Assembly: GCF_004010195.1 (NCBI RefSeq) | Contig: NC_057711.1 | Coordinates: 27,663,566-27,727,565, forward strand | Direction: 5' to 3' | From: Chiloscyllium plagiosum | Taxonomy: Eukaryota | Length of the DNA: 64,000 bases | Shown here: positions 1 to 64,000 of the stretch, one piece after another | Layout: each line of letters begins with the position of its first letter | How positions within the stretch are numbered: position 1 is the first letter of the stretch | Made by a program: the position numbers and the translations under genes | Notes under the pieces: model-generated | Databases searched by the model: none | Seen by the model: only the letters and a program-made list of their open reading frames with translations | What the model was told of the DNA's origin: nothing

Positions 1-1211
1 GAAAAATTATTTTTCTTATACAAGTATGAGATGGTAGATCATGCCAATTCTCCATTGGATATGCTGCTTGTTCAGCTTTTTAACTTGTCTTTGGAGCTCG
101 ACACCTCCTCCCCCAGTATCTCTTATGCTAACTAATTCCATACTTTGCTTGTGTAAGAATATGCCATCAGATAACTGCCACAGATGTAATGCCTTTAATA
201 AGGTATACTGTATAGAACTTCAGAAACACAAACTGTCATGTCATGTTCTTGGAAATTTTTAAATTTTTTTTCCCTTTTGCATATTCCATTAGAGTTTTAT
301 TATTCACTGTCCCAGTTGATTCTCTAGTGACACCATCTTTGAAAGACCTAGAAAAATGTCATTCTCTTATAAGAGCTAAATAGGGCATTTAAAAAGGTGA
401 ATAAACTGTTATACTGTTGGCATGAACTACTTTCAATCAGTTTGAGTGCTGTAGTACTTTATTCATGGACCAATACAGAAGCAGCAAGTTCAAAGTTATA
501 AATGTTTGACTTTTGTTTTAAAAACAATTGATTTAATTGCTGTAGGAGTAAAAGCCATGCACTTAGATATTTAAGGTGACTGTTTGAAACTATTATCTTT
601 CCTTTGAACTATCTTTTAAACCTAAGGGTACAGTTAGGTTTGGTGAAGAAAGTTGGTGAAGAAAATAAGTGCCACAACTTTAATTGCACTCAAGTACTGT
701 AGTGTGGCACAAGTTCTACCCTTGACCATTTACAGAATTTATTTCAGAACTCATACAAAGGCCAAATACTGTGGATACTGGAAATCTGCACTAAAAATAC
801 TGCAAAACGTATCAGGTCAAGCAGCAACTATGAAGAGAAAAAAGTCATTTTTGACAAAGTCTTGGCAGTTACTTTGGACGAATATGCCTAGTTTTAAGTT
901 TTTTTAAAAAAAATATTATCAATCTTACCATGTGGTGGCACAATTCTGTGTCCACACCACCGCTTTATTCCACGGCTGCCTATTGATCGGTTTGCAGCAT
1001 GCTATAGCCTTTACCTGTCCACTTGACCATCGTATCTAGATTCTTTCTTTTTTTAAAGAATCGTTTTCATCCATTCACCCAACCTTTCCATTTTGTTCGA
1101 CGTTTCAGCTAACCCATAGCTTACTCAATGTGTCTCAGATATCGTGGTCTTTTGTGATAGAGAAAACTTGCACTCCACTTTTGATGGAGTTTAACACATT
1201 TCGTAACAAAA

Positions 1212-1724
1212 AAGGATGTTGTGAAATTGAAAGGGTTCAGAAAAGATTTACAAGGATGTAGCCAGGGTTGGAGGGTTTGGACTCTGAGCTATAGGGAGAG
1301 GCTGAAAACACTGGGGCTATTTTTCCTGGAACATTGGAGGCTGAGGGATGACCATATAGAGGTTTATAAAATCATGAGGGGTGTGGATAGGGTAAATAGA
1401 CAAGGTCTTTTCCCTGGGATGGGGTAGTCCAGAACTAGAGGGCATAGGTTTAAGATGACACAGGCAAGATTTTAAAAAGGACCGAAGGAGCATCTTTTTC
1501 ACGCAGCGGGTGGTGCGTGTATGGAATGAGCTGCCACAGGAAGTGGTGGAGGCTGGTACAATTAGAACATTTAAAAGGCATCTGGATGGAACAGGAATAG
1601 GAAGGGTTCAGAAGGATATTGGCCAAATGCTGGCAAACGGGACTAGATTTATTTAGGATATGTGGTTGGTTTTGACAAGTTGGACCAAAAGGTTTTGTTT
1701 CTGTGCTGTATATCTCTGACTCTA
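1212..1724 (+). mobile_element. CR1/HER1-like LINE, 3' fragment
   Basis: Encodes LSYRERLKTLGLFFLEHWRLRDDHIEVYKIMRGVDRV, the typical CR1 ORF2 C-terminus, followed by the CR1 3'UTR ending in ...ctgtgctgtatatctctgactcta. Confidence 0.9.
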
Positions 1725-2499
1725 TTTATTATAGCTTAATGCTGTCATATGTTTGAATTGAGGATGCAGGAGTTGTGCTGACTTAAATATCAAGACATTG
1801 GATGGATAAAGGATTTCTTGGAGACTCAGTTGGAGTTACCTTGCAGTAACTAAGATGTAACTTCAGTATTGCTTGAAAATCTGAACAAGCTGAAAGCATG
1901 TTGATATATGTACGCTGATTCCATTGCGACAAAGCTAGTATTTTATGGATGAATAGCTTACAGATATATTTCATTTTATTGCAGTATAGTCAATGATTGT
2001 ATGCCCCAGATTTTGGTTGATCTGTAAATTCATATGACTGAAAATCCTTATTTTGTAGGTAATTTCAATGCAGAAGTAATTGCTTCATCATAGAGTAGGT
2101 TGTGGAGTTTAATAGCTGAAAAGTTTTTACAACCTGAACTTCATGGTACAAACCTTGAGTCTAAAGGTCCCGCTGTAGAAGTTAGGCATGTAATGTTAAG
2201 TGCAGCTGCATTGTTGGTGTGTTGACTAACTACTCTTTGAAGTGGACATGCAGATATTCATGGCACTATTTGAAGATTGTGGCCGTTTTCTCTACATTTA
2301 TTCTTTAAGGAACACTATTTTTAAAAAAATATATTCATCTCATTGGTATCTCTGGGACATTGTGTAATGCAGGTTGAATTAGTGCAGATACATTTCATTC
2401 TTTTTGCTTTTGGAAGAGTTGCTTCATTTTTGGCAATTGTAATCATGAGTTGACAAGAGTGACAAACCACTGCTGTTTTGAAATTCATTAAATGAGGTC

Positions 2500-2593
2500 A
2501 TTCCTGATAAAGAGCTTTTGCCCAAAATGTCAATTTTCCTGCTCAGATGCTGCCTGACCTGCTGAGCTTTTCCAGCACCACTCTAATCTTGAC
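2500..2593 (+). repeat. PLE-derived hammerhead-bearing short repeat, decayed core
   Basis: ttcCTGATAAagagcttttgcccAAAATGTC followed by the family body gatgctgcctgacctgctgagcttttccagcacc; core positions are mutated. Confidence 0.8.
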
Positions 2594-2779
2594 CACACAG
2601 ATTTAAGGTGTCTGGTAGAAATATTAGAGGAGATATGAGGAAAAATGCTTTCAACCAGAATATGCTAAGTGTCTGGAATTTGCTGACCTGTTTGATGTTG
2701 AGGTTGAGGACCCTCAACTCATTTTAAAACAAACCTGGATCTATACTTGAAATATATTATAAGACAATGGACCAGGATA

Positions 2780-4730
2780 TTTTTTATTCATTTGTGGGAT
2801 TTTGATTTTGCCGGTTGGGGTCAGCATTTACTGCCCATCCCTGACTAGTGTTAAAAAGGCATTGATGAGCTGCCTCCTGACCTGCTTCAGTTGGTTTATT
2901 GTAGGTGGACCCACAATGCCATTACGGAGGGAGTTCCAGGACTTTTGCCCAGCAAAAGACAACGAAAGGCGAGTTGATTCTAAGTAAGGATGGTTGGGTG
3001 ACTGGGAGAACTTGCTGGTTCCCATGCATCAGCTGCTCTTGCCCTTCTAGGTGGAAGTGGTCATGGTTTTGAAAGGTGTTACCTGAGGAGTCTTGCTGAA
3101 TTTCTGCAGTGCATCTTGTAGATGCTACACATTGCTGTTGCTATACATTGGGGATGGAGAATGTGAATGGCACATCCACATATAACCAAGTTGGCTGGCT
3201 TTTCTTCCATGGTGCCAAGCTTCTTGAGTGTTAGAACATAGAACATAGAAGAATACAGCGCAGTACAGGCCCTTTGGCCCTCGATGTTGCGCCGATCCAA
3301 GCCCACCTAACCTATACTAACCCACTATCCTCCATATACCTATCCAATGCCCGCTTAAATGCCCATAAAGAGGGAGAGTCCACCACTGCTGCTGGCAGGG
3401 CATTCCATGAACTTACGACTCGCTGAGTGAAGAACCTACCCCTAACTTCAGTCCTATATCTACCCCCCCTTAATTTAAAGCTGATCTCCAGCATCTGCAG
3501 ACCTCACTTTCTCCTCGACCAAAACTGCACACAATACTCCAGATGTGGCCGCACCAGAGTCTTATACAACTGCAACATTACCTCAGTACTCCGGAACTCA
3601 ATTCCTCTACCAATAAAAGCCAGTACGCCATATGCCTTCTTCACTGCACTATTTACCTGGGTGGCAACTTTCAGAGATCTGTGTACATGGACACCAAGAT
3701 CCCTCTGCTCATCCACACTACCAAGTATCCGACCATTAGCCCCGTACCCCATCTTTTTGTTATTCTTCCCCAAGTGAATCACCTCGCACTTAGCTACATT
3801 GAATTCCATTTGCCACCTTTCTGCCCAGCTCTGCAGCTTCTCTATATCCTGCTGTAACCTGCTACATCCTTCCTCACTGTCAACAACTCCTCCGACTTTT
3901 GTGTCATCCGCAAACTTGCTCACCCAACCTTCTAGCCCCTCTTCCAGGTCATTTATAAAAATGACAAACAGCAATGGTCCCAAAACAGATCCTTGCGGAA
4001 CACCGCTAGTGACGGCACTCCATGAAGAAACTTTGCCATCAACTACTACCCTCTGTCTTCTTCCATCCAGCCAATTCCTAATCCAAACCTCCAACTCACC
4101 CTCAATGCCATATCTCCGTATTTTCTGCAGTAGCCTACTATGGGGAACCTTATCAAACGCCTTACTAAAATCCATATATACCACATCTACCGCTTTCCCC
4201 TCATCAACCTCTTTCGTCACCTTTTCAAAGAATTCAATAAGGTTTGTGAGGCACGACCTGCCCTTCACAAAACCATGCTGACTATCCTTGATCACATTAT
4301 TCCTATCCAGATGTGCATAAATCCTATCCCTTACAATTCTCTCTAAGACTTTGCCCACAACAGAAGTGAGACTCACCGGCCTATAGTTACTAGGGTTATC
4401 CCTACTCCCCTTTTTGAACAAGGGAGCTGTTGTTAAGAGCTGCATTTCCAAGCAAGTGAGGGGTGTTCCAGCATTCTGACTTTTACTTTGTAGAGCATGG
4501 ACTAGCTTTTGGGAGTCAGAAGGCAACTTACTTTCTGCTGGATTCCTAACCTTCTGTCCTGTTCTTGTAGCCATTGTATTTATTTGGCCAGTCCAGTTCA
4601 GTTTCTGGTCAATGGTAAGCCCCACAATGCTGATAGTGGGGGGAATTCTGCGATAATAACACCATTGAATACTATGGAGTGGTTAGATTCTTTTTTTATT
4701 GGAGATAGACGTTACCTGACACTTGTGTAG
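2780..4730 (-). mobile_element. Older CR1/L2-group LINE 3' part, split by a young CR1 (pieces about 2780-3232 and 4427-4730)
   Basis: Minus strand reads GLTIDQKLNWTGQINTMATRTGQ (post-RT domain); 3' tail gggatgggcagtaaatgctg...atgaataaaaaa; sequence resumes across the 3233-4426 insertion. Confidence 0.7.
3233..4426 (-). mobile_element. Young 5'-truncated CR1 LINE with an uninterrupted RT domain
   Basis: About 300 open codons: NYRPVSLTSVVGK, QHGFVKGRSCLTNL, YMDFSKAFDKVPH, SGVPQGSVLGPLLF, SKFADDTK; (TTCTATG)n-type tail at 3233-3250. Confidence 0.95.
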
Positions 4731-4988
4731 CCTTAAAAATTAAGCCTGTTCATAGTTTTATGTTGGATAGCTAGTTCAGAGCACTATTCATTTTAATTAT
4801 CTTAAAAGGGAATCCGTTTCAACTGCACTTAATAATCGACAATCCCCAAAATCTACAATACTGTCATAAGTCTGGATAAATCATGTACTCCTAGATGCAT
4901 TCAAAATATACACATTCTCAAATGAACAGTTTATCTATGAACAGTCCCTGGTCAAAATTTAATGCATTTCAAAACAGCAGTGGTTGTT

Positions 4989-5083
4989 TCCAGATGAAGG
5001 GGTTTTGTCCGAAATGTTTATTTTCCCCGCTCCCCGGATGTTTCCAGCACCACTCTTATCTCCAGCATCTGCAGTATTCTGTC
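4989..5083 (+). repeat. PLE-derived hammerhead-bearing short repeat, decayed
   Basis: cCAGATGAaggggttttgtccGAAAtgtt...ttccagcaccactcttatctccagcatctgcag. Confidence 0.7.
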
Positions 5084-5084
5084 C

Positions 5085-6510
5085 ACTTTAAATGTGTGTC
5101 CTTTGATAATTGACCTCTCAGCTATGAGAAACATTTTCTCTGACTATACTGTGCAAGCTGTTCAATACCTTATACACCTCAGTTAAGTCACCCTCCGCTT
5201 TCTCTGTTCTAAGGAAAACAATCTAGCCAATCAGTCTTTCCCTCTTTTTTTGTCACTGTTTGAAATTTACTGCTTTCTTGGCAATCTCCTCTGTACTGTA
5301 AAGCAAGCATGTCCTTCCTATAATGTGGCGATCAGAATTGTATGACAAATTCCAGCTGTGGTCTAGCCAGTGACTTGTATAATTCCAGCTCTATATTCCT
5401 GCTTTTGTACTCAACAATTCATCTGGTGTAAGAAAACATTCCACATGACTTCTTTAACATGTGGAAGTCATGTTAAACTGATCCTGTCACTTTCAGAGAC
5501 ATACAGTCCAAGATCTCTCTCCATCTCTACCCTTTTCAATATCCTTCTGTTTATTGTGTATTCCCTTGCTTTGTTTGCCCATGCCCATTGCATAATCATG
5601 TTCTTCTCTGGGTTGAATTTTATTGGCCATTTTTTTCACCTATTGATTGTACTATTGATATTTTCCTGCAGTTGACATAATGTTAACTTCTTCACACTCA
5701 ATTGCATGGCCAAGTTTTGTCGTCTTCTGCCTGTTTTTCAATTGTATCTCCCAGATTCAAGTCTAAGTCATTGAAATATATCACAAATAGCAAGTGACCG
5801 ATCTGTGAGCCCTGTAGACACCCTTGGAAATTGCTTTCTATTCACACAAACATCTAGAACATAGAACATAGAACAATACAGCACAGAACAGGCCTTTCGG
5901 CCCACGATGTTGTGCCGAACATTTGTCCTAGCTTAAGCAGTTGAAACTTTATTGCTGGAACAGCACAGCAGGTCAGGCAGCATCCAGGGAACAGGAGCAC
6001 AGAACAGGCCCTTCGTCCCACGTTGTTGTGCCGAACATTTGTCCTAGCTTAAGCACCCATCCATGTACCTATCCAATTGCCGCTTTAAAGGTCACCAATG
6101 ATTCTGACTACCACTCCCACAGGCAGCGCATTCCATGCCCCCACCACTCTCTGGGTAAAGAACCCACCCCTGACATCTACCCTATACCTTCCACCCTTCA
6201 CCATAAATTTATGTCCCCTTGTAACACTCTGTTGTACCCGGGGAAAAAGTTTCTGACTGTCTACTCTATCTATTCCTCTGATCATCTTATAAACCTCTAT
6301 CAAGTCACCCCTCCATCCTTTGCCGTTCCAACGAGAAAAGGCCTAGCACACTCAACCTATCCTTGTACGACCTATTCTCCATTCAGGCAACATCCTGGTA
6401 AATCTTCTCTGCACCCTCTCCAAAGCTTCTGTCGACCATTACCCTTTGTTTTCTCTCACTGAGTCAACTTTAGATCCAGCTTGCAATGTGACGCTGTATC
6501 CCATGTGTGT
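5085..6510 (-). mobile_element. Old degenerate CR1 (about 5085-5855 and 6430-6510) hosting a younger CR1 3' end (5856-6430)
   Basis: Inner piece encodes IEVYKMIRGIDRVDSQKLFPR...TRGHKF...FFTQRVVGAWNALP with an (agaacat)n tail; flanks are collinear decayed CR1 ORF2. Confidence 0.8.
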
Positions 6511-6516
6511 TAATGG

Positions 6517-6620
6517 GAAATGTTGATTTTACTGCTCCTCGGATGCTGCCTGAACTGCTGTGCTCTTCCAGCACCACTAATCCAGAATCTGGCTTCCAGC
6601 ATCTGCAGTCGTTGTTTTCA
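6517..6620 (+). repeat. PLE-derived short repeat, starts at the GAAA half of the hammerhead core
   Basis: gaaatgttgattttactgctcctcggatgctgcctgaactgctgtgctcttccagcacc...ccagcatctgcagtc. Confidence 0.8.
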
Positions 6621-7272
6621 GTTTGTTAATTTCTGAGGTTGGTCTGCCATCTGGGACTGTGGTACCTTTATTTTTTTTTAAAAAAGTGTGCAAAATAAAT
6701 GACAGGCTTTGGATATTCAAGGCATCATCATTTTTACCCATGAGAGAGATTTGGATGCTCATTTTGCAGATAGTTATAAATGGTGCCCATTAATCTGGGC
6801 TTGTAGTTAAGTTGCAAATTAATATATAGGTAGAATAAGGACAGTAATGCTGAGTAGAACATATAGCATCATTCAAAATTCATATTTCCTCTAAATGTAA
6901 GTTTTAAGGATGTTGTGGGTGGAGAGAAGGGATAAAGCCATGACATAAAGAATTTTAAGTAAAGTGCTTTTCAAACGAGGATTGCTCTGCTTTTTTTCAA
7001 AATGTTTAATACTAGCAGGGTACAGGGCCAGGTCACTCTGAAATAAAGGCAACAAGAAACCTCTCAGAATGAGGAAAGACAATTGACCAATTGAGCTCAT
7101 TCCTCCTTTTTATGTCTGAGGTGGCAAGGGGGAAATCCATCATCTCCATTCTCTCTTCCTGAAAATCACTTTCTTTTTTATTGTTTCTGAGACAATGTGA
7201 AAATTTGTATTTTTTTCAAGCCAATGTCAAAACAGAAAGTATTCCAGTACAACTGATACTGTATGGTATTAG

Positions 7273-7372
7273 GCAAAAGTGAGGACTGCAGTGTTGAGAT
7301 CAAAGTGGTGCTGAAAAAGCTCAGCAGGTCAGGCAGCACCCGAGGAGCAGGAAAATCGACGTTTCGGGCAAA
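7273..7372 (-). repeat. PLE-derived short repeat with half of the hammerhead core
   Basis: Reverse complement reads ttttgcccGAAACGTCgattttcctgctcctcgggtgctgcctgacctgctg. Confidence 0.8.
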
Positions 7373-9371
7373 ATTCTTGTTTTGATTCTCCAAAGGAAAA
7401 CTCTTCTGTTTACAATTATGTATGTGTTTCTTTCCCTACCTCTAATCCCTGGCTGGCCTGAGACAAACATTCATGAAATAAAAGGAAAAGCCTCACCAAT
7501 CAATCTACTTACCCATGTGGGTATGGTTTAAGTACTGTATTGGCATTTCCTGGTGGATGCAAACATACGTGATGTGTTGTTGAAGATGTTAATATAAATG
7601 TTAAATGAGCTGAATTGGATTGGGCTGATCAATTGATCTGGTTAGTCCAGTGCCTAATTTTGCACTTACAAATACGGATGTGAAATTAATACTAGTTCTG
7701 CTGGTTGTATAAGGTAGTTGAGATTAGCAGACACTGCTTTTGTTTCTGAATTTATTCTGGATTCTGGTGCAAGATCAGAACGTTTGAAAATTGTACAGTC
7801 TTTATCTGTGCGATTCATCCTCTTCAGTAATTTATACAGTGCAATATCTGCTTGTAACACAACTAGATAGCTGTGTAAAATATGAGCAAAGAGGCTGTCA
7901 AACTTAGTCCGACTAATAGGTTGTGCATTTATCTGAACAAAGCTAAAACTTAACTTCCTGTTGCAGAATTGCAAACCATGTATGTAGGTAATAATTAGAT
8001 CAAGGCAATATAACATGTCTGATGTTTCAGACATATTTTAGCATTGCTACAGAAATCTGTGAAATCAAGTGATAAATGTGAGTGCACTTGGCATAAAATC
8101 CTCCCACACTGTGTGGTTTGTTGAGAGCTTTATACAACAGTTCAGGAGACTGTTGTGCTGGAATGTTGTTAGATTCTATACATTCTTGTTTTCCATTAGT
8201 AAATTCAATCTGCATGGATGTATCTTAATAGCATGACAGCATCACTGGCTTTGTTTTCTAAAATACAAGAGATTGTTGGCATTAGCAACTCCTGCTGCTC
8301 CTTTTTCTCAGGAAGTAAGTCTGGAATTCTAACTCAATTTACATGATATTTCTCTAGTTTGACTGGAAAAGGGCTCATTGTTGTGGTTACCTGGTAAGTC
8401 TTTTATTAATATTTATTCTTTTTGTGAAAACCACTTCACTAATTCGCAAATGCTTTCTCGATTGGTACCTTACATTGTTGTGGATAATTACAGTTGCCCT
8501 TAGTTTCATAACACATTTTGGTGATGTATAATGCCACGTAATTACTGTGTGAAACTGCTCTCTTTTAAAGAGCCAGTTCCTTACACTTGGTCATTATTTT
8601 GAATGTACCGTTTATTCATTTCTGCATTTGCTCCAGATCTGATTCATCTTTCTTGTCATCACTGCAGTGCAAAAATAAAACATGATATCTGGAAAAAACT
8701 ATTGAAAATAAAATTGGACAAGTGTCTAATTTGACAGAAGAAAATAACTTATTCCATTATAGGGTGCTGTATCATGTCTTAAGGGCATTTCAGAATGATT
8801 TGTATGCAGTGAATTACATTCAGAAATGCAATGATTGTTACATGGGTAGATACAAGTATCATATTGTAAACCGAAAAGTTCCACAGACAGCAATGAGATA
8901 CATGTCTCATATATCTTCTGTGCTGGTTGAGAGACATGGCAAGGAAATTGTGGTAACATGTTATCTTTCTTCGGTGGTGCCATTGAATCTTTAACCTGAG
9001 CTGACATTGGAACCTAAATTTAACATCGGAAAATACAGCGTTTTGTTTGACAGAATACTGCAGGATATGCTAAGATTGGCCTTGGAGTGCAGCCTGAAAC
9101 TATAACCTTCTGGCTCATGTGAAAAGATTGCAGACAGATCCAAGCTGACATTTGGAAAGGTTAAAACAGCCAGTTCATTTTAAAGCTGATGTTGCAACAC
9201 AATTATGCATGGGTTTTTAAAAAAAAAAATTGAAATCTATACCAATACTGTGAGGTCACTTTTCTTTTGGTGCTGGGAAGATAGTACCGATTTAAAAACA
9301 ATTTTCTTTTGTCCTCTTCTACTTTTGCATTCAGTAGGAATGAAAATCTGGTTGTTAAATTGAACATCAAA

Positions 9372-11480
9372 CAGTATGGCACAGGAATAGGCCATTAGGC
9401 CCTCTATTGTTGTGCCAGCCCTGATGCTATTCTAAACTAATTCCATCTGCCCACACACAGTCCATATCCCTCTATTCTCTGTCTGTTCATGTCTGTCTAA
9501 TTGTCACTTAAATGCTGCTATTATATCTGCTTCTACCATCTCCCCTGGTAACGCATTCCAGGCACCTACCACCCTCTTTTTTTTTTTAAAAAAAAAGCTT
9601 TTCTCACCCATCTCCTTTAATCTTTCCCCTTCATCTTAAATCTATGCCCCCTAATATTTGACATTTCCACTTTGGGACAAAGACTTTGAGGTATGTAGAG
9701 ACTTTGAGGTATGTAGAGAAGAGGTGTTGGAAATCCTGGAAAAGGTGAAAATAGATAAGTCCCCTGGGCCTGATGGCATTTATCCTAGGGGAAAGACTGA
9801 GACACTTGGGGCTGTTTTCATTAGAGAAAAGAAGGTTTAGGGGTGACTTGATTGAGGTGTACAAGATGATTAGGGGGTTAGATAGGGTCGACAGTATGAA
9901 CCTTTTCCCGCGTATTGAGTCGGGTATTACAAGGGGGCATAGCTTTAAATTAAGGGGGGGTAGATATAGGACTGATGTTAGGGGTAGGTTCTTCACTCAG
10001 CGAGTCGTTAGTTCATGGAATGCCCTGCCAGTAACAGTGGTGGACTCTCCCTCTTTATGGGCATTTAAGAGGGCATTGGATAGGTATATGGAGGATAGTG
10101 GGTTAGTGTAGTTTAGGTGGGCTTGGATCGGCGCAACATCGAGGGCCCAAGGGCCTGTACTGCGCTGTATTCGTCTATGTTCTATGACTCCAATTATCCA
10201 TCCTACCCATGCCGGTCATAATTTTGTATACTAGTATCAGGCTGTCCCTCAGCCTCTGACACTCTATCAAAAACAATACAAGCTTGTCCAACCTCTTATT
10301 ACAGCCAATACACTATAATCCAGATAGCATCCTATAAAACTCTTCTACACCCTCTCCAAAGCTTCCATGTTCTTCTTAAGTGTGGCAACCAGAACTGTCC
10401 ACAATACTGCAAATGTGGATTAATTAAGGTCTTATAAAGCCGTAACATGTCTTGCAAAATTTTATACTCTAGGTCTTGACCAAAGAAGGTAAGTATACCG
10501 TGTATTGTCTTTACCACCTTATCCAGTTGTGTTGCTACTTTTTCAGAGAGCTATGGAATTCGACCCCAAGATCCCTCAAAATATCAATTCTCTTAAGGGC
10601 CCTGCCATTTACTGTATACTCCCCTCTTGCATTTGATTTTCCAAATGCATCACTTCACACTTGTTGAGATTAAATTCAATCTGCCATTTCTCTGTCCAGA
10701 TTTCCAACTGATCTGTCCTTCTATATCCTTTGACAACCTTCCTCACTATGCCCTGCTCCACCCCCAATTTCTCTTCTGTCTGCAAACTTACTAACCAAAC
10801 CATTTTCATCCAAATCATTAAATATATATTACAAACAGAGGTCCCAGCACTGATCCTTGTGGTCACTGACCTCCAGTCAGCAAAACATCCCTCCATAACT
10901 TCTATGACCAAGCCATTATGTATCCAACTTGCCAACTCACTGTTGATCCCATGCAATTTAATATTATGGAACAACCTACCATGACAAATACTTTATGAAA
11001 AGTCAGTGTAGACAACATCCATTGCCCTACTTTCATCAATCTTCATCACTTCCTCAAAAAACTTAATCAAATTTGAGTCAAGACCTCCCCTACAGAAAGC
11101 TGTATTGACTATCCCTAGTAAGTTTATTTGATCTCCAAATATGAGTGAATCTTATCCTTAAGAATCTTTTCCAATAATTTCCCTGCCACAGGTGTAAGGC
11201 TCACTGCCCTATCATTTCCTGGACATTCCCTGCTGTTTTTCCTAAACAACAGGGAATGTGGGCGGCACGGTGGCACAGTGGTTAGCACTGCTGCCCTTTT
11301 CCAATAATTTCCCTGCCACAGGTGTAAGGCTCACTGCCCTATCATTTCCTGGACATTCCCTGCTGTTTTTCCTAAACAAAAGAATAACTTTGGCTTCTGG
11401 GGCCTCACCTGTGGCTAAAGAGGATACAAAGATGTCTGTAGAGGCTCCAGCGATCTCTTCCCTTGCCTCTTTGAGTATCC
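9372..11480 (-). mobile_element. Degenerate CR1 LINE (RT to 3'UTR) with nested insertions
   Basis: Fragments LRLYKTLINPHLQYCGQFW and QLEIWTEKWQIEFNLNKCEVMH; collinear CR1 sequence interrupted at 9681-10185 and 11250-11379. Confidence 0.85.
9681..10185 (+). mobile_element. Young CR1 piece with a large internal deletion
   Basis: EEVLEILEKVKIDKSPGPDGIYPR is joined directly to ERLRHLGLFSLEKRRFRGDLIEVYK...YMEDSGLV plus 3'UTR; near-identical to 3233-3480. Confidence 0.92.
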
Positions 11481-11519
11481 TGGCTTTGTGTTCCTTGGTT
11501 CGGTTAAATCAAAACTTTA

Positions 11520-12800
11520 GTGTTAGACTGCTCATTGCCAATTTTGTAGCAGATTTGCAAGGCACTCACAATCTCTTCAATTCTATCATCAAGAATCTCA
11601 GCCTGTCATTGGATGCTGCCAAAACAAGCTGCACCAAGTCAGTCCAATTTTCCACTGTAATATATGCTGAAGGTGAGACTCCGGAATATGTTGAACACTT
11701 CAATTACCTTGACAGCCATCTCTCTCAAAAGGCCACCATTAATGAGTATATCCAATGAGCGCTTGCATCAGTTCTACAAACTGCAGCAATGAATGTTTGA
11801 CAGCAAAGGCCTATCAGTGTCTCTCAAATTCTAGTGTTCCAAGCAGCTGTTGTCTTCTCACTCCTGTACTGCAGTAAGACCTAAAGTGTGCATCCATAAC
11901 AAATAAAAGCACAAGAGAAATTCCTTCAGCAGGACCTTCACTGGAGTCATGGGAAGGATAAACACTTACAACCTTGAAATCAACTGGAAATGTTTTCAGG
12001 CACAACTCCTGCAAAGCCAACTTTGACACACACTCGATAGCTGAAAAAGGTCTCCTTCACCAGATTCTGTTTTCTATGAACTTTCAAGTAGTCAGCATTC
12101 CAGAGAGGATTGAATTAAGTTTATTGTCATGTGTACTCATGTGAATACAGTGAAAAGTTTGCAAGTTGCCATTTACGGTACTATGTTGGTACAAACCAGC
12201 AAAATAAAGAAAACAAAGTTTAAAAGGTTAAAAGTTTAGTCATATTTGCTAAAATGTAGAAAAACAAAGAAACACTGTTCATAGTTGACCACCACAATCC
12301 GTAAACACCTGGCCATCTGGGCTCTCATTCCTCACAAGGGCTTGACCTCCAACTTCTGCTGGCTGCCCCAGGCTGCCAGCTCCTGCTCTCGCCATCTTGG
12401 AATGACTGCCATCGACACTGGGGTCCCCAGTTGCCTTCCAAATCATGTGCACCTTTCCAACCTGGGTCAAACTCCTCTGTGATGATCTCCGAGCTGCACA
12501 AACTCTCACCTTAAAAGGGTAAATATATTAAACTGAGACAGAAAAGGTAGAAGAAAGAAAACAGTGAAAGGAATAAAAAGGCAAAAGCCGGTGGCGCAGA
12601 CTAGCCTCGAGCAAGAACCCGCATGCTGTGCTGCTACTGTGTGCCATCTTGTCCAGTGTCCAAATATATCACCATTCCTTCATTGTTGATTTAAAGATGA
12701 GGCTCCAAACAGACCATAAATCTCTCCTTGAACTGTAGCAACATCAACATTAATATTTGGGAGGAGCTCTCCACCTTTCAAAACAGAGATGCCAAATCAG
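11520..12800 (+). mobile_element. Degenerate RTE-clade LINE fragment, interrupted at about 12110-12690
   Basis: DLQGTHNLF...LSLSLDAAKT...EGETPEYVEHFNYLDSHLSQKATINEYIQ resembles the RTE RT thumb region (LE.VE.F.YLGS.LS....ID.EI). Confidence 0.65.
12110..12651 (-). mobile_element. Putative non-autonomous retroelement with a Rex/Babar-type 3' tail
   Basis: Minus-strand end ttttcactgtattc...acatgacaataaa matches the tails at 47480-47530 and 59365-59410; internal segment recurs at 14080-14163. Confidence 0.5.
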
Positions 12801-12814
12801 AAACAACCATCAGA

Positions 12815-13790
12815 ATCAGAAATTGTTGAAAACAAAACTCAGCAGATCTGGCCGCATCTGTGGACAGAAAACAGAGTTAATGTTTCCAGGAATGGGTAAA
12901 TGTCAGCCAGTTAGAATGAATAGCTGCTAATGGGGGCTGTTAGTGGCTAACGATGGGTTGTTTGTGGTAGCAGTCCACGTGATGACAGGATATGGTGTGT
13001 TGGGGTTGGGGTAAGGACACATGGGAGAAGGTGCTTAGGGCTGAAAATGTGTTGCTGGAAAAGCGCAGCAGGTCAGGCAGCATCCAATGAACAGGAGAAT
13101 CGACGTTTCGGGCATAAGCCCTTCTTCTCATCCTCAGAAGAATCCATACACTAATTAAACAGTTCTTCCTAGCCATATCGGAAATTAAAGACAGTAAGTA
13201 CCAAAAACTTTCATGTATCATCCTCAGAAGGTGCTCAGGCCCTAAAGTTATTGAACTTTTATATTGAGTCTAGATGGGTGCCAGCAAAAAATAGGATACT
13301 GTTCTTCCAGCTTATGCTGAGCTTCACTGGGATGCTACATCAAGTCCGAGACCAGGGAACGTGGTGGTGGTGTGAAATGTCAGGTATCTAGAAGCTCGGA
13401 CATTTTTGCAGACAGAACGTAAGTATTCTGCAAAGTGGTCACCCAGTCTGCACCATGTCTCTTTAACGTAGAGGATTCCACATTGTGAGCAATGAATATA
13501 GTATACTAGATTGAGTGGAGTACAGCTAAATCACTGCTTCACTTGCAAGATGTGTGGACCTTGGAGAGGGAGGAAGTAAATGGGCACTTTTTATAATTCA
13601 GTGAGAAAGTGCTTTAGGGATGTGAGGAGATGTTGGGAGTGGACCAGTGTGTCCCGGAGAGAATGGTCCCTGCGGAAGGCTGACAAGGAAGGGGAATGTG
13701 TCTCTGGTGTTGGCATCCTGCTGGAGATGTTGGAAATTATGGCTAATGATCCTTTGAACTTGGATGCGAGTGGGATGGTAAGTGAGGACG
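12815..13790 (-). mobile_element. Penelope-like element fragment (linker, GIY-YIG and 3' region)
   Basis: LVLTYHPTRIQVQRIISHNFQHLQQD and SLSAFRRDHSLRDTLVHS; collinear with the PLE at 32295-33246. Confidence 0.8.
13040..13127 (-). repeat. Young tail-less hammerhead arm inserted in the PLE; core truncated
   Basis: Reverse complement GAAGAAGGGCTTATGCCCGAAACGTCGATTCTCC; the leading CU of the core is missing. Confidence 0.85.
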
Positions 13791-14816
13791 AGGTGGCTTG
13801 GACAGGCAAGGTGAGTGGACAGATGCATGGCAGATACAGTTTAATATGGATAAATGTGTGGTAAGGACAGGAGGCAGATTACTATGTAAAAGGAGTCAAG
13901 TTAAGTAAAGGGGAAGTACAATGAGATCTAGGTGTTCTTGTACATCCTCTTGTAAGGGTGCCTGCCTTGAAGAAGTTTTCCTCTCTCTACAAGAATCTCA
14001 GGGAGTCCCTCTCCTACTGCAAAAAAAATAAAACTAATCCAGGTTCTTGTACATCTTTCAATGAAAGCAAGCATTCATAGTAGAAAAAAGTGAAAGGAAT
14101 TAAAAGGCAAAAAGTTTGTGGCGCAAACCAGCCCCGAGCAGGAGCCGACATGCTGTGCTGCTACAGTGAAGGAAGCTAATGGCATGCTGGCCTTCATAAC
14201 AAGAGGAATTGAGTGTAGGAGCAAAGAGGTCCTTCTGCAGTTGTACAGGGCCCAGGTGAGACTGCACCTGAAGTAGTGTGTGCAGTTTTGGTCTCCAAAT
14301 TTGAGGAAGGATATTCTAGCTATTGAGGGAGTGCAGCATAGGTTCACGAGATCAATTCCCGGAATGGCGGAACTATCACGTTGAAAGATTGGAGCAACTG
14401 GGCTTGTATACCCTTGAGTTTAGAAGGCTGAGAGGGGATCTGATTGAGACATATAAGATTATTAAAGGATTGGACACTCTGGAGGTAGGAAGCATATTTC
14501 TGCTGATGGGTGAGTCCAGAACCAGAGGACACAGTTTAGAAATACGGGGTAGGCAATTTAGAACAGAGTTGAGGAGAAACATCTTCACCCAGAGAGTGGT
14601 GGATATGTGGACTGCTCTGCCCCAGAAGACAGTGGAGACCAGGTCTCTGGATACTTTCAAGAAAGAGATGGATCGAGCACTTAAAGATAGTGGAATTAAG
14701 GGTTATGGTGTAAGGCAGGAACAGGATACTGATTGTGGATGATCGCCATCATCATAATAAATGGTGGTGCTGGCTCAAAGGACCGAATGGCCTACTCCTG
14801 CACCTATTGTCTATTG
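13788..14816 (+). mobile_element. CR1 LINE 3' fragment with two small foreign inserts
   Basis: ERLEQLGLYTLEFRRLRGDLIETYKIIKGLD...RTRGHSLEIRGRQFRTELRRNIFTQRVV plus 3'UTR. Confidence 0.9.
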
Positions 14817-14819
14817 AGG

Positions 14820-14975
14820 GGGACCAGCCCTCCCCAAACCTACCCCCTCATTTATCTCTCCACCCCCAAAGCTTCCAGCCTCATTCCTGATGAAGGTTTC
14901 CTGACCGAAACTTCGATTGTCCTGCTCCTCCGATGCTGCCTGATCTGCTGTGCTTTTCCAGCACCACTCTAATCT
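14820..14975 (+). repeat. PLE 3' region with hammerhead motif (core 14887-14914)
   Basis: cattcCTGATGAaGGTttcctgACCGAAActtcgatt plus family body. Confidence 0.8.
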
Positions 14976-16702
14976 GTTAGTGCAAACAATACACTGTCAG
15001 CCGCTAATTGTCCCCATTAGCAGCTATTCATTCTCCCAGACTGATCTGTATCCATTCCTTTGTCTGCCCAAACTGTTTTTCTCTCTCTCTCTCAAGCTCC
15101 ATCTCCACCTATTGTTTTCCTCCTTCCCCCTCTCCACAGATGCAGATGCTGACTTTTTCCCACTCTCTACTGTTCATTCAAAATGACAGCAATTTGTCCA
15201 TCAAGGTGCATCATAATTTGAGTTGCAATGTCTCGAGAATAAGGCAGAGTGATGGCAGAGAAGAGAAGTAAAGGAAGCAGATCTTGCTGTCTGGGTCATG
15301 CTTCCTCATAGACCATCTTCTATTGTCAGTCCAAAGTTCTGCAGATTGTGTATCAGCCTGTCACACGAAGACACCTGGCAGAAATTTGTGACTGTGACCA
15401 TGTCAATGTTGTCCTTTAATGAGAGTTCACTCGAGACTGGTCGGTTAAGACTCCATCATTCCACATTCTTAATTTCTTTCTTTAACTGTGATGCTGTATG
15501 GAGAACCTGGGCAGCTGCCAGGAAAGTTTGATAGCACCTCTGCTTTTAATGATCCAGTTTATAAAGTCACAGCTGTTTTGTTGTCTGTATTTGTCTTATT
15601 AATATAGGATGATTAATCAACTGGCAGAAAAGCCATGGAAATAGTGGTGGCAGAGGATTTATAGAGAGTTATTCCCACAGCATGCTGGTATGTCAGTTTT
15701 TTATCCATAGGATGTGGCTTCTGTTGGCAAGACGAGCAATAATTTTTCATTCCTAGATGCCTTTGAGATTGTGGTCATTAGAGCTGCTGCCTTCAACCAT
15801 TGTAGTCCATGGGGACCATGCTATTATGAGCAAGTGAGTTTTTGAGGATTTTGATCATGATTTTTAAAAGTTAGTTGATGGGATGGAGGTGTCGCTGGCC
15901 GGACCAGCATTTTAATACTTGTTCCAATTTCTCTTGATGGTAGTAAATTGGTGTTTGGATTTTGAAGGGAATTTGCAGGCCGTTAGGCTAGTTGTTTTAA
16001 TTAATTCTTGATTTTTGTCAAGTGAATACAGTCTTTGGACTCTTAGCTGCCCTCTGGGAAATATTGAATGGACAATAAATGCTGACCTTGCAATAATGCT
16101 CAAATTTTGTGAACGGATTTTAAAAAGCTGTTAATCAATAAAAGAGCTGAAAAGTGTCAAGACCAGAGATGCTGCTGCAGGAATATTCTGGATCCATGTA
16201 AAGAGGATGGTGCCATTGTCCTTTGATAATTGTGACCTGTTGAACAGTTTTTCCTTTGACACCTAATATCCTCCCTCTCCTTCTGGAACCTTTTTGCTGC
16301 CATGCTGTGTGGAGGAGAACTGGTCTTGCTGCATATTTGGCATTCTGCTCCTGTTTTCATTTATCGCTCAGTGTTGTCATGGTCACTAGAAGCTGCACGT
16401 GTTTGGCAGAACTGAATGTCATCCTGGTAGGAGCTGCTTATGACCAGGAGTTGGAGATCGCTGCCTGGATCAGATTTATCCTCTTTGGTTGTGTGTGGTC
16501 AGAAATGGATGGCCTTTTGTGGCCTCTGAACCTGTTTGTCTTCAGTTTTAGATTTATCCTGTAGAAAAATGTGCACTTCTTTTTTTTAATTACAGGGCAG
16601 CACAAACAATTTATAGTTAAATTGCTTAGAATAGAACATATTTTGCAGTGGTGTTTCTTTCTTATAGATTTTACAAGGGCTGAGGGAGGGCTTATGAGGG
16701 AA

Positions 16703-16805
16703 GGCTCATTCCTGATGAAGAGCTTCTGCTTGAAACATCAATTCTCCTGCTCCTTAGATGCTGCCTGATTGGCTGTGCTTTTCCAGCACCACACTCTTTG
16801 ACTCT
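16703..16805 (+). repeat. PLE-derived hammerhead-bearing short repeat
   Basis: cattcCTGATGAaGAGCttctGCTTGAAAcatc plus family body. Confidence 0.8.
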
Positions 16806-19400
16806 TAAGGGGGGAACACTTAAAATGACCATTTATTTTTTTAAAACTGTCTTTACTGAACTTGCTTTCATACGTGTCTTAAATAATTTTGGCTGCTCAC
16901 CAGTGATCGGTGCGCCGACCAATAGTACAGCAGTTTCTGAAGTACTTTTAGAGTTAATTTTTCAGAAGAATGCAACGAGTAGTGTTGTATAATTATAAAT
17001 TCACAGAAATACCGAATTGTTACAGTACAGTGCTGTCCAGCACAATGCAAGGAGCAGGCTATTCGGCCCACTGTATCTGCACCAGCTCGTGAATTAAGCA
17101 AGTCACTCAATGCTATTTCCTGTCCTTCTCCTTATAACTCTAGGCATTATTTCTTTTGAGTGCTTTAATTGAATTTGCATCCACTGCATTGTTCGGCAGT
17201 ACATTTCAGATCTCTACTACCTGTTGCATTAAAAGGATTTTCCTTGTGTTGCTTTTGCTTCATTAAGTAACTCCTTTTGTGCTTTCAGTCAATCCAAGTT
17301 ATTTATAGCTGTGGGGTCTCTGGGCATGATTGAAAGGAGAAATTGCAAAAGGCAGAGATGACTGATATCGCTGAACGGCGCATAATAAGAGCTGAGGATC
17401 TGTTGTGAGCAATTGACTGCTAATCTCAGGAAAGCAAAGCAATTATCCCTTTGTGGTCTTTAAGTGATGCACCACATTACAAACCGATACATTGCATATA
17501 AATGTCCCTGATTTTTTTTTTTCAAATGACATATTCTCTTACTTGCTGTGACCTGTGCCATGGGAGTCCCACCAATAGCATTATAATGTGTCTGATATAA
17601 TTATTTTTATTATAACTAATTGCCATGAATGAAAATCGTGATTTGAAGTGAATACTTTTATATGGTGCATATAGCAATCAATGAAATACTTGATGCATGT
17701 ATCAAACTAGGATACAATTAGTAAATCATCTGGTTTGCAATGCAATGTATTATTTTCTAATCAGAGTTGCTATCTCACACCTCTGGAGCAGGACGGACTT
17801 AATCCTTGGAATTTTCTTTTTTTTGAAAAAGCTACTGCCATAAAATGTGCACCCTGTTTTAGTAGGTGATTGTAGCTAATTAATTGTATAGTTTTACTTT
17901 GGTTGAGAAATTTACCAGACCTTTATAAATACCTTGCTACTGATGTAAGATACTTCTTTGATTTCACTTCTTCCCTCCCTCGTCCTCCGTATATAACAAA
18001 GGTTATAAATCTACAGTTAACTAAACAAGTTGGTTAGGTATAGTTTTCTATTTACATAAAATATTTTAAGTATTAAAATCTGTGGAAATGCTTGTCAAAT
18101 AACAATAACTCTGAAGTTTCTCAACATTTGGTAAGTTAATGGTTGAATCGCAATACTATTATTACAAACATTAACTGAATTAATAATCTGCACAGATGCA
18201 TTCTCTACTTGCTAGGGTATTGGATGAGCCAAACTTATAGCTGCCATTTGGAAATTTTGTTTTCAAATTATTTGTTTTGCAGGTTCTTAAAGCCCTAAAA
18301 TCTATGCTTTTTAAGAACTTTATTAAATGAAGCTTATGACTATATACTGAATTAATTGACTTTTTACAATGATGACTGATCTGTGACATGTTCAGGGTGG
18401 TGCTGCTGTAATCTTTATTATATAGTGGTGTTGCTAATTGTCAAGCTTCAAGTTAATGTCTGAGACAGAGTACTTTGGATGCTTGTACTAAAACTGCCAA
18501 AATACTGATCACTTGTGTAAACTGTTAATGAAGAAGGATCTTTTTGCAATTGGTTTGGAGGCTGGTGCCAAAATATGGTCTGAGATGGTCGAATAGATAA
18601 TTCATCTGGGAGGAAAGAACCATTTTATTCTTTTATACCTTAATCCTAGCTTCAAAATAAATGATAGCAACATTTAATTCAGTTGAGTCTGACCAAGTAT
18701 AGGTTGTGAATGATTGACATTTTTTTTGGTTTTGGAAATTCCCTGCTTTGTTTTTGGGTGTACTCTTCCTTATTCCAGCAATCAGACAATTCAGTGTGAG
18801 GAAGGATGGGAGAAGTTGAGGCACTGTGGAAAGGAGAAGGCTTAGAGAAAAGTGGTGAAAGGGCTGGACAGATGGATAGGGAGAAACTCTGCCTGCTCCT
18901 AAGCAGATTGAGAAGCACAGAGCATAGTTTTAAAGTCATTTGCAACAGCAACAAATGAGAAGTAAGATGTAGATTTTTTTCAACGTGTTGTCATCACATA
19001 AAATCACTATCAATATTAATGGGATGAGTGCACTCTGATGAGGCACTAATGAGGAGATGCCAAGTTTCATCCAGAGAATCTTTGGACTCATTGCTCAGTT
19101 GGTTCTCCTTTAATTTTCAATGCCACAAATTTGAAAGTTCAGTCTTTCAATTAAATGTTGTAATAGTAACATAACTCATGCTTATTAAATTATGTATATG
19201 TTTTTTGGTGCAAGCAATGACACATTCCCTGCACATGGTATAGTTATACAAGGTCTTGCAAGTGGTGGGATGAATAATCCTGGCATATTCTCTCTCCCAG
19301 ACTGGCACATGGCATTGTGTCAGTGACATACATTTTTATTCCAGCAAGGAGCGTGTTTTTGTTATATATTTCAGAATCTAGGTTTATCACGTGTTGTGTT

Positions 19401-19737
19401 AGCGGCATGGTGGCTCAGTGGTTAGCACTGTTGCCTCATAGCGCCAGGGACCTGGATTCAATTCCATCCTCATGCGATTGTCGATTTGGAGTTTGCACAT
19501 ACCGCCCATGTCTGTGTGGGTTTCTTCCGGGTGCTCCAGTTTCCTCCCACAATCCAGTGATGTGCAGGTTAGATGAGTTGGCCATGCTAAATTGCCCACA
19601 GTGTTCAGGGATGTGTAGGTTAGGTGCATTAGTCAGGACTAAATGGGGAATGGGTTTGGGTGGGATTCTCTTCAGAGGGTCAGTGTGGACTTGTTGGGCC
19701 GAAGGGCCTGATTCCACCCTGTAGGGATTCTATTCTG
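19401..19737 (+). mobile_element. HE1-type V-SINE
   Basis: tRNA-like head (A box tggctcagtgg, B-box-like gattcaattcc), V-domain ggagtttgcac...gggtgctccagtttcctcccaca, CR1-like tail. Confidence 0.9.
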
Positions 19738-21799
19738 TGGATTCTCTGGATAAATTTGAGATTAGTATTCTAAATTATGGAGTAGGTGAATGAATTGAAG
19801 AAACTTTAACTGAAGTTTCATAATTACATTTAATACATTTTAATCCGCTGCTACAGTGCAGATAATTTTCTGCTGTGATGAAATCATAGTTCTTCTGTGT
19901 AAAGACACAGCTGACACTGAAGAAAATATTTCAAAGTAAATTTAAAACTGGTAACCGAGAAGTTTTCATTAAATAAATGTTGGAACAAACTTTCAAATAG
20001 AATGATGAAAATTAAAAACCCTAGAAACACTTTAAACAAAACAACCTAATGCTATTTAAAGGAATGAACAGAAGGGTGTGGCAGCTGAATTGGGATGGAC
20101 CAAATGGCCATTTTCAGGTACTGTTATGGTGCATTTTTGAACAGTAAACTAACAGTAATCTACACTCCCTACACTGAGTGCTTTAACTTGCAACCAATAG
20201 TGGCATTGTCACAAACAAAAACAGAAATTATGAGAAACTCAGCAGGTCTGACACCATCTATGAGGAGAAAGCAGAGTTAACATTTCAAATCCAGTGTATT
20301 GTCATATCTGCTAACTCAGGAACATCTATTCTTCCATGCCTTTGTAGCCAGAATTGCTGTTAAACATTTCAGTTTGGGATTTCTTATGGGACTTGTTCAA
20401 GTCACTTGGATTAATTTCAACTCTGCAAATTACATAAAAAGTTGTGCGACCTTGATAGGGTTTGTCAACATTTTTTATTGCTTATCTTTAGGCTATAACT
20501 GGTGCGTTCCAAGAAAATACAGAATTTAATTTTGATTTTCAGCAATAGCTATCTATGACAGAACAGTTATGGTGGTGTGCAAGAAGTATTTCATATTCTC
20601 TTTATATTCCCATTCTGGTTTTACAAGCTGTAAAATCCAGCCTTTCTTCAACTCAAGCTTTAACATTGTCTTTCAGCCTTGTGGCTCATTAAATAGCCTC
20701 TGTACTCTGATACTTGCCTTTCCTTCTGGTTTGGTGTCAAGACTTAGACATGGTATGCAGGGTGGCTGGAGCACAATGCAATTTAATTGTGACTTCTTCT
20801 GATTTATGTTGAACTGCTTCGGTTATGTAATTCAACTTTCTGTTGGTTCTACTGATTCAAGTTTTCTTTGTTTATTTGTTCATGAAATTCAGGCATTGCT
20901 GTCTAGGCCAACTGTTATTGTCTTGTAGAAGATGGTGGTGAACTGCTGCAGTACTTGGGCTGCAAAGATACCTACCATCCTATTAGGGAAAGAACTTCAG
21001 GATTTTAACCCAGGTCAATAAGCTGAGTTCTGGTGAAAAGGTCTTTGCCTAAAAGCATTAACCTGTTAACTCTCTCCACCAGCTACTGCTGGACTTAGTC
21101 CATTCTTAGCAGTTTCTCTTTCTATTTATGATGGATCTGTGGTTACATGCCTCTGTTTTGACTATTCATGTTGCTTTGGCACTAATTTATTAGATTGTTT
21201 TGCATTCTAATATGAAGACTGATATTAAATTGAAGACTTGTAATGTGATGCTTGATTTGCATTGTGCATCAGTTGCCTGTCTTACAGCTCTACACTCGAA
21301 GTTACACTGGTTCATAATTAGTTACACTAGAAGTGGCTGAAATGTTTTTGTTCTGCATTTTGTGGCTAGGAGAATTTGTTGTTTTTGTTTATATCTATAT
21401 TATAGGTACTCACTGCATTATTCCAAGAATTTCCAAATGCAACTTAATTAAATGCACAGAACCTGATGACATTTTACTAATCTATTAAATCTTCTGCAAT
21501 ATGTAAGTAAATCCCACCAAACCTGGAATTATATGCTGTGTTTATGGTATAAAGACTGTGCTAAAAGGCCCTGCTTCAGTATTGTGTTGCAAGTTCACTT
21601 AATGAGAAACAGATGACTTGTAAAGTACCCCATATAGTGTCATAATCTTTTGTGCCCCTTAAGTCCAACTAAATAGATATTGTCCTTGCTCTCTCTAGGA
21701 AATCTTCCCTTTCCAATACTACCATGTCTTTCCTAATGTTACTGCTGACCACCTTTTTTCATTTCTCTTCTTTGCTGAACAGCTTTTTATCCTCGCCAT

Positions 21800-22920
21800 T
21801 TTAAGCCATGTTTCCATTATTACCGCTACATCTACTCATACACTACTATTTGTGCTTGTAGCTCACTAACCTTGTTCACCTCCCTTTTGTGTATTGATGT
21901 CCGTGCATTGTCTTGTCTTTGCAATCCTTGCAGTCCTCCTTGGGATACTCCTGTCTAATATAGTGCTATTTTGATCTCTAGCACTGCTCAACAGTCATTG
22001 TTAATATTTTTCTTTTCTCCATCTAAATACTAATCCAAGCTCTAACTACCCTGTTGACCCTCCCTGTGAGGACATTGATCCCAGTCCTGTTGAGCTGCTC
22101 CACATTCCTTCTGAATAGGTGCCTTTTGTCACAGAAGTGGTCACAATGCTCCAAGAATCTAAAGACCTCTCTTGTGCAGTGCTTCAAGCTGTGCATTAAT
22201 CCTAGCCATCATCCTAATTCTACTCAGTTTGTGGATACCACTGGGAGAAATCCAGAATGTACTTTCCTCAAGGACCCACTTTTTTTAACATCCTGCCTAT
22301 TTTCTGAAAATCTGATCTTATAAAATCGATACCTGCTCCCTTTAACTTGTTGGCACCAATATGTATCACAGCATATGTCTTATTTCCTACTTCCTGCAGA
22401 TGTTATTTACCCTGTCGCCCAGAGAGACAGCACAGCATTTGGGATTCGTAATGTTACAGAAATGCCTATTTATCCCTCTCACTATGGAATCTCCTAAAAT
22501 AACATCAATTTTATCCTTTGCTGTTCCCTCCTATACAATTCCTTCATATTGCCCTGGTCTGCAGCACACGACTGAAAGATAGCGTCTCTCCCAACAGCCT
22601 TTAATGCGGAATGTCTATTTTTGAGTGACAAACAGAGTACTCATGACCACATGTCTCATCCTACTCTTCTGGATGGCCACCCACCTACCATCCTGATCTT
22701 TGTCTGTGAGCTGGCCATGCACTTCTCAAAATGTATGATTCAGGAAACTCTCATCCTCCTTGATCCTTCGGAGTGTCTCCAGTTGCCCGTCGAGCTTGCA
22801 AATTCTGCATTTAAGCTTATTCAACTGGAGATACTTCTTGCACCCGTAGTCTAGCAAGACACAAAGAATGCTGAAGCTTCCACATTATGCAGAATTTGCA
22901 AGCAAAGGTCTCTTGCCATC
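21800..22920 (-). mobile_element. Old CR1 5' region (ORF1 esterase-like domain remnant)
   Basis: Minus strand at about 22040-22165 translates FRFLEHCDHFCDKRHLFRRNVEQLNRTGINVLTGRVNRVVR, resembling the CR1 ORF1p SGNH-esterase C-terminal block (D.LHLN..G..IL). Confidence 0.6.
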
Positions 22921-25561
22921 CATGATGTTCAGAACCTCTCTTCCCAATTTACCAATCTGATGAGTGCCGTCATTAAACAGTTAGCTGGTACTTAGTATAT
23001 TATTGATGAACTGCAATAACTTTACATTAAGACCCACAGAAACCATAATTATGGCCCAGAATATTAAATGTATGTCGTAGCGCTAAGTACAGATGCCTGA
23101 GAAAGTTAGTTATCCTGGAACCAAACAGGTTTGCTGTTTGTAGAGGAGATCTTTGGGGATTGCCCTCTATAAAACTTGTAAATCCTTCTAAAGAAGAATG
23201 ATCTTCTCAGCACATATGAAATAATTAAGAGATTCTATAGGCTAAAGGGAAATGAGGTGAGAATGAAAATGGTGTTGAGTTACAGGATAAGCCAGGATCA
23301 TGTTGAATGGCAGAGTTGGCTCAAAGGACTAAATAGCGTACTCCTCCTATTTTCGATGTGTCAGACCGACTTCAGGCATGCCTCAGATCCTTCTGAAAGC
23401 ACCTGATATATTACACTGCTGCTGCCCACTTCAGAGAAGTTCCTTGTTTCCTGTATTGTCTTAATGTTTGAGATTCAAATAATCATATGCTTCATTAGCC
23501 TTAACAAATTCTGGCGATGGATGTAGAGACACAAGTTTCTTAAAAAGGGTATAGTGTCTTCATTTGTTTCAGTTCTGTTCGAAACCATGATTCAATTCTG
23601 ATTTTTAAAAAATTTCTGTGTAATAGGTGGTAGGAATTTAGTCCAAGTCCCCCAGCTGATTCCTAACATCATTTCACAGGCAAACTTCAGCAATGTTTGG
23701 TTTTGTTGTAGTCGCATTTCTTCTGTTTTCCCTTTCTCAACATTCATGACTTCACTATAAATAACTTGGACTTTGTTATCCCTGTAGATATTTTCCTAAC
23801 CAACCTGTTCACCTCAAGTAAAATTGAGTGAGGAAGCTAAAGTTTAGTCTTGTTAAATGAAACCACTTGAATAGAAGTGCTATTTATTACTTGATCTTAA
23901 TTTCAAACAGATTTGATCTATGAGACTCTGTATGAAATTTCTCTGAATTTGGGATGGAAATCTTTTTAATAAAAAAAGTGATAATCAAATTATTTTGAGA
24001 TTAGATTGGAAGGGGAAGAATGGGGTTTATGCTGTATGTAACTTTGCTACATTTGACCTCGGCACGTTTGATGCTAGTACTGAATGCCCAAAATAGAAAA
24101 TGTTTCATTCCCATCATAAGCATCACTTGAGTTGATGAGCACAAACATCTATCTATTATGACTGGATTGTTTCTGAGTAAAGATACGAAATACAGAGCGG
24201 TAACCAAAGGTAGTTTGAGATTAAACATCCATTGTGCAGACAATCTCAGTGAGCAATTTTGTTCTGATGTATTATTTCAATTGTGAGCATGTTCTTAATC
24301 AGTTTCCAAACCACTTTAATCACCTTGACAGTTTTAGATCTGACTTGAACTGTTCAATGTTTGAAGTCTATTATGACGGGAGGAAGGATAAAAGGATGAT
24401 TGTGCTATAAATCCAAAACCGAAAGTGATATTTTAATAAAATAAAATACATAGTTTAAAGAAAGAGCAGTGACTACTTGGATATGAATACAAGGTTATCC
24501 TTGTGGTCATAAACAATAACCGTGAAATATGATCAATTTATTGCAGTCTGAAACTCAGATAGGCTTACTGCTTTGAAATTCTTCAGGCTGCATATACCTT
24601 TTCCCTCTCGAGCTCACTTAGTTAGCACTGGCTGTTGGTACATAACACTAAAGAATTAATGATCAACATTTATCACATGATTAATTGATGACTGAACCAT
24701 ATACTGGTTCTCCCTTGCTTGTGGGCAAAATATTTTATGTTTAGCCAAGGTATAATATGTTTTTGAGAGCTGAACACCGTTATTAAGTCCATGACTTGAG
24801 CTTGCATCTGAGTCATTGAGTTGTGTGATTTTTGTTAATTGTTTAAAAGTGATGTTCAAAAGCTTTAAAAGATTTTCCATGCATTTCAGTGTAGTGTTTG
24901 GGTTGAAATGTGGCCAAAGTTTAATTCCTGAGTTGTCTGATGTTTAAAGGCTGTATGATCAAATTTAGCACTGACCCATTCGATTGTAAGAAGTTTAATA
25001 TTATTTAGATGACAATGTGGGATTTTGGCAAACAATACTATTTAGCAGCATCTTTTTGAGTATTTTGAACTGTTTAGAATGAACACAGATAACTAAAAAT
25101 TAATGTGTTCGTATTTCCATATGGGATGCTTTACTGGACAATTAAAATAGCAGGAAAGCTTTGTTTTGAGCATTTGGATCTCTTTCACAGTAATTGCAAC
25201 TCTTCCTCTGGAGGATGGAGGTGTTGCATTTACGCTGTGTAAAATTCAATGGATGAAGTGTGTAAATTTTGGGGAGAGGGGGTGAAATTTTGTCTTGAGT
25301 CAAAACTGTTCGTCTGATTTGAAAGGATGTAGGAATAGATGTTTGTGTCGGTATACTTTATTTTTGTGATGACAGGGTGTCTCAACGCACTTTGCCTCAA
25401 AACTGCTTCATTGCAGTATGGTCACTGTGGTAATCTAAGGAATGTAGTAGACAATGCGTGTACAATAAGGACACTGCCCTACTCTTCAAATCAGTGTATG
25501 CATGGGGTAGCAGAGAATTCAGGGTTGATCAATGCCCTAATGGAAGTGGATTCTTCTTTGT

Positions 25562-25715
25562 TCAAGACTGATTGGACCCAATGTAGAGGAGACCGCATCG
25601 GGAGCAACGGATACAATAAATGATATTAGTGCATGTGCAGGTAAAACTTTGGATGTGGAAGGCTCCTTTAAGGCCTTGGATAGAGGTGAGGGAGGAGGTG
25701 GGAGGCTGGGCGCCT
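25562..25715 (-). mobile_element. PLE GIY-YIG N-terminal fragment
   Basis: SIQGLKGAFHIQSFTCTCTNIIYCIRCSRCGLLYIG. Confidence 0.85.
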
Positions 25716-25888
25716 NNNNNNNNNNNNNNNNNNNNNNNNNNNNNNNNNNNNNNNNNNNNNNNNNNNNNNNNNNNNNNNNNNNNNNNNNNNNNNNNNNNNN
25801 NNNNNNNNNNNNNNNNNNNNNNNNNNNNNNNNNNNNNNNNNNNNNNNNNNNNNNNNNNNNNNNNNNNNNNNNNNNNNNNNNNNNNNNN
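25716..25888. other. Assembly gap
   Basis: Run of N. Confidence 1.
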
Positions 25889-26108
25889 CCCCACTCACCT
25901 ATTGTACTCTATGCTACTTTCTCCCCACCCCCACCCTCCTCTAGCTTATCTCTCCACGCTTCAGGCTCACTGCCTTTATTCCTGATGAAGGGCTTTTGCC
26001 CGAAACGTCGATTTTGCTGCTCGTCGGATGCTGCCTGAATTGCTGTGCTCTTACAGCACCACTGATCCAGAATCTTGTTTCCAGCATCTGCAGTCATTGT
26101 TTTTACCT
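25889..26108 (+). mobile_element. PLE 3' terminal (pLTR) region
   Basis: C-rich leader, hammerhead motif, family body and tail ccagcatctgcagtcattgtttttacc. Confidence 0.85.
25982..26009 (+). ncRNA. Minimal type I hammerhead ribozyme motif, intact core
   Basis: CTGATGA-A-GGGC tttt GCCC-GAAA-CGTC; predicted cleavage after GUC at 26009. Confidence 0.8.
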
Positions 26109-26775
26109 CAGTGGGCCAATTGGCCTAATTCTGCTCACATGGTCTTGTACATGAAAGGAATTAGACAAGTTAATGACCCTGTTCACATTGGCCACCAATA
26201 GCTCACTGCTTGCATAAAAGGACTGTTATTTCGGCTGCAGGCAACAAATACCTGTCAAAGGCAAGAACCAGACAAAAAATGCTTTAGCACAAATTTCTTT
26301 TTGAGTCAGCAGAAGTATTTGACTTAATTGTTTTTATCACACTTTATGCTTTTTAATAAATTGTACTTGTTTCCTCATATTTCAGTTGTAGGTTCATGTT
26401 TTTAAAGTTCTGATTGCACTGAGAAAAGTTAACTCTTTTCTTCTATCACTGATCTGTGATATTGTACATGCTATCTTGGCTTTCATAGCACTTGGGAGGA
26501 AACAAAAGGAGTTTTCATGGGGAAAAAATCTTACGTTACCCTTTTAGTAAAAAAAAATCCACATTGCGTTTTTCCTATTGCCAGTTACAATATGCATCCT
26601 CGGTCTAGATATTTTTAAGACAAAAAGCCAAGTGTTTCCAGATTTTTCTACCTTAATTATAGCTGTACATTGATTGGATCCTTTACTAGTCACATTCTTC
26701 ACATATTTTAGGATATTCATTTTGGGAAAACAACTATTCCATGTAAGAGAGTTTTGAGAAGCTTTGTAACTCAGG

Positions 26776-28207
26776 TTGAGGTTCTGGATGCAGGTTTGCT
26801 CACTGAGCTGGAAGGTTTGTTTTCAGACGTTTTGTCACCATACCAGGTAACATCAGGATGACGCACCGGTGGTATGGCCCGCTTTCTATTTGTGTTTAGG
26901 TTTCTTTAGGTTGGTGATGTCATTTCCTGTGGTGACATAATTTCCTGTTGTTTTTCTCAGTGGATGGTAAATGGGATCTAAATCAATATGTATGTTGACC
27001 GAGGTCCAACTGGAATACCATGCTTCCAGGAATTCTCGTGCATGTCTCTGTTTGGCTTGTCCTAGGATGGATGTGGTGTTCCATTCGAAGTGGTGTCCTT
27101 CCTCATCTGTATGTAAGGATACTGGTGAGAGTGGGTCACGTGTTTTTGTGGTGAGTTAATGTTTAGATTAGGTTAGATTAGATTAATTACAGTGTGGAAA
27201 CCGGTCCTTCAGCCCAACAAGTCCACAACAACCCTCCGAAGAGCGACCCACCCAGACCCATGCCCCTACATTTACCTCTTCACCTAACACTATAGGCAAT
27301 TTAGCATGGCCACAGACACTGGGAGAATGTGCAAACACTACACAGTTGCCTGAGGTGGGAATTGAACCCAGGTCTCTGGCGCTGTGAGGCCGCAGTGCTA
27401 ACCACTGTGCCACCATGTTCATGTATCCTGGTGGCTAGTTTTCTGCCTGTTTGTTCAATATAGTGTTTATTACAGTTTTTGCAAGGTATTTTGTAAATGA
27501 TATTAGTTTTGCTTGTTGACTGTATGAAATCTTTCAGTTCATTAGCTGCTGTTTTAGTGTGTTGGGTTTGTGGGCTACCATGACACCAAGCGGTCTGAGT
27601 AGTCTGGCAGTCATTTCTGAGATGTCTTTGATGTAGGGGAGAGTGGCTAGGGTTTCTGGATGCATTTTGTCTGCTTTGTTTGGGTTTGTTGCTGAGCAAT
27701 CAGCGGACTGTGTTCATTGAGTACCTGTTCTTTTTGAATACACTGTACAGGTAATTTTCCTCTGCTGTTTGTAGTTCCTCTGTGCTGCAGTGTGTGGTGG
27801 CTCATTGAAATAATATTACAGGATACATGAACATCAATTAGCAACAAAAAGACATGACCCTCTCTCACAAATTTCATTACATACAGATGAGGAAGGACAG
27901 CACTTCGGCTGGAACAACACATCCATCCTCGGGCAAGCCAAACAGAAACATGCATGAGAATTCCGAGAAGCATGGCATTCCAACTGGAATTCTGTCAACA
28001 AACACATTGACTTGGATCCCATTTACCACCCCCAACAAAAAGAACAGGAAATGATGTCACCACAGGAAACTATGTCACTAATCCAAGCAAACCTAAACAC
28101 ATAAATAGAAAGCAGGTCATACCACCAGTACTTCATCTGGAGGCTCGCTGATGATGTTAGTATGAAAACGAACCATCCAGCTCGGTGATCAAACCTACAC
28201 CCAGAAC
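26776..28207 (-). mobile_element. Second PLE family (Penelope/Poseidon-like) with an inverted pLTR
   Basis: Minus body encodes KTNIIYKIPCKNCNKHYIEQTGRKLATRIHEH; 27817-28207 is an inverted copy of its 3' part; decayed hammerhead cores near 26826-26856 (-) and 28148 (+). Confidence 0.88.
27164..27414 (-). mobile_element. HE1-type SINE with an internal deletion, nested in the PLE
   Basis: tRNA-like head and (TCTAA)n tail; atgtt on both sides (27159-27163, 27415-27419). Confidence 0.9.
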
Positions 28208-28269
28208 TATTCCATGTTATTACAGGAGCTAAAATAAATGCGTAAAGTATTATGGAAATCCAAAGATAT

Positions 28270-29200
28270 TTCCTACATTCACTTTTCTCGGAACATAGGA
28301 GCCAAAGTAGGCTATTCAGCCAGTCAAGCCCATACCACCATTTAATGTGATCATGGCGAATTGTACATGTAATACCTTCTACCCAAAGACTGAGCTTCCA
28401 CAGCACGGTGGCACAGTGGTTAGCACTGCTGCCTCAGCGCCAGAGACCTGGGTTCAATTCCCGACTCAGGTGACTGACTGTGTGGAGTTTGCACATTCTC
28501 CCTGTGTCTGCGCGGGTTTCCTCCGGGTGCTCCGGTTTCCTCCCACAGTCCAAAGATGTGCAGGTTAGGTGAATTGGCCATGCTAAATTGCCCGTAGTAT
28601 TAGGTAAAGGGGTAAATGTAGGGGAATGGGTGGGTTGCGCTTCGGCGGGTCCGTGTGGATTTGTTGGGCCGAAGGCCTGTTCCCACACTAAGTAATTTAA
28701 TCTAAAAAGCCCTCTGCGAATTGCAAAAGTAGAGAATTTTTAAAATTCATGTAAAAAAGTGTTCTCCTCGACTTGGTCTAAAATAACATGTAAATTGTGT
28801 CCCCTGGTTCTAGATTCCACACCCACAGGAAGTCGCTTGCCTGCATCTACCCTGTCTGTCCACTTGTGTTTTGTAGATTTCAATGCGATCATCTGTCATT
28901 CTTTTTGTATCTTTAGAGAATACTGGCCCAGTTTGCTAAATCTTGTTCATCTGTCATCCTAGGAACAAATCTGTGAACTTTCATTACGTTCTGTCTCCAG
29001 CAATAATATCTTTGCTGTGATAAGGAGACTAAAACTGCTCTTAGCACTCCAGGTGCAATCTAACCGAAATTCAAAACAACAAGACTTCACTAATCCTGTC
29101 CTGAAATTCTCTTGCAATAAATGTGAATATTCCATCAGCCTTCCTAATAGCTTGCTACACCTACATATTAGCCTTCAATGATTTATTGATGAAACTAACC
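28270..29200 (-). mobile_element. Degenerate CR1 3' fragment split by a SINE
   Basis: CR1 3'UTR at about 28285-28400 and decayed ORF2 C-terminus at about 28710-29200. Confidence 0.6.
28403..28705 (+). mobile_element. HE1-type V-SINE
   Basis: A box tggcacagtgg, B box ggttcaattcc, intact V-domain, tctaa tail. Confidence 0.93.
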
Positions 29201-30014
29201 TGTTGTCTCATCTTTCCTCCTTCAGTCGAAGCAAAGCGCTCAGACGCAGTGTAGTTTTATCTCCTCCATCTTTATTCTGGACCCTGGAGGGAAAGTGAAT
29301 GATCGCCCATGTTCCCAGGGACATGAGTTCACAGTCTTCCCTGGAACAGCATTTTCTCAATGAACTATATAGTCTTTTTACAGTGGGGAGCATTTAGATA
29401 AGGCAACATACATATTGATTGGGTAACTGTTACAATCCGAGTGTGTCAATAGTAAAGATTAAGACACCTGCTGTTCCACAATGAATAACTGGCTTCACAT
29501 AATGAATACTTTTCACCTTGTTAAACTGACCTCACATATTGAATGCTTCCTCATCTCGATAAAATGGCTGTACATAATTAATGCTTTTCCACCTTGTTAA
29601 CCCATTACCCTTGCCTGCAACACACGATTGTAAACTGTAAGTTCTTATCTGGATTGAGTCATGCTCAGCTGAACCTCTTGTTTCACAAAACTCAGAACTT
29701 AACTCCTTCCCTGTCTTATACTCTATACGCATTCTCAAACCAAGTTCTTTTTTTCTAACTCATTTGCAGATAATCAGTTTTTAAGCTTAAGGGACAATGT
29801 GATCAACTCTTATTCCTTTATATTCAGTAGTACTTCTGATTGTGTTTTACAGCAAGAAATTCTTGACTTGCAGAATTACCTAATTCCAACTTACAAATGT
29901 CTAGTGTTGTTGCTTAAGCTAGTATTTTTTTTGGGAACAGATTGAAAGCATTTCAGAGCCTTTACAACATGCCAACTACCTTTTAGAGGGACTAATAAGT
30001 TTTTGTATGTTTAG

Positions 30015-30094
30015 GTCCAATGAAGCTGAACCAAGGCACTGACTGGAACGAAGGAAGAATCAACATATTCCAAGAATCCTGAGCCGTTCCACTG
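30015..30094 (+). other. Candidate non-coding exon (80 nt)
   Basis: Branch-like gactaat, ttttgtatgtttAG acceptor, CTG|GTAATT donor; stops in all three frames. Confidence 0.35.
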
Positions 30095-30805
30095 GTAATT
30101 GTTCAGCACTCTTTCCTAGAACTTTGGAACCACTGTTAAAAGGGGAATTTTGAAATGCACACAACAAAACTGCTTATTATGAAATGTGAGGCAAGGGAGC
30201 TGTTGAAATATCAGATTCTACAAGGGAATGTTGGAACCATCCTAGTTGTGCTGTGGTAGTATTACAGAATATGAAGGGTGTTCAGCTTGTATTGTCTTTA
30301 GGAATGCTGCCTAAATGGTTTCTCTTCAATGATCTCTTTTAAAATTGCCATGCTCACCTCCAAGCTGATAACTTGTGCACTTGAGTATAGAAGAACGTTG
30401 GACCATGTATTTCAGCTGTGGACTCATTGTGTTTTAAGAGCTCTCAGCGGCCTCACCTTTTTGTACTGTGCAGGTGCTCATTTTGTATTCTGGTCTGTTG
30501 TCATTTTGTACAAGTGAGGAACTGAGAATACAGCTAAGAACAAGACTATGGGAAATTGCAGAAGAGCTTCTAATAAATGGTAGACGCCTTAAAAGAGTAG
30601 TGACTTCTGGTATATTTCCTCTTTGGGATGATTTTAGTTTACTGCTGTGTAGGCTTAATCTAGGTTGTAGAGTGATCATTATGATGTTTCATGGTCACAA
30701 GTTGTTGTTTTTTTGAGAATACCTACAATACTGCCTGTATCTGCTGTTGCAATAAAAATACATGGCATGTCACCTCCATGTTTGGAAAAAATTGTGTCAC
30801 TTCAG

Positions 30806-30910
30806 AGCATGACAAGTGCTGAGGGAGAACTATTCAAATTACACTCTTGTGAGGATGAATCCCTACGTATCTACCAAATAAGAGACATTTAAAGAATTCA
30901 GCATTGGCAG
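30806..30910 (+). other. Candidate non-coding exon (105 nt)
   Basis: cacttcAG acceptor, CAG|GTAATG donor, U-rich downstream; stops in all three frames. Confidence 0.3.
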
Positions 30911-31217
30911 GTAATGTTAGTTTTGCATTTTTGTTTTGAAAGTTTTGGTTCGATAGTTGGTTGTTACAGCAATTTTATTTTAATTGGTCCACTCGATAAA
31001 CTGCCAAAATTTAATGCCTCAAATGTTGCGAAATTTACTGTATTATTCTGCCCATTTATTAGAGCTTGTTAATTTATTTACCTCAATATAAATATACTTG
31101 TTCAATTGAGTGGCTGCACGAAATATCAATTTCTTCTCAAATGGCGAGATCTACTGCGATGCCAGCAGTCAGTTGGGAGTGCGAGAGAGAAGTTTTATTT
31201 AAGGAAGAGTTGCATTA

Positions 31218-31407
31218 CAGGTCATTCTGCTATAACGCATGTTTCATTAATGTGAGTTTGCTATAACATGATCGACAAATTGGGGACACTGCTTCTAAAG
31301 CACAAAGTTTAAAAGCGTGCATTGGTTATAGCACGATTTTGGCCCTTTAATTTGTTGCAGCGGGATTGCACAGGAATGGAACTAACACATTATAGCAGAA
31401 CCGACTG
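31218..31407. mobile_element. Tc1/mariner (pogo/Tigger-like) MITE
   Basis: Imperfect 20-bp TIRs CAGGTCATTCTGCTATAACG / CATTATAGCAGAACCGACTG, TA on both sides. Confidence 0.75.
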
Positions 31408-32200
31408 TATTATTTGTGATTTATGCTGTAAATAAAATGTAGCAGTGATGTGCAGACCCTCGCATAACATTTCTGTTACTTAGTGTGTGTTTTTATATAA
31501 ATGTGACCTTTTTGATTATCCAGAATAATTGATTAACTGGCATACTCTTGGTCCATTAGGAGCCAAATAGTTAAAAAAAATACTGAATTTGCAGTAGCTT
31601 ATTTAGATCACTGATCTAGGTCTGGTAACTATTCAATGTGGTTCAATTAATTTAACTAGCAAGCACGCTTATTGCTTTACTGTTAACGAGGTGCCATGAT
31701 TATCAAAAGAGATGCATTTAATTTTGGAAATCAAGGTATAATTAAGGGCTAAACGTTCCTATGCACCAAAGTGATCGTGCTATAATGAACTGGTTCCTAA
31801 TTAGATGATGTCTTGGACAAATAAAATTGTTAAACAGGTGAATCCTTTGATAGCATAGACTAGCGTTATATTTAAGTTGATCTTTTATCCAATGTTACAA
31901 AGTATGGAATGCTTATGAAAACAGTTCATTCTAAGTCTGTTGGAATAAAGTGCATAGTTTAACGTGCCTTGGATTGAGGTAGTATTTGGAAAAGCAGTAA
32001 ATATTCGTATTCACTTCTGTCTATACGTCATCTTCAAAGTTCAGGATTGTTCAGGATTTGAGCATTATAGTTAGCTGATACAAAGTAGTTTAATGGTTTG
32101 TCCTTTGACTATTCATGTCTGCCAGGAGCCACTTTCCCCAGCAAGCATATCTTGTGAAGATGGCATTGTTTGAATGTGAGTTGGTTTTGTAATCAGAATA

Positions 32201-32294
32201 GCTGAAAATGTGTTGCTGGAAAAGCGCAGCAGGTCAGACAGCATCCAAGGAGCAGGAGAATCGACGTTTCGGGCATGAGCCCTTCTTCAGGAAT
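32201..32294 (-). repeat. Young tail-less PLE arm with hammerhead
   Basis: Same subfamily as 13040-13127 and 46894-47023. Confidence 0.88.
32263..32290 (-). ncRNA. Minimal type I hammerhead ribozyme motif, intact core
   Basis: Reverse complement CTGAAGA-A-GGGC tcat GCCC-GAAA-CGTC. Confidence 0.8.
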
Positions 32295-33246
32295 CCTATT
32301 TCAATATTTAATCCAGAAGGCTGTGGAGTTCCCAAATGGAAAATGAAGTACTGTCCTTCCAACTTGCGCAGAGCATTGCTGGAGCACTGCAGCAAGCCTG
32401 AGACAGAAATGGTGATCAGGGAACATGGTAGTGTATTGAAGTGGCGGACAACTGGAAGCTTCGGGTCATTTTTGTGGACAGAACGTAGCGATTCACCCAG
32501 TCTATGCTTCACTTGCCCAATATAGAGGAGACCATGTTGTGAGCAGTAGACTAAATTCTGTGAAGTGCAGGAAAAGCACTACTTCACCTCGAAGATGTAT
32601 CCAGGCTTAGGAGGGAGGAAGTAAACTGGCAGATACTACACCTTCTGCGGTTGCAGGGTGGCTTGGGGTTGTGGGGCGGTGGTGAAAGAGGACTGTACCA
32701 GAATATCCCGGGGGGGAGCAGTTCCTGTGGAATGCAGACAAGGGAGAGAAGGAAAATATGTGTCTTCTGCTGGTGTTTTTATTTTTGGAGGTGGTGAAAG
32801 TTGCAGCTAATGATCCTTTTGGATGTGGATACTGATGGGGGTGGTAGGTGAGGACAAGGGGGTGCTTATCACTGTTGTGGGAGGGAAGGGAAAGGGTGAA
32901 GCCTCAGTGCGGCAGATGTGTCAGACCTGACTGAGAGCCCTATCAGCTACGTTGTTGGGAAATCCTCTGTTGAGGAAGAAGGTGGACATTTTGGAGTGCT
33001 GAAGTTGGCATCATCAGAACCGATGCAATGGAGATGGAGTAACTGGGAGAATGGAATTGAATCTTTTATAGGAAGCAAGGTCAAGGTAATTGTGGGAGTC
33101 GCTTGATTTATGATGGATCTTGGTAGCGAGCCTCTCACCAGAAATGGAAACTAGAGGTGTTGAAGAAGGGAAAGGAAGAGTTAGAAATGGCCAGATGAAA
33201 GTGAGAGTGGAGTGGAAATTGGAAGTGACATTGATAAATGTTTCCA

Positions 33247-34421
33247 CATAGAGTCATAGAGATGTACAGCATGGAAACAGACCCTTCGGTCCGACCAGAT
33301 ATCCCAACCCAATCTAGTCCCAACTGCTAGCACCCGGCCCATATTCCTCCAAACCCTTCCTATTCATATACCCATCCAAATGCCTCTTAAATGTTGCAAT
33401 TGTACCAGCCTCCACCNNNNNNNNNNNNNNNNNNNNNNNNNNNNNNNNNNNNNNNNNNNNNNNNNNNNNNNNNNNNNNNNNNNNNNNNNNNNNNNNNNNN
33501 NNNNNNNNNNNNNNNNACCTCCCAACTCCTGTACTCAATATTCTGACCAATAAACGAAAGCATATCAAATGCCACCTTCACTATCCTATGTACCTGCGAC
33601 TCCACTTTCAAGGAGCTATGAACCTGCACTCCAAGGTCTCTTTGTTCAGTGGCGTTTTCATCCCAAAATGCAGCACCTCGCATTTATCTGAATTAAACTC
33701 CATCTGCCACTTCTCAGCCCATTGGCCCATCTGGTCCAGATCCTGTTGTAATCTGAGGTAACCCTCTTCGCTGTCCACTACACCTCCAATTTTGGTGTCA
33801 TCTGCAAACTTACTAACTGTACTCCTTCTGCTCGCATCCAAATCATTTATATAAATGACAAAAAGTAGATCCTTGTAGCACTCCACAGGTCACAGGCCTC
33901 CAGTCTGAAAAACAACCCTCCAACATCACCCTCTGTCTTCTACCTTTGAGCCAGTTCTGTATCCAAATGGCTAGTTATCCCTGTATTCCATGAGATCTAA
34001 CCTTGCTAATCAGTCTCCCATGGGGAACCTTGTCGAACGCCTTACTGAAGTCCATATAGATCATATCTACTGCTCTGCCCTCATCAATCTTCTTTGTTAC
34101 TTCAAAAAGCTCGATCATGATTGTGAGACATGATTTCCTACGCTCAAAGCCATGTTGACCATCCCTAATCAGTCCTTGCCTTTCCAAATACATGTACATC
34201 CTGTCCCTCCGGATTCCCTCCTACAACTTGCCCACCACCGACGTCAGGCTCACCGGTCTATAGTTCCGTGCCTCGTCTTTACCACCCTTCTTAAACAGTG
34301 GCATCACGTTTGCCAACCTCCAGTCTTCCGGCACCTCACCTGTGATAATCGATGATGCAAATATCTCAGCAAGAGGCCCAGCAATCACTTCTCTAGCTTC
34401 CCACAGAGTTCTCGGGAACAT
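33247..34421 (-). mobile_element. CR1 LINE fragment (RT plus 3'UTR) nested in the PLE
   Basis: VPEDWRLANVMPLFKKG...NYRPVSLTSVVGKL, YMDFSKAFDKVPH, SKFADDTK; frameshifted. Confidence 0.93.
33417..33516. other. Assembly gap
   Basis: Run of 100 N. Confidence 1.
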
Positions 34422-35202
34422 GTAGAAGAGAGAGGGAAGCAGCACCGATGATATCATTGATATGCCAGAGAAATAACTATTGGTGGGGCATGGAATAAGA
34501 CTGGACTAAAGAATGAACCAGTTACCCCAAAAAGAGACAGACATAAGTTAGGGCTCATGCTGTTACTGATGGCCACCTGTTTTGACCTGAAGAGCGTGAG
34601 AGGCAATAAAAGAGAAGTTGTTCAGAGTGAGGATGAACTTGGCCAGGTGGACGAGGCTGGTTGTCGATGAGGGTGGTCTAGGCCTATCTTCCAGGAAGAG
34701 ATGGAGTATAAAGGGATACTCCGTCCTGCTGGGAGATGGATGTATGAAGGGATTGCACATCTATGGTAAAGAGGAGGCCGCTGGAGCCCGCGAACTGGAA
34801 ATTCTGAAACTGACTTCAAGCATCAGAGGAATTGCAGATGTAAGTAAGAATCGACTGGACTTGGGGAGAAAAGACAGTGTCGGGGTAAGAAGAGCTGAGT
34901 TATGTGGGGCAGGAGTGGGCAGAAGCAATGGTCTGCCTGTGCAGTCATGTTTGTGGATTTTGGGAAGTTGGTGGAAGTGAACTGTGCAGGGTTGGGAGAC
35001 AATAAGCTTGGAGGCAGTTGGGGGGAGATCACCAGATGAAATGAAGTTAGTGACGGCTGTGGATACAGTAACTCGATGCTCTTAAGTTGAGGGGGGTAAA
35101 GGTCTAGCAGGCAAATAAGCTGAGCTATCTGAGAGCCGGAACTCAGTCTCTGCAATGTACAGGTCAGTCCGTCAGACAGAGACACAGGATTTTTTGCCCA
35201 GG

Positions 35203-35866
35203 AGTGTCTCAAGGTAACATTGCAGGTTCAGTCAGTTGTTAGGAAGGCAAATGCAATGATGGCATTTGTTTTGAGAGGACTCGAATACAAAACAAGGATG
35301 TTCTTCTGAGTCTCTAAAAGGCTCTGGTCAGGCCACATTTGGAGTATTGTGTGCAGTTTTGGGCCCATGTCTCAGTTACGAAGTACTAGCCCTGGAGTGT
35401 GCTCAGAGGAGGTTCACGAGAATAGTCCCACGAATGAAGAACTTAATATCTGAGGAACATTTGAGGACTCTGGGGCTATACTCGATGGAGTACAGAAGGA
35501 TTGGGGCAGGGGGGATGTAATTGAAACATGCAGAATACTGAATGGCCTGGACAGAGTAGATATGGGAAGATGTTTCCATTGGTAGGAGAGACTAGGTCCT
35601 GAGCGTATAGCCTTAAAGTAAAGGGAAGGTCTTTTAGAACAGATGAAGTCTTATCTGTCAGAATGGTGAATCTGTGGGATTAATTGCTACAAAAGGCTTT
35701 GGAGGCCAGGTCATGCTCTATACTTAAGACTGATTAGGTTCTTGAGTACCAAGAGGATCAAAGGTTACAGGGAGAATGGGGTTGAGAAACTTATCAGCCA
35801 TGATTGAATGGTGGAGCAGGCCTGATGGGTTGAATGGCCTAACTTCTGTTCCTATGTCCTATGATC
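35203..35866 (+). mobile_element. Degenerate CR1 3' fragment
   Basis: gtcaggccacatttggagtattgtgtgcagttttgg (RPHLEYCVQFW) plus 3'UTR. Confidence 0.85.
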
Positions 35867-36649
35867 TTACAACAACCGAACCACCCTTGTCAGCAGGCTT
35901 GATTACAACATTAAGGTCCACATTTGGAATAACTGCATTATGGTCTTTTCATGTGTATTATATTACTCCAAACAAAGCTCACATTTCAATCACTTTTAGC
36001 AAAACAGGGACTTGAATAATGAATAATCTGTGACCCAGAATCAAAGATGCAGCTGCACTAGCTGTCTTGTGGATTGCTGACAGTCACAGTGGTTTCCATT
36101 AATCTTATCCACAATAAGAAGATCATTTGGAATGGTTCCCTTGTTATAATGTTACCGAATGAGTAATCCAGCCACCCAGGTTGATGTCTTGTGATACAAC
36201 TTCAAATCCCACCTTGGCAGTGGATGGAATTTACATTCAATTAATTTATGAATCTGGGGTAAAACATTTGTCTCATTAATAATGATTACAGCAACTACTG
36301 AATTATCATTAATTAAAAACTAATTTATTACTGAAACTGATTTGCTAATATTAACCAGTGTCCAAAAATCTGCTTTTCATACCTAGTCTGGCATGCATGT
36401 GACTCCAGACACCCAGCAATGTGTTGACTCTTAATTGTCTTCTAAAATGTCCTGACAAATTACTCCATTGTATAAAACCACTGCAGAAGTACCTTGAGTG
36501 AAAGCACATCATGTGAATTGTGGAGGTTCATGAAGGTGCGTGTCACAAAATCAGTGCCACTGGGTTTGCCACAAAATCCTCTTGTGTAATTCTTAAATTG
36601 TGCTGTTTTAAACATTTCTAATTTGACAGACTTTGCATTAATATTTACC

Positions 36650-36778
36650 TTGATGAAGGGCTCCAGCCCGAAACGTTGATTTTCCCTGCTCCTTGGATGC
36701 TGCCTGACCTGCTGTGCTTTTCCAGCACCGCTCTAATCTTGACTCTAACCTCCAGCATCTGCAGTCCTCACTTTCACC
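36650..36778 (+). repeat. PLE-derived hammerhead-bearing short repeat with tail
   Basis: TTGATGAaGGGCtccaGCCCGAAAcgtt plus body and tail ctccagcatctgcagtcctcactttcacc. Confidence 0.85.
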
Positions 36779-37444
36779 TACTTCATTGTTCTTGTTCAGT
36801 AGATTTGATATTTTTTCAACCTTTGAATTTGGTCTGCAATATGTGGTTAGGCCTTCAACCTGGATTTCTCAAACTAAAATGGGAAACAAGTATGAAAATA
36901 AATAGCTGCACAAAACACTTTATTTCTGTCAAACTTGAACATGTTAAACCAATTGCTCTGATAACTTGTAGTTGCGTATTTGAAATTATGACTGGTAAGA
37001 TAGTTTGTGTTAATAGGCACTTAAATAGATGATGGATAACTCCAGATACACAGCAAATATGCTGACTCTTAATTGTCCTCTGAAATGTTTTGATAAACCA
37101 TTCCATTGCAGCAAACCACTACAGAAACTCCAGTGGTGTAAACACACCCCATGGATTGTGATGGTTCATGAAGGTGGTTTACCACCATTTCTTCAATGAC
37201 ATTTGGGGATAGGGATTAAATGTTGGCCTTGCCAGCACATTTTCTAAGCTAGCAACCATGCCTACAAAATGAGTTCTCATCTCACTTCTCATCCTTTCGT
37301 GATCTGGTTCTACTTTCTGTCTCTGCATCATCTTCCAACCTTTTATCTCTTCTGTTAATTCTTCCCTTTTTCAATATGTTTCTTCAGACCCTGACCTCTT
37401 GCATTCTCCTTTATTCTCCTCTTAACCATTCAGCTCCTTCCACT

Positions 37445-37820
37445 ACCAAGGCACAGTGACTGCAGCAATTATCACCTTTGTGATACTGCAGCAACTTCCC
37501 AAGGCTGCTTTGACACAACCTCTCAAACATGAGAATTGCACCACCGAGAAGGACAAGGGCAACAGCTGCACAGGAGCACCATCACCACTGGCAAGTTGCC
37601 CTTCAAGCTACGTCCCCTTACCTGGGACTGTATTACCATTCCTTCACTATCAGTGGGTCAAACTCCTTTGGCTGTCTTTATCAAGATGCTGTGGGTCACA
37701 TGGACTGCAGCGGTTCACAAAGGCAGTTTGCCACCATCTTTAACAAAAAATGGCAACGGGCAATAAATGCTGTCTTTGTCAGTGGCGTTTTCATCCCAAG
37801 AAAGAATTACAAAAAAAATG
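37445..37820 (+). mobile_element. 3' end of the older CR1/L2-group LINE
   Basis: Homologous to 2780-3130; tail gggcaataaatgctg...catccc...aaaaaaa. Confidence 0.65.
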
Positions 37821-40800
37821 AAGTTGGTCATTAACAAAATAGGCATAAGTTTATCATCACTATGGCTGCCACTATATATTACTGCCACTATATATTGTTT
37901 CTCCCCAACCTCTCAAATTTGAAGTGGTCATCAATTAAACTTGCCCTACAAAGAGCAGCTCTATTTTCAATCCTTTGCTTAATCCATTAAATATAGTGAT
38001 TTCCAAATCTGTGAAAATCTCAGTGAAAATGCTGCCCAGAGCGCAATTAAAAGTCGATCACATTGCTATTGGTCTGGAGTCGCATGTATGCAAGACTGGG
38101 TAAAGATAGTTTTCTTCCCTAAAGATGATTGGTGAAGCTGATGAGTTTTTCTGACAATTAATGATGATTTTGTGGTTGCCATTAGATTCTTAAATTAAGA
38201 TTTGCATTGAATTCAAATTCTACCATTTTCAGTGGCAGGATTTGAACCTGGGTCTCTGGGTTAAGTGTCCAGTGTTGATACCACTAAGCCGTCCCTCTCC
38301 TCCCTCCCCCCCCACCTAATAAAATGACTTTGGCATTTTCTGCCACTGGCTGACCAGGCCCTGTGCTCAAGCATTTACTCACTCAAGTCTTCCACCACAC
38401 TTTTTCCTCTTAAAATCCATTCTCCTTGTTGACCTTTGTTGTGCCTCATTGGGATAGTGTGCCGTACATCAAACGTCACTGTTCCTAAAGTCATAACAGA
38501 AGTTTAAAAGTTTTATAAAATGTATGCAAAATTCTCCAATTTACCTGAGTCTTCAGACACAAGTGGACAGAAAACAAGTTCTGGGTTTCTGCACTTAACA
38601 AGAATTACGATGTGTCACAACTAAATAGATTCTTGCTACAGGTAAAGAATTATAAGCTGTTGACTTATAATACTGTTATACTCTGTCAAACTCTGAACTC
38701 TCTTATAAAACTTTCCCTATGCGTCCATATCAACTGACACCGAATGCCACCGCTGTGGGTGGAGGGAAAGACTCAGAAGTCAGTGCAAATGGTCCTTCCC
38801 CAGGATTCACCTGAGATGATCTTTTTTGGCTTGTCATGAGTTGCTGCTCCTGGATCATCATCTCCAAATACTTTTATGTGCTTTAGGAGGCTGAATACTC
38901 ATTATGGTTTACATCTAAATATTGTTGAAAAAGACTCTTGATTTTCAAGTTGGTATGAGAGCTTAAATTCTACTATTTCAACATAAATAAAAGCCTGATT
39001 TAACCACCTCCTTCCTTAAGGGCATTGAAGAATGGATGATCAAATCAAGTGTTTTGTGGTTTGTTGACGTCAAAGTTGAGGGAAAAGTTTAAAGGTTACT
39101 GTGCACTTTCGGATAGCAGAAGAAGCGGAAGTGTTACTGTTGGTGGTTTTATGTCGTCTAATCAAGCTCTAATTCAGCTCTGTGCTAACATCGCCAGTTT
39201 CGTTTTCTACATTAATTCTTTATAAGCTGTTGGGAAGCCAAATAAAAAGCACAATTCATCCCTTAATAGTCTAACATACTAAAGCAGGTCACATGACAAT
39301 AAGTTGGAGGCAGACAGCTTACAACTTAGTTGAAATGCATTTGCCCGTGCAGCCCTAATTAGCCATCGCTCAGTGAGTACCAGATAATACAGTGCTGATC
39401 AGCCATTTTCCAAAAATGGATATCTGATATCGGCGATGGGTAAAATAACTGCATGAACATTAAAAGTTCATGGTGTGACCATGCTGTATTAAAACAGATT
39501 TAAACGCCTTCACCCTTCTCTATAAGCTTGACATGTTGCGCCAAGTGTCATCTATCCTGTGGCTAAATTCAGGGGAGAGAAATCATCAGAGGGAGCAATC
39601 GAGGTTGAACGCAAAATGTTCCACTTCAGACTGCTTCTGTTGTCCTCTTTCATTTAGGAGTACTTAGTAAATTTTCAGGGCAATTTATGGGCAAATGAAG
39701 TTGCATAAAATTAATGTAGTAATTAATTAACTGAATCAGTGTACATTTGTGGAGTTATATTGACGGCTATTTGATTTGGTGCCTGAGCTTGAAACCTGTT
39801 ACAATTTTACACAATAAGTTGGGAGCTCTGTGCAGTGACATAATAGCAAACCATGAAAATGGTGAAAAGTAGGGACAGTTGCAAAGGTTTTAGAATGGTT
39901 TCAGTCCATGTTTGAGTTGATCCAAGCCTACATGAAGATTGGCAGCAAAGGAAGGCACTAACCCAGAGTATTGCTGCTTAAGAATGATTGATAGCATAAA
40001 TGCAGAGCCCAAAGCTGTAAATCTGAACACATCTCATTGGATTAATGACCTTGTGTGGATGGGAAAATATGTATATATTACAATTCCTATGGGAAACTAT
40101 CAACCAAATTTACTGAATGACCTCCAAAATGAAGAAATTACAATGAGATTGCACTTGTTGTAACTTTCACTGTAGTACAAATCAGAACCGATACAAATTA
40201 AATGTGACTTAATGGACACAAGAAACTTTAGATAAAAGTGCATTTTACTTTAAATTATCACGATGACAAAAGTCATCTTTCATAATACTCAGCACCTACA
40301 TAACTCTCTGCCCAAATGTGATGCAATGTGCAGTACCATCAACTCCATTCTTTTCGGACTTGAGTCACACTTCCCAGCAGACGCATTCTGTCTGAGGTTT
40401 TGAGGTATGCTTAGCAGCGACATGGCATTTATCTAACCGCTCTCTCTCACTTGTCATGTCAGCCCTGATGGTGTAGCTTTCCAGAGTTCCTTTGCAAATG
40501 ACCAACACGCAGTTTGTGAACTTGTTCTCTGATACAAACTCTCCACTCGTTTGCATACCTGACCTATCATGTCACTTCAGGACTCCATCCCTTTTTGCTC
40601 ATTTGGAAGGCAGCCTCTGGGTTGCAGACAGGTTCCTGCTGGAGTGCGCTTGCAAGCTGGTATATAAGCAAGTCAGAACACATTTCAGGGTAATGTAAAG
40701 GAACTGTTTGTAAGTACAGGAAATGTTTATAATGTCAGAATTTTAAATTTGCACTCCTGTGTGAAATCAAGTTTGTATGTACGAATGTTCATAATCAGCT

Positions 40801-40982
40801 ATTGGTAAATCTGAGACCCCCTGTATGTCACTTTCCCACGAACTTCTTGAATTCTATTTTTTTTTCTCACTGCTGCACCAAAAGCTGACTTTCGTGGAGC
40901 TTTTTGGCTTTACATGAATTCTGTTATTCTTTTTGCCTCAATATGTGAACTAAGCAGCTTCGCCCATCAGCTAACCTGCATT

Positions 40983-41320
40983 GATGCCTAATGGTATTAT
41001 CTCTAGGCTATTAATCCAGTGACCCAGGTAATGATTTATGACTCTGATTCTAATCCTACCATGGCAGATGGTGGAATTGGAATTTGAATTTGATTAAAAA
41101 TCTGGAATTGGGAGGATAATGAGAACTATAATTGTCAGAAAAATCCATCTGGTTCACTAATCTTTTAGGAAGGAAACTACCATCCTTATTTCATCTGGCC
41201 GAGATATGACTCCAGATCAACAGCAATTGGTTGACTTATAACTGCCCTCCAGGCCATAAGGGATGGACAATAAATGCTGCCCTGGCCATCGATGCCCACA
41301 TCCTGTGAATGAAAAAAAAA
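40983..41320 (+). mobile_element. tRNA-derived SINE (second family) sharing its tail with the older LINE
   Basis: Decayed tRNA-like head, core gaaaaatccatctggttcactaat...tgactccagatc, tail gggatggacaataaatgctg...gaatgaaaaaaaaaa; relatives at about 36140-36450 and 38035-38290. Confidence 0.7.
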
Positions 41321-42589
41321 GCTCTCTTCTGTGTCTGCCGCTCTGCTTGGCTGCTGCTGGATAGTTAGTTTCTGGCATCTTTAGGACTTGATCCCTTTTT
41401 GCTCATTTGGAAGGCTGCCCCTGGGTTGTGAACAGATTCCTGCTGGTTTGATACTGCTTAACAGGTCAAGGGTCAGGTCACACAGACCAGGTACTACTAC
41501 TACTTCAGCAGCTTTGCACTTGAACCTTTTAGAATCGATGCAAACTCTTTCAAAGCCTTGTTAGCAATTCATAAAAAAAGTTATAGATTCTACAAACACT
41601 TTGGAGGAGTTGTAAAGATTCCTTACTGTACAGCTTTGATCTCAAAATTGTCATTTACTGTAGATGCATGTTCTGACTGCTACTCATCCCAGAACACTTC
41701 CAGCCAGTGAAGAACTTGTTGCAGTGCAGTTACTGTTCAAATGTAGGAAACGGGGAATGCAGTTTGCTCCCAGTAAATCCCACGCACAGCAATGTGGTCT
41801 GCCCAGAATGCCTGTCTGTTTTTGTTTTAAGGTTGAGGAATAAACATTTCCCAGGAAACAGTGGAAAAGTCCTCAAATCATCTTCAAGTAGCAGCAGGAA
41901 ATGTATATGTTTAGTTGAGAGGGAGAGGCAACATCTTAATCATTCATAACTGTCCAAAAAAACAATCTGTGCCAGTTGGACTGCCCATTCTGATTTTCTC
42001 AGTTTTGTTTCATGCTTGCCCATCACACCTTGTCTGGGTACTTTTGGAATTCTTCAGAACTTCTAGTACTTTATCTTTTAGATTACACCCTGCTTTATTT
42101 TTCTTGGCTTCAGTACTCTAAGGCTTTAATTGAAAATGCTGACTTAAAGGTGTTCTCCCCCCCCCCCCCCCCACACACCCATATAAAAGTATATCTTTAA
42201 CAATTTGTCTTTCATAGTGAAACATGTCATTGTAATACAGTATTCCAGTGCAGGAAATGGCACGTGTTCTCACTGCAATGTCAGATGATGAGGTTGAATG
42301 CTAGAGGACACAATTGGAGCATTCGTGTTAAGGAGATAATTAGGAAAAGAGTTTGGTAAAATGTGAGTTTCTTTTAGGGCTTTGAATTAATGTCCATGGG
42401 ACTCTAATAATTTAGTCTGTTGATAATTTGACTCTTTTTGCATTAAAACATGTGGATTAGCCATCATGTCAAATTAAGCAATACAAATAGGAAGAATATA
42501 ATAATTTCACGCTTCAATTCAAATGATTTTGTTCAAATTATTTTCTAACTATCATCTATGTATCCTCAGATTAAAAAGATAGGAACACA

Positions 42590-43580
42590 AAACCGTAAAG
42601 CACAGGAACATGGTTTCAGCCTCCATGTCTGTGCCAACCATGATGCCATTTGTAAACTCATCCCATCAACTTACACGTGGTCCATATCACTCTATTCCCT
42701 GACTCTTCATATATCCGTCTAAATGCTGCTTAATCTTTCCCAATGTACCTGCTTATACCACCTCCTCTGGCAACACATTCCAAGATTCTACCATCCTCTG
42801 TGTAAAATGCTTGCCTCCACATTTCCTTGAAACTTTCTCTCTCTCACAACTTAAACTATGTGCCCTAGTAGTTGACATTTCCACCATAGGAAAAAGGCTC
42901 ATAATTTAATATACTTCCCTCGGGTCACCCCTGAGCCTTCAATGCTCCAGTGAAAACAGTCCAAGTTTGTCTGTCCTGTCCTTCAACCTAATTCACTCCT
43001 CCAATCCAGGCAAATCCTGGTAAACATTTCCAAAGCCTGCACATCATTCCTATTCTGTGGTGATCAGAACCACACTCCGTACTCCAAATGTGGCCTAATT
43101 AAGGACTTATGCAGTTGCAACATGGCTTGCCATCTTCTATGTTCAGTGCCTTGACTGATGAATGCAAGCCTATCAAATGCCACCTTTACCACATTATCCA
43201 CTTTGCCACTTTCGAGACTTGCACCCCAAGATCTCTCTGAATATCAATGCTCCTGTCATTTAATGTATACTTGCCTCTTGCATTTGACCTCCCAGAATGC
43301 ATCACTTCACACTTGTCGAGGTTAATCTCCATCTCCACCCCACTTTTTAACTGATCTATATCCTGCTGCATCTTTTGATGAACATTCCTCACTGGTTTGC
43401 ATGTCATCTCCAAATTTACTAATCACACCACCTACATTTTCATGAAATCATTTTTGTGCATATTACAAATAGAGGCCTCATACTGATCTTCGCAGAGTAC
43501 AACCCTCCACAACTAACCTGTTTCTACTGTGACCCAAGTCCGTTCCATCCAAGTTACCACCTCTCCATGAATCCCAAAGG
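42590..43580 (-). mobile_element. Degenerate CR1 LINE 3' kilobase
   Basis: MQQDIDQL...MEINLDKCEVMHSGRSNARGKYTLN...QRDLGVQV plus 3'UTR. Confidence 0.8.
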
Positions 43581-44325
43581 AGGAGCTTTGTTCCATGTAA
43601 ATCTACAAAGCTCATTAATGAAGACGGTAATGTGAACCATAAATTGACAAATACTTATGAATGTAGCTTTTACACCACTGGCATACAACAGTAGCTAGAG
43701 GGATCTTGTGGTGGAGTTATAGTGCCCCTATGTCTGTGCCAGAACAGCTGGTTTAAAGTCCCACCTGCTCCAGAGGTGTATCATAACGCACCTGAACAGG
43801 TTGACTAGAAATATGAGACTATGGCCATTGTGCTGCACTATTTTGATGATTGAAACCATGGGAATACAGAAGCTAAGCTCCAATGGGGTGCTTTCTTGTA
43901 AGTTATGCTGAAGGTACTTGAGGTGTACTTGATTTTTCAATATCTTGGGTTTTAAGCAGCTAATTTTTAAGTTCATGTGGTATATAATGTAAACCACCTT
44001 AGCTCTTTTGCTAATTGTTACACCTCGCAATTCTGTTTTAGGAAAAAGGAAAAGGGAATTCTCTGATTTACATAAGAATGGCATATTGTGATTTAGAAAA
44101 TTTTAGATGGGTACCAAATACATGGTTGGAGTGTTAATAAAGGACTGTTTGCTTTTGAGAGCAGTTGTATTCCTTTTCTGTGATTGTATATTCAAAAGTA
44201 TATATTTCAATTCTTAAAGTTGTGTTAGCCATTAACTGGAAACTCACTTGTGCCTCCATATGTCGAAGCAGTCTGGAACTGTGTTTTTGGATTGGAGGTG
44301 CAGGATATGCAGTGCATGCCTCTAA

Positions 44326-44604
44326 TTAAGATTAAGATTAGATTAGATTATTTTAGATTAGATTACTTACAATGTGGAAACAGGCCCTTCGGCCCAACAA
44401 GTCCACAATGACCCGCCGAAGCGCAACCCACCCAGACCCATTCCCCTACATTTACCCCTTCACCTAACACTATGGGCAATTTAGCATGGCCAATTCACCT
44501 AACCTGCACATTTTTTGGACTGTGGGAGGAAACCGGAGCACCTGGAGGAAACCCACGCAGACACTGGGAGAATGTGCAAACTCCACACAGTCAGTCGCCT
44601 GAGG
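44326..44604 (-). mobile_element. HE1-type V-SINE, 5'-truncated
   Basis: V-domain and long (TCTAA)n tail. Confidence 0.92.
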
Positions 44605-45882
44605 TTTGTAATTAAAGCTTGTAATTATTCAAAATTGAAGTTCTGCCCTTCCCAACACTTTGATTTTTGATCTCTTAACATTCCGTGGCTTTAGATAACT
44701 GGACAAAGGCTGTTTTCAAAGCATCCAAGACCCTAAGAGTAGAGTTAAGCTGTGTAGCCCATTGAGTCTGCTATTCCATTCATTGAGATCATGGCTGATC
44801 TGATAATCCTCAACACCAGTATCCTGCCTTTTCCTGTAACCCTTGGATGATGTGTAAATAGTCCTTTCCACTTAAGAACTTGGTTATACTGTAGTACATT
44901 CACTTTCCTCAACCAGTTCATTAATATAGATAGTAATAATTGTGGGCTTGGCGTTGTATCCTGTGGTTCTTGACAAATTATTGGTTGCCATCCTGAAAAT
45001 GTCCTCCTTATCCCTACTGTCTGCCTTTTGTCAATTAGCACAATCGTCATTTGATTTGTTCTTTTACCTTCTCATTACTTGACTTTAAAATTTTAGCCTT
45101 AAACCTAAGGAAACTAATTTTGCATTAACATGTACAAATGAATAATGGTGTATGGAGAAATATGTGCCTAAAAACTGATCAAAGAAATTCTCAACAGAAA
45201 GAGAAATACTCTCAGCATTAATAAAGAATTCCAGTATCTTGTACAAAAGAGCAATTTAGTGTTGAACAATAGTCTTGTGTAGTAGCTTTCTTAGTGCATA
45301 ATCAACTATATTGCATCATTATGAAAAAAAAGTACATGTTCATTATGTAATTGATATTATACTGATTTCATGGACTTCATTAATACTTTTTGATAATAGA
45401 CGTTAGGTGATGTGCGAATGCTCCTTTTTGGCTTCGCTTACAGTTTCACTTTGTTTGAAATGGGGGAAGTCTGCTACTTCCCTGCAATTGTTGCACTGAA
45501 ATTGCAAAATGTTTTGGAGGAACTTGTTGATGAGAGACCCCCTCTGTGACACCAGTAAGATAGTGTCAGGAGGAATGTTGACCTTTAAGCCTGTCACTGG
45601 GTTCAGGCATTTCTAACATTGCCAGATAATTATACACCTATGTATAAAGCACGAGTACACCATCTCTTGTTTTACACTCCCAATCAAATGGGTTCATGCC
45701 ATTGTTCTCAGTCCTACGAAACAGTGATGTCTACCGTATTCATGATTTGTAACTCAGGTGATTCCTCAGAACAATCCTGAAGCCACAGGGCTTTTTGGGC
45801 AGAGAGGAACTGCCATGGAGAGGAGGGTGGAGGTTGAAGGTTTCTCAGGGCAGGGTTCTGCTGCCTTTCGTTGCAGTTTCTA

Positions 45883-46077
45883 GAGTGTGGTGCTGGAAAA
45901 GCACAGCAAGTCAGGCAGCATCCTAGGAGTAGGAGAATCGATGTTTCAGCCACAAGCAATCCCTTCTGCCCAAAACGTTGATTCTCCTGCTCCTTGGATG
46001 CTGCCTGGCCTGCTGTGCTTTTCCACCACTACACACTTGACTCTGATCTCCAGCTTCTGCAGCCCTCACTTTCTCCT
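45883..46077. repeat. Head-to-head palindromic PLE mini-element
   Basis: 45883-45950 is the reverse complement of about 45967-46036; only the right arm has the tail. Confidence 0.85.
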
Positions 46078-46893
46078 GTCATTGCTGTTTCCTTACCTCC
46101 ACTAGAGAGTTTATGTGGGCATTTTCATCTGCCCAAGGCTTGTTGGATGAGGTGCTGCCAATGTGGTACAGTTTGTAGCAACTTGCTTCCATGCATTTAA
46201 CATCTATCTTTCTCCTTTTCATTTGCGTCTTTACAGTGTCTTTTTAAAGTGGTTTTGCTGTCCTTGAGATTGGCTGCCACTCTTAAGTTCCTTTGGAAGC
46301 TGACTATTTGGTAATACTTGGAATTATTTGTATGCACCATCCGAACCGTAGAGCTGATTTTTATGTGGTCATGACTGAGATGCTGAAAGAATTGGTTTCA
46401 GTGAGAATGCTGGAGTTTGTTCATCTGTCTTCCCATTTGACTTTGAGAATCCTGTGAAGACACTGCTGGTGGAAATTCTCCAGTATCTCGAGGTTCCTTT
46501 TGGCAGGTGACCCATGTCTTGTTGCCACAGAGAAAGAAGTGCAGTGGCAAAACAGTTTTGTGGAATGAAACAGTAATTGCTGGAGAAACTCAGCATGTCC
46601 GGCTGCATCTGTGAAGAGATTGAATGTTGTGGACTAAAACCATTGCTTTCTTATCTGTATTCTGAAAGACTCAGTAAAATGTGTTATAATCAGTGGCACA
46701 GATCTAAACTCTGCTTCCTCTCTCTGGTGGCGCAGAACAATATAAATTAGACTACTGTAAACTTGTGTGGAATTTTGTGACCTCTTTTATTTTGCATGTT
46801 AATATAAAGATTTATGATTGTTAACTTTTCGGTTTCCTGAGTTTAATATTTGCTTCTTACCTTGTGAAGGATAAAAGCTCATATATAAAAGTA

Positions 46894-47023
46894 TTCCTGA
46901 AGAAGGGCTTATGCCCGAAACGTCGATTCTCCTGTTCCCTGGATGCTGCCCTGCTGTGCTTTTCCAGTAACACATTTTCAGCTCTGATCTCCAGCATCTG
47001 CAGCCCTCACTTTCTCCTCCTTC
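46894..47023 (+). mobile_element. 130-bp hammerhead-bearing insertion with a 10-bp TSD
   Basis: TATAAAAGTA at 46884-46893 and 47024-47033 flanks the unit. Confidence 0.88.
46897..46924 (+). ncRNA. Minimal type I hammerhead ribozyme motif, intact core
   Basis: CTGAAGA-A-GGGC ttat GCCC-GAAA-CGTC. Confidence 0.8.
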
Positions 47024-47477
47024 TATAAAAGTAGTCCATTCAGCCCACTGTCTATTGAAATGAATAATGGCTGATCTGACAGTGCTCAATTCACGTTCCT
47101 GCCTTATCCACATAATATTTGATTCTCATGCTGATTTCAAAATCTGCCTGTCTCTTGCCTTGAATATCCTAGACAGCTCCATGTGTTGAGGAGTTCCGCA
47201 GATTCATTTCTCTGAGGTTTATAAAAAACTTCTCATCTGTGTCTTAAATGGTGGACCTTTTTATCCTAAAAGTATGTTCTCTGTTCCTAAACTCTCCCAC
47301 ATGGGGAACAAACTTTCCATATATCTATCATACCAAACACAGTTGGCTGAACACTTGGTTTGTGATGCAGAGTGATGACAAAAGGGTAGGTTCAATTCCT
47401 GTCCTGGCTGAGGTTAAATTAAAAGGTCTCCCTTTCTCAACCTTGCCCCTCACCTAAGGTATGGTGACCCACAGATT

Positions 47478-47685
47478 ATTTGTTTATTTGTTTTATTATT
47501 GTCACATATACCGAGGTACAGTGAAAAGTTTTGTTCTGCGTGCAGTCTGGGCAGTTCATACCATACAAAGTGGATAAGGGTAATAGAACAGAGCAAGGAA
47601 TACAGTGTTAGAGCTACAGAGCAGGCGCACAAAGAGCATTAAATTTAAAACTTGAGGGGTCCATTCTGAAGATGATAACAGGTTA
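47478..47685 (-). mobile_element. Rex/Babar-type LINE 3' tail
   Basis: Reverse complement ...acttttcactgtacctcggtatatgtgacaataataaaacaaataaacaaat. Confidence 0.6.
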
Positions 47686-48674
47686 TTAACTAATAATAAC
47701 AACAGGTTAAACACCACCCAATAGTGCTCTGGGACTATGCTGATTTTAACATGGGCTTTTGTTTTATTAAGTAACCTTGAATGCAATAACTTATTGAAAG
47801 CCTTTTGGATAATAGCGTGTATGTAGAAGATAAAGCCAAAGTTTATTAATATAACATCCTGGAAATCGGAATTGTTTGCTGGCTAGACTAAAAGTTAGAC
47901 AAATCTTCCAAGCTCTTCAGTTATTTGGGATCTTATCAGTGCTTGTTTGGTTAAATTTGTTCTACAGGGAGATGATTGTGTGCAAAGCTGAAATTATCAT
48001 GTAAACAAATATGCCATATTTCTGTTTAGAAATGCTTGATTGTAATCAGTCTAGCAAAAAGCATTTAATCAAATTTGTCATATCAATATTTTGGGCGAGA
48101 GTCCCATTGATTTCTTCAGTTCAATCTTTCAAATCTCAAAGAAGTTTAATTCTGGAACTTATCATTGATCCTGAAATTTCTGCTTAATTGGAGTTAAACA
48201 TTACACCATGATGTATGAAAATCGAACTAGAATGCAGTCTGTGAAGATGAACATAATTTTAAAAAAAAAGGCTTTACCTGGATTAAATTTCAAATCTGCT
48301 CGTTGAAAATTGATCACAGCTTTTCAGAAGTTTACAGGAGTTTTACTTTAATGCCTATCTGAACTATTGTATTTATCATTCATACAGGAGATATTGACCT
48401 CCCTTATCCCATTTTAGTAGACATGCAGGATAGCTATTGAGAATCCTGACTGACATTTTTTTGTTTTTTTTTAAATTTTAAAAAAAAAAAAGTCCTGTGT
48501 GTATCTCTCAAACCCAGTCCCCAGAGCTTCAGCATAAGGTTCTGTGTTATTAGTCCAGTGACATTACCATGACACCACTGCCTCTCTATCTGAGGTCATT
48601 TGTAGCAGACAGCTGTAATGTTAGAGTTGGCTTTGTCAGACTTCAGCACAGTAGGAATTTCACACAATAACAAA

Positions 48675-49160
48675 CATAGTGGAGAGCCTCAACAGGTGTG
48701 GCAACATCTGTGGAGAGAAAGCGGGGAAGTAATGGAGAGTGTGTTCAAGGAACAAATGATAGCTGAAGACCGAGACCAGATGAAAAGAAAGACCAAATCC
48801 AAGCATAGGGATAGATGATGATAAGCCAGGGAGAAAGGAAAGTTGCAAATGGCAGGGGGGGGGGGGGGCATAATTAGGTGAAAACACCTGTACCGAAAGC
48901 AACCCATGTGGTGAATGGCCTTGAAATGTGGGTGTGCGTAAAGGACATGGAAGAAGGTGTTCAGACCTCATTTATTGAACTTGATATTGAATGTTGAAGG
49001 CTGCAGGCTCCCCAAGTGGAAAGTGAGATGCTGTTGTTCCAGCTTGTGCTGAGCATTGCTGGAGCACTACAGTAGGTCCTAACCAGAGATGTTGACTAGG
49101 GACACAGTGGTGTGTTGAAGTAGCAGGCATCTGGAAGCTCATTTTTGTGACTAGAACTGG
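48675..49160 (-). mobile_element. Degenerate PLE 3' fragment
   Basis: Collinear with 32295-32480 (gcattgctggagcactacag, gtgtgttgaagtagc) and 12815-13020. Confidence 0.7.
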
Positions 49161-49372
49161 TCTTTGCTTTTCTGACTGATGTGCCTTTGTGCCATGAAGT
49201 TCAATTGAACTCTTAAACAATGGTTAAATGTAAATGGAAGTTTGTGATTGTCTAACCTGCTCTGTCTTTTAATCTCCTTTTCCAACATTTTTACCATCCT
49301 ATCAACATGGCATGAAAAACTGATCCTAATGAGATCTACTTCCCTAGTATATTCTTTGAAAATGAGAATTTC

Positions 49373-50228
49373 AGAGGGTGGTGGTGGAGGGTTGTTTTTC
49401 AGACTGGAGGCCTGTGACCAGTAGAGTGCCACAAGGATTGGTGCTGGGTCCTCTACTTTTTGTCATTTCCATAAATGATTTTGATGCGAGCATAAGAGGT
49501 ACAGTTAGTAAGTGTGCAGATGACACCAAAATTGGAGGTGTAGTGGACAGCGAAGAGGGTTACCTCAAATTACAACAGGATCTGGACCAGATGGGCCAAT
49601 GGGCTGAGAAGTGGCAGATGGAGTTTAATTCAGATAAATGCGAGGTGCTGCATTTTGGGAAAGCAAATCTTAGCAGGACTTCTACACTTAATGGTAAGGT
49701 CCTAGGGAGTGGTGCTGAACAAAGAGACCTTGGAGTGCAGGTTCATAGCTCCTTGAAAGTGGAGTCACAGGTAGATAGGATAGTGAAGAAGGCGTTTGGT
49801 ATGCTTTCCTTTATTGGTCAAAGTATTGAGTACAGGAGTTGGGAGGTCATGTTGCAGCTGTACAGGACATTGATTAGGCCACTGTTGGAATATTGCGTAC
49901 AATTCTGGTCTCCTTCCTATGAGAAAGATGTAGTGAAACATGAAAGGGTTCAGAAAAGATTTGAGGATGTTGCCAGGGTTGGAGAATTTGAGCTATAGGG
50001 AGGGGCTGAACAGGCTTGGGGCTGTTTTCCCTGGAGCGTCGGAGGCTGAGGAGTGACCTTGTAGAGGTTTACAAAATGATGAGGGGCATGGATAGGGTAA
50101 AGAGACAAATCCTTTTCCCTGGGGCCAGGGAGTCCAGAACTAGAGGGTATCGGTTTAGGGTGAGAGGGGAAAGATGTAAAAGAGACAACTTTTTCATGCA
50201 GAGGACGGTACATGTATAGAATGAGCTA
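49373..50228 (+). mobile_element. CR1 LINE RT C-terminal fragment
   Basis: VPQGLVLGPLLF, SKCADDTK, WQMEFNSDKCEVLHFG, RPLLEYCVQFWSP. Confidence 0.95.
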
Positions 50229-52220
50229 TGATGGTACCATATGTGTTTGCATGTATGTGTATTTTTCTATGTAGGTGGGGTATCAATGGTAGAACCTGGG
50301 TTTTGGTATGGGGCTTGATTTGAAAGTTCCATCATAATTATAAAATGGGAAATAGATGTTTTGTAGCAAGAGGACTTCTGCTTAAAGTTCGAAATAAGGA
50401 AATGTTAGCAAAAACAGCTTGTTGTTGCATTGCACTTTTAAAATATTGCAAATGTCCTAGGGCACTTTTGCAAGAAAATACGCAGTTTGACACCAAGCTT
50501 CATAACATGATATTGCAATAATGGCCTGAATCTTGAAATTACATTTGCTTGGTACAGAGAATGAGAAAGATAAATAAATGTCTCTGAGAGATTTTTAATG
50601 GCCCTTGACCAACGGTCCAGAGTAATGGACAGGCCAAGTTGTGATTTGATGATGGTAGCCACACAGCTTCCGTGAGCATCTTGAAAGATGAAGAAAATGA
50701 GTGTCCCGTTTTTCCTGTCTGACAGGCTTAAAGTGATGATTCCACACATGTGGTATTGCCAATGTTGTAAAATGGTAGTGTTCTGAACATATATTTTACC
50801 CATGTAATCTAACATCGGGTGAACCTCTTCAAAGCTGCTGTGCTGTCCCTCTTTAAAGCCAAAGTGTCTCCGCTTTGCCAATGTTCCTTATTTCAGTTAT
50901 TTGAGACCAGAGATTTGCCTGATGGTTCTTGGCATCACCTCCCCGCTTAAATGTTTCCCTTAGATTTGGGTAACCAAAATTGAGTAAGACTTTCGGTTCA
51001 CATTCTCCTTGTTCCCACTGAAACAGAACTGACTGTAGAAATGTGCCTATAATTAAGCTTTATTTCCGCTTCAAGATTTAAGCACTAAAACTTTTCACCC
51101 ACCCAGCTTTCTTTCGGCATCATTATCTTTTCCTTTATGATCGTTAGTGTACATGTTTCTCTTAGGATTTAGGCAGAGATTAGACATCAAATGATGCATT
51201 TGCATTTTAACTTTTTGTCCTAGAAAAACACTAAATCACTTGTAGAGATGACTTGATATGTTTCAAGTGGGTGCATGTAATAGTTTAAATAAAAGAAGTT
51301 AATCACTCAGCTCTGTAAAATTTACTTTTTGATTCTTCCTGCATTGCAAAATGGTTTCCATGTGTCAAAAGAAAAACACGGCAAATGCAAAATACTATGG
51401 GTACTGGAAATTTCAAAGGAAAAGATGGAAGCTCTCAAGTCTGGCAGCATTTGAGGAGAGAGAAAGAGTTAAAGTTGAAGATTGGAGACTTGTTCAAGCT
51501 CTTGAGTATTTTCTACCTTTTATTAAGGAAAATAAAGCAATGTCTAATTACCAAAAGATGCTAATTCTGAGATTTGGCTCATGAAGATGCTCGAAACTTC
51601 ACATTTCCAACGAATGTGCATAATGTTTGCAACACTCAAGTTACAAAAATAGTGGTGTTGATAATCCTACAAAGTTCTAAGAAAATCTATTACTCATCAG
51701 TAATTTCCCATAGAATTGAAGAATCAAGGATAATTTTTTTTTCATCTGATGTTTTCTGGTACCCCTGGAGATGGTGACTATCAAGATGAATATTTTCATA
51801 TCCATTTTGCTGTTTAATAGGCAGATAAAGGGAAATTTTAATTCTTTCTGTTTTGGCCTTTCAACGAAGAACTGCTTCCACTGGTTGCTTGTTGAGGATA
51901 CACTGACAATCTGATGCCTGAAGGCAAGAATCTTGATTACAGAAGAAACTTGGTTAAAATCATCAAAGTTGGACAAAACATAGATTAGTAATTGATGCCG
52001 ACTATAGGCAAGAGTATATTGTTTTATATAGTACAAAACCTGTGCATATGTACTTCAGATAGTAGAACCCCTGGCCTGTGAATACAACACTGGTAAACTA
52101 CTGGAATCCTAATGTGTGTCCTGGTTAGTCTTCTATGTGGGAGAAAAGCATACAGATAGACTCCTCCAGAAGTGAAAGGAATGCTCTATTCTTGAATATT
52201 ATTCTAGACTCTACATAATT

Positions 52221-52549
52221 GGGCGGTACGGTGGCACAGTGGTTAGCACTGCTGCCTCACAGCGCCAGAGACCTGGGTTCAATTCCTGCCTCAGGTGACT
52301 GACTGTGTGGAGTTTGCACGTTCTCCCCGTGTCTGCGTGGGTTTCCTCCGGGTGCTCCGGTTTCCTCCCAGAGTCCAAAGATGTGCAGGTCAGGTGAATT
52401 GGCCATGCTAAATTGCCCGCAGTGTTAGGTGTTAGGTATAGGGGTAAAATGTAGGGGTATGGGTGGGTTGCGCTTCGGAGGGTCGTTGTGGACTTGTTGG
52501 GCCAACGGGCCTGTTTCCACACTGTAATGTAATCTAATCTAATCTAATT
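52221..52549 (+). mobile_element. Full-length HE1-type V-SINE
   Basis: gggcgg start, A/B boxes, V-domain, (TCTAA)n tail, taatt at both ends. Confidence 0.95.
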
Positions 52550-54467
52550 ACAGAAAACAAAGTGCTGGAGCTCACAGCTGGTCAGGCAGTATCCATGGGG
52601 AGAAAGTTTATAACATTTTGAGCCGAGATCACTCTTCAGGTTCCTCTTAATCCTTTCCACCCACCCACTGCTCCCCTCCTTTCACAGCCCACATGTTTCA
52701 CTCGCAGGCCCTCCAGATTAACACACTCTGAATGTGTTATTTGTCACTGTCAAATTACTTGCTTTCATTATTTGTCCTGATTTGGATGACTGCTACAGTT
52801 TCTCTAAATGGATCTCAGGTTGCATGTGGCTTTAGCTGAGTTCATTTTCACTTGAGATTTTTTGCTCTGTTTTTTGCTCTGTGCCCTTCAGAAGGATTGC
52901 AAGGAAAACGGCTGTTTCTTATCCCAGATGCAGAATAACTTGCTGTATGTTTTATTATAATATTTCTGCCCTTGGTAGGTAAAGTTAATCAACTAGATCC
53001 TGTTGGATAATGATCAGGTGAAAAATTGCCTTGAAAAAGATGTAATTCTCATTCAGAAGTTAACCATGTGACTACCTATTTAAAAATTAAGATAAATAAA
53101 CTTCCTCTATAAAATGTAAATGCATTGGAATAAAAGCTTTATGACACCATATTTTATATTATAAAATCTCCTTTGTAATTTTAATGAGGCTTTTTAGACT
53201 ACACATCAATTCATAACTGAGCAATCCAAAAGGATCATTAATTGGTTAGCAAGAAAATCTGTTTAGGTTTTAATTATGTCCAGCATTCATTTCTAGTTTG
53301 TGCTAAAATTCAGCATAATGTTTGAGGGCTCAAGGATGTTGTAATTGTGATGACCTTCATTGTTTCAATTCAACATTTAAACCATTCAACTGATGCTATT
53401 ATTTGTGTTATCTTTCCTACTTCAGTATATGTTGATAATGAAAGACTACATATATTTGGATGGATGATCAATTTTTCAATGTATAATTTGCACATCTATT
53501 TAAAGGTATACTGTGTACATACTAAGGAAGCTATTTAAAATTTGTAATTACAAGCTCACTCCAGGTAATCAGGAGGGTGGAACACTGGAGATTAATCTTC
53601 ATGTTCAGAAGGTAAGCCAGTTGCTGATCTGAAATAAAGTGCTGCATTGACAGGAAGTACTTAGTGGTGAATATTTTTACAGCACGTTAAAATACCTAAC
53701 AAATTAACAGAGCAGAAATGGGCTGAATATGGCATGTGTTCCAATGATTTGTTTATACTGTTCACGGTAACAAGCATGAATGTAATTTTTACCCTTCATT
53801 AAGGGTGGCAACTCAGCACTTCAGGGGGAGAAAAAACAACTGCCTATAATGCCCTGTATCCATTTCCACTTGTATCTGGTTAGACTGTTAAAACAAACTT
53901 GTCATAGCTCATTTATTTTTTTAGATGTGGTTTGGTCTCAGTGCTATATATCAATATTGAGAAAGATAGGCTTTGACTAATGAATAGAGTGCTGATCTCT
54001 TAATTACTTGCATATACATTTGTGGGTGTAAACATTTGAAACTTTAACCCAGTTTTGAGTCAATGGCTGACTTTCAGATTTAACATTGCTCCATTCCCCA
54101 AATGAAGATGAGAAAAGTGTCTTTTTTCAGATGTGACTTTTAACCTTTGATAGTCTTTGCTGCTGAGCATCCCAGCTAGTATATTGTTTGAAAATAAAAG
54201 TTAACTTGAAAGCCAAAGGTGAAAGTTAGATCTTTTACTTCTGCCTTGGAGTTTTTGGAACATTGCTATGAGTTGAATTTATGTACATAAGCTTTATCCT
54301 TTTTGAACCAATTCACCAAACTTCCAGCCATGCCCTTGGTCCAAGCTCATGGAGCTCTTTCAGTTTATTTATAATATATGACTTGTCTACATGTTTGTAG
54401 CATTTTAATCCAAATTACTCTCAATATCAACTTTAAATTGAATGAATGGTTTTGCACTCCTCCACAG

Positions 54468-54512
54468 AGCTACAATCCATTTGATTACTCAACCCTTCAG
54501 CTAATTAAACAG
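54468..54512 (+). CDS. Candidate 45-nt in-frame coding exon (SYNPFDYSTLQLIKQ), host gene unknown
   Basis: tttgcactcctccacAG acceptor, CAG|GTAAAT donor, length 3n, only phase 0 is open, non-repetitive sequence. Confidence 0.5.
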
Positions 54513-54949
54513 GTAAATAAAGTGTGTTTAATGTTGAGAATTGTAGCATTTTGCCACCACCTTCTCGAGGGCAACTAGAAATGGGCAATAAATGCTGGTT
54601 CAGCCATTGATGACCACATTCCATTTAAAAAAAAAGTCAATACAGGTTGGGTTGGTAACAATTGAAATATGTAAAAGATGCATGACTGATACAAATGTAG
54701 TAATTTAGCTCTACCTCCAACACAGTAATAATTCATCACAAGTCACGACACAGGAGTGCTAAGGTTTGACAATGAGCTGTTAAGGACATCCTTGGAGACA
54801 ATTATGGAATCATACAGTAAGGGCTGTTGTGGCAGTGTGGTAGTCTCCCAGCAGGCCTGGGCTCAGTTCCTGGCTGCTCCAGAAGTGTATAATAACATTT
54901 CTGAATGGGTTGTTTAGAAACAAGAATCATACAGTACAGAAGAATGATA

Positions 54950-55232
54950 GCTCAGTGATTAGCAGAACTGCCTGTCAGCACCAGGGGAAGCCAGGTTTGA
55001 TTCCACCCTTTGTGGAGTTTGCAGACTCTCCTAGTGTCTGTAGGGGTTTCCTCCTCTGGTTGATGTGGTTTCTTCTCCCAGTCCAAAAATGTGCAGGGTA
55101 AATGGATTAGCCATGCGAAATGCAGAGTTACAGGGATATGGTAGAGAGGTGGATCTGGATGGGATGCTCTCTGAAAGGTCAGTGTAGACTTAATGGGTTG
55201 AATAGCCTACTACCACACTAATCACGATTCTG
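54950..55232 (+). mobile_element. Degenerate HE1-type SINE
   Basis: Decayed head and V-domain tgtggagtttgcagactctcc. Confidence 0.75.
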
Positions 55233-56559
55233 TGATTTGTAAGATCCTTCACCCTATTAAGTCTGTACTGCCAAAGATACACTAAATCTACACTCTTCCC
55301 ACCCCCACTCCCCCCAATACAAGGCCCACGGTTCTTAATTTTATGCCATTTCAAGTGTTTTGAATACTTTGTAAAGCTTGAGATTGCCTGGAAAGAAGTA
55401 AGCCTTTGGAAGGGGATGATACCCAAATCTCCTGCAAAATATTATACCTCTGGCTGATTTGTATCCTTTCATTGCTGTACTGAGGTTTTAGATTAGGTTA
55501 TTATGTATATACAAGTCATTAGAGTGGGCTTGAATCTGTATTCTGCTTACTTTGAGGGAATAGTGCCACTGTTGAGCAAAGGCTGGCAGCTATGCAAGAT
55601 GATGGGATGAGACCGGGACAGTGTGATTAATTTTGAATTGTTCGATGGGCAAAATGTCAGCCTAATGTGCTGTAAGGTACAATGCTTTTCCTATTTATTT
55701 CACATATACTTTGAAAGCTACTATCCTAGTTTTCAGTGCACCAAATGCTAAGACATGCTAGCTTTGCCACTTTCATATCAGTTGAATTCAGTTTCTGCTT
55801 TATAAATGTCAACAGCTCTGTTGACTTTAATTGAGACAGGACATGATTTGATCACTCAACTGTTGAGGGGGAATAAATTGTACAATGCAGAACATTCTAA
55901 ACTGTTTGCCAAGCTGCGTGGTGCCTGGTGCTCATTTTCATTTTACATCTCTCCCACAGCAAACAAATTAAATACAATTCATTGAGACTTTCCATTGCTG
56001 CTTTTAACCAGTGTTGACTGGGAGTTCCAGTTCAGTTTTGATGACTGGAATTAACACTCTGTGCTACACTTTCCACTGTTCTGTAACTCAAACCAGAATG
56101 TGGGTCAAAACACTGTCCAACTACCTTAATGAACTGTGCACCAGACATAGGAGAAAAATAATCATAATGTGTACTGTTTGCACTAACTTGGTTTTATTTC
56201 ATTTGGTTTGTTAGCAATCAGGTGAGAATTAATTGGCATCTTTTTCATTTAAAATAATTTCTGGAGCCAATTTACCATAAACTTTGGTGAAACATGAGAT
56301 TTGTACCTGCATAATATTTTCCCCAATTGTTTTAAATGATGCACCTTTAATTACAGACTGTTACACCATTTCTACTGTGCAAAGACTGAAATTGTTATCT
56401 TCAGGCCTCTTCACAAACCCAATTTTCTCGATCAATTCAATTCTTATCCTGGATTTAGTGTCTTAAGCTGAGCCAAACTGCTCATGATAGCATCCTGTTT
56501 GGTGTGGGAGTTAGCTTTCAACGCCATATCCAGTTTCACAGCTATCTACTTGTATCTAT

Positions 56560-57010
56560 GTAAAATTTGTCTATTTCTGCCATTGCCTCAGCTCATCTGT
56601 AACAACCCTCATTCATGTCAGTTTTATTTCTGGACATGACTATTCTGGTGTTCCTTTGCATAAATTTAATGAAAGCCTAAAATTTGTAGTCCATATTCCT
56701 CCTCGTCATACTCACCCATTCGCCCTTGCTTTCTCCATTGGCTTCTGATTAGTCAAAATTTTGAATTTAGGAATCTTTGTTTTCACATTCATCCTCGTCT
56801 CTCTAATCTTCTCAAACCCCACAACCCTCCAAGATGTGTATTTCATCAATCTTAGCTTCTTGCAAGTTCTTGTTTTTTTTTGTGTGTGTCACCAACAGCA
56901 GTCTTTCTTCATCTGCTTGTTCCCTAAGTACTGGAATTCTCTTCCCCAAACCTTTCCAACTTTGCCTGTTCTGTTGCCTTCTGTTAAGATGCTCCTTAAA
57001 TATCTGTCTG
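56560..57010 (+). mobile_element. Degenerate L2 LINE 3' fragment
   Basis: accctcattcatg (TLIH), gactattct (DYS), ctccattggctt (LHWL), ctggaattctcttccc (WNSLP) in L2 order. Confidence 0.6.
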
Positions 57011-58904
57011 GCCAAACCTTTTTTTTTTTGCCACTTGTCAGAACACCTACTTGATGTCAAACTTTTTTGGCAACACTCCTGTTGAATCGCCTTTTGGAGG
57101 TATCATGATGTTGAAGATGCTATTTAAATGTAAGCAGTTGTTGCAACTAACAACTGCTGCAGTTGTGGTAGTGGGTTACATGGGGATGACTCGTTACTAC
57201 TTGTGCTAAGAGTGTGAATGTCGTTTCCAAAGGAGGGTATTCGTTTGTAGTTGAGTTCTTGTGCGTAAAACAAATGGCCTTTGAAATTTAGAATCCTAGA
57301 AAATAGGAGCAGGAGTTGGCTAATGAGTTCTTCAAACTTGCTTTGCCATTCAACATGATCATGGCTGATCATCCAACTCAGTATCCTGTTACTGCTTTCC
57401 CCCATATACTTTATTCCTTTTAGCCCTAAGAGCTATAGCTAGTGCTGGATTTCATTCATTACACTTTCATATTCTGGTTTTACTGAATTAATTACAAGAA
57501 ATCTTGGAATTCACTGCCAAGTTACAGGGCTTGGAGGATCCTTGCATAGCTCTTTGAGAGCTGGCATTGGGCACAATATCTCCTTTTGGAGTGAGAGGTC
57601 CAAGAAGCAGAAAAGGCTCTTTGGCCCATTGAATCTGCGCTGGTCAAAAACAAGCATCTAACAAGCTTCAGGTTTCCTGTTTTTGTGAAAACATCCTGCC
57701 AAGTTAATCTCAGGTTTATTTTATTAAGAACTCAGTTATAAACAAAATGCAGGGGTCTTTTTTTTTTTGAGCTCACATTTGGTATATCTTCTATTGATTT
57801 GGTTGTGGGGGAAAAAGAAGTTGGCACAAACTAATATCGAGACATCCAGGGTAAGAGAGGTGCCTGAGGGAGGGGCTTGCATGGTATATAGTGTCAGTAT
57901 TTAAATACAACTTGGGAAGCAATCTCAAAAGATTCTGTGTGCCATCAGATTTCTGTCTGTCTGGGTCAAGCTGACCCACCATTGTATATACAGTGTTTTG
58001 GGAGTCTGCTCTAGACTTTTGTTTCTTACTTGAAGTGCTCTTTCATGAGTATATTAGTGGAAAAAAATAAATCTGGAGCATTCATATGACAGACTTGAAG
58101 GATAATGTTATCCATCATAAGCGGACTTCCAGGAATTTACACCAAGTTATCGTCAATTACTCGTTTAAGAGCAGAAATCCAATTTTTGAACGGGGTGTTT
58201 TTGTTTCATTGTTTTGGTTGTGCAGACGCTCTTCCACCATTTAAATTTTGGATGTATTGATATCCCTTTTTATGGCAATTAACAATCAATTTTCAAACAA
58301 TGCATTGTTTATTCAAAGCACAGTAAGGCTTGAAACTCAGGAGGAATTCTTCATTGAGCTAAGACAATAGTAAAGAATATTTGACATTTTTGTCTGACCG
58401 ACTATGGGGTTTAGTCCTAGACACCAGATGTGATAGTTTCCAAGATGAGGCAAACTGGACATGGTTTGTGCGATGGCCAAATCACTACCTTATTTTCATG
58501 AATTTAAATTTGACGCACGTTGTACCTCCCAAATCTTAAATGTTCTGCTCCAGCAATTTCTGTGGTCTGGTATGCATATACTGCTTCTGGTTTTCCATAG
58601 AAAACTTCATATTTCTGGTGTTTTACAGGGAAGCAGGTATTTAATTGCTGTCAAGGTATTTTAAAGCACAACAAACAGCATCATAGACAAGTTGCAATGT
58701 CAAGAAGAACAAAGGAAATTGTAAAGCAGTCCAGATGGTTCTTTTTTAAAACAAGTGTTGCTTTGGAAAGTAATAAGTTGAACACCAGTTTATAAAAAAA
58801 TCCTATGAACCAAAGAACAGGACTGTTTGAATTTGGAATAATTATAAGCTAAGGAAACATCAAACATAAACTGACGAAGTTACTTCTGTGTAAATTCAGC
58901 ATGT

Positions 58905-59412
58905 TCACCAACTTTTGCAGATGCACCGCAGAAAGAATCCTGTCCGGGTGCATAACGGTCTGGTATTGCAACTGTTCTGTCCAGGACTGAAATTACAGAA
59001 CAGCCCAGATTATTACGGAAGTCAACTTCTCTCTATGGACTCCATTTATACCTCTGTCTGTGTTGTGGAAAAGCTGTCAACATCATCAAAGACCCCATCC
59101 ACCCTCATAATGCTCTTCTACAACCTCTTCCATCAGGCAGAAGATACAAAAACTTGAACACAAGCACCAACACGTTCAAGAACAGCTTATTTCTTGCCGT
59201 TATTAGACTGATGAATAACTTTAAACAATGCTGATCTTGTTAATGTTGACCTTGCTTCACATACCACCTGTGCAGTGTAACCTGTGTGCCTCACTCTATC
59301 TAGGCTTCCTGTGATCTGTACATCCTTGCTTACTATGATCTGCTTGTAAAGCTTACAAACAAAGCTTTTCACTGTACTTAGGTACACATGACTACAATAA
59401 ATCAAATCAAAT
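58905..59412 (+). mobile_element. Rex/Babar LINE 3' end
   Basis: TNFCRCTAERILSGCITVWYCNCS motif, tail gcttttcactgtac...aataaatcaaatcaaat. Confidence 0.75.
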
Positions 59413-61772
59413 GTCGTATATTTTAAGGAAGTATAAATGAGCAAAATTTACTAATGTTTGGAACCACAGAGGAATATTTCATTTCTGTTTAAAGGCTATT
59501 GTAAGAATTTTTAATTAGATTGTAAAGTTTCTGCAGGGCTCGTGAACTAGATAATATGGTATCACCGTGTATAAAATAATGTGGGGAAGTGATTGAGGGT
59601 AGATGATAAAGGCAAAAAGGCATGACACCAAGTAGAAATGGTATTTATGTGTGCGATAGTGGGTGTAAGTGTTGATCAGACTACCATGTTGATAAGTTGC
59701 TGTTGAGATGTTTGCATGCTCACTGAGGGACGTTTTAAAGACAACTAAAATTGATAGTTTGACTGCCACCCAAAATCTCAGGACCAGTAGGGAGGATACA
59801 ATAGTACCTTCAAACAGAGTGCAGCTCCCATCCCCCAATACAAATCACATCACCTGAAAGTCAAGAACATCCGACGTAATATTAGGATAGTAGTGTCAGC
59901 GTACAGAAGTGAAGTAGCTAACATTTCTGTGAAGTAGCTGATATGCTGGAGTGCATGACAAAGCAATGCTTCAGAATGGATTTCGCACATGCTTAAATAC
60001 TTGGCAAAATGTTTAATATGGCCTGATAAGCAAGAAGACATTTATTATAAACGATCAAGGCACTGACATGTAATAAATAGAGAAATTGAATATAGGAAGT
60101 GGTAGAATGGAAAGGGGTTAAATTTCAAGTAAAAAGATTTTGGATTGCAACTGTTAAATGCTAAGGATGGAATAATGCTCAGAGAATGATCCACAGGATG
60201 GGTAAAGATGAAGGGAGAGTTTTTTTTTAACTTCACGCATAAAATGTTGCTGTAATTGTAGGTACCTGAATGAAACCAACTTAGAAATGAACAGCACTAT
60301 GTTGATCAGTTAGTCTGTGTGTAATCAAGGAATTAGGGGAATTGTTTTATTTTATAAATAACAAAAAAGTTATTTTAAGAATTGGTTATAAATTGTCATT
60401 AAGATATTCCCTTCTCGAAGGGACACATTGTAAAAAATATTAGATGTTTATTAAATATATTTTGGAATAGGAGTAGAATTAAGTAATTAAGAAATGTTCT
60501 GCATGCCATAAAACCAATTCAGCAGAAAAGTTGTTTGCTTTCTTTCTCTGGAAGTACACAGCCTCTGGCATCATATGGATCACTTGCATCAGACTATCAT
60601 ATTGATTTTGCAACTTGGTCAAGTGGAATCTGGTGTTTAGAGAGAGCAAGAAGGTGTTCTTCACTGAATGTCAACAGACCTTGAGTTGGGCAAAGAGGGA
60701 GGGGACTATCTTGACCTTTTGGTACCTGCCCTGTGTTCATTGGATAGGATGATTCAAAAGGGTGATATTAAAGCATAAACTACCAGCCCTGGAACTTAAG
60801 CATATTAATGAGTGCTCAGAGATGAGAACAGTTCCAGAAGAAAAGGAAGATCTAAGGAAAGAGTTCCCTAATACTTTGGCTAGTGAGCAGGACACTACAG
60901 TGTACACGCACACTGCCTAATGTCTGTTAGGAAGACAATTGGCCAGTGCGACTACAAAGAGTCTGGGACCTGTACAGTACAAAACCAAAGGTTTTTAATT
61001 TGTACGCATGAGGACTGATGCACAATGAACTGAAGTAAGGAAGAGAACATTAATGAATACAGCATGAGAGGAAGATGTTGATTGGTCAGTTTTAGCTGAA
61101 AAATTGGCAGTTAATATTTTCTGCTGCATCTCAAGGCCAAATAAGTTTCAATCAGCACCCTCCCCTCATGTTGGACAAATTGATCTTCCCTGTCTAACTA
61201 TGGTTTCTTGCATGTCAATCCTAATGAGTCCTAATAAAAATTTTCAACTTCATGACTATTTTTAGCTATGTTTTGAACTATTAGACAATCCATACGGTGG
61301 TCAGTCTTTTAGTTAGTGGAAAGTCATTGACACACCATGTTGGCAGATGTCTTGGTAGAAGTAGGTACAAGTGGGACAGGACAACAGAATACAAAAGGAA
61401 GACAGCATATGGAGCGACTTTTACCCTTTAAATGGTATTGGCATAATTATAACTCATTTAGTAAATTTGTACAAGATACGAAGTGCATCTTTATACATTT
61501 TCCTAACTTTCGTCACAACTTACCAGGAATTCACTGTTGCACAGAGGTATAGTAGTCCCTGCAGCTTAAACAATACTCTTTTAAAATACATTCAGACAAA
61601 GCGTAAAACATTATGAACTTCCAACAAAGTTAACTATCTGTAGGTCAAGATATCTATAAGTATCCATAAGTACAGCAAATGAAATGCATAGGAGGAAAGA
61701 TTTTTAAAAATGTGCTGTTTGGACCATACAATTTCTTTGACTTTATTCTGATCATGTACTCTAACATTTTTT

Positions 61773-61917
61773 AGTCAGTGTGGTGCTGGAAAAGCACAGC
61801 AGGAAAATCGATGTTTCGGGCAGAAGCCCTTCATCGGGAATTCCTGATGACCTGCTGTGCTTTTCCAGCACCACACACTTGACTATAATCTCCAGCATCT
61901 GCAGTACTCACTTTTGC
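61773..61917. repeat. Head-to-head palindromic PLE mini-element centred on GAATTC
   Basis: gtgtggtgctggaaaagcacagcagg ... tcatcgggaattcctgatga ... cctgctgtgcttttccagcaccacac, tail on the right only. Confidence 0.85.
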
Positions 61918-62460
61918 AATTATTTAGTACAGCCCTTATAAATTAGATACTGCTAATGTGTGTCTGATTGGTTATCATTAACTGTAGCTTCATTTACTCT
62001 GGAATATGCTTTCCTTGTTATTTTTTCATTCATTGGTATTTTGTATGCTAGTTATGAAAGTTTGACAATGTGGGCTGTATACTGTGTAGCGGCTCTGACA
62101 GTTGGCCTGTTAGAGCTCTTTGAAAAGTCTCAATGATTATTGTTTTAAGTACTCTATCCATCTATGATGCAAATTGAACAAAAATATTTAAGATTTTTTA
62201 AACCTACCTTACTGGCAGACTGCTTTGTGACAATGGGGAACATCCCAGAGAAACTCCATTTGAATAGAACTGTAATTTTGAACTTGCTTGGAGAGACAGT
62301 GACCCTGCAATCACATTGTCTCCACATGTTGAGGAGTGGGAAATCTTTCAAAGAAAGGAGTACATGTTGGCTTCAGTCGTTCATTTAGGAGTGACACATT
62401 AGACTTGTTAAGTAGCAAAAGAAAATAGTTAGTTATTTTGTCCTGTATTTTCGTCAAGAT

Positions 62461-62808
62461 ATGGTGCCTCAGTGGTTAGCACTGCTGTCTCACAGCACCA
62501 GGGATCTGGGTTCGATTCCACCCATGGCCAATTGTGTGGAGTTTGTATGTTCTCCCTGTATCCATGTGGGTTTCCTCTGGGTGCTTCGGTTTCCTCCCAC
62601 AGTCCAATGATGTGCAGGTTACATGGATTGGCCATGTTAAATTGCCCCAGAGTGTCCAGGGATGTGCAGACTTGGTGGATTAGCTATGGGAAATGCAGAG
62701 ATATGGCGATAGAGTAGGGTAGCGAGGTGGATCTAGATGGGATACTGTTGGGAGGGTCAGTTTATACTCATTGGGCTGAATGGCCTGCTTCCATACTGTA
62801 AGGATTCC
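62461..62808 (+). mobile_element. HE1-type V-SINE
   Basis: A/B boxes (ggttcgattcc), V-domain, CR1-like tail. Confidence 0.88.
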
Positions 62809-62949
62809 AGTCCTGTAACATTTCCTTTCTTCAAATAATCTGGAAACACTAATTTTGTTAATTTGTTTTCTGTTCTCTCGCTGGGATGTGAGCATTACTT
62901 GCAAGGCCAGCCTTGGTAAGTGGTGAACGTTCCATCACAAACATTACTC

Positions 62950-63600
62950 GAGTCTTGAAAATGGTGAACGATCTTTGCAGAATTGGTAGACCAGTCACTG
63001 ACCTGTTCTTGTAACAACCACATTTATATGGCTGGCACTGTTCAGATTCAGCACAATGCTAACCCCAAGGCTCTTGGTGACATTGGATCTCACAAGACCA
63101 TGATTAGATTCGCTATTGTTCAAACTAATCATTGCCTAGCACTTTTGTGGTACAAGTTTTACTTGCAGTCTTTCAATCCTGAATGTTGGCCAGGGCTTAT
63201 AGTGTGTGCGTGGACTATTATGGTATCTGAGGAGTACCTAATAATGCTGAATATTGTGTATTCATCAGCGAACAACCTCTTGTCTTGCCCCATGATGGCA
63301 GAGATATTGATACAATAGGTGAAGATTGTTGGGGAGGGGACACTGCCCTGTGCATCAGAGGCAACATGTCTTGGGGCTGAGATAATTGCCCTCCAACAAT
63401 CATAGCCATCTTCCTTTGTGCTTGGAATACTCCAAATGATATTTTCACAATTTTTCCAGGAATTATTGATACTAAACCTGGTTACTTGCTGTCAGATGTC
63501 CAGGACAGTAACTCTTGCCTCACCATTTGAATTTAATTCTCTATTTTATGTTGGTCCCAAGGTGACTCGTTCTGACAGCACTCGGAGTATCATGGATTTT
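62950..63600 (-). mobile_element. Very degenerate older CR1/L2-group LINE RT fragment
   Basis: Similar to 4550-4730; atcagcgaaca is the reverse complement of MFAD-like codons. Confidence 0.5.
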
Positions 63601-64000
63601 GACCTTCATTAGTTATCTTGACTTCCAATTGCAGAATTTGAATGTACAGTGGCATATTTGGGGATTTTTTACTAGCAAATTAACCTGTATAATGTAAAAG
63701 GGCCTTGAGATTTATGTATGGCAAATGTAAATTTGAGGCACATTCAGGCTTTTGAAGGATTCTCATTGATATCGGAAACTACAACTTGGAAATGATTTGT
63801 CTTCGAAGAAGCTAATTATTGAAAATAAGTGATTGTCAGCTGTTGAGACCTAATATATGTTTACATACATTTTATTGCTGATTTTGCTTGTACTGCATTG
63901 ATGTATAAATGCCATATTCTTTAAGCCTTGTGTCAACATGAAAATATTTGCACTTGGTAAAATAGCTGACCTGCAGTAGTTAGTTAATTAAGAAACACCC

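What the first reader, a model, noticed from the sequence alone, without database searches (positions are those of the whole stretch)
2500..61917. Dense population of minimal hammerhead ribozyme mini-elements, about one per 4 kb
Seen: about 15 related units at 2500, 3481, 4989, 5940, 6517, 7273, 13040, 14880, 16703, 25975, 32201, 36650, 45883, 46894 and 61773. Three have intact cores (25982, 32263, 46897). Stem II GGGC/GCCC is held while the loop varies (TTTT, TTAT, TCAT, TCCA), and two copies have pairing-compatible changes (GGT/ACC, GAGC/GCTT). Known: Penelope-like elements carry minimal type I hammerheads whose palindromic stem III (ACGU) allows cleavage as dimers. Inference: most copies here lack ORF sequence and several start within about 10 nt of the CUGA. 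That fits a SINE-sized ribozyme-bearing unit amplified by PLE machinery better than random truncation. Stem I looks weak, so activity is not assured.
Basis: partly seen in the sequence, partly recalled or inferred. Interest (0 to 1): 0.72.

Follow-up and report, generated by a model that had tools for sequence, protein, structure and literature searches.

The report
Penelope hammerhead copies mark transcript start
These tiny repeats are the hammerhead-bearing ends of a known kind of jumping gene (Penelope-like), about 600,000 in this genome, and most short copies begin just before the hammerhead, often after one extra G, which likely means they are dead-end DNA copies of the first 95-130 bases of the element's capped messenger RNA rather than a separate mobile element.

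Summary
The units are real; three have intact minimal hammerheads. They are not an independent SINE. Each is the terminal repeat (pLTR plus a ~30-nt tail) of a Neptune-type Penelope-like retrotransposon with RT and GIY-YIG domains; the same unit precedes the ORF in full-length copies. Density is ordinary for this genome (191 hits in 1.13 Mb). Half the units are arms of head-to-head pairs with target duplications. Best reading: run-off cDNAs from the uncleaved, capped mRNA leader (inferred). Stem covariation belongs to source lineages; copies decay at CpG in the core. Two of 30 U6 loci are fused exactly at the predicted cut site, indirect evidence of cleavage in cells. No start or cut was seen in RNA reads. 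This scan reported the same readings earlier on other DNA of this and other genomes.

The parts
2500..2592 (+). pLTR unit from -4, no tail; core decayed
3481..3522 (+). tail-only fragment, no hammerhead
4989..5076 (+). old unit from about -3, decayed core, internal deletion
5941..5995 (-). fragment +32..+89, no hammerhead
6517..6619 (+). unit from +20 with tail, CUGA box absent
7275..7375 (-). unit from +12, CUGA box absent
13037..13127 (-). unit from +2, no tail; left arm of an insert flanked by a 10-nt or longer target duplication
13129..13217 (+). piece of the PLE ORF 5' part (72% to L217), right arm of the same insert
13944..14022 (+). isolated piece of the PLE ORF start (91% to L217)
14828..14976 (+). 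about 55 nt of PLE 3' UTR plus unit; C3 at 14887, stem II variant GGTT/GACC, stem III changed
16707..16803 (+). unit from about -5; C3 at 16712, stem II variant GAGC/GCTT, stem III changed
25577..25700 (-). inverted GIY-YIG endonuclease piece of the PLE, separated from the unit by an N gap
25890..26108 (+). PLE 3' UTR plus unit with tail; intact hammerhead, C3 at 25982, predicted cut after 26009
32200..32294 (-). unit from -4 preceded by G, no tail; intact hammerhead, C3 at 32290, predicted cut after 32263
36651..36779 (+). unit from about +1 with tail; core decayed
45874..45957 (-). left arm (no tail) of a head-to-head pair, from +10
45963..46077 (+). right arm (with tail) of the pair, from about +11
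46893..47019 (+). solo unit from -4 with tail and 10-nt target duplication; intact hammerhead, C3 at 46897, predicted cut after 46924
61773..61841 (-). left arm (no tail, internal deletion) of a head-to-head pair, from -4; core decayed
61838..61916 (+). right arm (with tail, most of the hammerhead deleted) of the pair

Best explanation
The units are the hammerhead-bearing terminal repeat (pLTR plus tail) of a Neptune-type Penelope-like retrotransposon, and the short ones are likely run-off DNA copies of the first 95-130 bases of its capped, uncleaved mRNA. Shown: the unit follows an RT + C-x4-C-x2-C + GIY-YIG ORF and also precedes the ORF start in full-length copies; 3' ends fall at two positions (about +90 and +125); 5' ends pile up at -4; pairs join one tailed and one tailless arm head to head inside a target duplication. 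Inferred: transcription starts at the A at -4 (initiator-like YYANWYY), so helix I is the first thing in the mRNA; the element's RT starts at the two internal sites, as shown in vitro for an anole PLE, and when it does so on the leader copy it reaches the cap after about 100-130 nt and often copies it as an extra G; priming from both nicked strands would give the head-to-head pairs. The inserts are likely dead ends. The ribozyme is conserved in source elements, would cut only as a dimer or with protein help, and likely cuts a minority of RNAs in cells.
For: ORF link. 3' ends: 57 of 170 at +85..100 and 77 at +116..130; 31 of 40 pairs are tail + no-tail; target duplications of 7 nt or more in 22 of 31 pairs against 2.8% of shuffled flanks. 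5' ends: 93 of 162 in -10..+9, 53 of 87 among copies at least 93% like a UTR-bearing copy. Whole-genome exact counts for one subfamily: 5,359 copies with a non-template base at -5 against 14,275 with the template C. G at -5 in 67 of the first 100 listed; about 38 of 100 such G could come from an abutting inverted arm, leaving about 41 of 74 against 25% expected (P 2e-8), while copies ending at -3 show G in 13 of 100, or 13 of 66 after leaving out 34 junction rows (tallies by hand). An untemplated 5' G is attributed to cap copying in L1/SVA (PMC3287187). Loose ends at -4 also dominate in reads and contigs of four public runs (position). A second hammerhead PLE family shows 22 of 52 ends in -10..+9. 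Short and long copies are equally old. U6 fused at +28 in L289 and L306.
Against: No transcription start was observed: raw reads showed no place where many molecules begin or end (about 2% of one single-cell poly(A) run of a related organism). Full-length copies start anywhere from -93 to +71, only 6 of 30 at -5..0, so not all template RNAs start at -4. About half of the young exact copies extend upstream of -4. The -4 site begins with ATT, the cut preference of the anole PLE endonuclease (PMC11167929). The peak is broad (-10..+9) and junction microhomology blurs ends. A third family does not pile up at its hammerhead (5 of 23). Target duplications were found for only 7 of 23 tailed and 5 of 24 tailless solos. 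Core A/T sites are less diverged than downstream A/T sites (7 of 516 against 21 of 516, P=0.011), which leaves room for some selection. The in vitro work is on a Poseidon-clade element, not a Neptune.
Confidence: 0.65

Rival explanations
1. An independent SINE-sized, non-autonomous ribozyme element: solo units are transcribed from an internal promoter and re-mobilised by PLE proteins.
For: Defined 5' ends, target duplications on some solos, very high copy number, internal Inr/DPE promoter in Drosophila Penelope (PMC2377424), pLTRs sufficient in trans in Adineta (PMC3846280).
Against: No variant private to short copies among the common loop types; same age profile as UTR-attached copies; no tandems (0 of 173); solos lack the sequence downstream of the tail, which the anole PLE needs in vitro (PMC11167929); CpG decay of G12 in 19 of 129 copies.
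Confidence: 0.1
2. The -4 end is made by the element's endonuclease cutting at ATT in the pLTR or cDNA, or by fold-back self-priming, not by an RNA end; the G comes from inverted-arm remnants.
For: Anole PLE cuts at ATT in its own pLTR; 38 of 100 G rows fit an inverted arm; arms of a pair are often nearly identical (20 of 35 in the top 5%); self-priming was proposed in PMC3846280.
Against: About 62 of 100 G rows have unrelated sequence upstream; no G excess at -3; either arm can be the longer one and the tail is on one arm only in 31 of 40 pairs.
Confidence: 0.2
3. Ordinary random 5' truncation of PLE copies; the peak is an alignment artefact.
For: PLEs are heavily 5'-truncated (PMC8557442); a subfamily missing from my 69-copy reference set would give a false end near -4; 11 of 173 units were dropped at gaps or edges and are probably long.
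Against: Peak holds at high identity (53 of 87) and in exact counts for a subfamily whose upstream sequence is known; only 11 ends in -50..-11.
Confidence: 0.04
4. Copies are made from hammerhead-cleaved RNA or circles, as non-LTR retrozymes are.
For: U6 fusions at +28 suggest cleavage occurs; 9 of 162 ends at +27..33.
Against: That bin is not significant (P=0.078); most copies contain the whole hammerhead 5' of the cut; no tandems.
Confidence: 0.03

Closest known systems
Minimal hammerheads (min-HHR) in pLTRs of metazoan PLEs (Cervera and De la Pena 2014, PMC4209133; parts 1-2 of 4 read)
   Same: Type I core, extra base before stem II, G10.1-C11.1, palindromic stem III without loop, short helix I, mostly single dispersed motifs, some opposite-strand pairs.
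   Different: 4-bp stem II and U-U mismatch in stem I; roughly a hundred times more copies than the 4,000-9,000 reported there; that paper calls the singles probably truncated PLEs and gives no 5' end analysis in the parts read.
Neptune-clade EN+ PLEs with inverted pLTR, tail and target duplication (PMC8557442, PMC3846280; passages)
   Same: RT, C-x2-5-C-x-x-C linker, C-terminal GIY-YIG, partial-tandem 5' pLTR, inverted copy, one-sided 30-40 nt tail.
   Different: Here most inserts are only the terminal 95-130 nt with a preferred 5' end; in Adineta solo pLTRs without target duplications were put down to recombination or deletion.
PAc Poseidon element of Anolis (Frangieh et al. 2024, PMC11167929; main text read, supplements not)
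   Same: Two internal RT start sites bounding the tail, both DNA strands extended, hammerhead upstream, uncleaved RNA the dominant template.
   Different: Other clade; in PAc the ORF starts inside the hammerhead, here apparently about 40 nt after the tail; the paper saw no reads at the cut site and does not treat cap run-off in the main text.
Metazoan non-LTR retrozymes (PMC7229834 passages; bioRxiv 10.64898/2026.07.22.740005 part 1 of 5 and passages)
   Same: Type I hammerhead, pLTR-related, non-coding, PLE-dependent.
   Different: Retrozymes are tandem repeats of 150-450 bp cut at the ribozyme; these are single or head-to-head and begin before the ribozyme.
U6/L1 chimeras made by RtcB ligation (PMC6789731; abstract and outline only)
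   Same: U6 3' end joined to a retroelement RNA, then copied into DNA.
   Different: Here the partner end is the predicted 5'-OH of a hammerhead cut.

Membership tests
Endonuclease-positive Penelope-like element | Single ORF with RT and C-terminal GIY-YIG next to the repeat | tested here: met
   L118 533-aa frame with YIDD and GIY-YIG (Pfam E 0.0011 and 0.00027, just under the cut-off) directly before the unit; RT did not hit Pfam, read from motifs only
Endonuclease-positive Penelope-like element | pLTR: same repeat before the ORF in partial tandem | tested here: met
   L214, L216, L217, L219; 30 loci of tail-ORF junction
Endonuclease-positive Penelope-like element | Inverted 5' copy, one-sided 30-40 nt tail, target duplication | tested here: met
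   31 of 40 pairs tail + no-tail; 22 of 31 with duplications
Neptune clade | C-x2-5-C-x-x-C linker between RT and endonuclease | tested here: met
   CHRRNCKTC in P0002; definition from PMC8557442; Nematis shares the motif
Neptune clade | RT phylogeny with Neptune references | not tested
   no reference set fetched
Minimal type I hammerhead | Core CUGANGA/GAAA/UH with stem II and palindromic stem III | tested here: met
   3 in window, 62 descriptor hits in 1.13 Mb against 0 in reversed control; 39 of 103 ungapped copies intact
Minimal type I hammerhead | Covariation in helices | tested here: met
   G9A with C18T in 5 of 103 (P 2e-5, may be one inherited change); 7 of 9 pairs with two-sided change on 18 hand-picked sequences, stem I only 62% paired; stem III reads CG in one family and GC in another
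Minimal type I hammerhead | Self-cleavage | not testable with these tools
   indirect only: 2 of 30 U6 loci fused at +28; monomer folds give stem II but not the active fold
Non-LTR retrozyme | Head-to-tail tandem monomers each with a hammerhead | tested here: not met
   0 of 173 units have a same-strand neighbour within 60 nt
SINE (self-propagating short unit) | Own lineages apart from the autonomous element | tested here: inconclusive
   same loop types and age as UTR-attached copies; no tree built
SINE (self-propagating short unit) | tRNA/5S/7SL-derived pol III head | tested here: not met
   no such Rfam match on any unit; the head is the hammerhead

The most novel reading that the evidence does not exclude
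Penelope-like elements have a strong-stop-like product: the hammerhead is the first 32 bases of the capped mRNA, the RT primes on this leader from both nicked strands and runs off the cap, and the genome holds hundreds of thousands of such inserts. The repeats are then a fossil map of the transcription start, the two RT start sites and, through U6 fusions, the ribozyme cut in living germ cells.
Probability: 0.55. Interest if true: 0.62.

Novelty: new member of a known kind. Interest (0 to 1): 0.45.

Why it matters
How Penelope-like elements build their pLTRs, tails and inverted ends, and whether their feeble hammerheads ever cut in animals, are open questions in the papers read. If the reading holds, copy ends give the transcription start, show that uncleaved capped RNA is the usual template in vivo, and name exact sites to test. 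The window itself is an ordinary sample of a very abundant repeat; nearly all copies are decaying.

Tried and rejected
Rfam scan: no hammerhead hit; miRNA hits at 45896-46023 are the inverted pair. One DNA search of the genome returned nothing, which shows nothing. Run search: no RNA holder listed. First read lay placed no reads; the stretch was ORF interior of a minus-strand locus, not the unit, so no test. Second lay showed both strands about equally and 97% of reads running into unlike flanks, i.e. host read-through; no start or cut site. First 5' end maps for the other two families were inflated by inverted arms in the reference set and were redone; the -97..-69 group of the third family probably reflects limits of the reference set and is not used. 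Long open frames were mostly N runs. The first core-versus-flank divergence test was biased by alignment trimming and was redone on inner sites. A splice acceptor as cause of the -4 end was rejected: no AG precedes it. Cleavage as cause was rejected: ends are 32 nt upstream of the cut. Lunse et al. 2017 on dimer cleavage was not held; it is recalled only and not used.
Full report
Numbering: position 0 is the C of CUGA; the predicted cut lies between +27 and +28. The label 'shark-like' for the genome is recalled from its repeats and from earlier notes; no call names the organism.

Observation. A profile built from seven window copies finds all 15 loci, 17 arms in all, and nothing in reversed sequence. 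A hammerhead descriptor passes three: 25982, 46897 and 32290 on the minus strand. Seven more carry a decayed or clipped core; the rest are fragments without the CUGA box. The window lies in a 3.56-Gb genome. In 117 stretches of 10 kb chosen by coordinate (107 spread over 39 large contigs, 10 beside the window; 1,132,099 non-N bases) there are 191 hits of 30 bits or more, one per 5.9 kb, about 600,000 in the genome. The window's 16 are unremarkable.

What the unit belongs to. A GIY-YIG piece lies inverted beside the 25975 unit. Searching with it gave loci where RT (YIDD), a C-x4-C-x2-C linker and GIY-YIG run straight into a pyrimidine-rich 3' UTR and the unit. Walking 5' gave copies where the same unit precedes the ORF start. 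This is the pLTR arrangement of Penelope-like elements; the linker marks Neptune or Nematis (PMC8557442, passages). No tree was built. Window copies at 25975, 14880 and 13040 still carry body sequence.

3' ends and pairs. Of 191 sampled units 173 passed an 80% identity filter. Of 170 with clean 3' ends, 57 end at +85..100 and 77 at +116..130: the tailless and tailed ends that match the two internal RT start sites of the anole element (PMC11167929). 79 of 162 units are arms of abutting head-to-head pairs; 31 of 40 pairs join a tailed and a tailless arm; 22 of 31 have a target duplication of 7 nt or more against 2.8% of shuffled flanks. Solos show duplications less often (7 of 23 and 5 of 24). 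Arms of a pair are among the best 5% of matches in 20 of 35 pairs, which fits the same source but does not separate twin priming from fold-back.

5' ends. Against 69 natural copies with pyrimidine-rich upstream sequence, self left out, 162 clean 5' ends (11 dropped at gaps or edges) fall as follows: 25 beyond -100, 14 in -100..-11, 93 in -10..+9, 30 beyond +9, with the mode at -4/-3 (P about 3e-34). The cut-site bin holds 9 (P=0.078). Whole-genome exact counts for one subfamily agree: 14,275 with the template C at -5, 5,359 with another base, 4,487 ending at -3 among those the pattern could see. The A at -4 sits in a YYANWYY initiator-like motif (consensus recalled). Among the first 100 listed copies ending at -4, 67 have G in front. 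Looking four bases further, about 38 of 100 such G could be supplied by an inverted arm; the remainder, about 41 of 74, still exceeds 25% (P 2e-8), whereas copies ending at -3 show 13 of 100, or 13 of 66 without 34 junction rows. These tallies were made by hand on the first-listed contig only. An untemplated G at full-length L1 and SVA ends is attributed to cap copying (PMC3287187, passages). In four public runs of related organisms the commonest loose end before the unit is again at -4. A second hammerhead PLE family has 22 of 52 ends in -10..+9, a third only 5 of 23, so the peak is family-specific. Against the simple picture: full-length copies begin from -93 to +71, 6 of 30 at -5..0, and RNA reads showed no discrete start.

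The ribozyme. Stem II is 4 bp; stem I is AUUC/GAUU with a U-U mismatch in 45 of 73 copies and fully paired in one subfamily; stem III is one pair in a palindrome. G9A goes with C18T in 5 of 103 copies (P 2e-5); such copies share other features and look like an older subfamily, so the change may have been inherited once. Across families stems change on both sides (18 hand-picked sequences), so source elements keep the fold. Copies do not: G12 is changed in 19 of 129, the stem III CG in 25 and 26 of 129, and 39 of 103 ungapped copies are intact. One result points the other way: inner core A/T sites differ in 7 of 516 against 21 of 516 downstream (P=0.011). By analogy with RtcB ligation of U6 to 5'-OH L1 RNA (PMC6789731, abstract) this suggests cleavage in cells, on two cases.

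SINE or by-product. Short and UTR-attached copies share loop types and age (median identity 0.929 each, P=0.52) and no unit has a tandem neighbour. In the anole element the RNA must extend beyond the RT start sites; a solo lacks that part. I therefore read the solos as dead-end products of the mRNA leader. Occasional re-mobilisation is not excluded, since Penelope promoters can be internal (PMC2377424, passages).

Known and new. Hammerheads in pLTRs, inverted ends, tails and dispersed singles are published. I did not find the cap run-off reading or the U6 junctions in print in eight searches of the held library (none was aimed at U6-PLE fusions); subscription papers, Repbase entries, the supplements of PMC11167929 (genomic end profiles) and of the 2026 bioRxiv preprint were not seen and may bear on this. 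The scan's own earlier notes report the same readings on other DNA; I had the run-off idea before reading them, took the U6 lead from them, and ran the genome-wide G counts after reading them.

Verdict. The value lies in what the ends likely record about PLE replication. Confidence in the element's identity about 0.95, in the run-off mechanism about 0.65; interest 0.45.

Noticed in passing
window 26749-27163 (-) and 27830-28211 (+): Head-to-head pair of a different hammerhead-bearing PLE family with longer stem II, interrupted by a SINE-like insert at about 27163-27416; both cores are damaged by deletions.
   Followed up: partly
window 12794-12889, 20208-20296, 46577-46641, 52561-52640 (all -): Weak matches of an older related PLE end family; 12780-13800 also holds a GIY-YIG-like piece (13457-13530) into which the 13040 insert landed.
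   Followed up: partly
L201:7254, L157, L084 and others: A second abundant hammerhead PLE family (54 hits in 1.13 Mb, none in the window) with stem III palindrome AGCU instead of ACGU.
   Followed up: partly
L289 and L306, about 1500-1750: U6 snRNA copies fused to the unit exactly at the predicted hammerhead cut site.
   Followed up: yes
L294, L295, L299, L304, L307-L312: About ten of 30 U6 copies run directly into the 5' start of an abundant SINE-like repeat.
   Followed up: no
L228, L233, L242, L274: A piece of the ORF's 5' part is followed directly by a unit starting at -8 to -4, as a template jump after run-off would give; may explain partial tandems.
   Followed up: no
window 3504-4679 (-), 49366-49995 (+): RVT_1 fragments of a non-LTR retrotransposon (CR1-like, label recalled); the 3481 tail fragment sits at a junction inside the first.
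   Followed up: no
window 34855-35048 (-): RT-region piece 69% like the PLE, from a related family.
   Followed up: no
window 25717-25889: Assembly gap inside the inverted PLE insert; such gaps are common in long copies and bias counts towards short ones.
   Followed up: partly

What the first reader, a model, noticed from the sequence alone, without database searches (positions are those of the whole stretch)
46884..47033. Stand-alone 130-bp ribozyme element with a perfect 10-bp target-site duplication
Seen: TATAAAAGTA-[ttc, intact hammerhead core, body, tail]-TATAAAAGTA. There is no ORF, no Pol III box and no poly(A). This is direct evidence that the short unit integrated on its own at an AT-rich target. 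Its 5' end lies upstream of the predicted cleavage site (46924), so the template was uncleaved RNA or a longer or multimeric transcript. Inference: a minimal non-autonomous PLE-mobilised retroelement, possibly retrozyme-like.
Basis: partly seen in the sequence, partly recalled or inferred. Interest (0 to 1): 0.7.

Follow-up and report, generated by a model that had tools for sequence, protein, structure and literature searches.

The report
Capped-leader stub of Penelope retrotransposon
This 130-base insert is a real, separately inserted copy of the hammerhead-bearing end piece of a Penelope-type jumping gene, one of thousands that start at the same base, likely because copying ran off the capped front end of the element's RNA; it is likely a dead-end by-product rather than a ribozyme element that spreads by itself.

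Summary
Observation confirmed: exact 10-bp duplication, minimal hammerhead, predicted cut after 46924. The insert nearly matches the pLTR of a young Penelope-like element, where it follows an RT + GIY-YIG ORF and precedes the ORF start. Copies end at two 3' sites about 35 nt apart (the known PLE tail). TSD-flanked solos therefore come in two sizes, about 93 and about 128 bp, not one. 51 of 89 young arms start within -5..+6 of one A in an Inr-like motif; 0 of 89 start at the ribozyme cut. A G absent from the template precedes that A in 2689 of 4335 counted genome copies (control position 20 of 100), the mark expected from copying a cap. Head-to-head pairs inside one TSD join a short arm to a long arm in 23 of 25 and 16 of 16 classed cases. 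Best reading: run-off ('strong-stop') cDNA of the uncut, capped leader, likely dead on arrival. The cap and start site are inferred from DNA only. The scan reached this reading before on other DNA of this and other genomes.

The parts
46884..46893 (+). Left copy of the target-site duplication; its last A is also the element's first base (A0)
   Evidence: exact match
46893..47019 (+). Penelope-like pLTR/leader stub from the common 5' boundary A0 to the second 3' end (reference +130, minus a 4-nt deletion)
   Evidence: 2 substitutions plus the deletion against UTR-attached copy L002; 3 plus the deletion against ORF-attached copy L162 over about 97 columns
46893..46928 (+). Minimal type I hammerhead motif (bulged A between 9 and 10.1, palindromic CG instead of helix III); predicted cut after 46924; activity not tested
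   Evidence: sequence; descriptor scan; definition from PMC4209133
46949..46950 (+). Site of a 4-nt deletion private to this copy
   Evidence: 1 of 302 loci
46981..46983 (+). First common 3' end of the family (S1, reference +92-94), inferred RT initiation site 1
   Evidence: 38 of 103 young arms end at +88-98
46984..47019 (+). About 35-nt PLE tail between the two 3' ends; it ends at S2, inferred RT initiation site 2
   Evidence: 49 of 103 young arms end at +124-131; tail defined as the stretch between two RT starts in PMC11167929
47020..47023 (+). Four bases that are not element read-through: untemplated, or part of a longer imperfect TSD
47024..47033 (+). Right copy of the target-site duplication

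Best explanation
The insert is a TSD-flanked copy of the first ~130 bases of a young Penelope-like element's leader, likely made when the element's reverse transcriptase started at its internal site S2 and ran off the likely capped 5' end of the uncut RNA at A0. Shown: identity with the pLTR of an RT + GIY-YIG element, two fixed 3' ends, one sharp 5' boundary, excess G before it, and long+short pairing in inverted inserts. Inferred steps: (1) a pLTR promoter starts Pol II at the A of an Inr-like motif; (2) the endonuclease makes staggered nicks; (3) each nicked end can prime at one of two internal sites; (4) the cDNA runs off at A0 and often gains a C opposite the cap; (5) two cDNAs joined head to head give a hairpin insert, while one cDNA joined to the target by microhomology gives a solo such as this one; longer copies need read-through RNA or a template jump. 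The solo lacks the sequence downstream of S2 and so is predicted not to be copied again from that site.
For: The same sequence lies downstream of an RT (YIDD) + Zn-finger + GIY-YIG ORF (Pfam GIY-YIG E 1.7e-4, just under the cut-off; Atlas clusters with RVT_1/GIY-YIG at 0.97). Read-through past S2 leads to an ATG at +166. In the unbiased 1.61 Mb sample, 87 of 103 young arms end at S1 or S2; 51 of 89 with a clean 5' flank start at -5..+6 and 0 of 89 at the cut. Genome-wide counts before the exact 25-mer, with no G at -2: G 2689, A 924, T 722; the template has C there. At a control start 5 nt inside, G was 20 of the first 100 listed. In the sister subfamily G was 49 of the first 100 listed (p 3e-5 against the control). 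Of the first 20 G-copies fetched, none continued into the upstream UTR; 9 were TSD-flanked solos (4 long, 5 short; two share one target sequence) and 9 were inverted pairs. In 2 solos, and by eye in 6 pair junctions, the G comes from neither target nor template. Target ends are not G-rich (3 of 25 at the TSD core end, 8 of 25 at its widest reading). Pairs: short+long in 23 of 25 classed pairs of 52 and in 16 of 16 classed pairs of 18 in a second set; TSD in 29 of 48 usable pairs against 0-1 in controls. Four runs from three organism labels show loose ends at 46893 and 47017-19. Literature: internal initiation at two sites, both strands primed, uncut RNA as dominant template (PMC11167929); internal pLTR promoter (PMC2377424); untemplated G read as a cap copy (PMC9341517).
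Against: There is no direct RNA evidence for a start at A0: the one raw-read RNA run that covered the stretch showed no pile-up of starts or ends (single-cell polyA library, about 2% read, multi-copy target). This copy has T, not G, at -1. In 7 of 9 solos the G lies inside the TSD as microhomology, so it cannot be assigned in the single case. Many copies do extend upstream: 8590 exact copies carry at least 7 templated upstream bases, so a truncation continuum exists beside the peak. Untemplated C addition at a stop would give the same G without a cap. The match to the fly Penelope DPE is weak (5 of 8). The masters could be internally deleted tandem derivatives rather than full-length elements.
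Confidence: 0.75

Rival explanations
1. RT stalls at the 5' foot of the hammerhead (stem I, or a protein-bound fold) on a longer read-through transcript and adds an untemplated C. The stub is still a PLE fragment, but A0 is a structural stop, not the RNA's start.
For: A0 is exactly the first base of stem I. No RNA start pile-up was seen. 8590 exact copies read through A0.
Against: Stem I is only 3-4 bp and the unit folds no better than shuffles. RT has already passed the stronger stem II. G is not enriched at a stop 5 nt away. A0 sits in an Inr-like motif.
Confidence: 0.13
2. One reading: an independent minimal non-autonomous, retrozyme-like or SINE-like element of fixed length that is transcribed and re-mobilised as a unit.
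For: The lengths do peak. TSD-flanked solos are common (7 others besides this one among young singles in 1.61 Mb). Tandem hammerhead-bearing derivatives exist in the genome. Retrozymes are proposed to derive from pLTRs (bioRxiv 2026.07.22.740005).
Against: There are two size modes, not one. I saw no variant that sets solos apart from ORF- or UTR-attached copies in 4 pairwise alignments. The same ends form arms of inverted pairs. It has a single min-HHR, and a single motif showed no cleavage in PMC4209133. Its ends do not lie at the cut site, as a processed monomer or circle would need. The amplified derivatives keep ORF-side sequence beyond S2, which solos lack.
Confidence: 0.08
3. The solo is the remnant of a larger insert (an inverted pair or pLTR-ORF-pLTR) reduced later by deletion or recombination.
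For: Hairpin inserts are common and may be unstable. Solo pLTRs without TSD were ascribed to recombination or deletion in Adineta (PMC3846280).
Against: The TSD abuts A0 exactly. The same precise boundary recurs in many solos. Recombination between direct pLTRs would tend to keep the upstream copy's 5' end.
Confidence: 0.04

Closest known systems
Endonuclease-positive Penelope-like elements with pLTR, 30-40 bp tail and inverted 5'-truncated copy (PMC8557442 and PMC3846280, passages seen); Neptune clade inferred from the Zn-finger linker
   Same: RT + C-terminal GIY-YIG, pLTR with min-HHR, tail on one end only, head-to-head arrangement, TSD
   Different: Described 5' truncation is variable. Here there is one sharp boundary with excess G, and long+short pairing is nearly obligate. 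PMC3846280 explains head-to-head junctions by self-priming on antisense RNA; the data here fit priming from both target strands.
PAc Poseidon element in vitro (Frangieh et al. 2024, PMC11167929, main text read, supplements not seen)
   Same: Two internal RT start sites define the tail; both DNA strands are primed; uncut RNA is the main template; AT-rich targets
   Different: In PAc the starts lie inside the ORF; here they lie before the ATG at +166. The main text does not describe run-off stubs or a cap signature.
min-HHRs of metazoan PLEs (Cervera and de la Pena 2014, PMC4209133, results and discussion read)
   Same: Bulged base at 9/10.1, G10.1-C11.1, palindromic 15.2-16.2, no helix III; most motifs are single and ascribed to truncated PLEs
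   Different: Stem II is 4 bp rather than the 7-8 bp of the Schistosoma motifs; the boundaries of single motifs were not mapped there.
Non-LTR retrozymes (PMC7229834 passages; bioRxiv 10.64898/2026.07.22.740005, parts 1-3 of 5)
   Same: Non-coding, type I hammerhead, PLE-related, monomers exist
   Different: These are tandem units with a hammerhead in each, processed cut-to-cut into monomers and circles. This insert is single and its ends are not at the cut.
Retroviral minus-strand strong-stop DNA (recalled) and the cap-derived G at L1 5' ends (PMC9341517 passages)
   Same: Internal priming near the 5' end and run-off at a capped end
   Different: Primed by target DNA, not tRNA, and integrated directly.

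Membership tests
EN+ Penelope-like element (5'-truncated insertion) | [quoted passage not shown] | tested here: met
   the Pfam score is 0.3 bit under the cut-off and Pfam RVT_1 did not hit
EN+ Penelope-like element (5'-truncated insertion) | pLTR sequence both follows the ORF and precedes the ORF start | tested here: met
   (from partial and deleted copies; no full-length copy seen)
EN+ Penelope-like element (5'-truncated insertion) | Optional 30-40 bp tail | tested here: met
   two 3' ends at +92-94 and +128-130
EN+ Penelope-like element (5'-truncated insertion) | Inverted and tandem insertion structures with TSD | tested here: met
Neptune clade | Zn-finger-like motif between RT and EN; placement by RT tree | tested here: inconclusive
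   Cys cluster seen in the linker; no tree built
Minimal PLE hammerhead | Conserved core, bulge at 9/10.1, G10.1-C11.1, palindromic 15.2-16.2 | tested here: met
   sequence
Minimal PLE hammerhead | Self-cleavage (as a dimer or protein-assisted) | not testable with these tools
   no assay; copies rarely start at the cut
Non-LTR retrozyme | Tandem repeats with a hammerhead in at least two consecutive units | tested here: not met
   single unit; met by other derivatives in the genome
Non-LTR retrozyme | Unit-length linear and circular RNAs, ends at the cut site | tested here: inconclusive
   DNA ends are not at the cut; RNA data were thin and showed no listed circle joint in the raw-read run
Independent non-autonomous family (SINE-like) | One fixed length, own diagnostic variants, own promoter boxes | tested here: not met
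   two length modes; no Pol III boxes; diagnostic variants checked only in 4 pairwise alignments, no tree

The most novel reading that the evidence does not exclude
PLE integration starts as a double strong-stop reaction. A protein dimer primes both nicked target strands at two sites 35 nt apart on a capped, uncut leader; both cDNAs run off at the cap. The outcome (solo, hairpin, tandem or full element) depends on where the run-off ends jump or anneal. This one rule would explain the one-sided tail, the head-to-head pLTRs and the birth of retrozyme-like tandems, and it would leave the hammerhead with no role in making the template.
Probability: 0.5. Interest if true: 0.68.

Novelty: new variant of a known kind. 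Interest (0 to 1): 0.42.

Why it matters
The single insert is ordinary: one of roughly 600,000 such pieces, extrapolated from 266 arms in 1.61 Mb. The family's boundaries matter more. How PLEs make tails, inverted pLTRs and tandems is called undefined in PMC8557442. A fixed capped start, two priming sites and long+short pairing give sharp predictions for the existing in vitro system. They also warn that short hammerhead units with TSDs in fish-like genomes should not be filed as retrozymes without boundary statistics.

Tried and rejected
Rfam at gathering and E-value thresholds gave no hammerhead; the miRNA hits at 45891-46028 reflect an inverted pair. The PDB sequence search gave nothing useful. 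A 60-nt DNA search for the sister subfamily returned no candidates, which shows nothing. No holder on record as RNA was listed. Raw reads of X21 showed no start or end pile-up and X22 laid nothing: no verdict on the start site. The empty site was not seen: no joint skipping the insert among the 15 joints shown (17 not shown), and one contig of run X15 carries the filled 5' junction. The deletion word did not span the deletion and was redone. Rejected: extra G from C-to-G mutation of read-through copies (0 of 20 had upstream UTR); from realignment on the repeat at the cut site (the sister subfamily lacks it and still shows 49 of 100); from target preference. Rejected: HHR-cleaved RNA as the main template. 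Paper searches for a published run-off or twin-priming model of PLEs found none; the library lacks most subscription papers. Supplements of PMC11167929 were not opened and those of the bioRxiv preprint are closed; either may bear on novelty.

Full report
Observation. The duplication is exact at 46884-46893 and 47024-47033. Between the copies lies a minimal hammerhead of the kind defined for metazoan PLEs, with a predicted cut after 46924. The descriptor found 91 such motifs in 1.61 Mb of unselected DNA and none in three shuffles. The window holds 18 BLAST pieces of this repeat. The element proper runs from 46893 to 47019, carries a private 4-nt deletion, and is followed by 4 bases that are not element sequence. 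Positions below count from the shared A at 46893 as 0.

Identity. Copies that extend upstream run into a 3' UTR and an ORF with an RT palm motif, a Cys-rich linker and GIY-YIG. Forty listed copies of that ORF part are 98-100% identical, so the family is young. Read-through beyond the repeat's far end leads to an ATG at +166. The unit is therefore the pLTR/leader of an endonuclease-positive Penelope-like element. Neptune is inferred from the linker, and no tree was built. That the host is a shark-like fish is recalled, not tested.

Population. In 160 unselected 10-kb stretches plus the window (1.61 Mb without N) there were 266 arms in 214 events, 52 of them head-to-head pairs. Of 103 young arms (at least 90% identity, at least 40 nt), 38 end at +88-98, 49 at +124-131 and 16 elsewhere. 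After dropping 14 with N or an edge upstream, 51 of 89 start at -5..+6, 8 further upstream and none at +31-33. Young solos with an abutting TSD, besides this one, were L124, L206 and L220 (about 93-100 bp), L067, L196 and L060 (about 124-130 bp) and L036 (70 bp); 6 of 7 start at about -7..+5. Among 37 usable young singles only 9 had a TSD of 8 or more; several others extend into longer copies.

Pairs. Of 52 pairs, 25 had both ends at a standard site: 23 joined short to long (p 1e-5), and 27 had an unclassed end. In 30 loci picked only for identity over +35-94, 18 were pairs and 16 of 16 classed ones were short+long. TSDs were found in 29 of 48 usable pairs against 0-1 with swapped flanks; they measure 13-18 bp at the widest reading and mostly 11-13 without overlaps (25 pairs). 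PMC11167929 (main text) shows two internal RT start sites that bound the tail, priming on both strands and a predicted dimer. The pairing fits one site per strand; that step is inference.

The 5' boundary. A0 lies in an Inr-like context (consensus recalled). The fly Penelope has an internal pLTR promoter with Inr and DPE (PMC2377424 passages). The template base before A0 is C. Exact genome counts with no G at -2 were G 2689, A 924 and T 722; 8590 copies carried 7 templated upstream bases. Copies with G at -2, which include many palindromic junctions, were not counted. A control start at +5 had 773 copies with G in 20 of the first 100; the sister subfamily had G in 49 of the first 100. Both tallies were made by eye from the listings. 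In the first 20 G-copies none had upstream UTR. The G was outside the TSD in 2 solos, at pair junctions without template in 6 (by eye), and inside the TSD as microhomology in 7 solos. An untemplated G is read as a cap copy for L1 (PMC9341517 passages). Only 209 copies with an M-R flank start at the ribozyme cut (pattern not identical in stringency). This copy itself has T at -1 and shares its first A with the target.

Results against. RNA reads gave no start pile-up. An uncapped stop with C addition would mimic the signal. Many copies read through A0. The empty site was not found.

Mechanism. Likely: Pol II starts at A0; the protein nicks both strands; RT starts at S2 and copies the uncut hammerhead to the cap; the cDNA end joins the target by one base of microhomology; repair leaves the TSD. 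PAc needs RNA downstream of its start sites. Amplified internally deleted derivatives here keep about 60-150 nt beyond S2, which the solo lacks, so it is predicted to be a dead end, at least from S2. Those tandem derivatives (units of about 320 and 224 bp, identical at 40 listed places in the part searched) are the better retrozyme candidates.

Comparison and novelty. Tail, inverted pLTRs, solo pLTRs and single min-HHRs are all described (PMC8557442, PMC3846280, PMC7229834 passages; PMC4209133 parts 1-2 of 4; bioRxiv 2026.07.22.740005 parts 1-3 of 5). My five searches found no paper on capped run-off stubs or long+short pairing. Earlier notes of this scan, seen only after my boundary and cap tests, give the same reading; they are not counted as support. 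One group reports U6 fusions at the cut site, which I did not test and which would mean the motif sometimes cuts in vivo.

Verdict. A real insertion, a fragment of a known class with a mechanistically telling boundary, and not a separate ribozyme element. Interest 0.42.

Noticed in passing
L233-L262 (e.g. L240, L247, L259), L064:6100-6480, L145: Young internally deleted tandem derivatives of the sister subfamily: units of about 320 and 224 bp with a min-HHR each, keeping 78-124 nt of the ORF side; identical at 40 listed places in the part searched. Retrozyme-like candidates.
   Followed up: partly
window 45886-46077: Older head-to-head pair of the same family; source of the spurious miRNA hits in Rfam.
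   Followed up: partly
L094, L165, L251, L204, L257: Tandem or deletion junctions that land at or next to A0, as expected if a run-off cDNA end jumped to another template.
   Followed up: partly
unbiased loci: A second min-HHR family with a different stem II and GC at 15.2-16.2 (18 of 91 hits), with compensatory pairs in stems I and II relative to this family.
   Followed up: no
L160 and sister copies, about +80-85: The sister subfamily has AATAAA about 10 nt before S1; the finding's subfamily does not.
   Followed up: no
L082:6270-6300: The end of the tail looks like a branch point, pyrimidine tract and AG in this copy; a possible 3' splice site at S2. Most copies lack the AG.
   Followed up: no
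window 27301-27699 (-): Fragment that resembles a GIY-YIG endonuclease of another PLE family by eye; Pfam gave no GIY-YIG hit.
   Followed up: partly
window 5939-5997 (-): Short sister-subfamily piece (+36..94) with a 30-bp repeat on both sides, inside another repeat.
   Followed up: no
window 46552-46620: Another high-copy repeat fragment (deep cover), possibly the tail of a different PLE family on the minus strand.
   Followed up: no
window 3504-4682 (-) and 49366-49998 (+): LINE-type reverse transcriptase fragments (CR1-like by recall).
   Followed up: no
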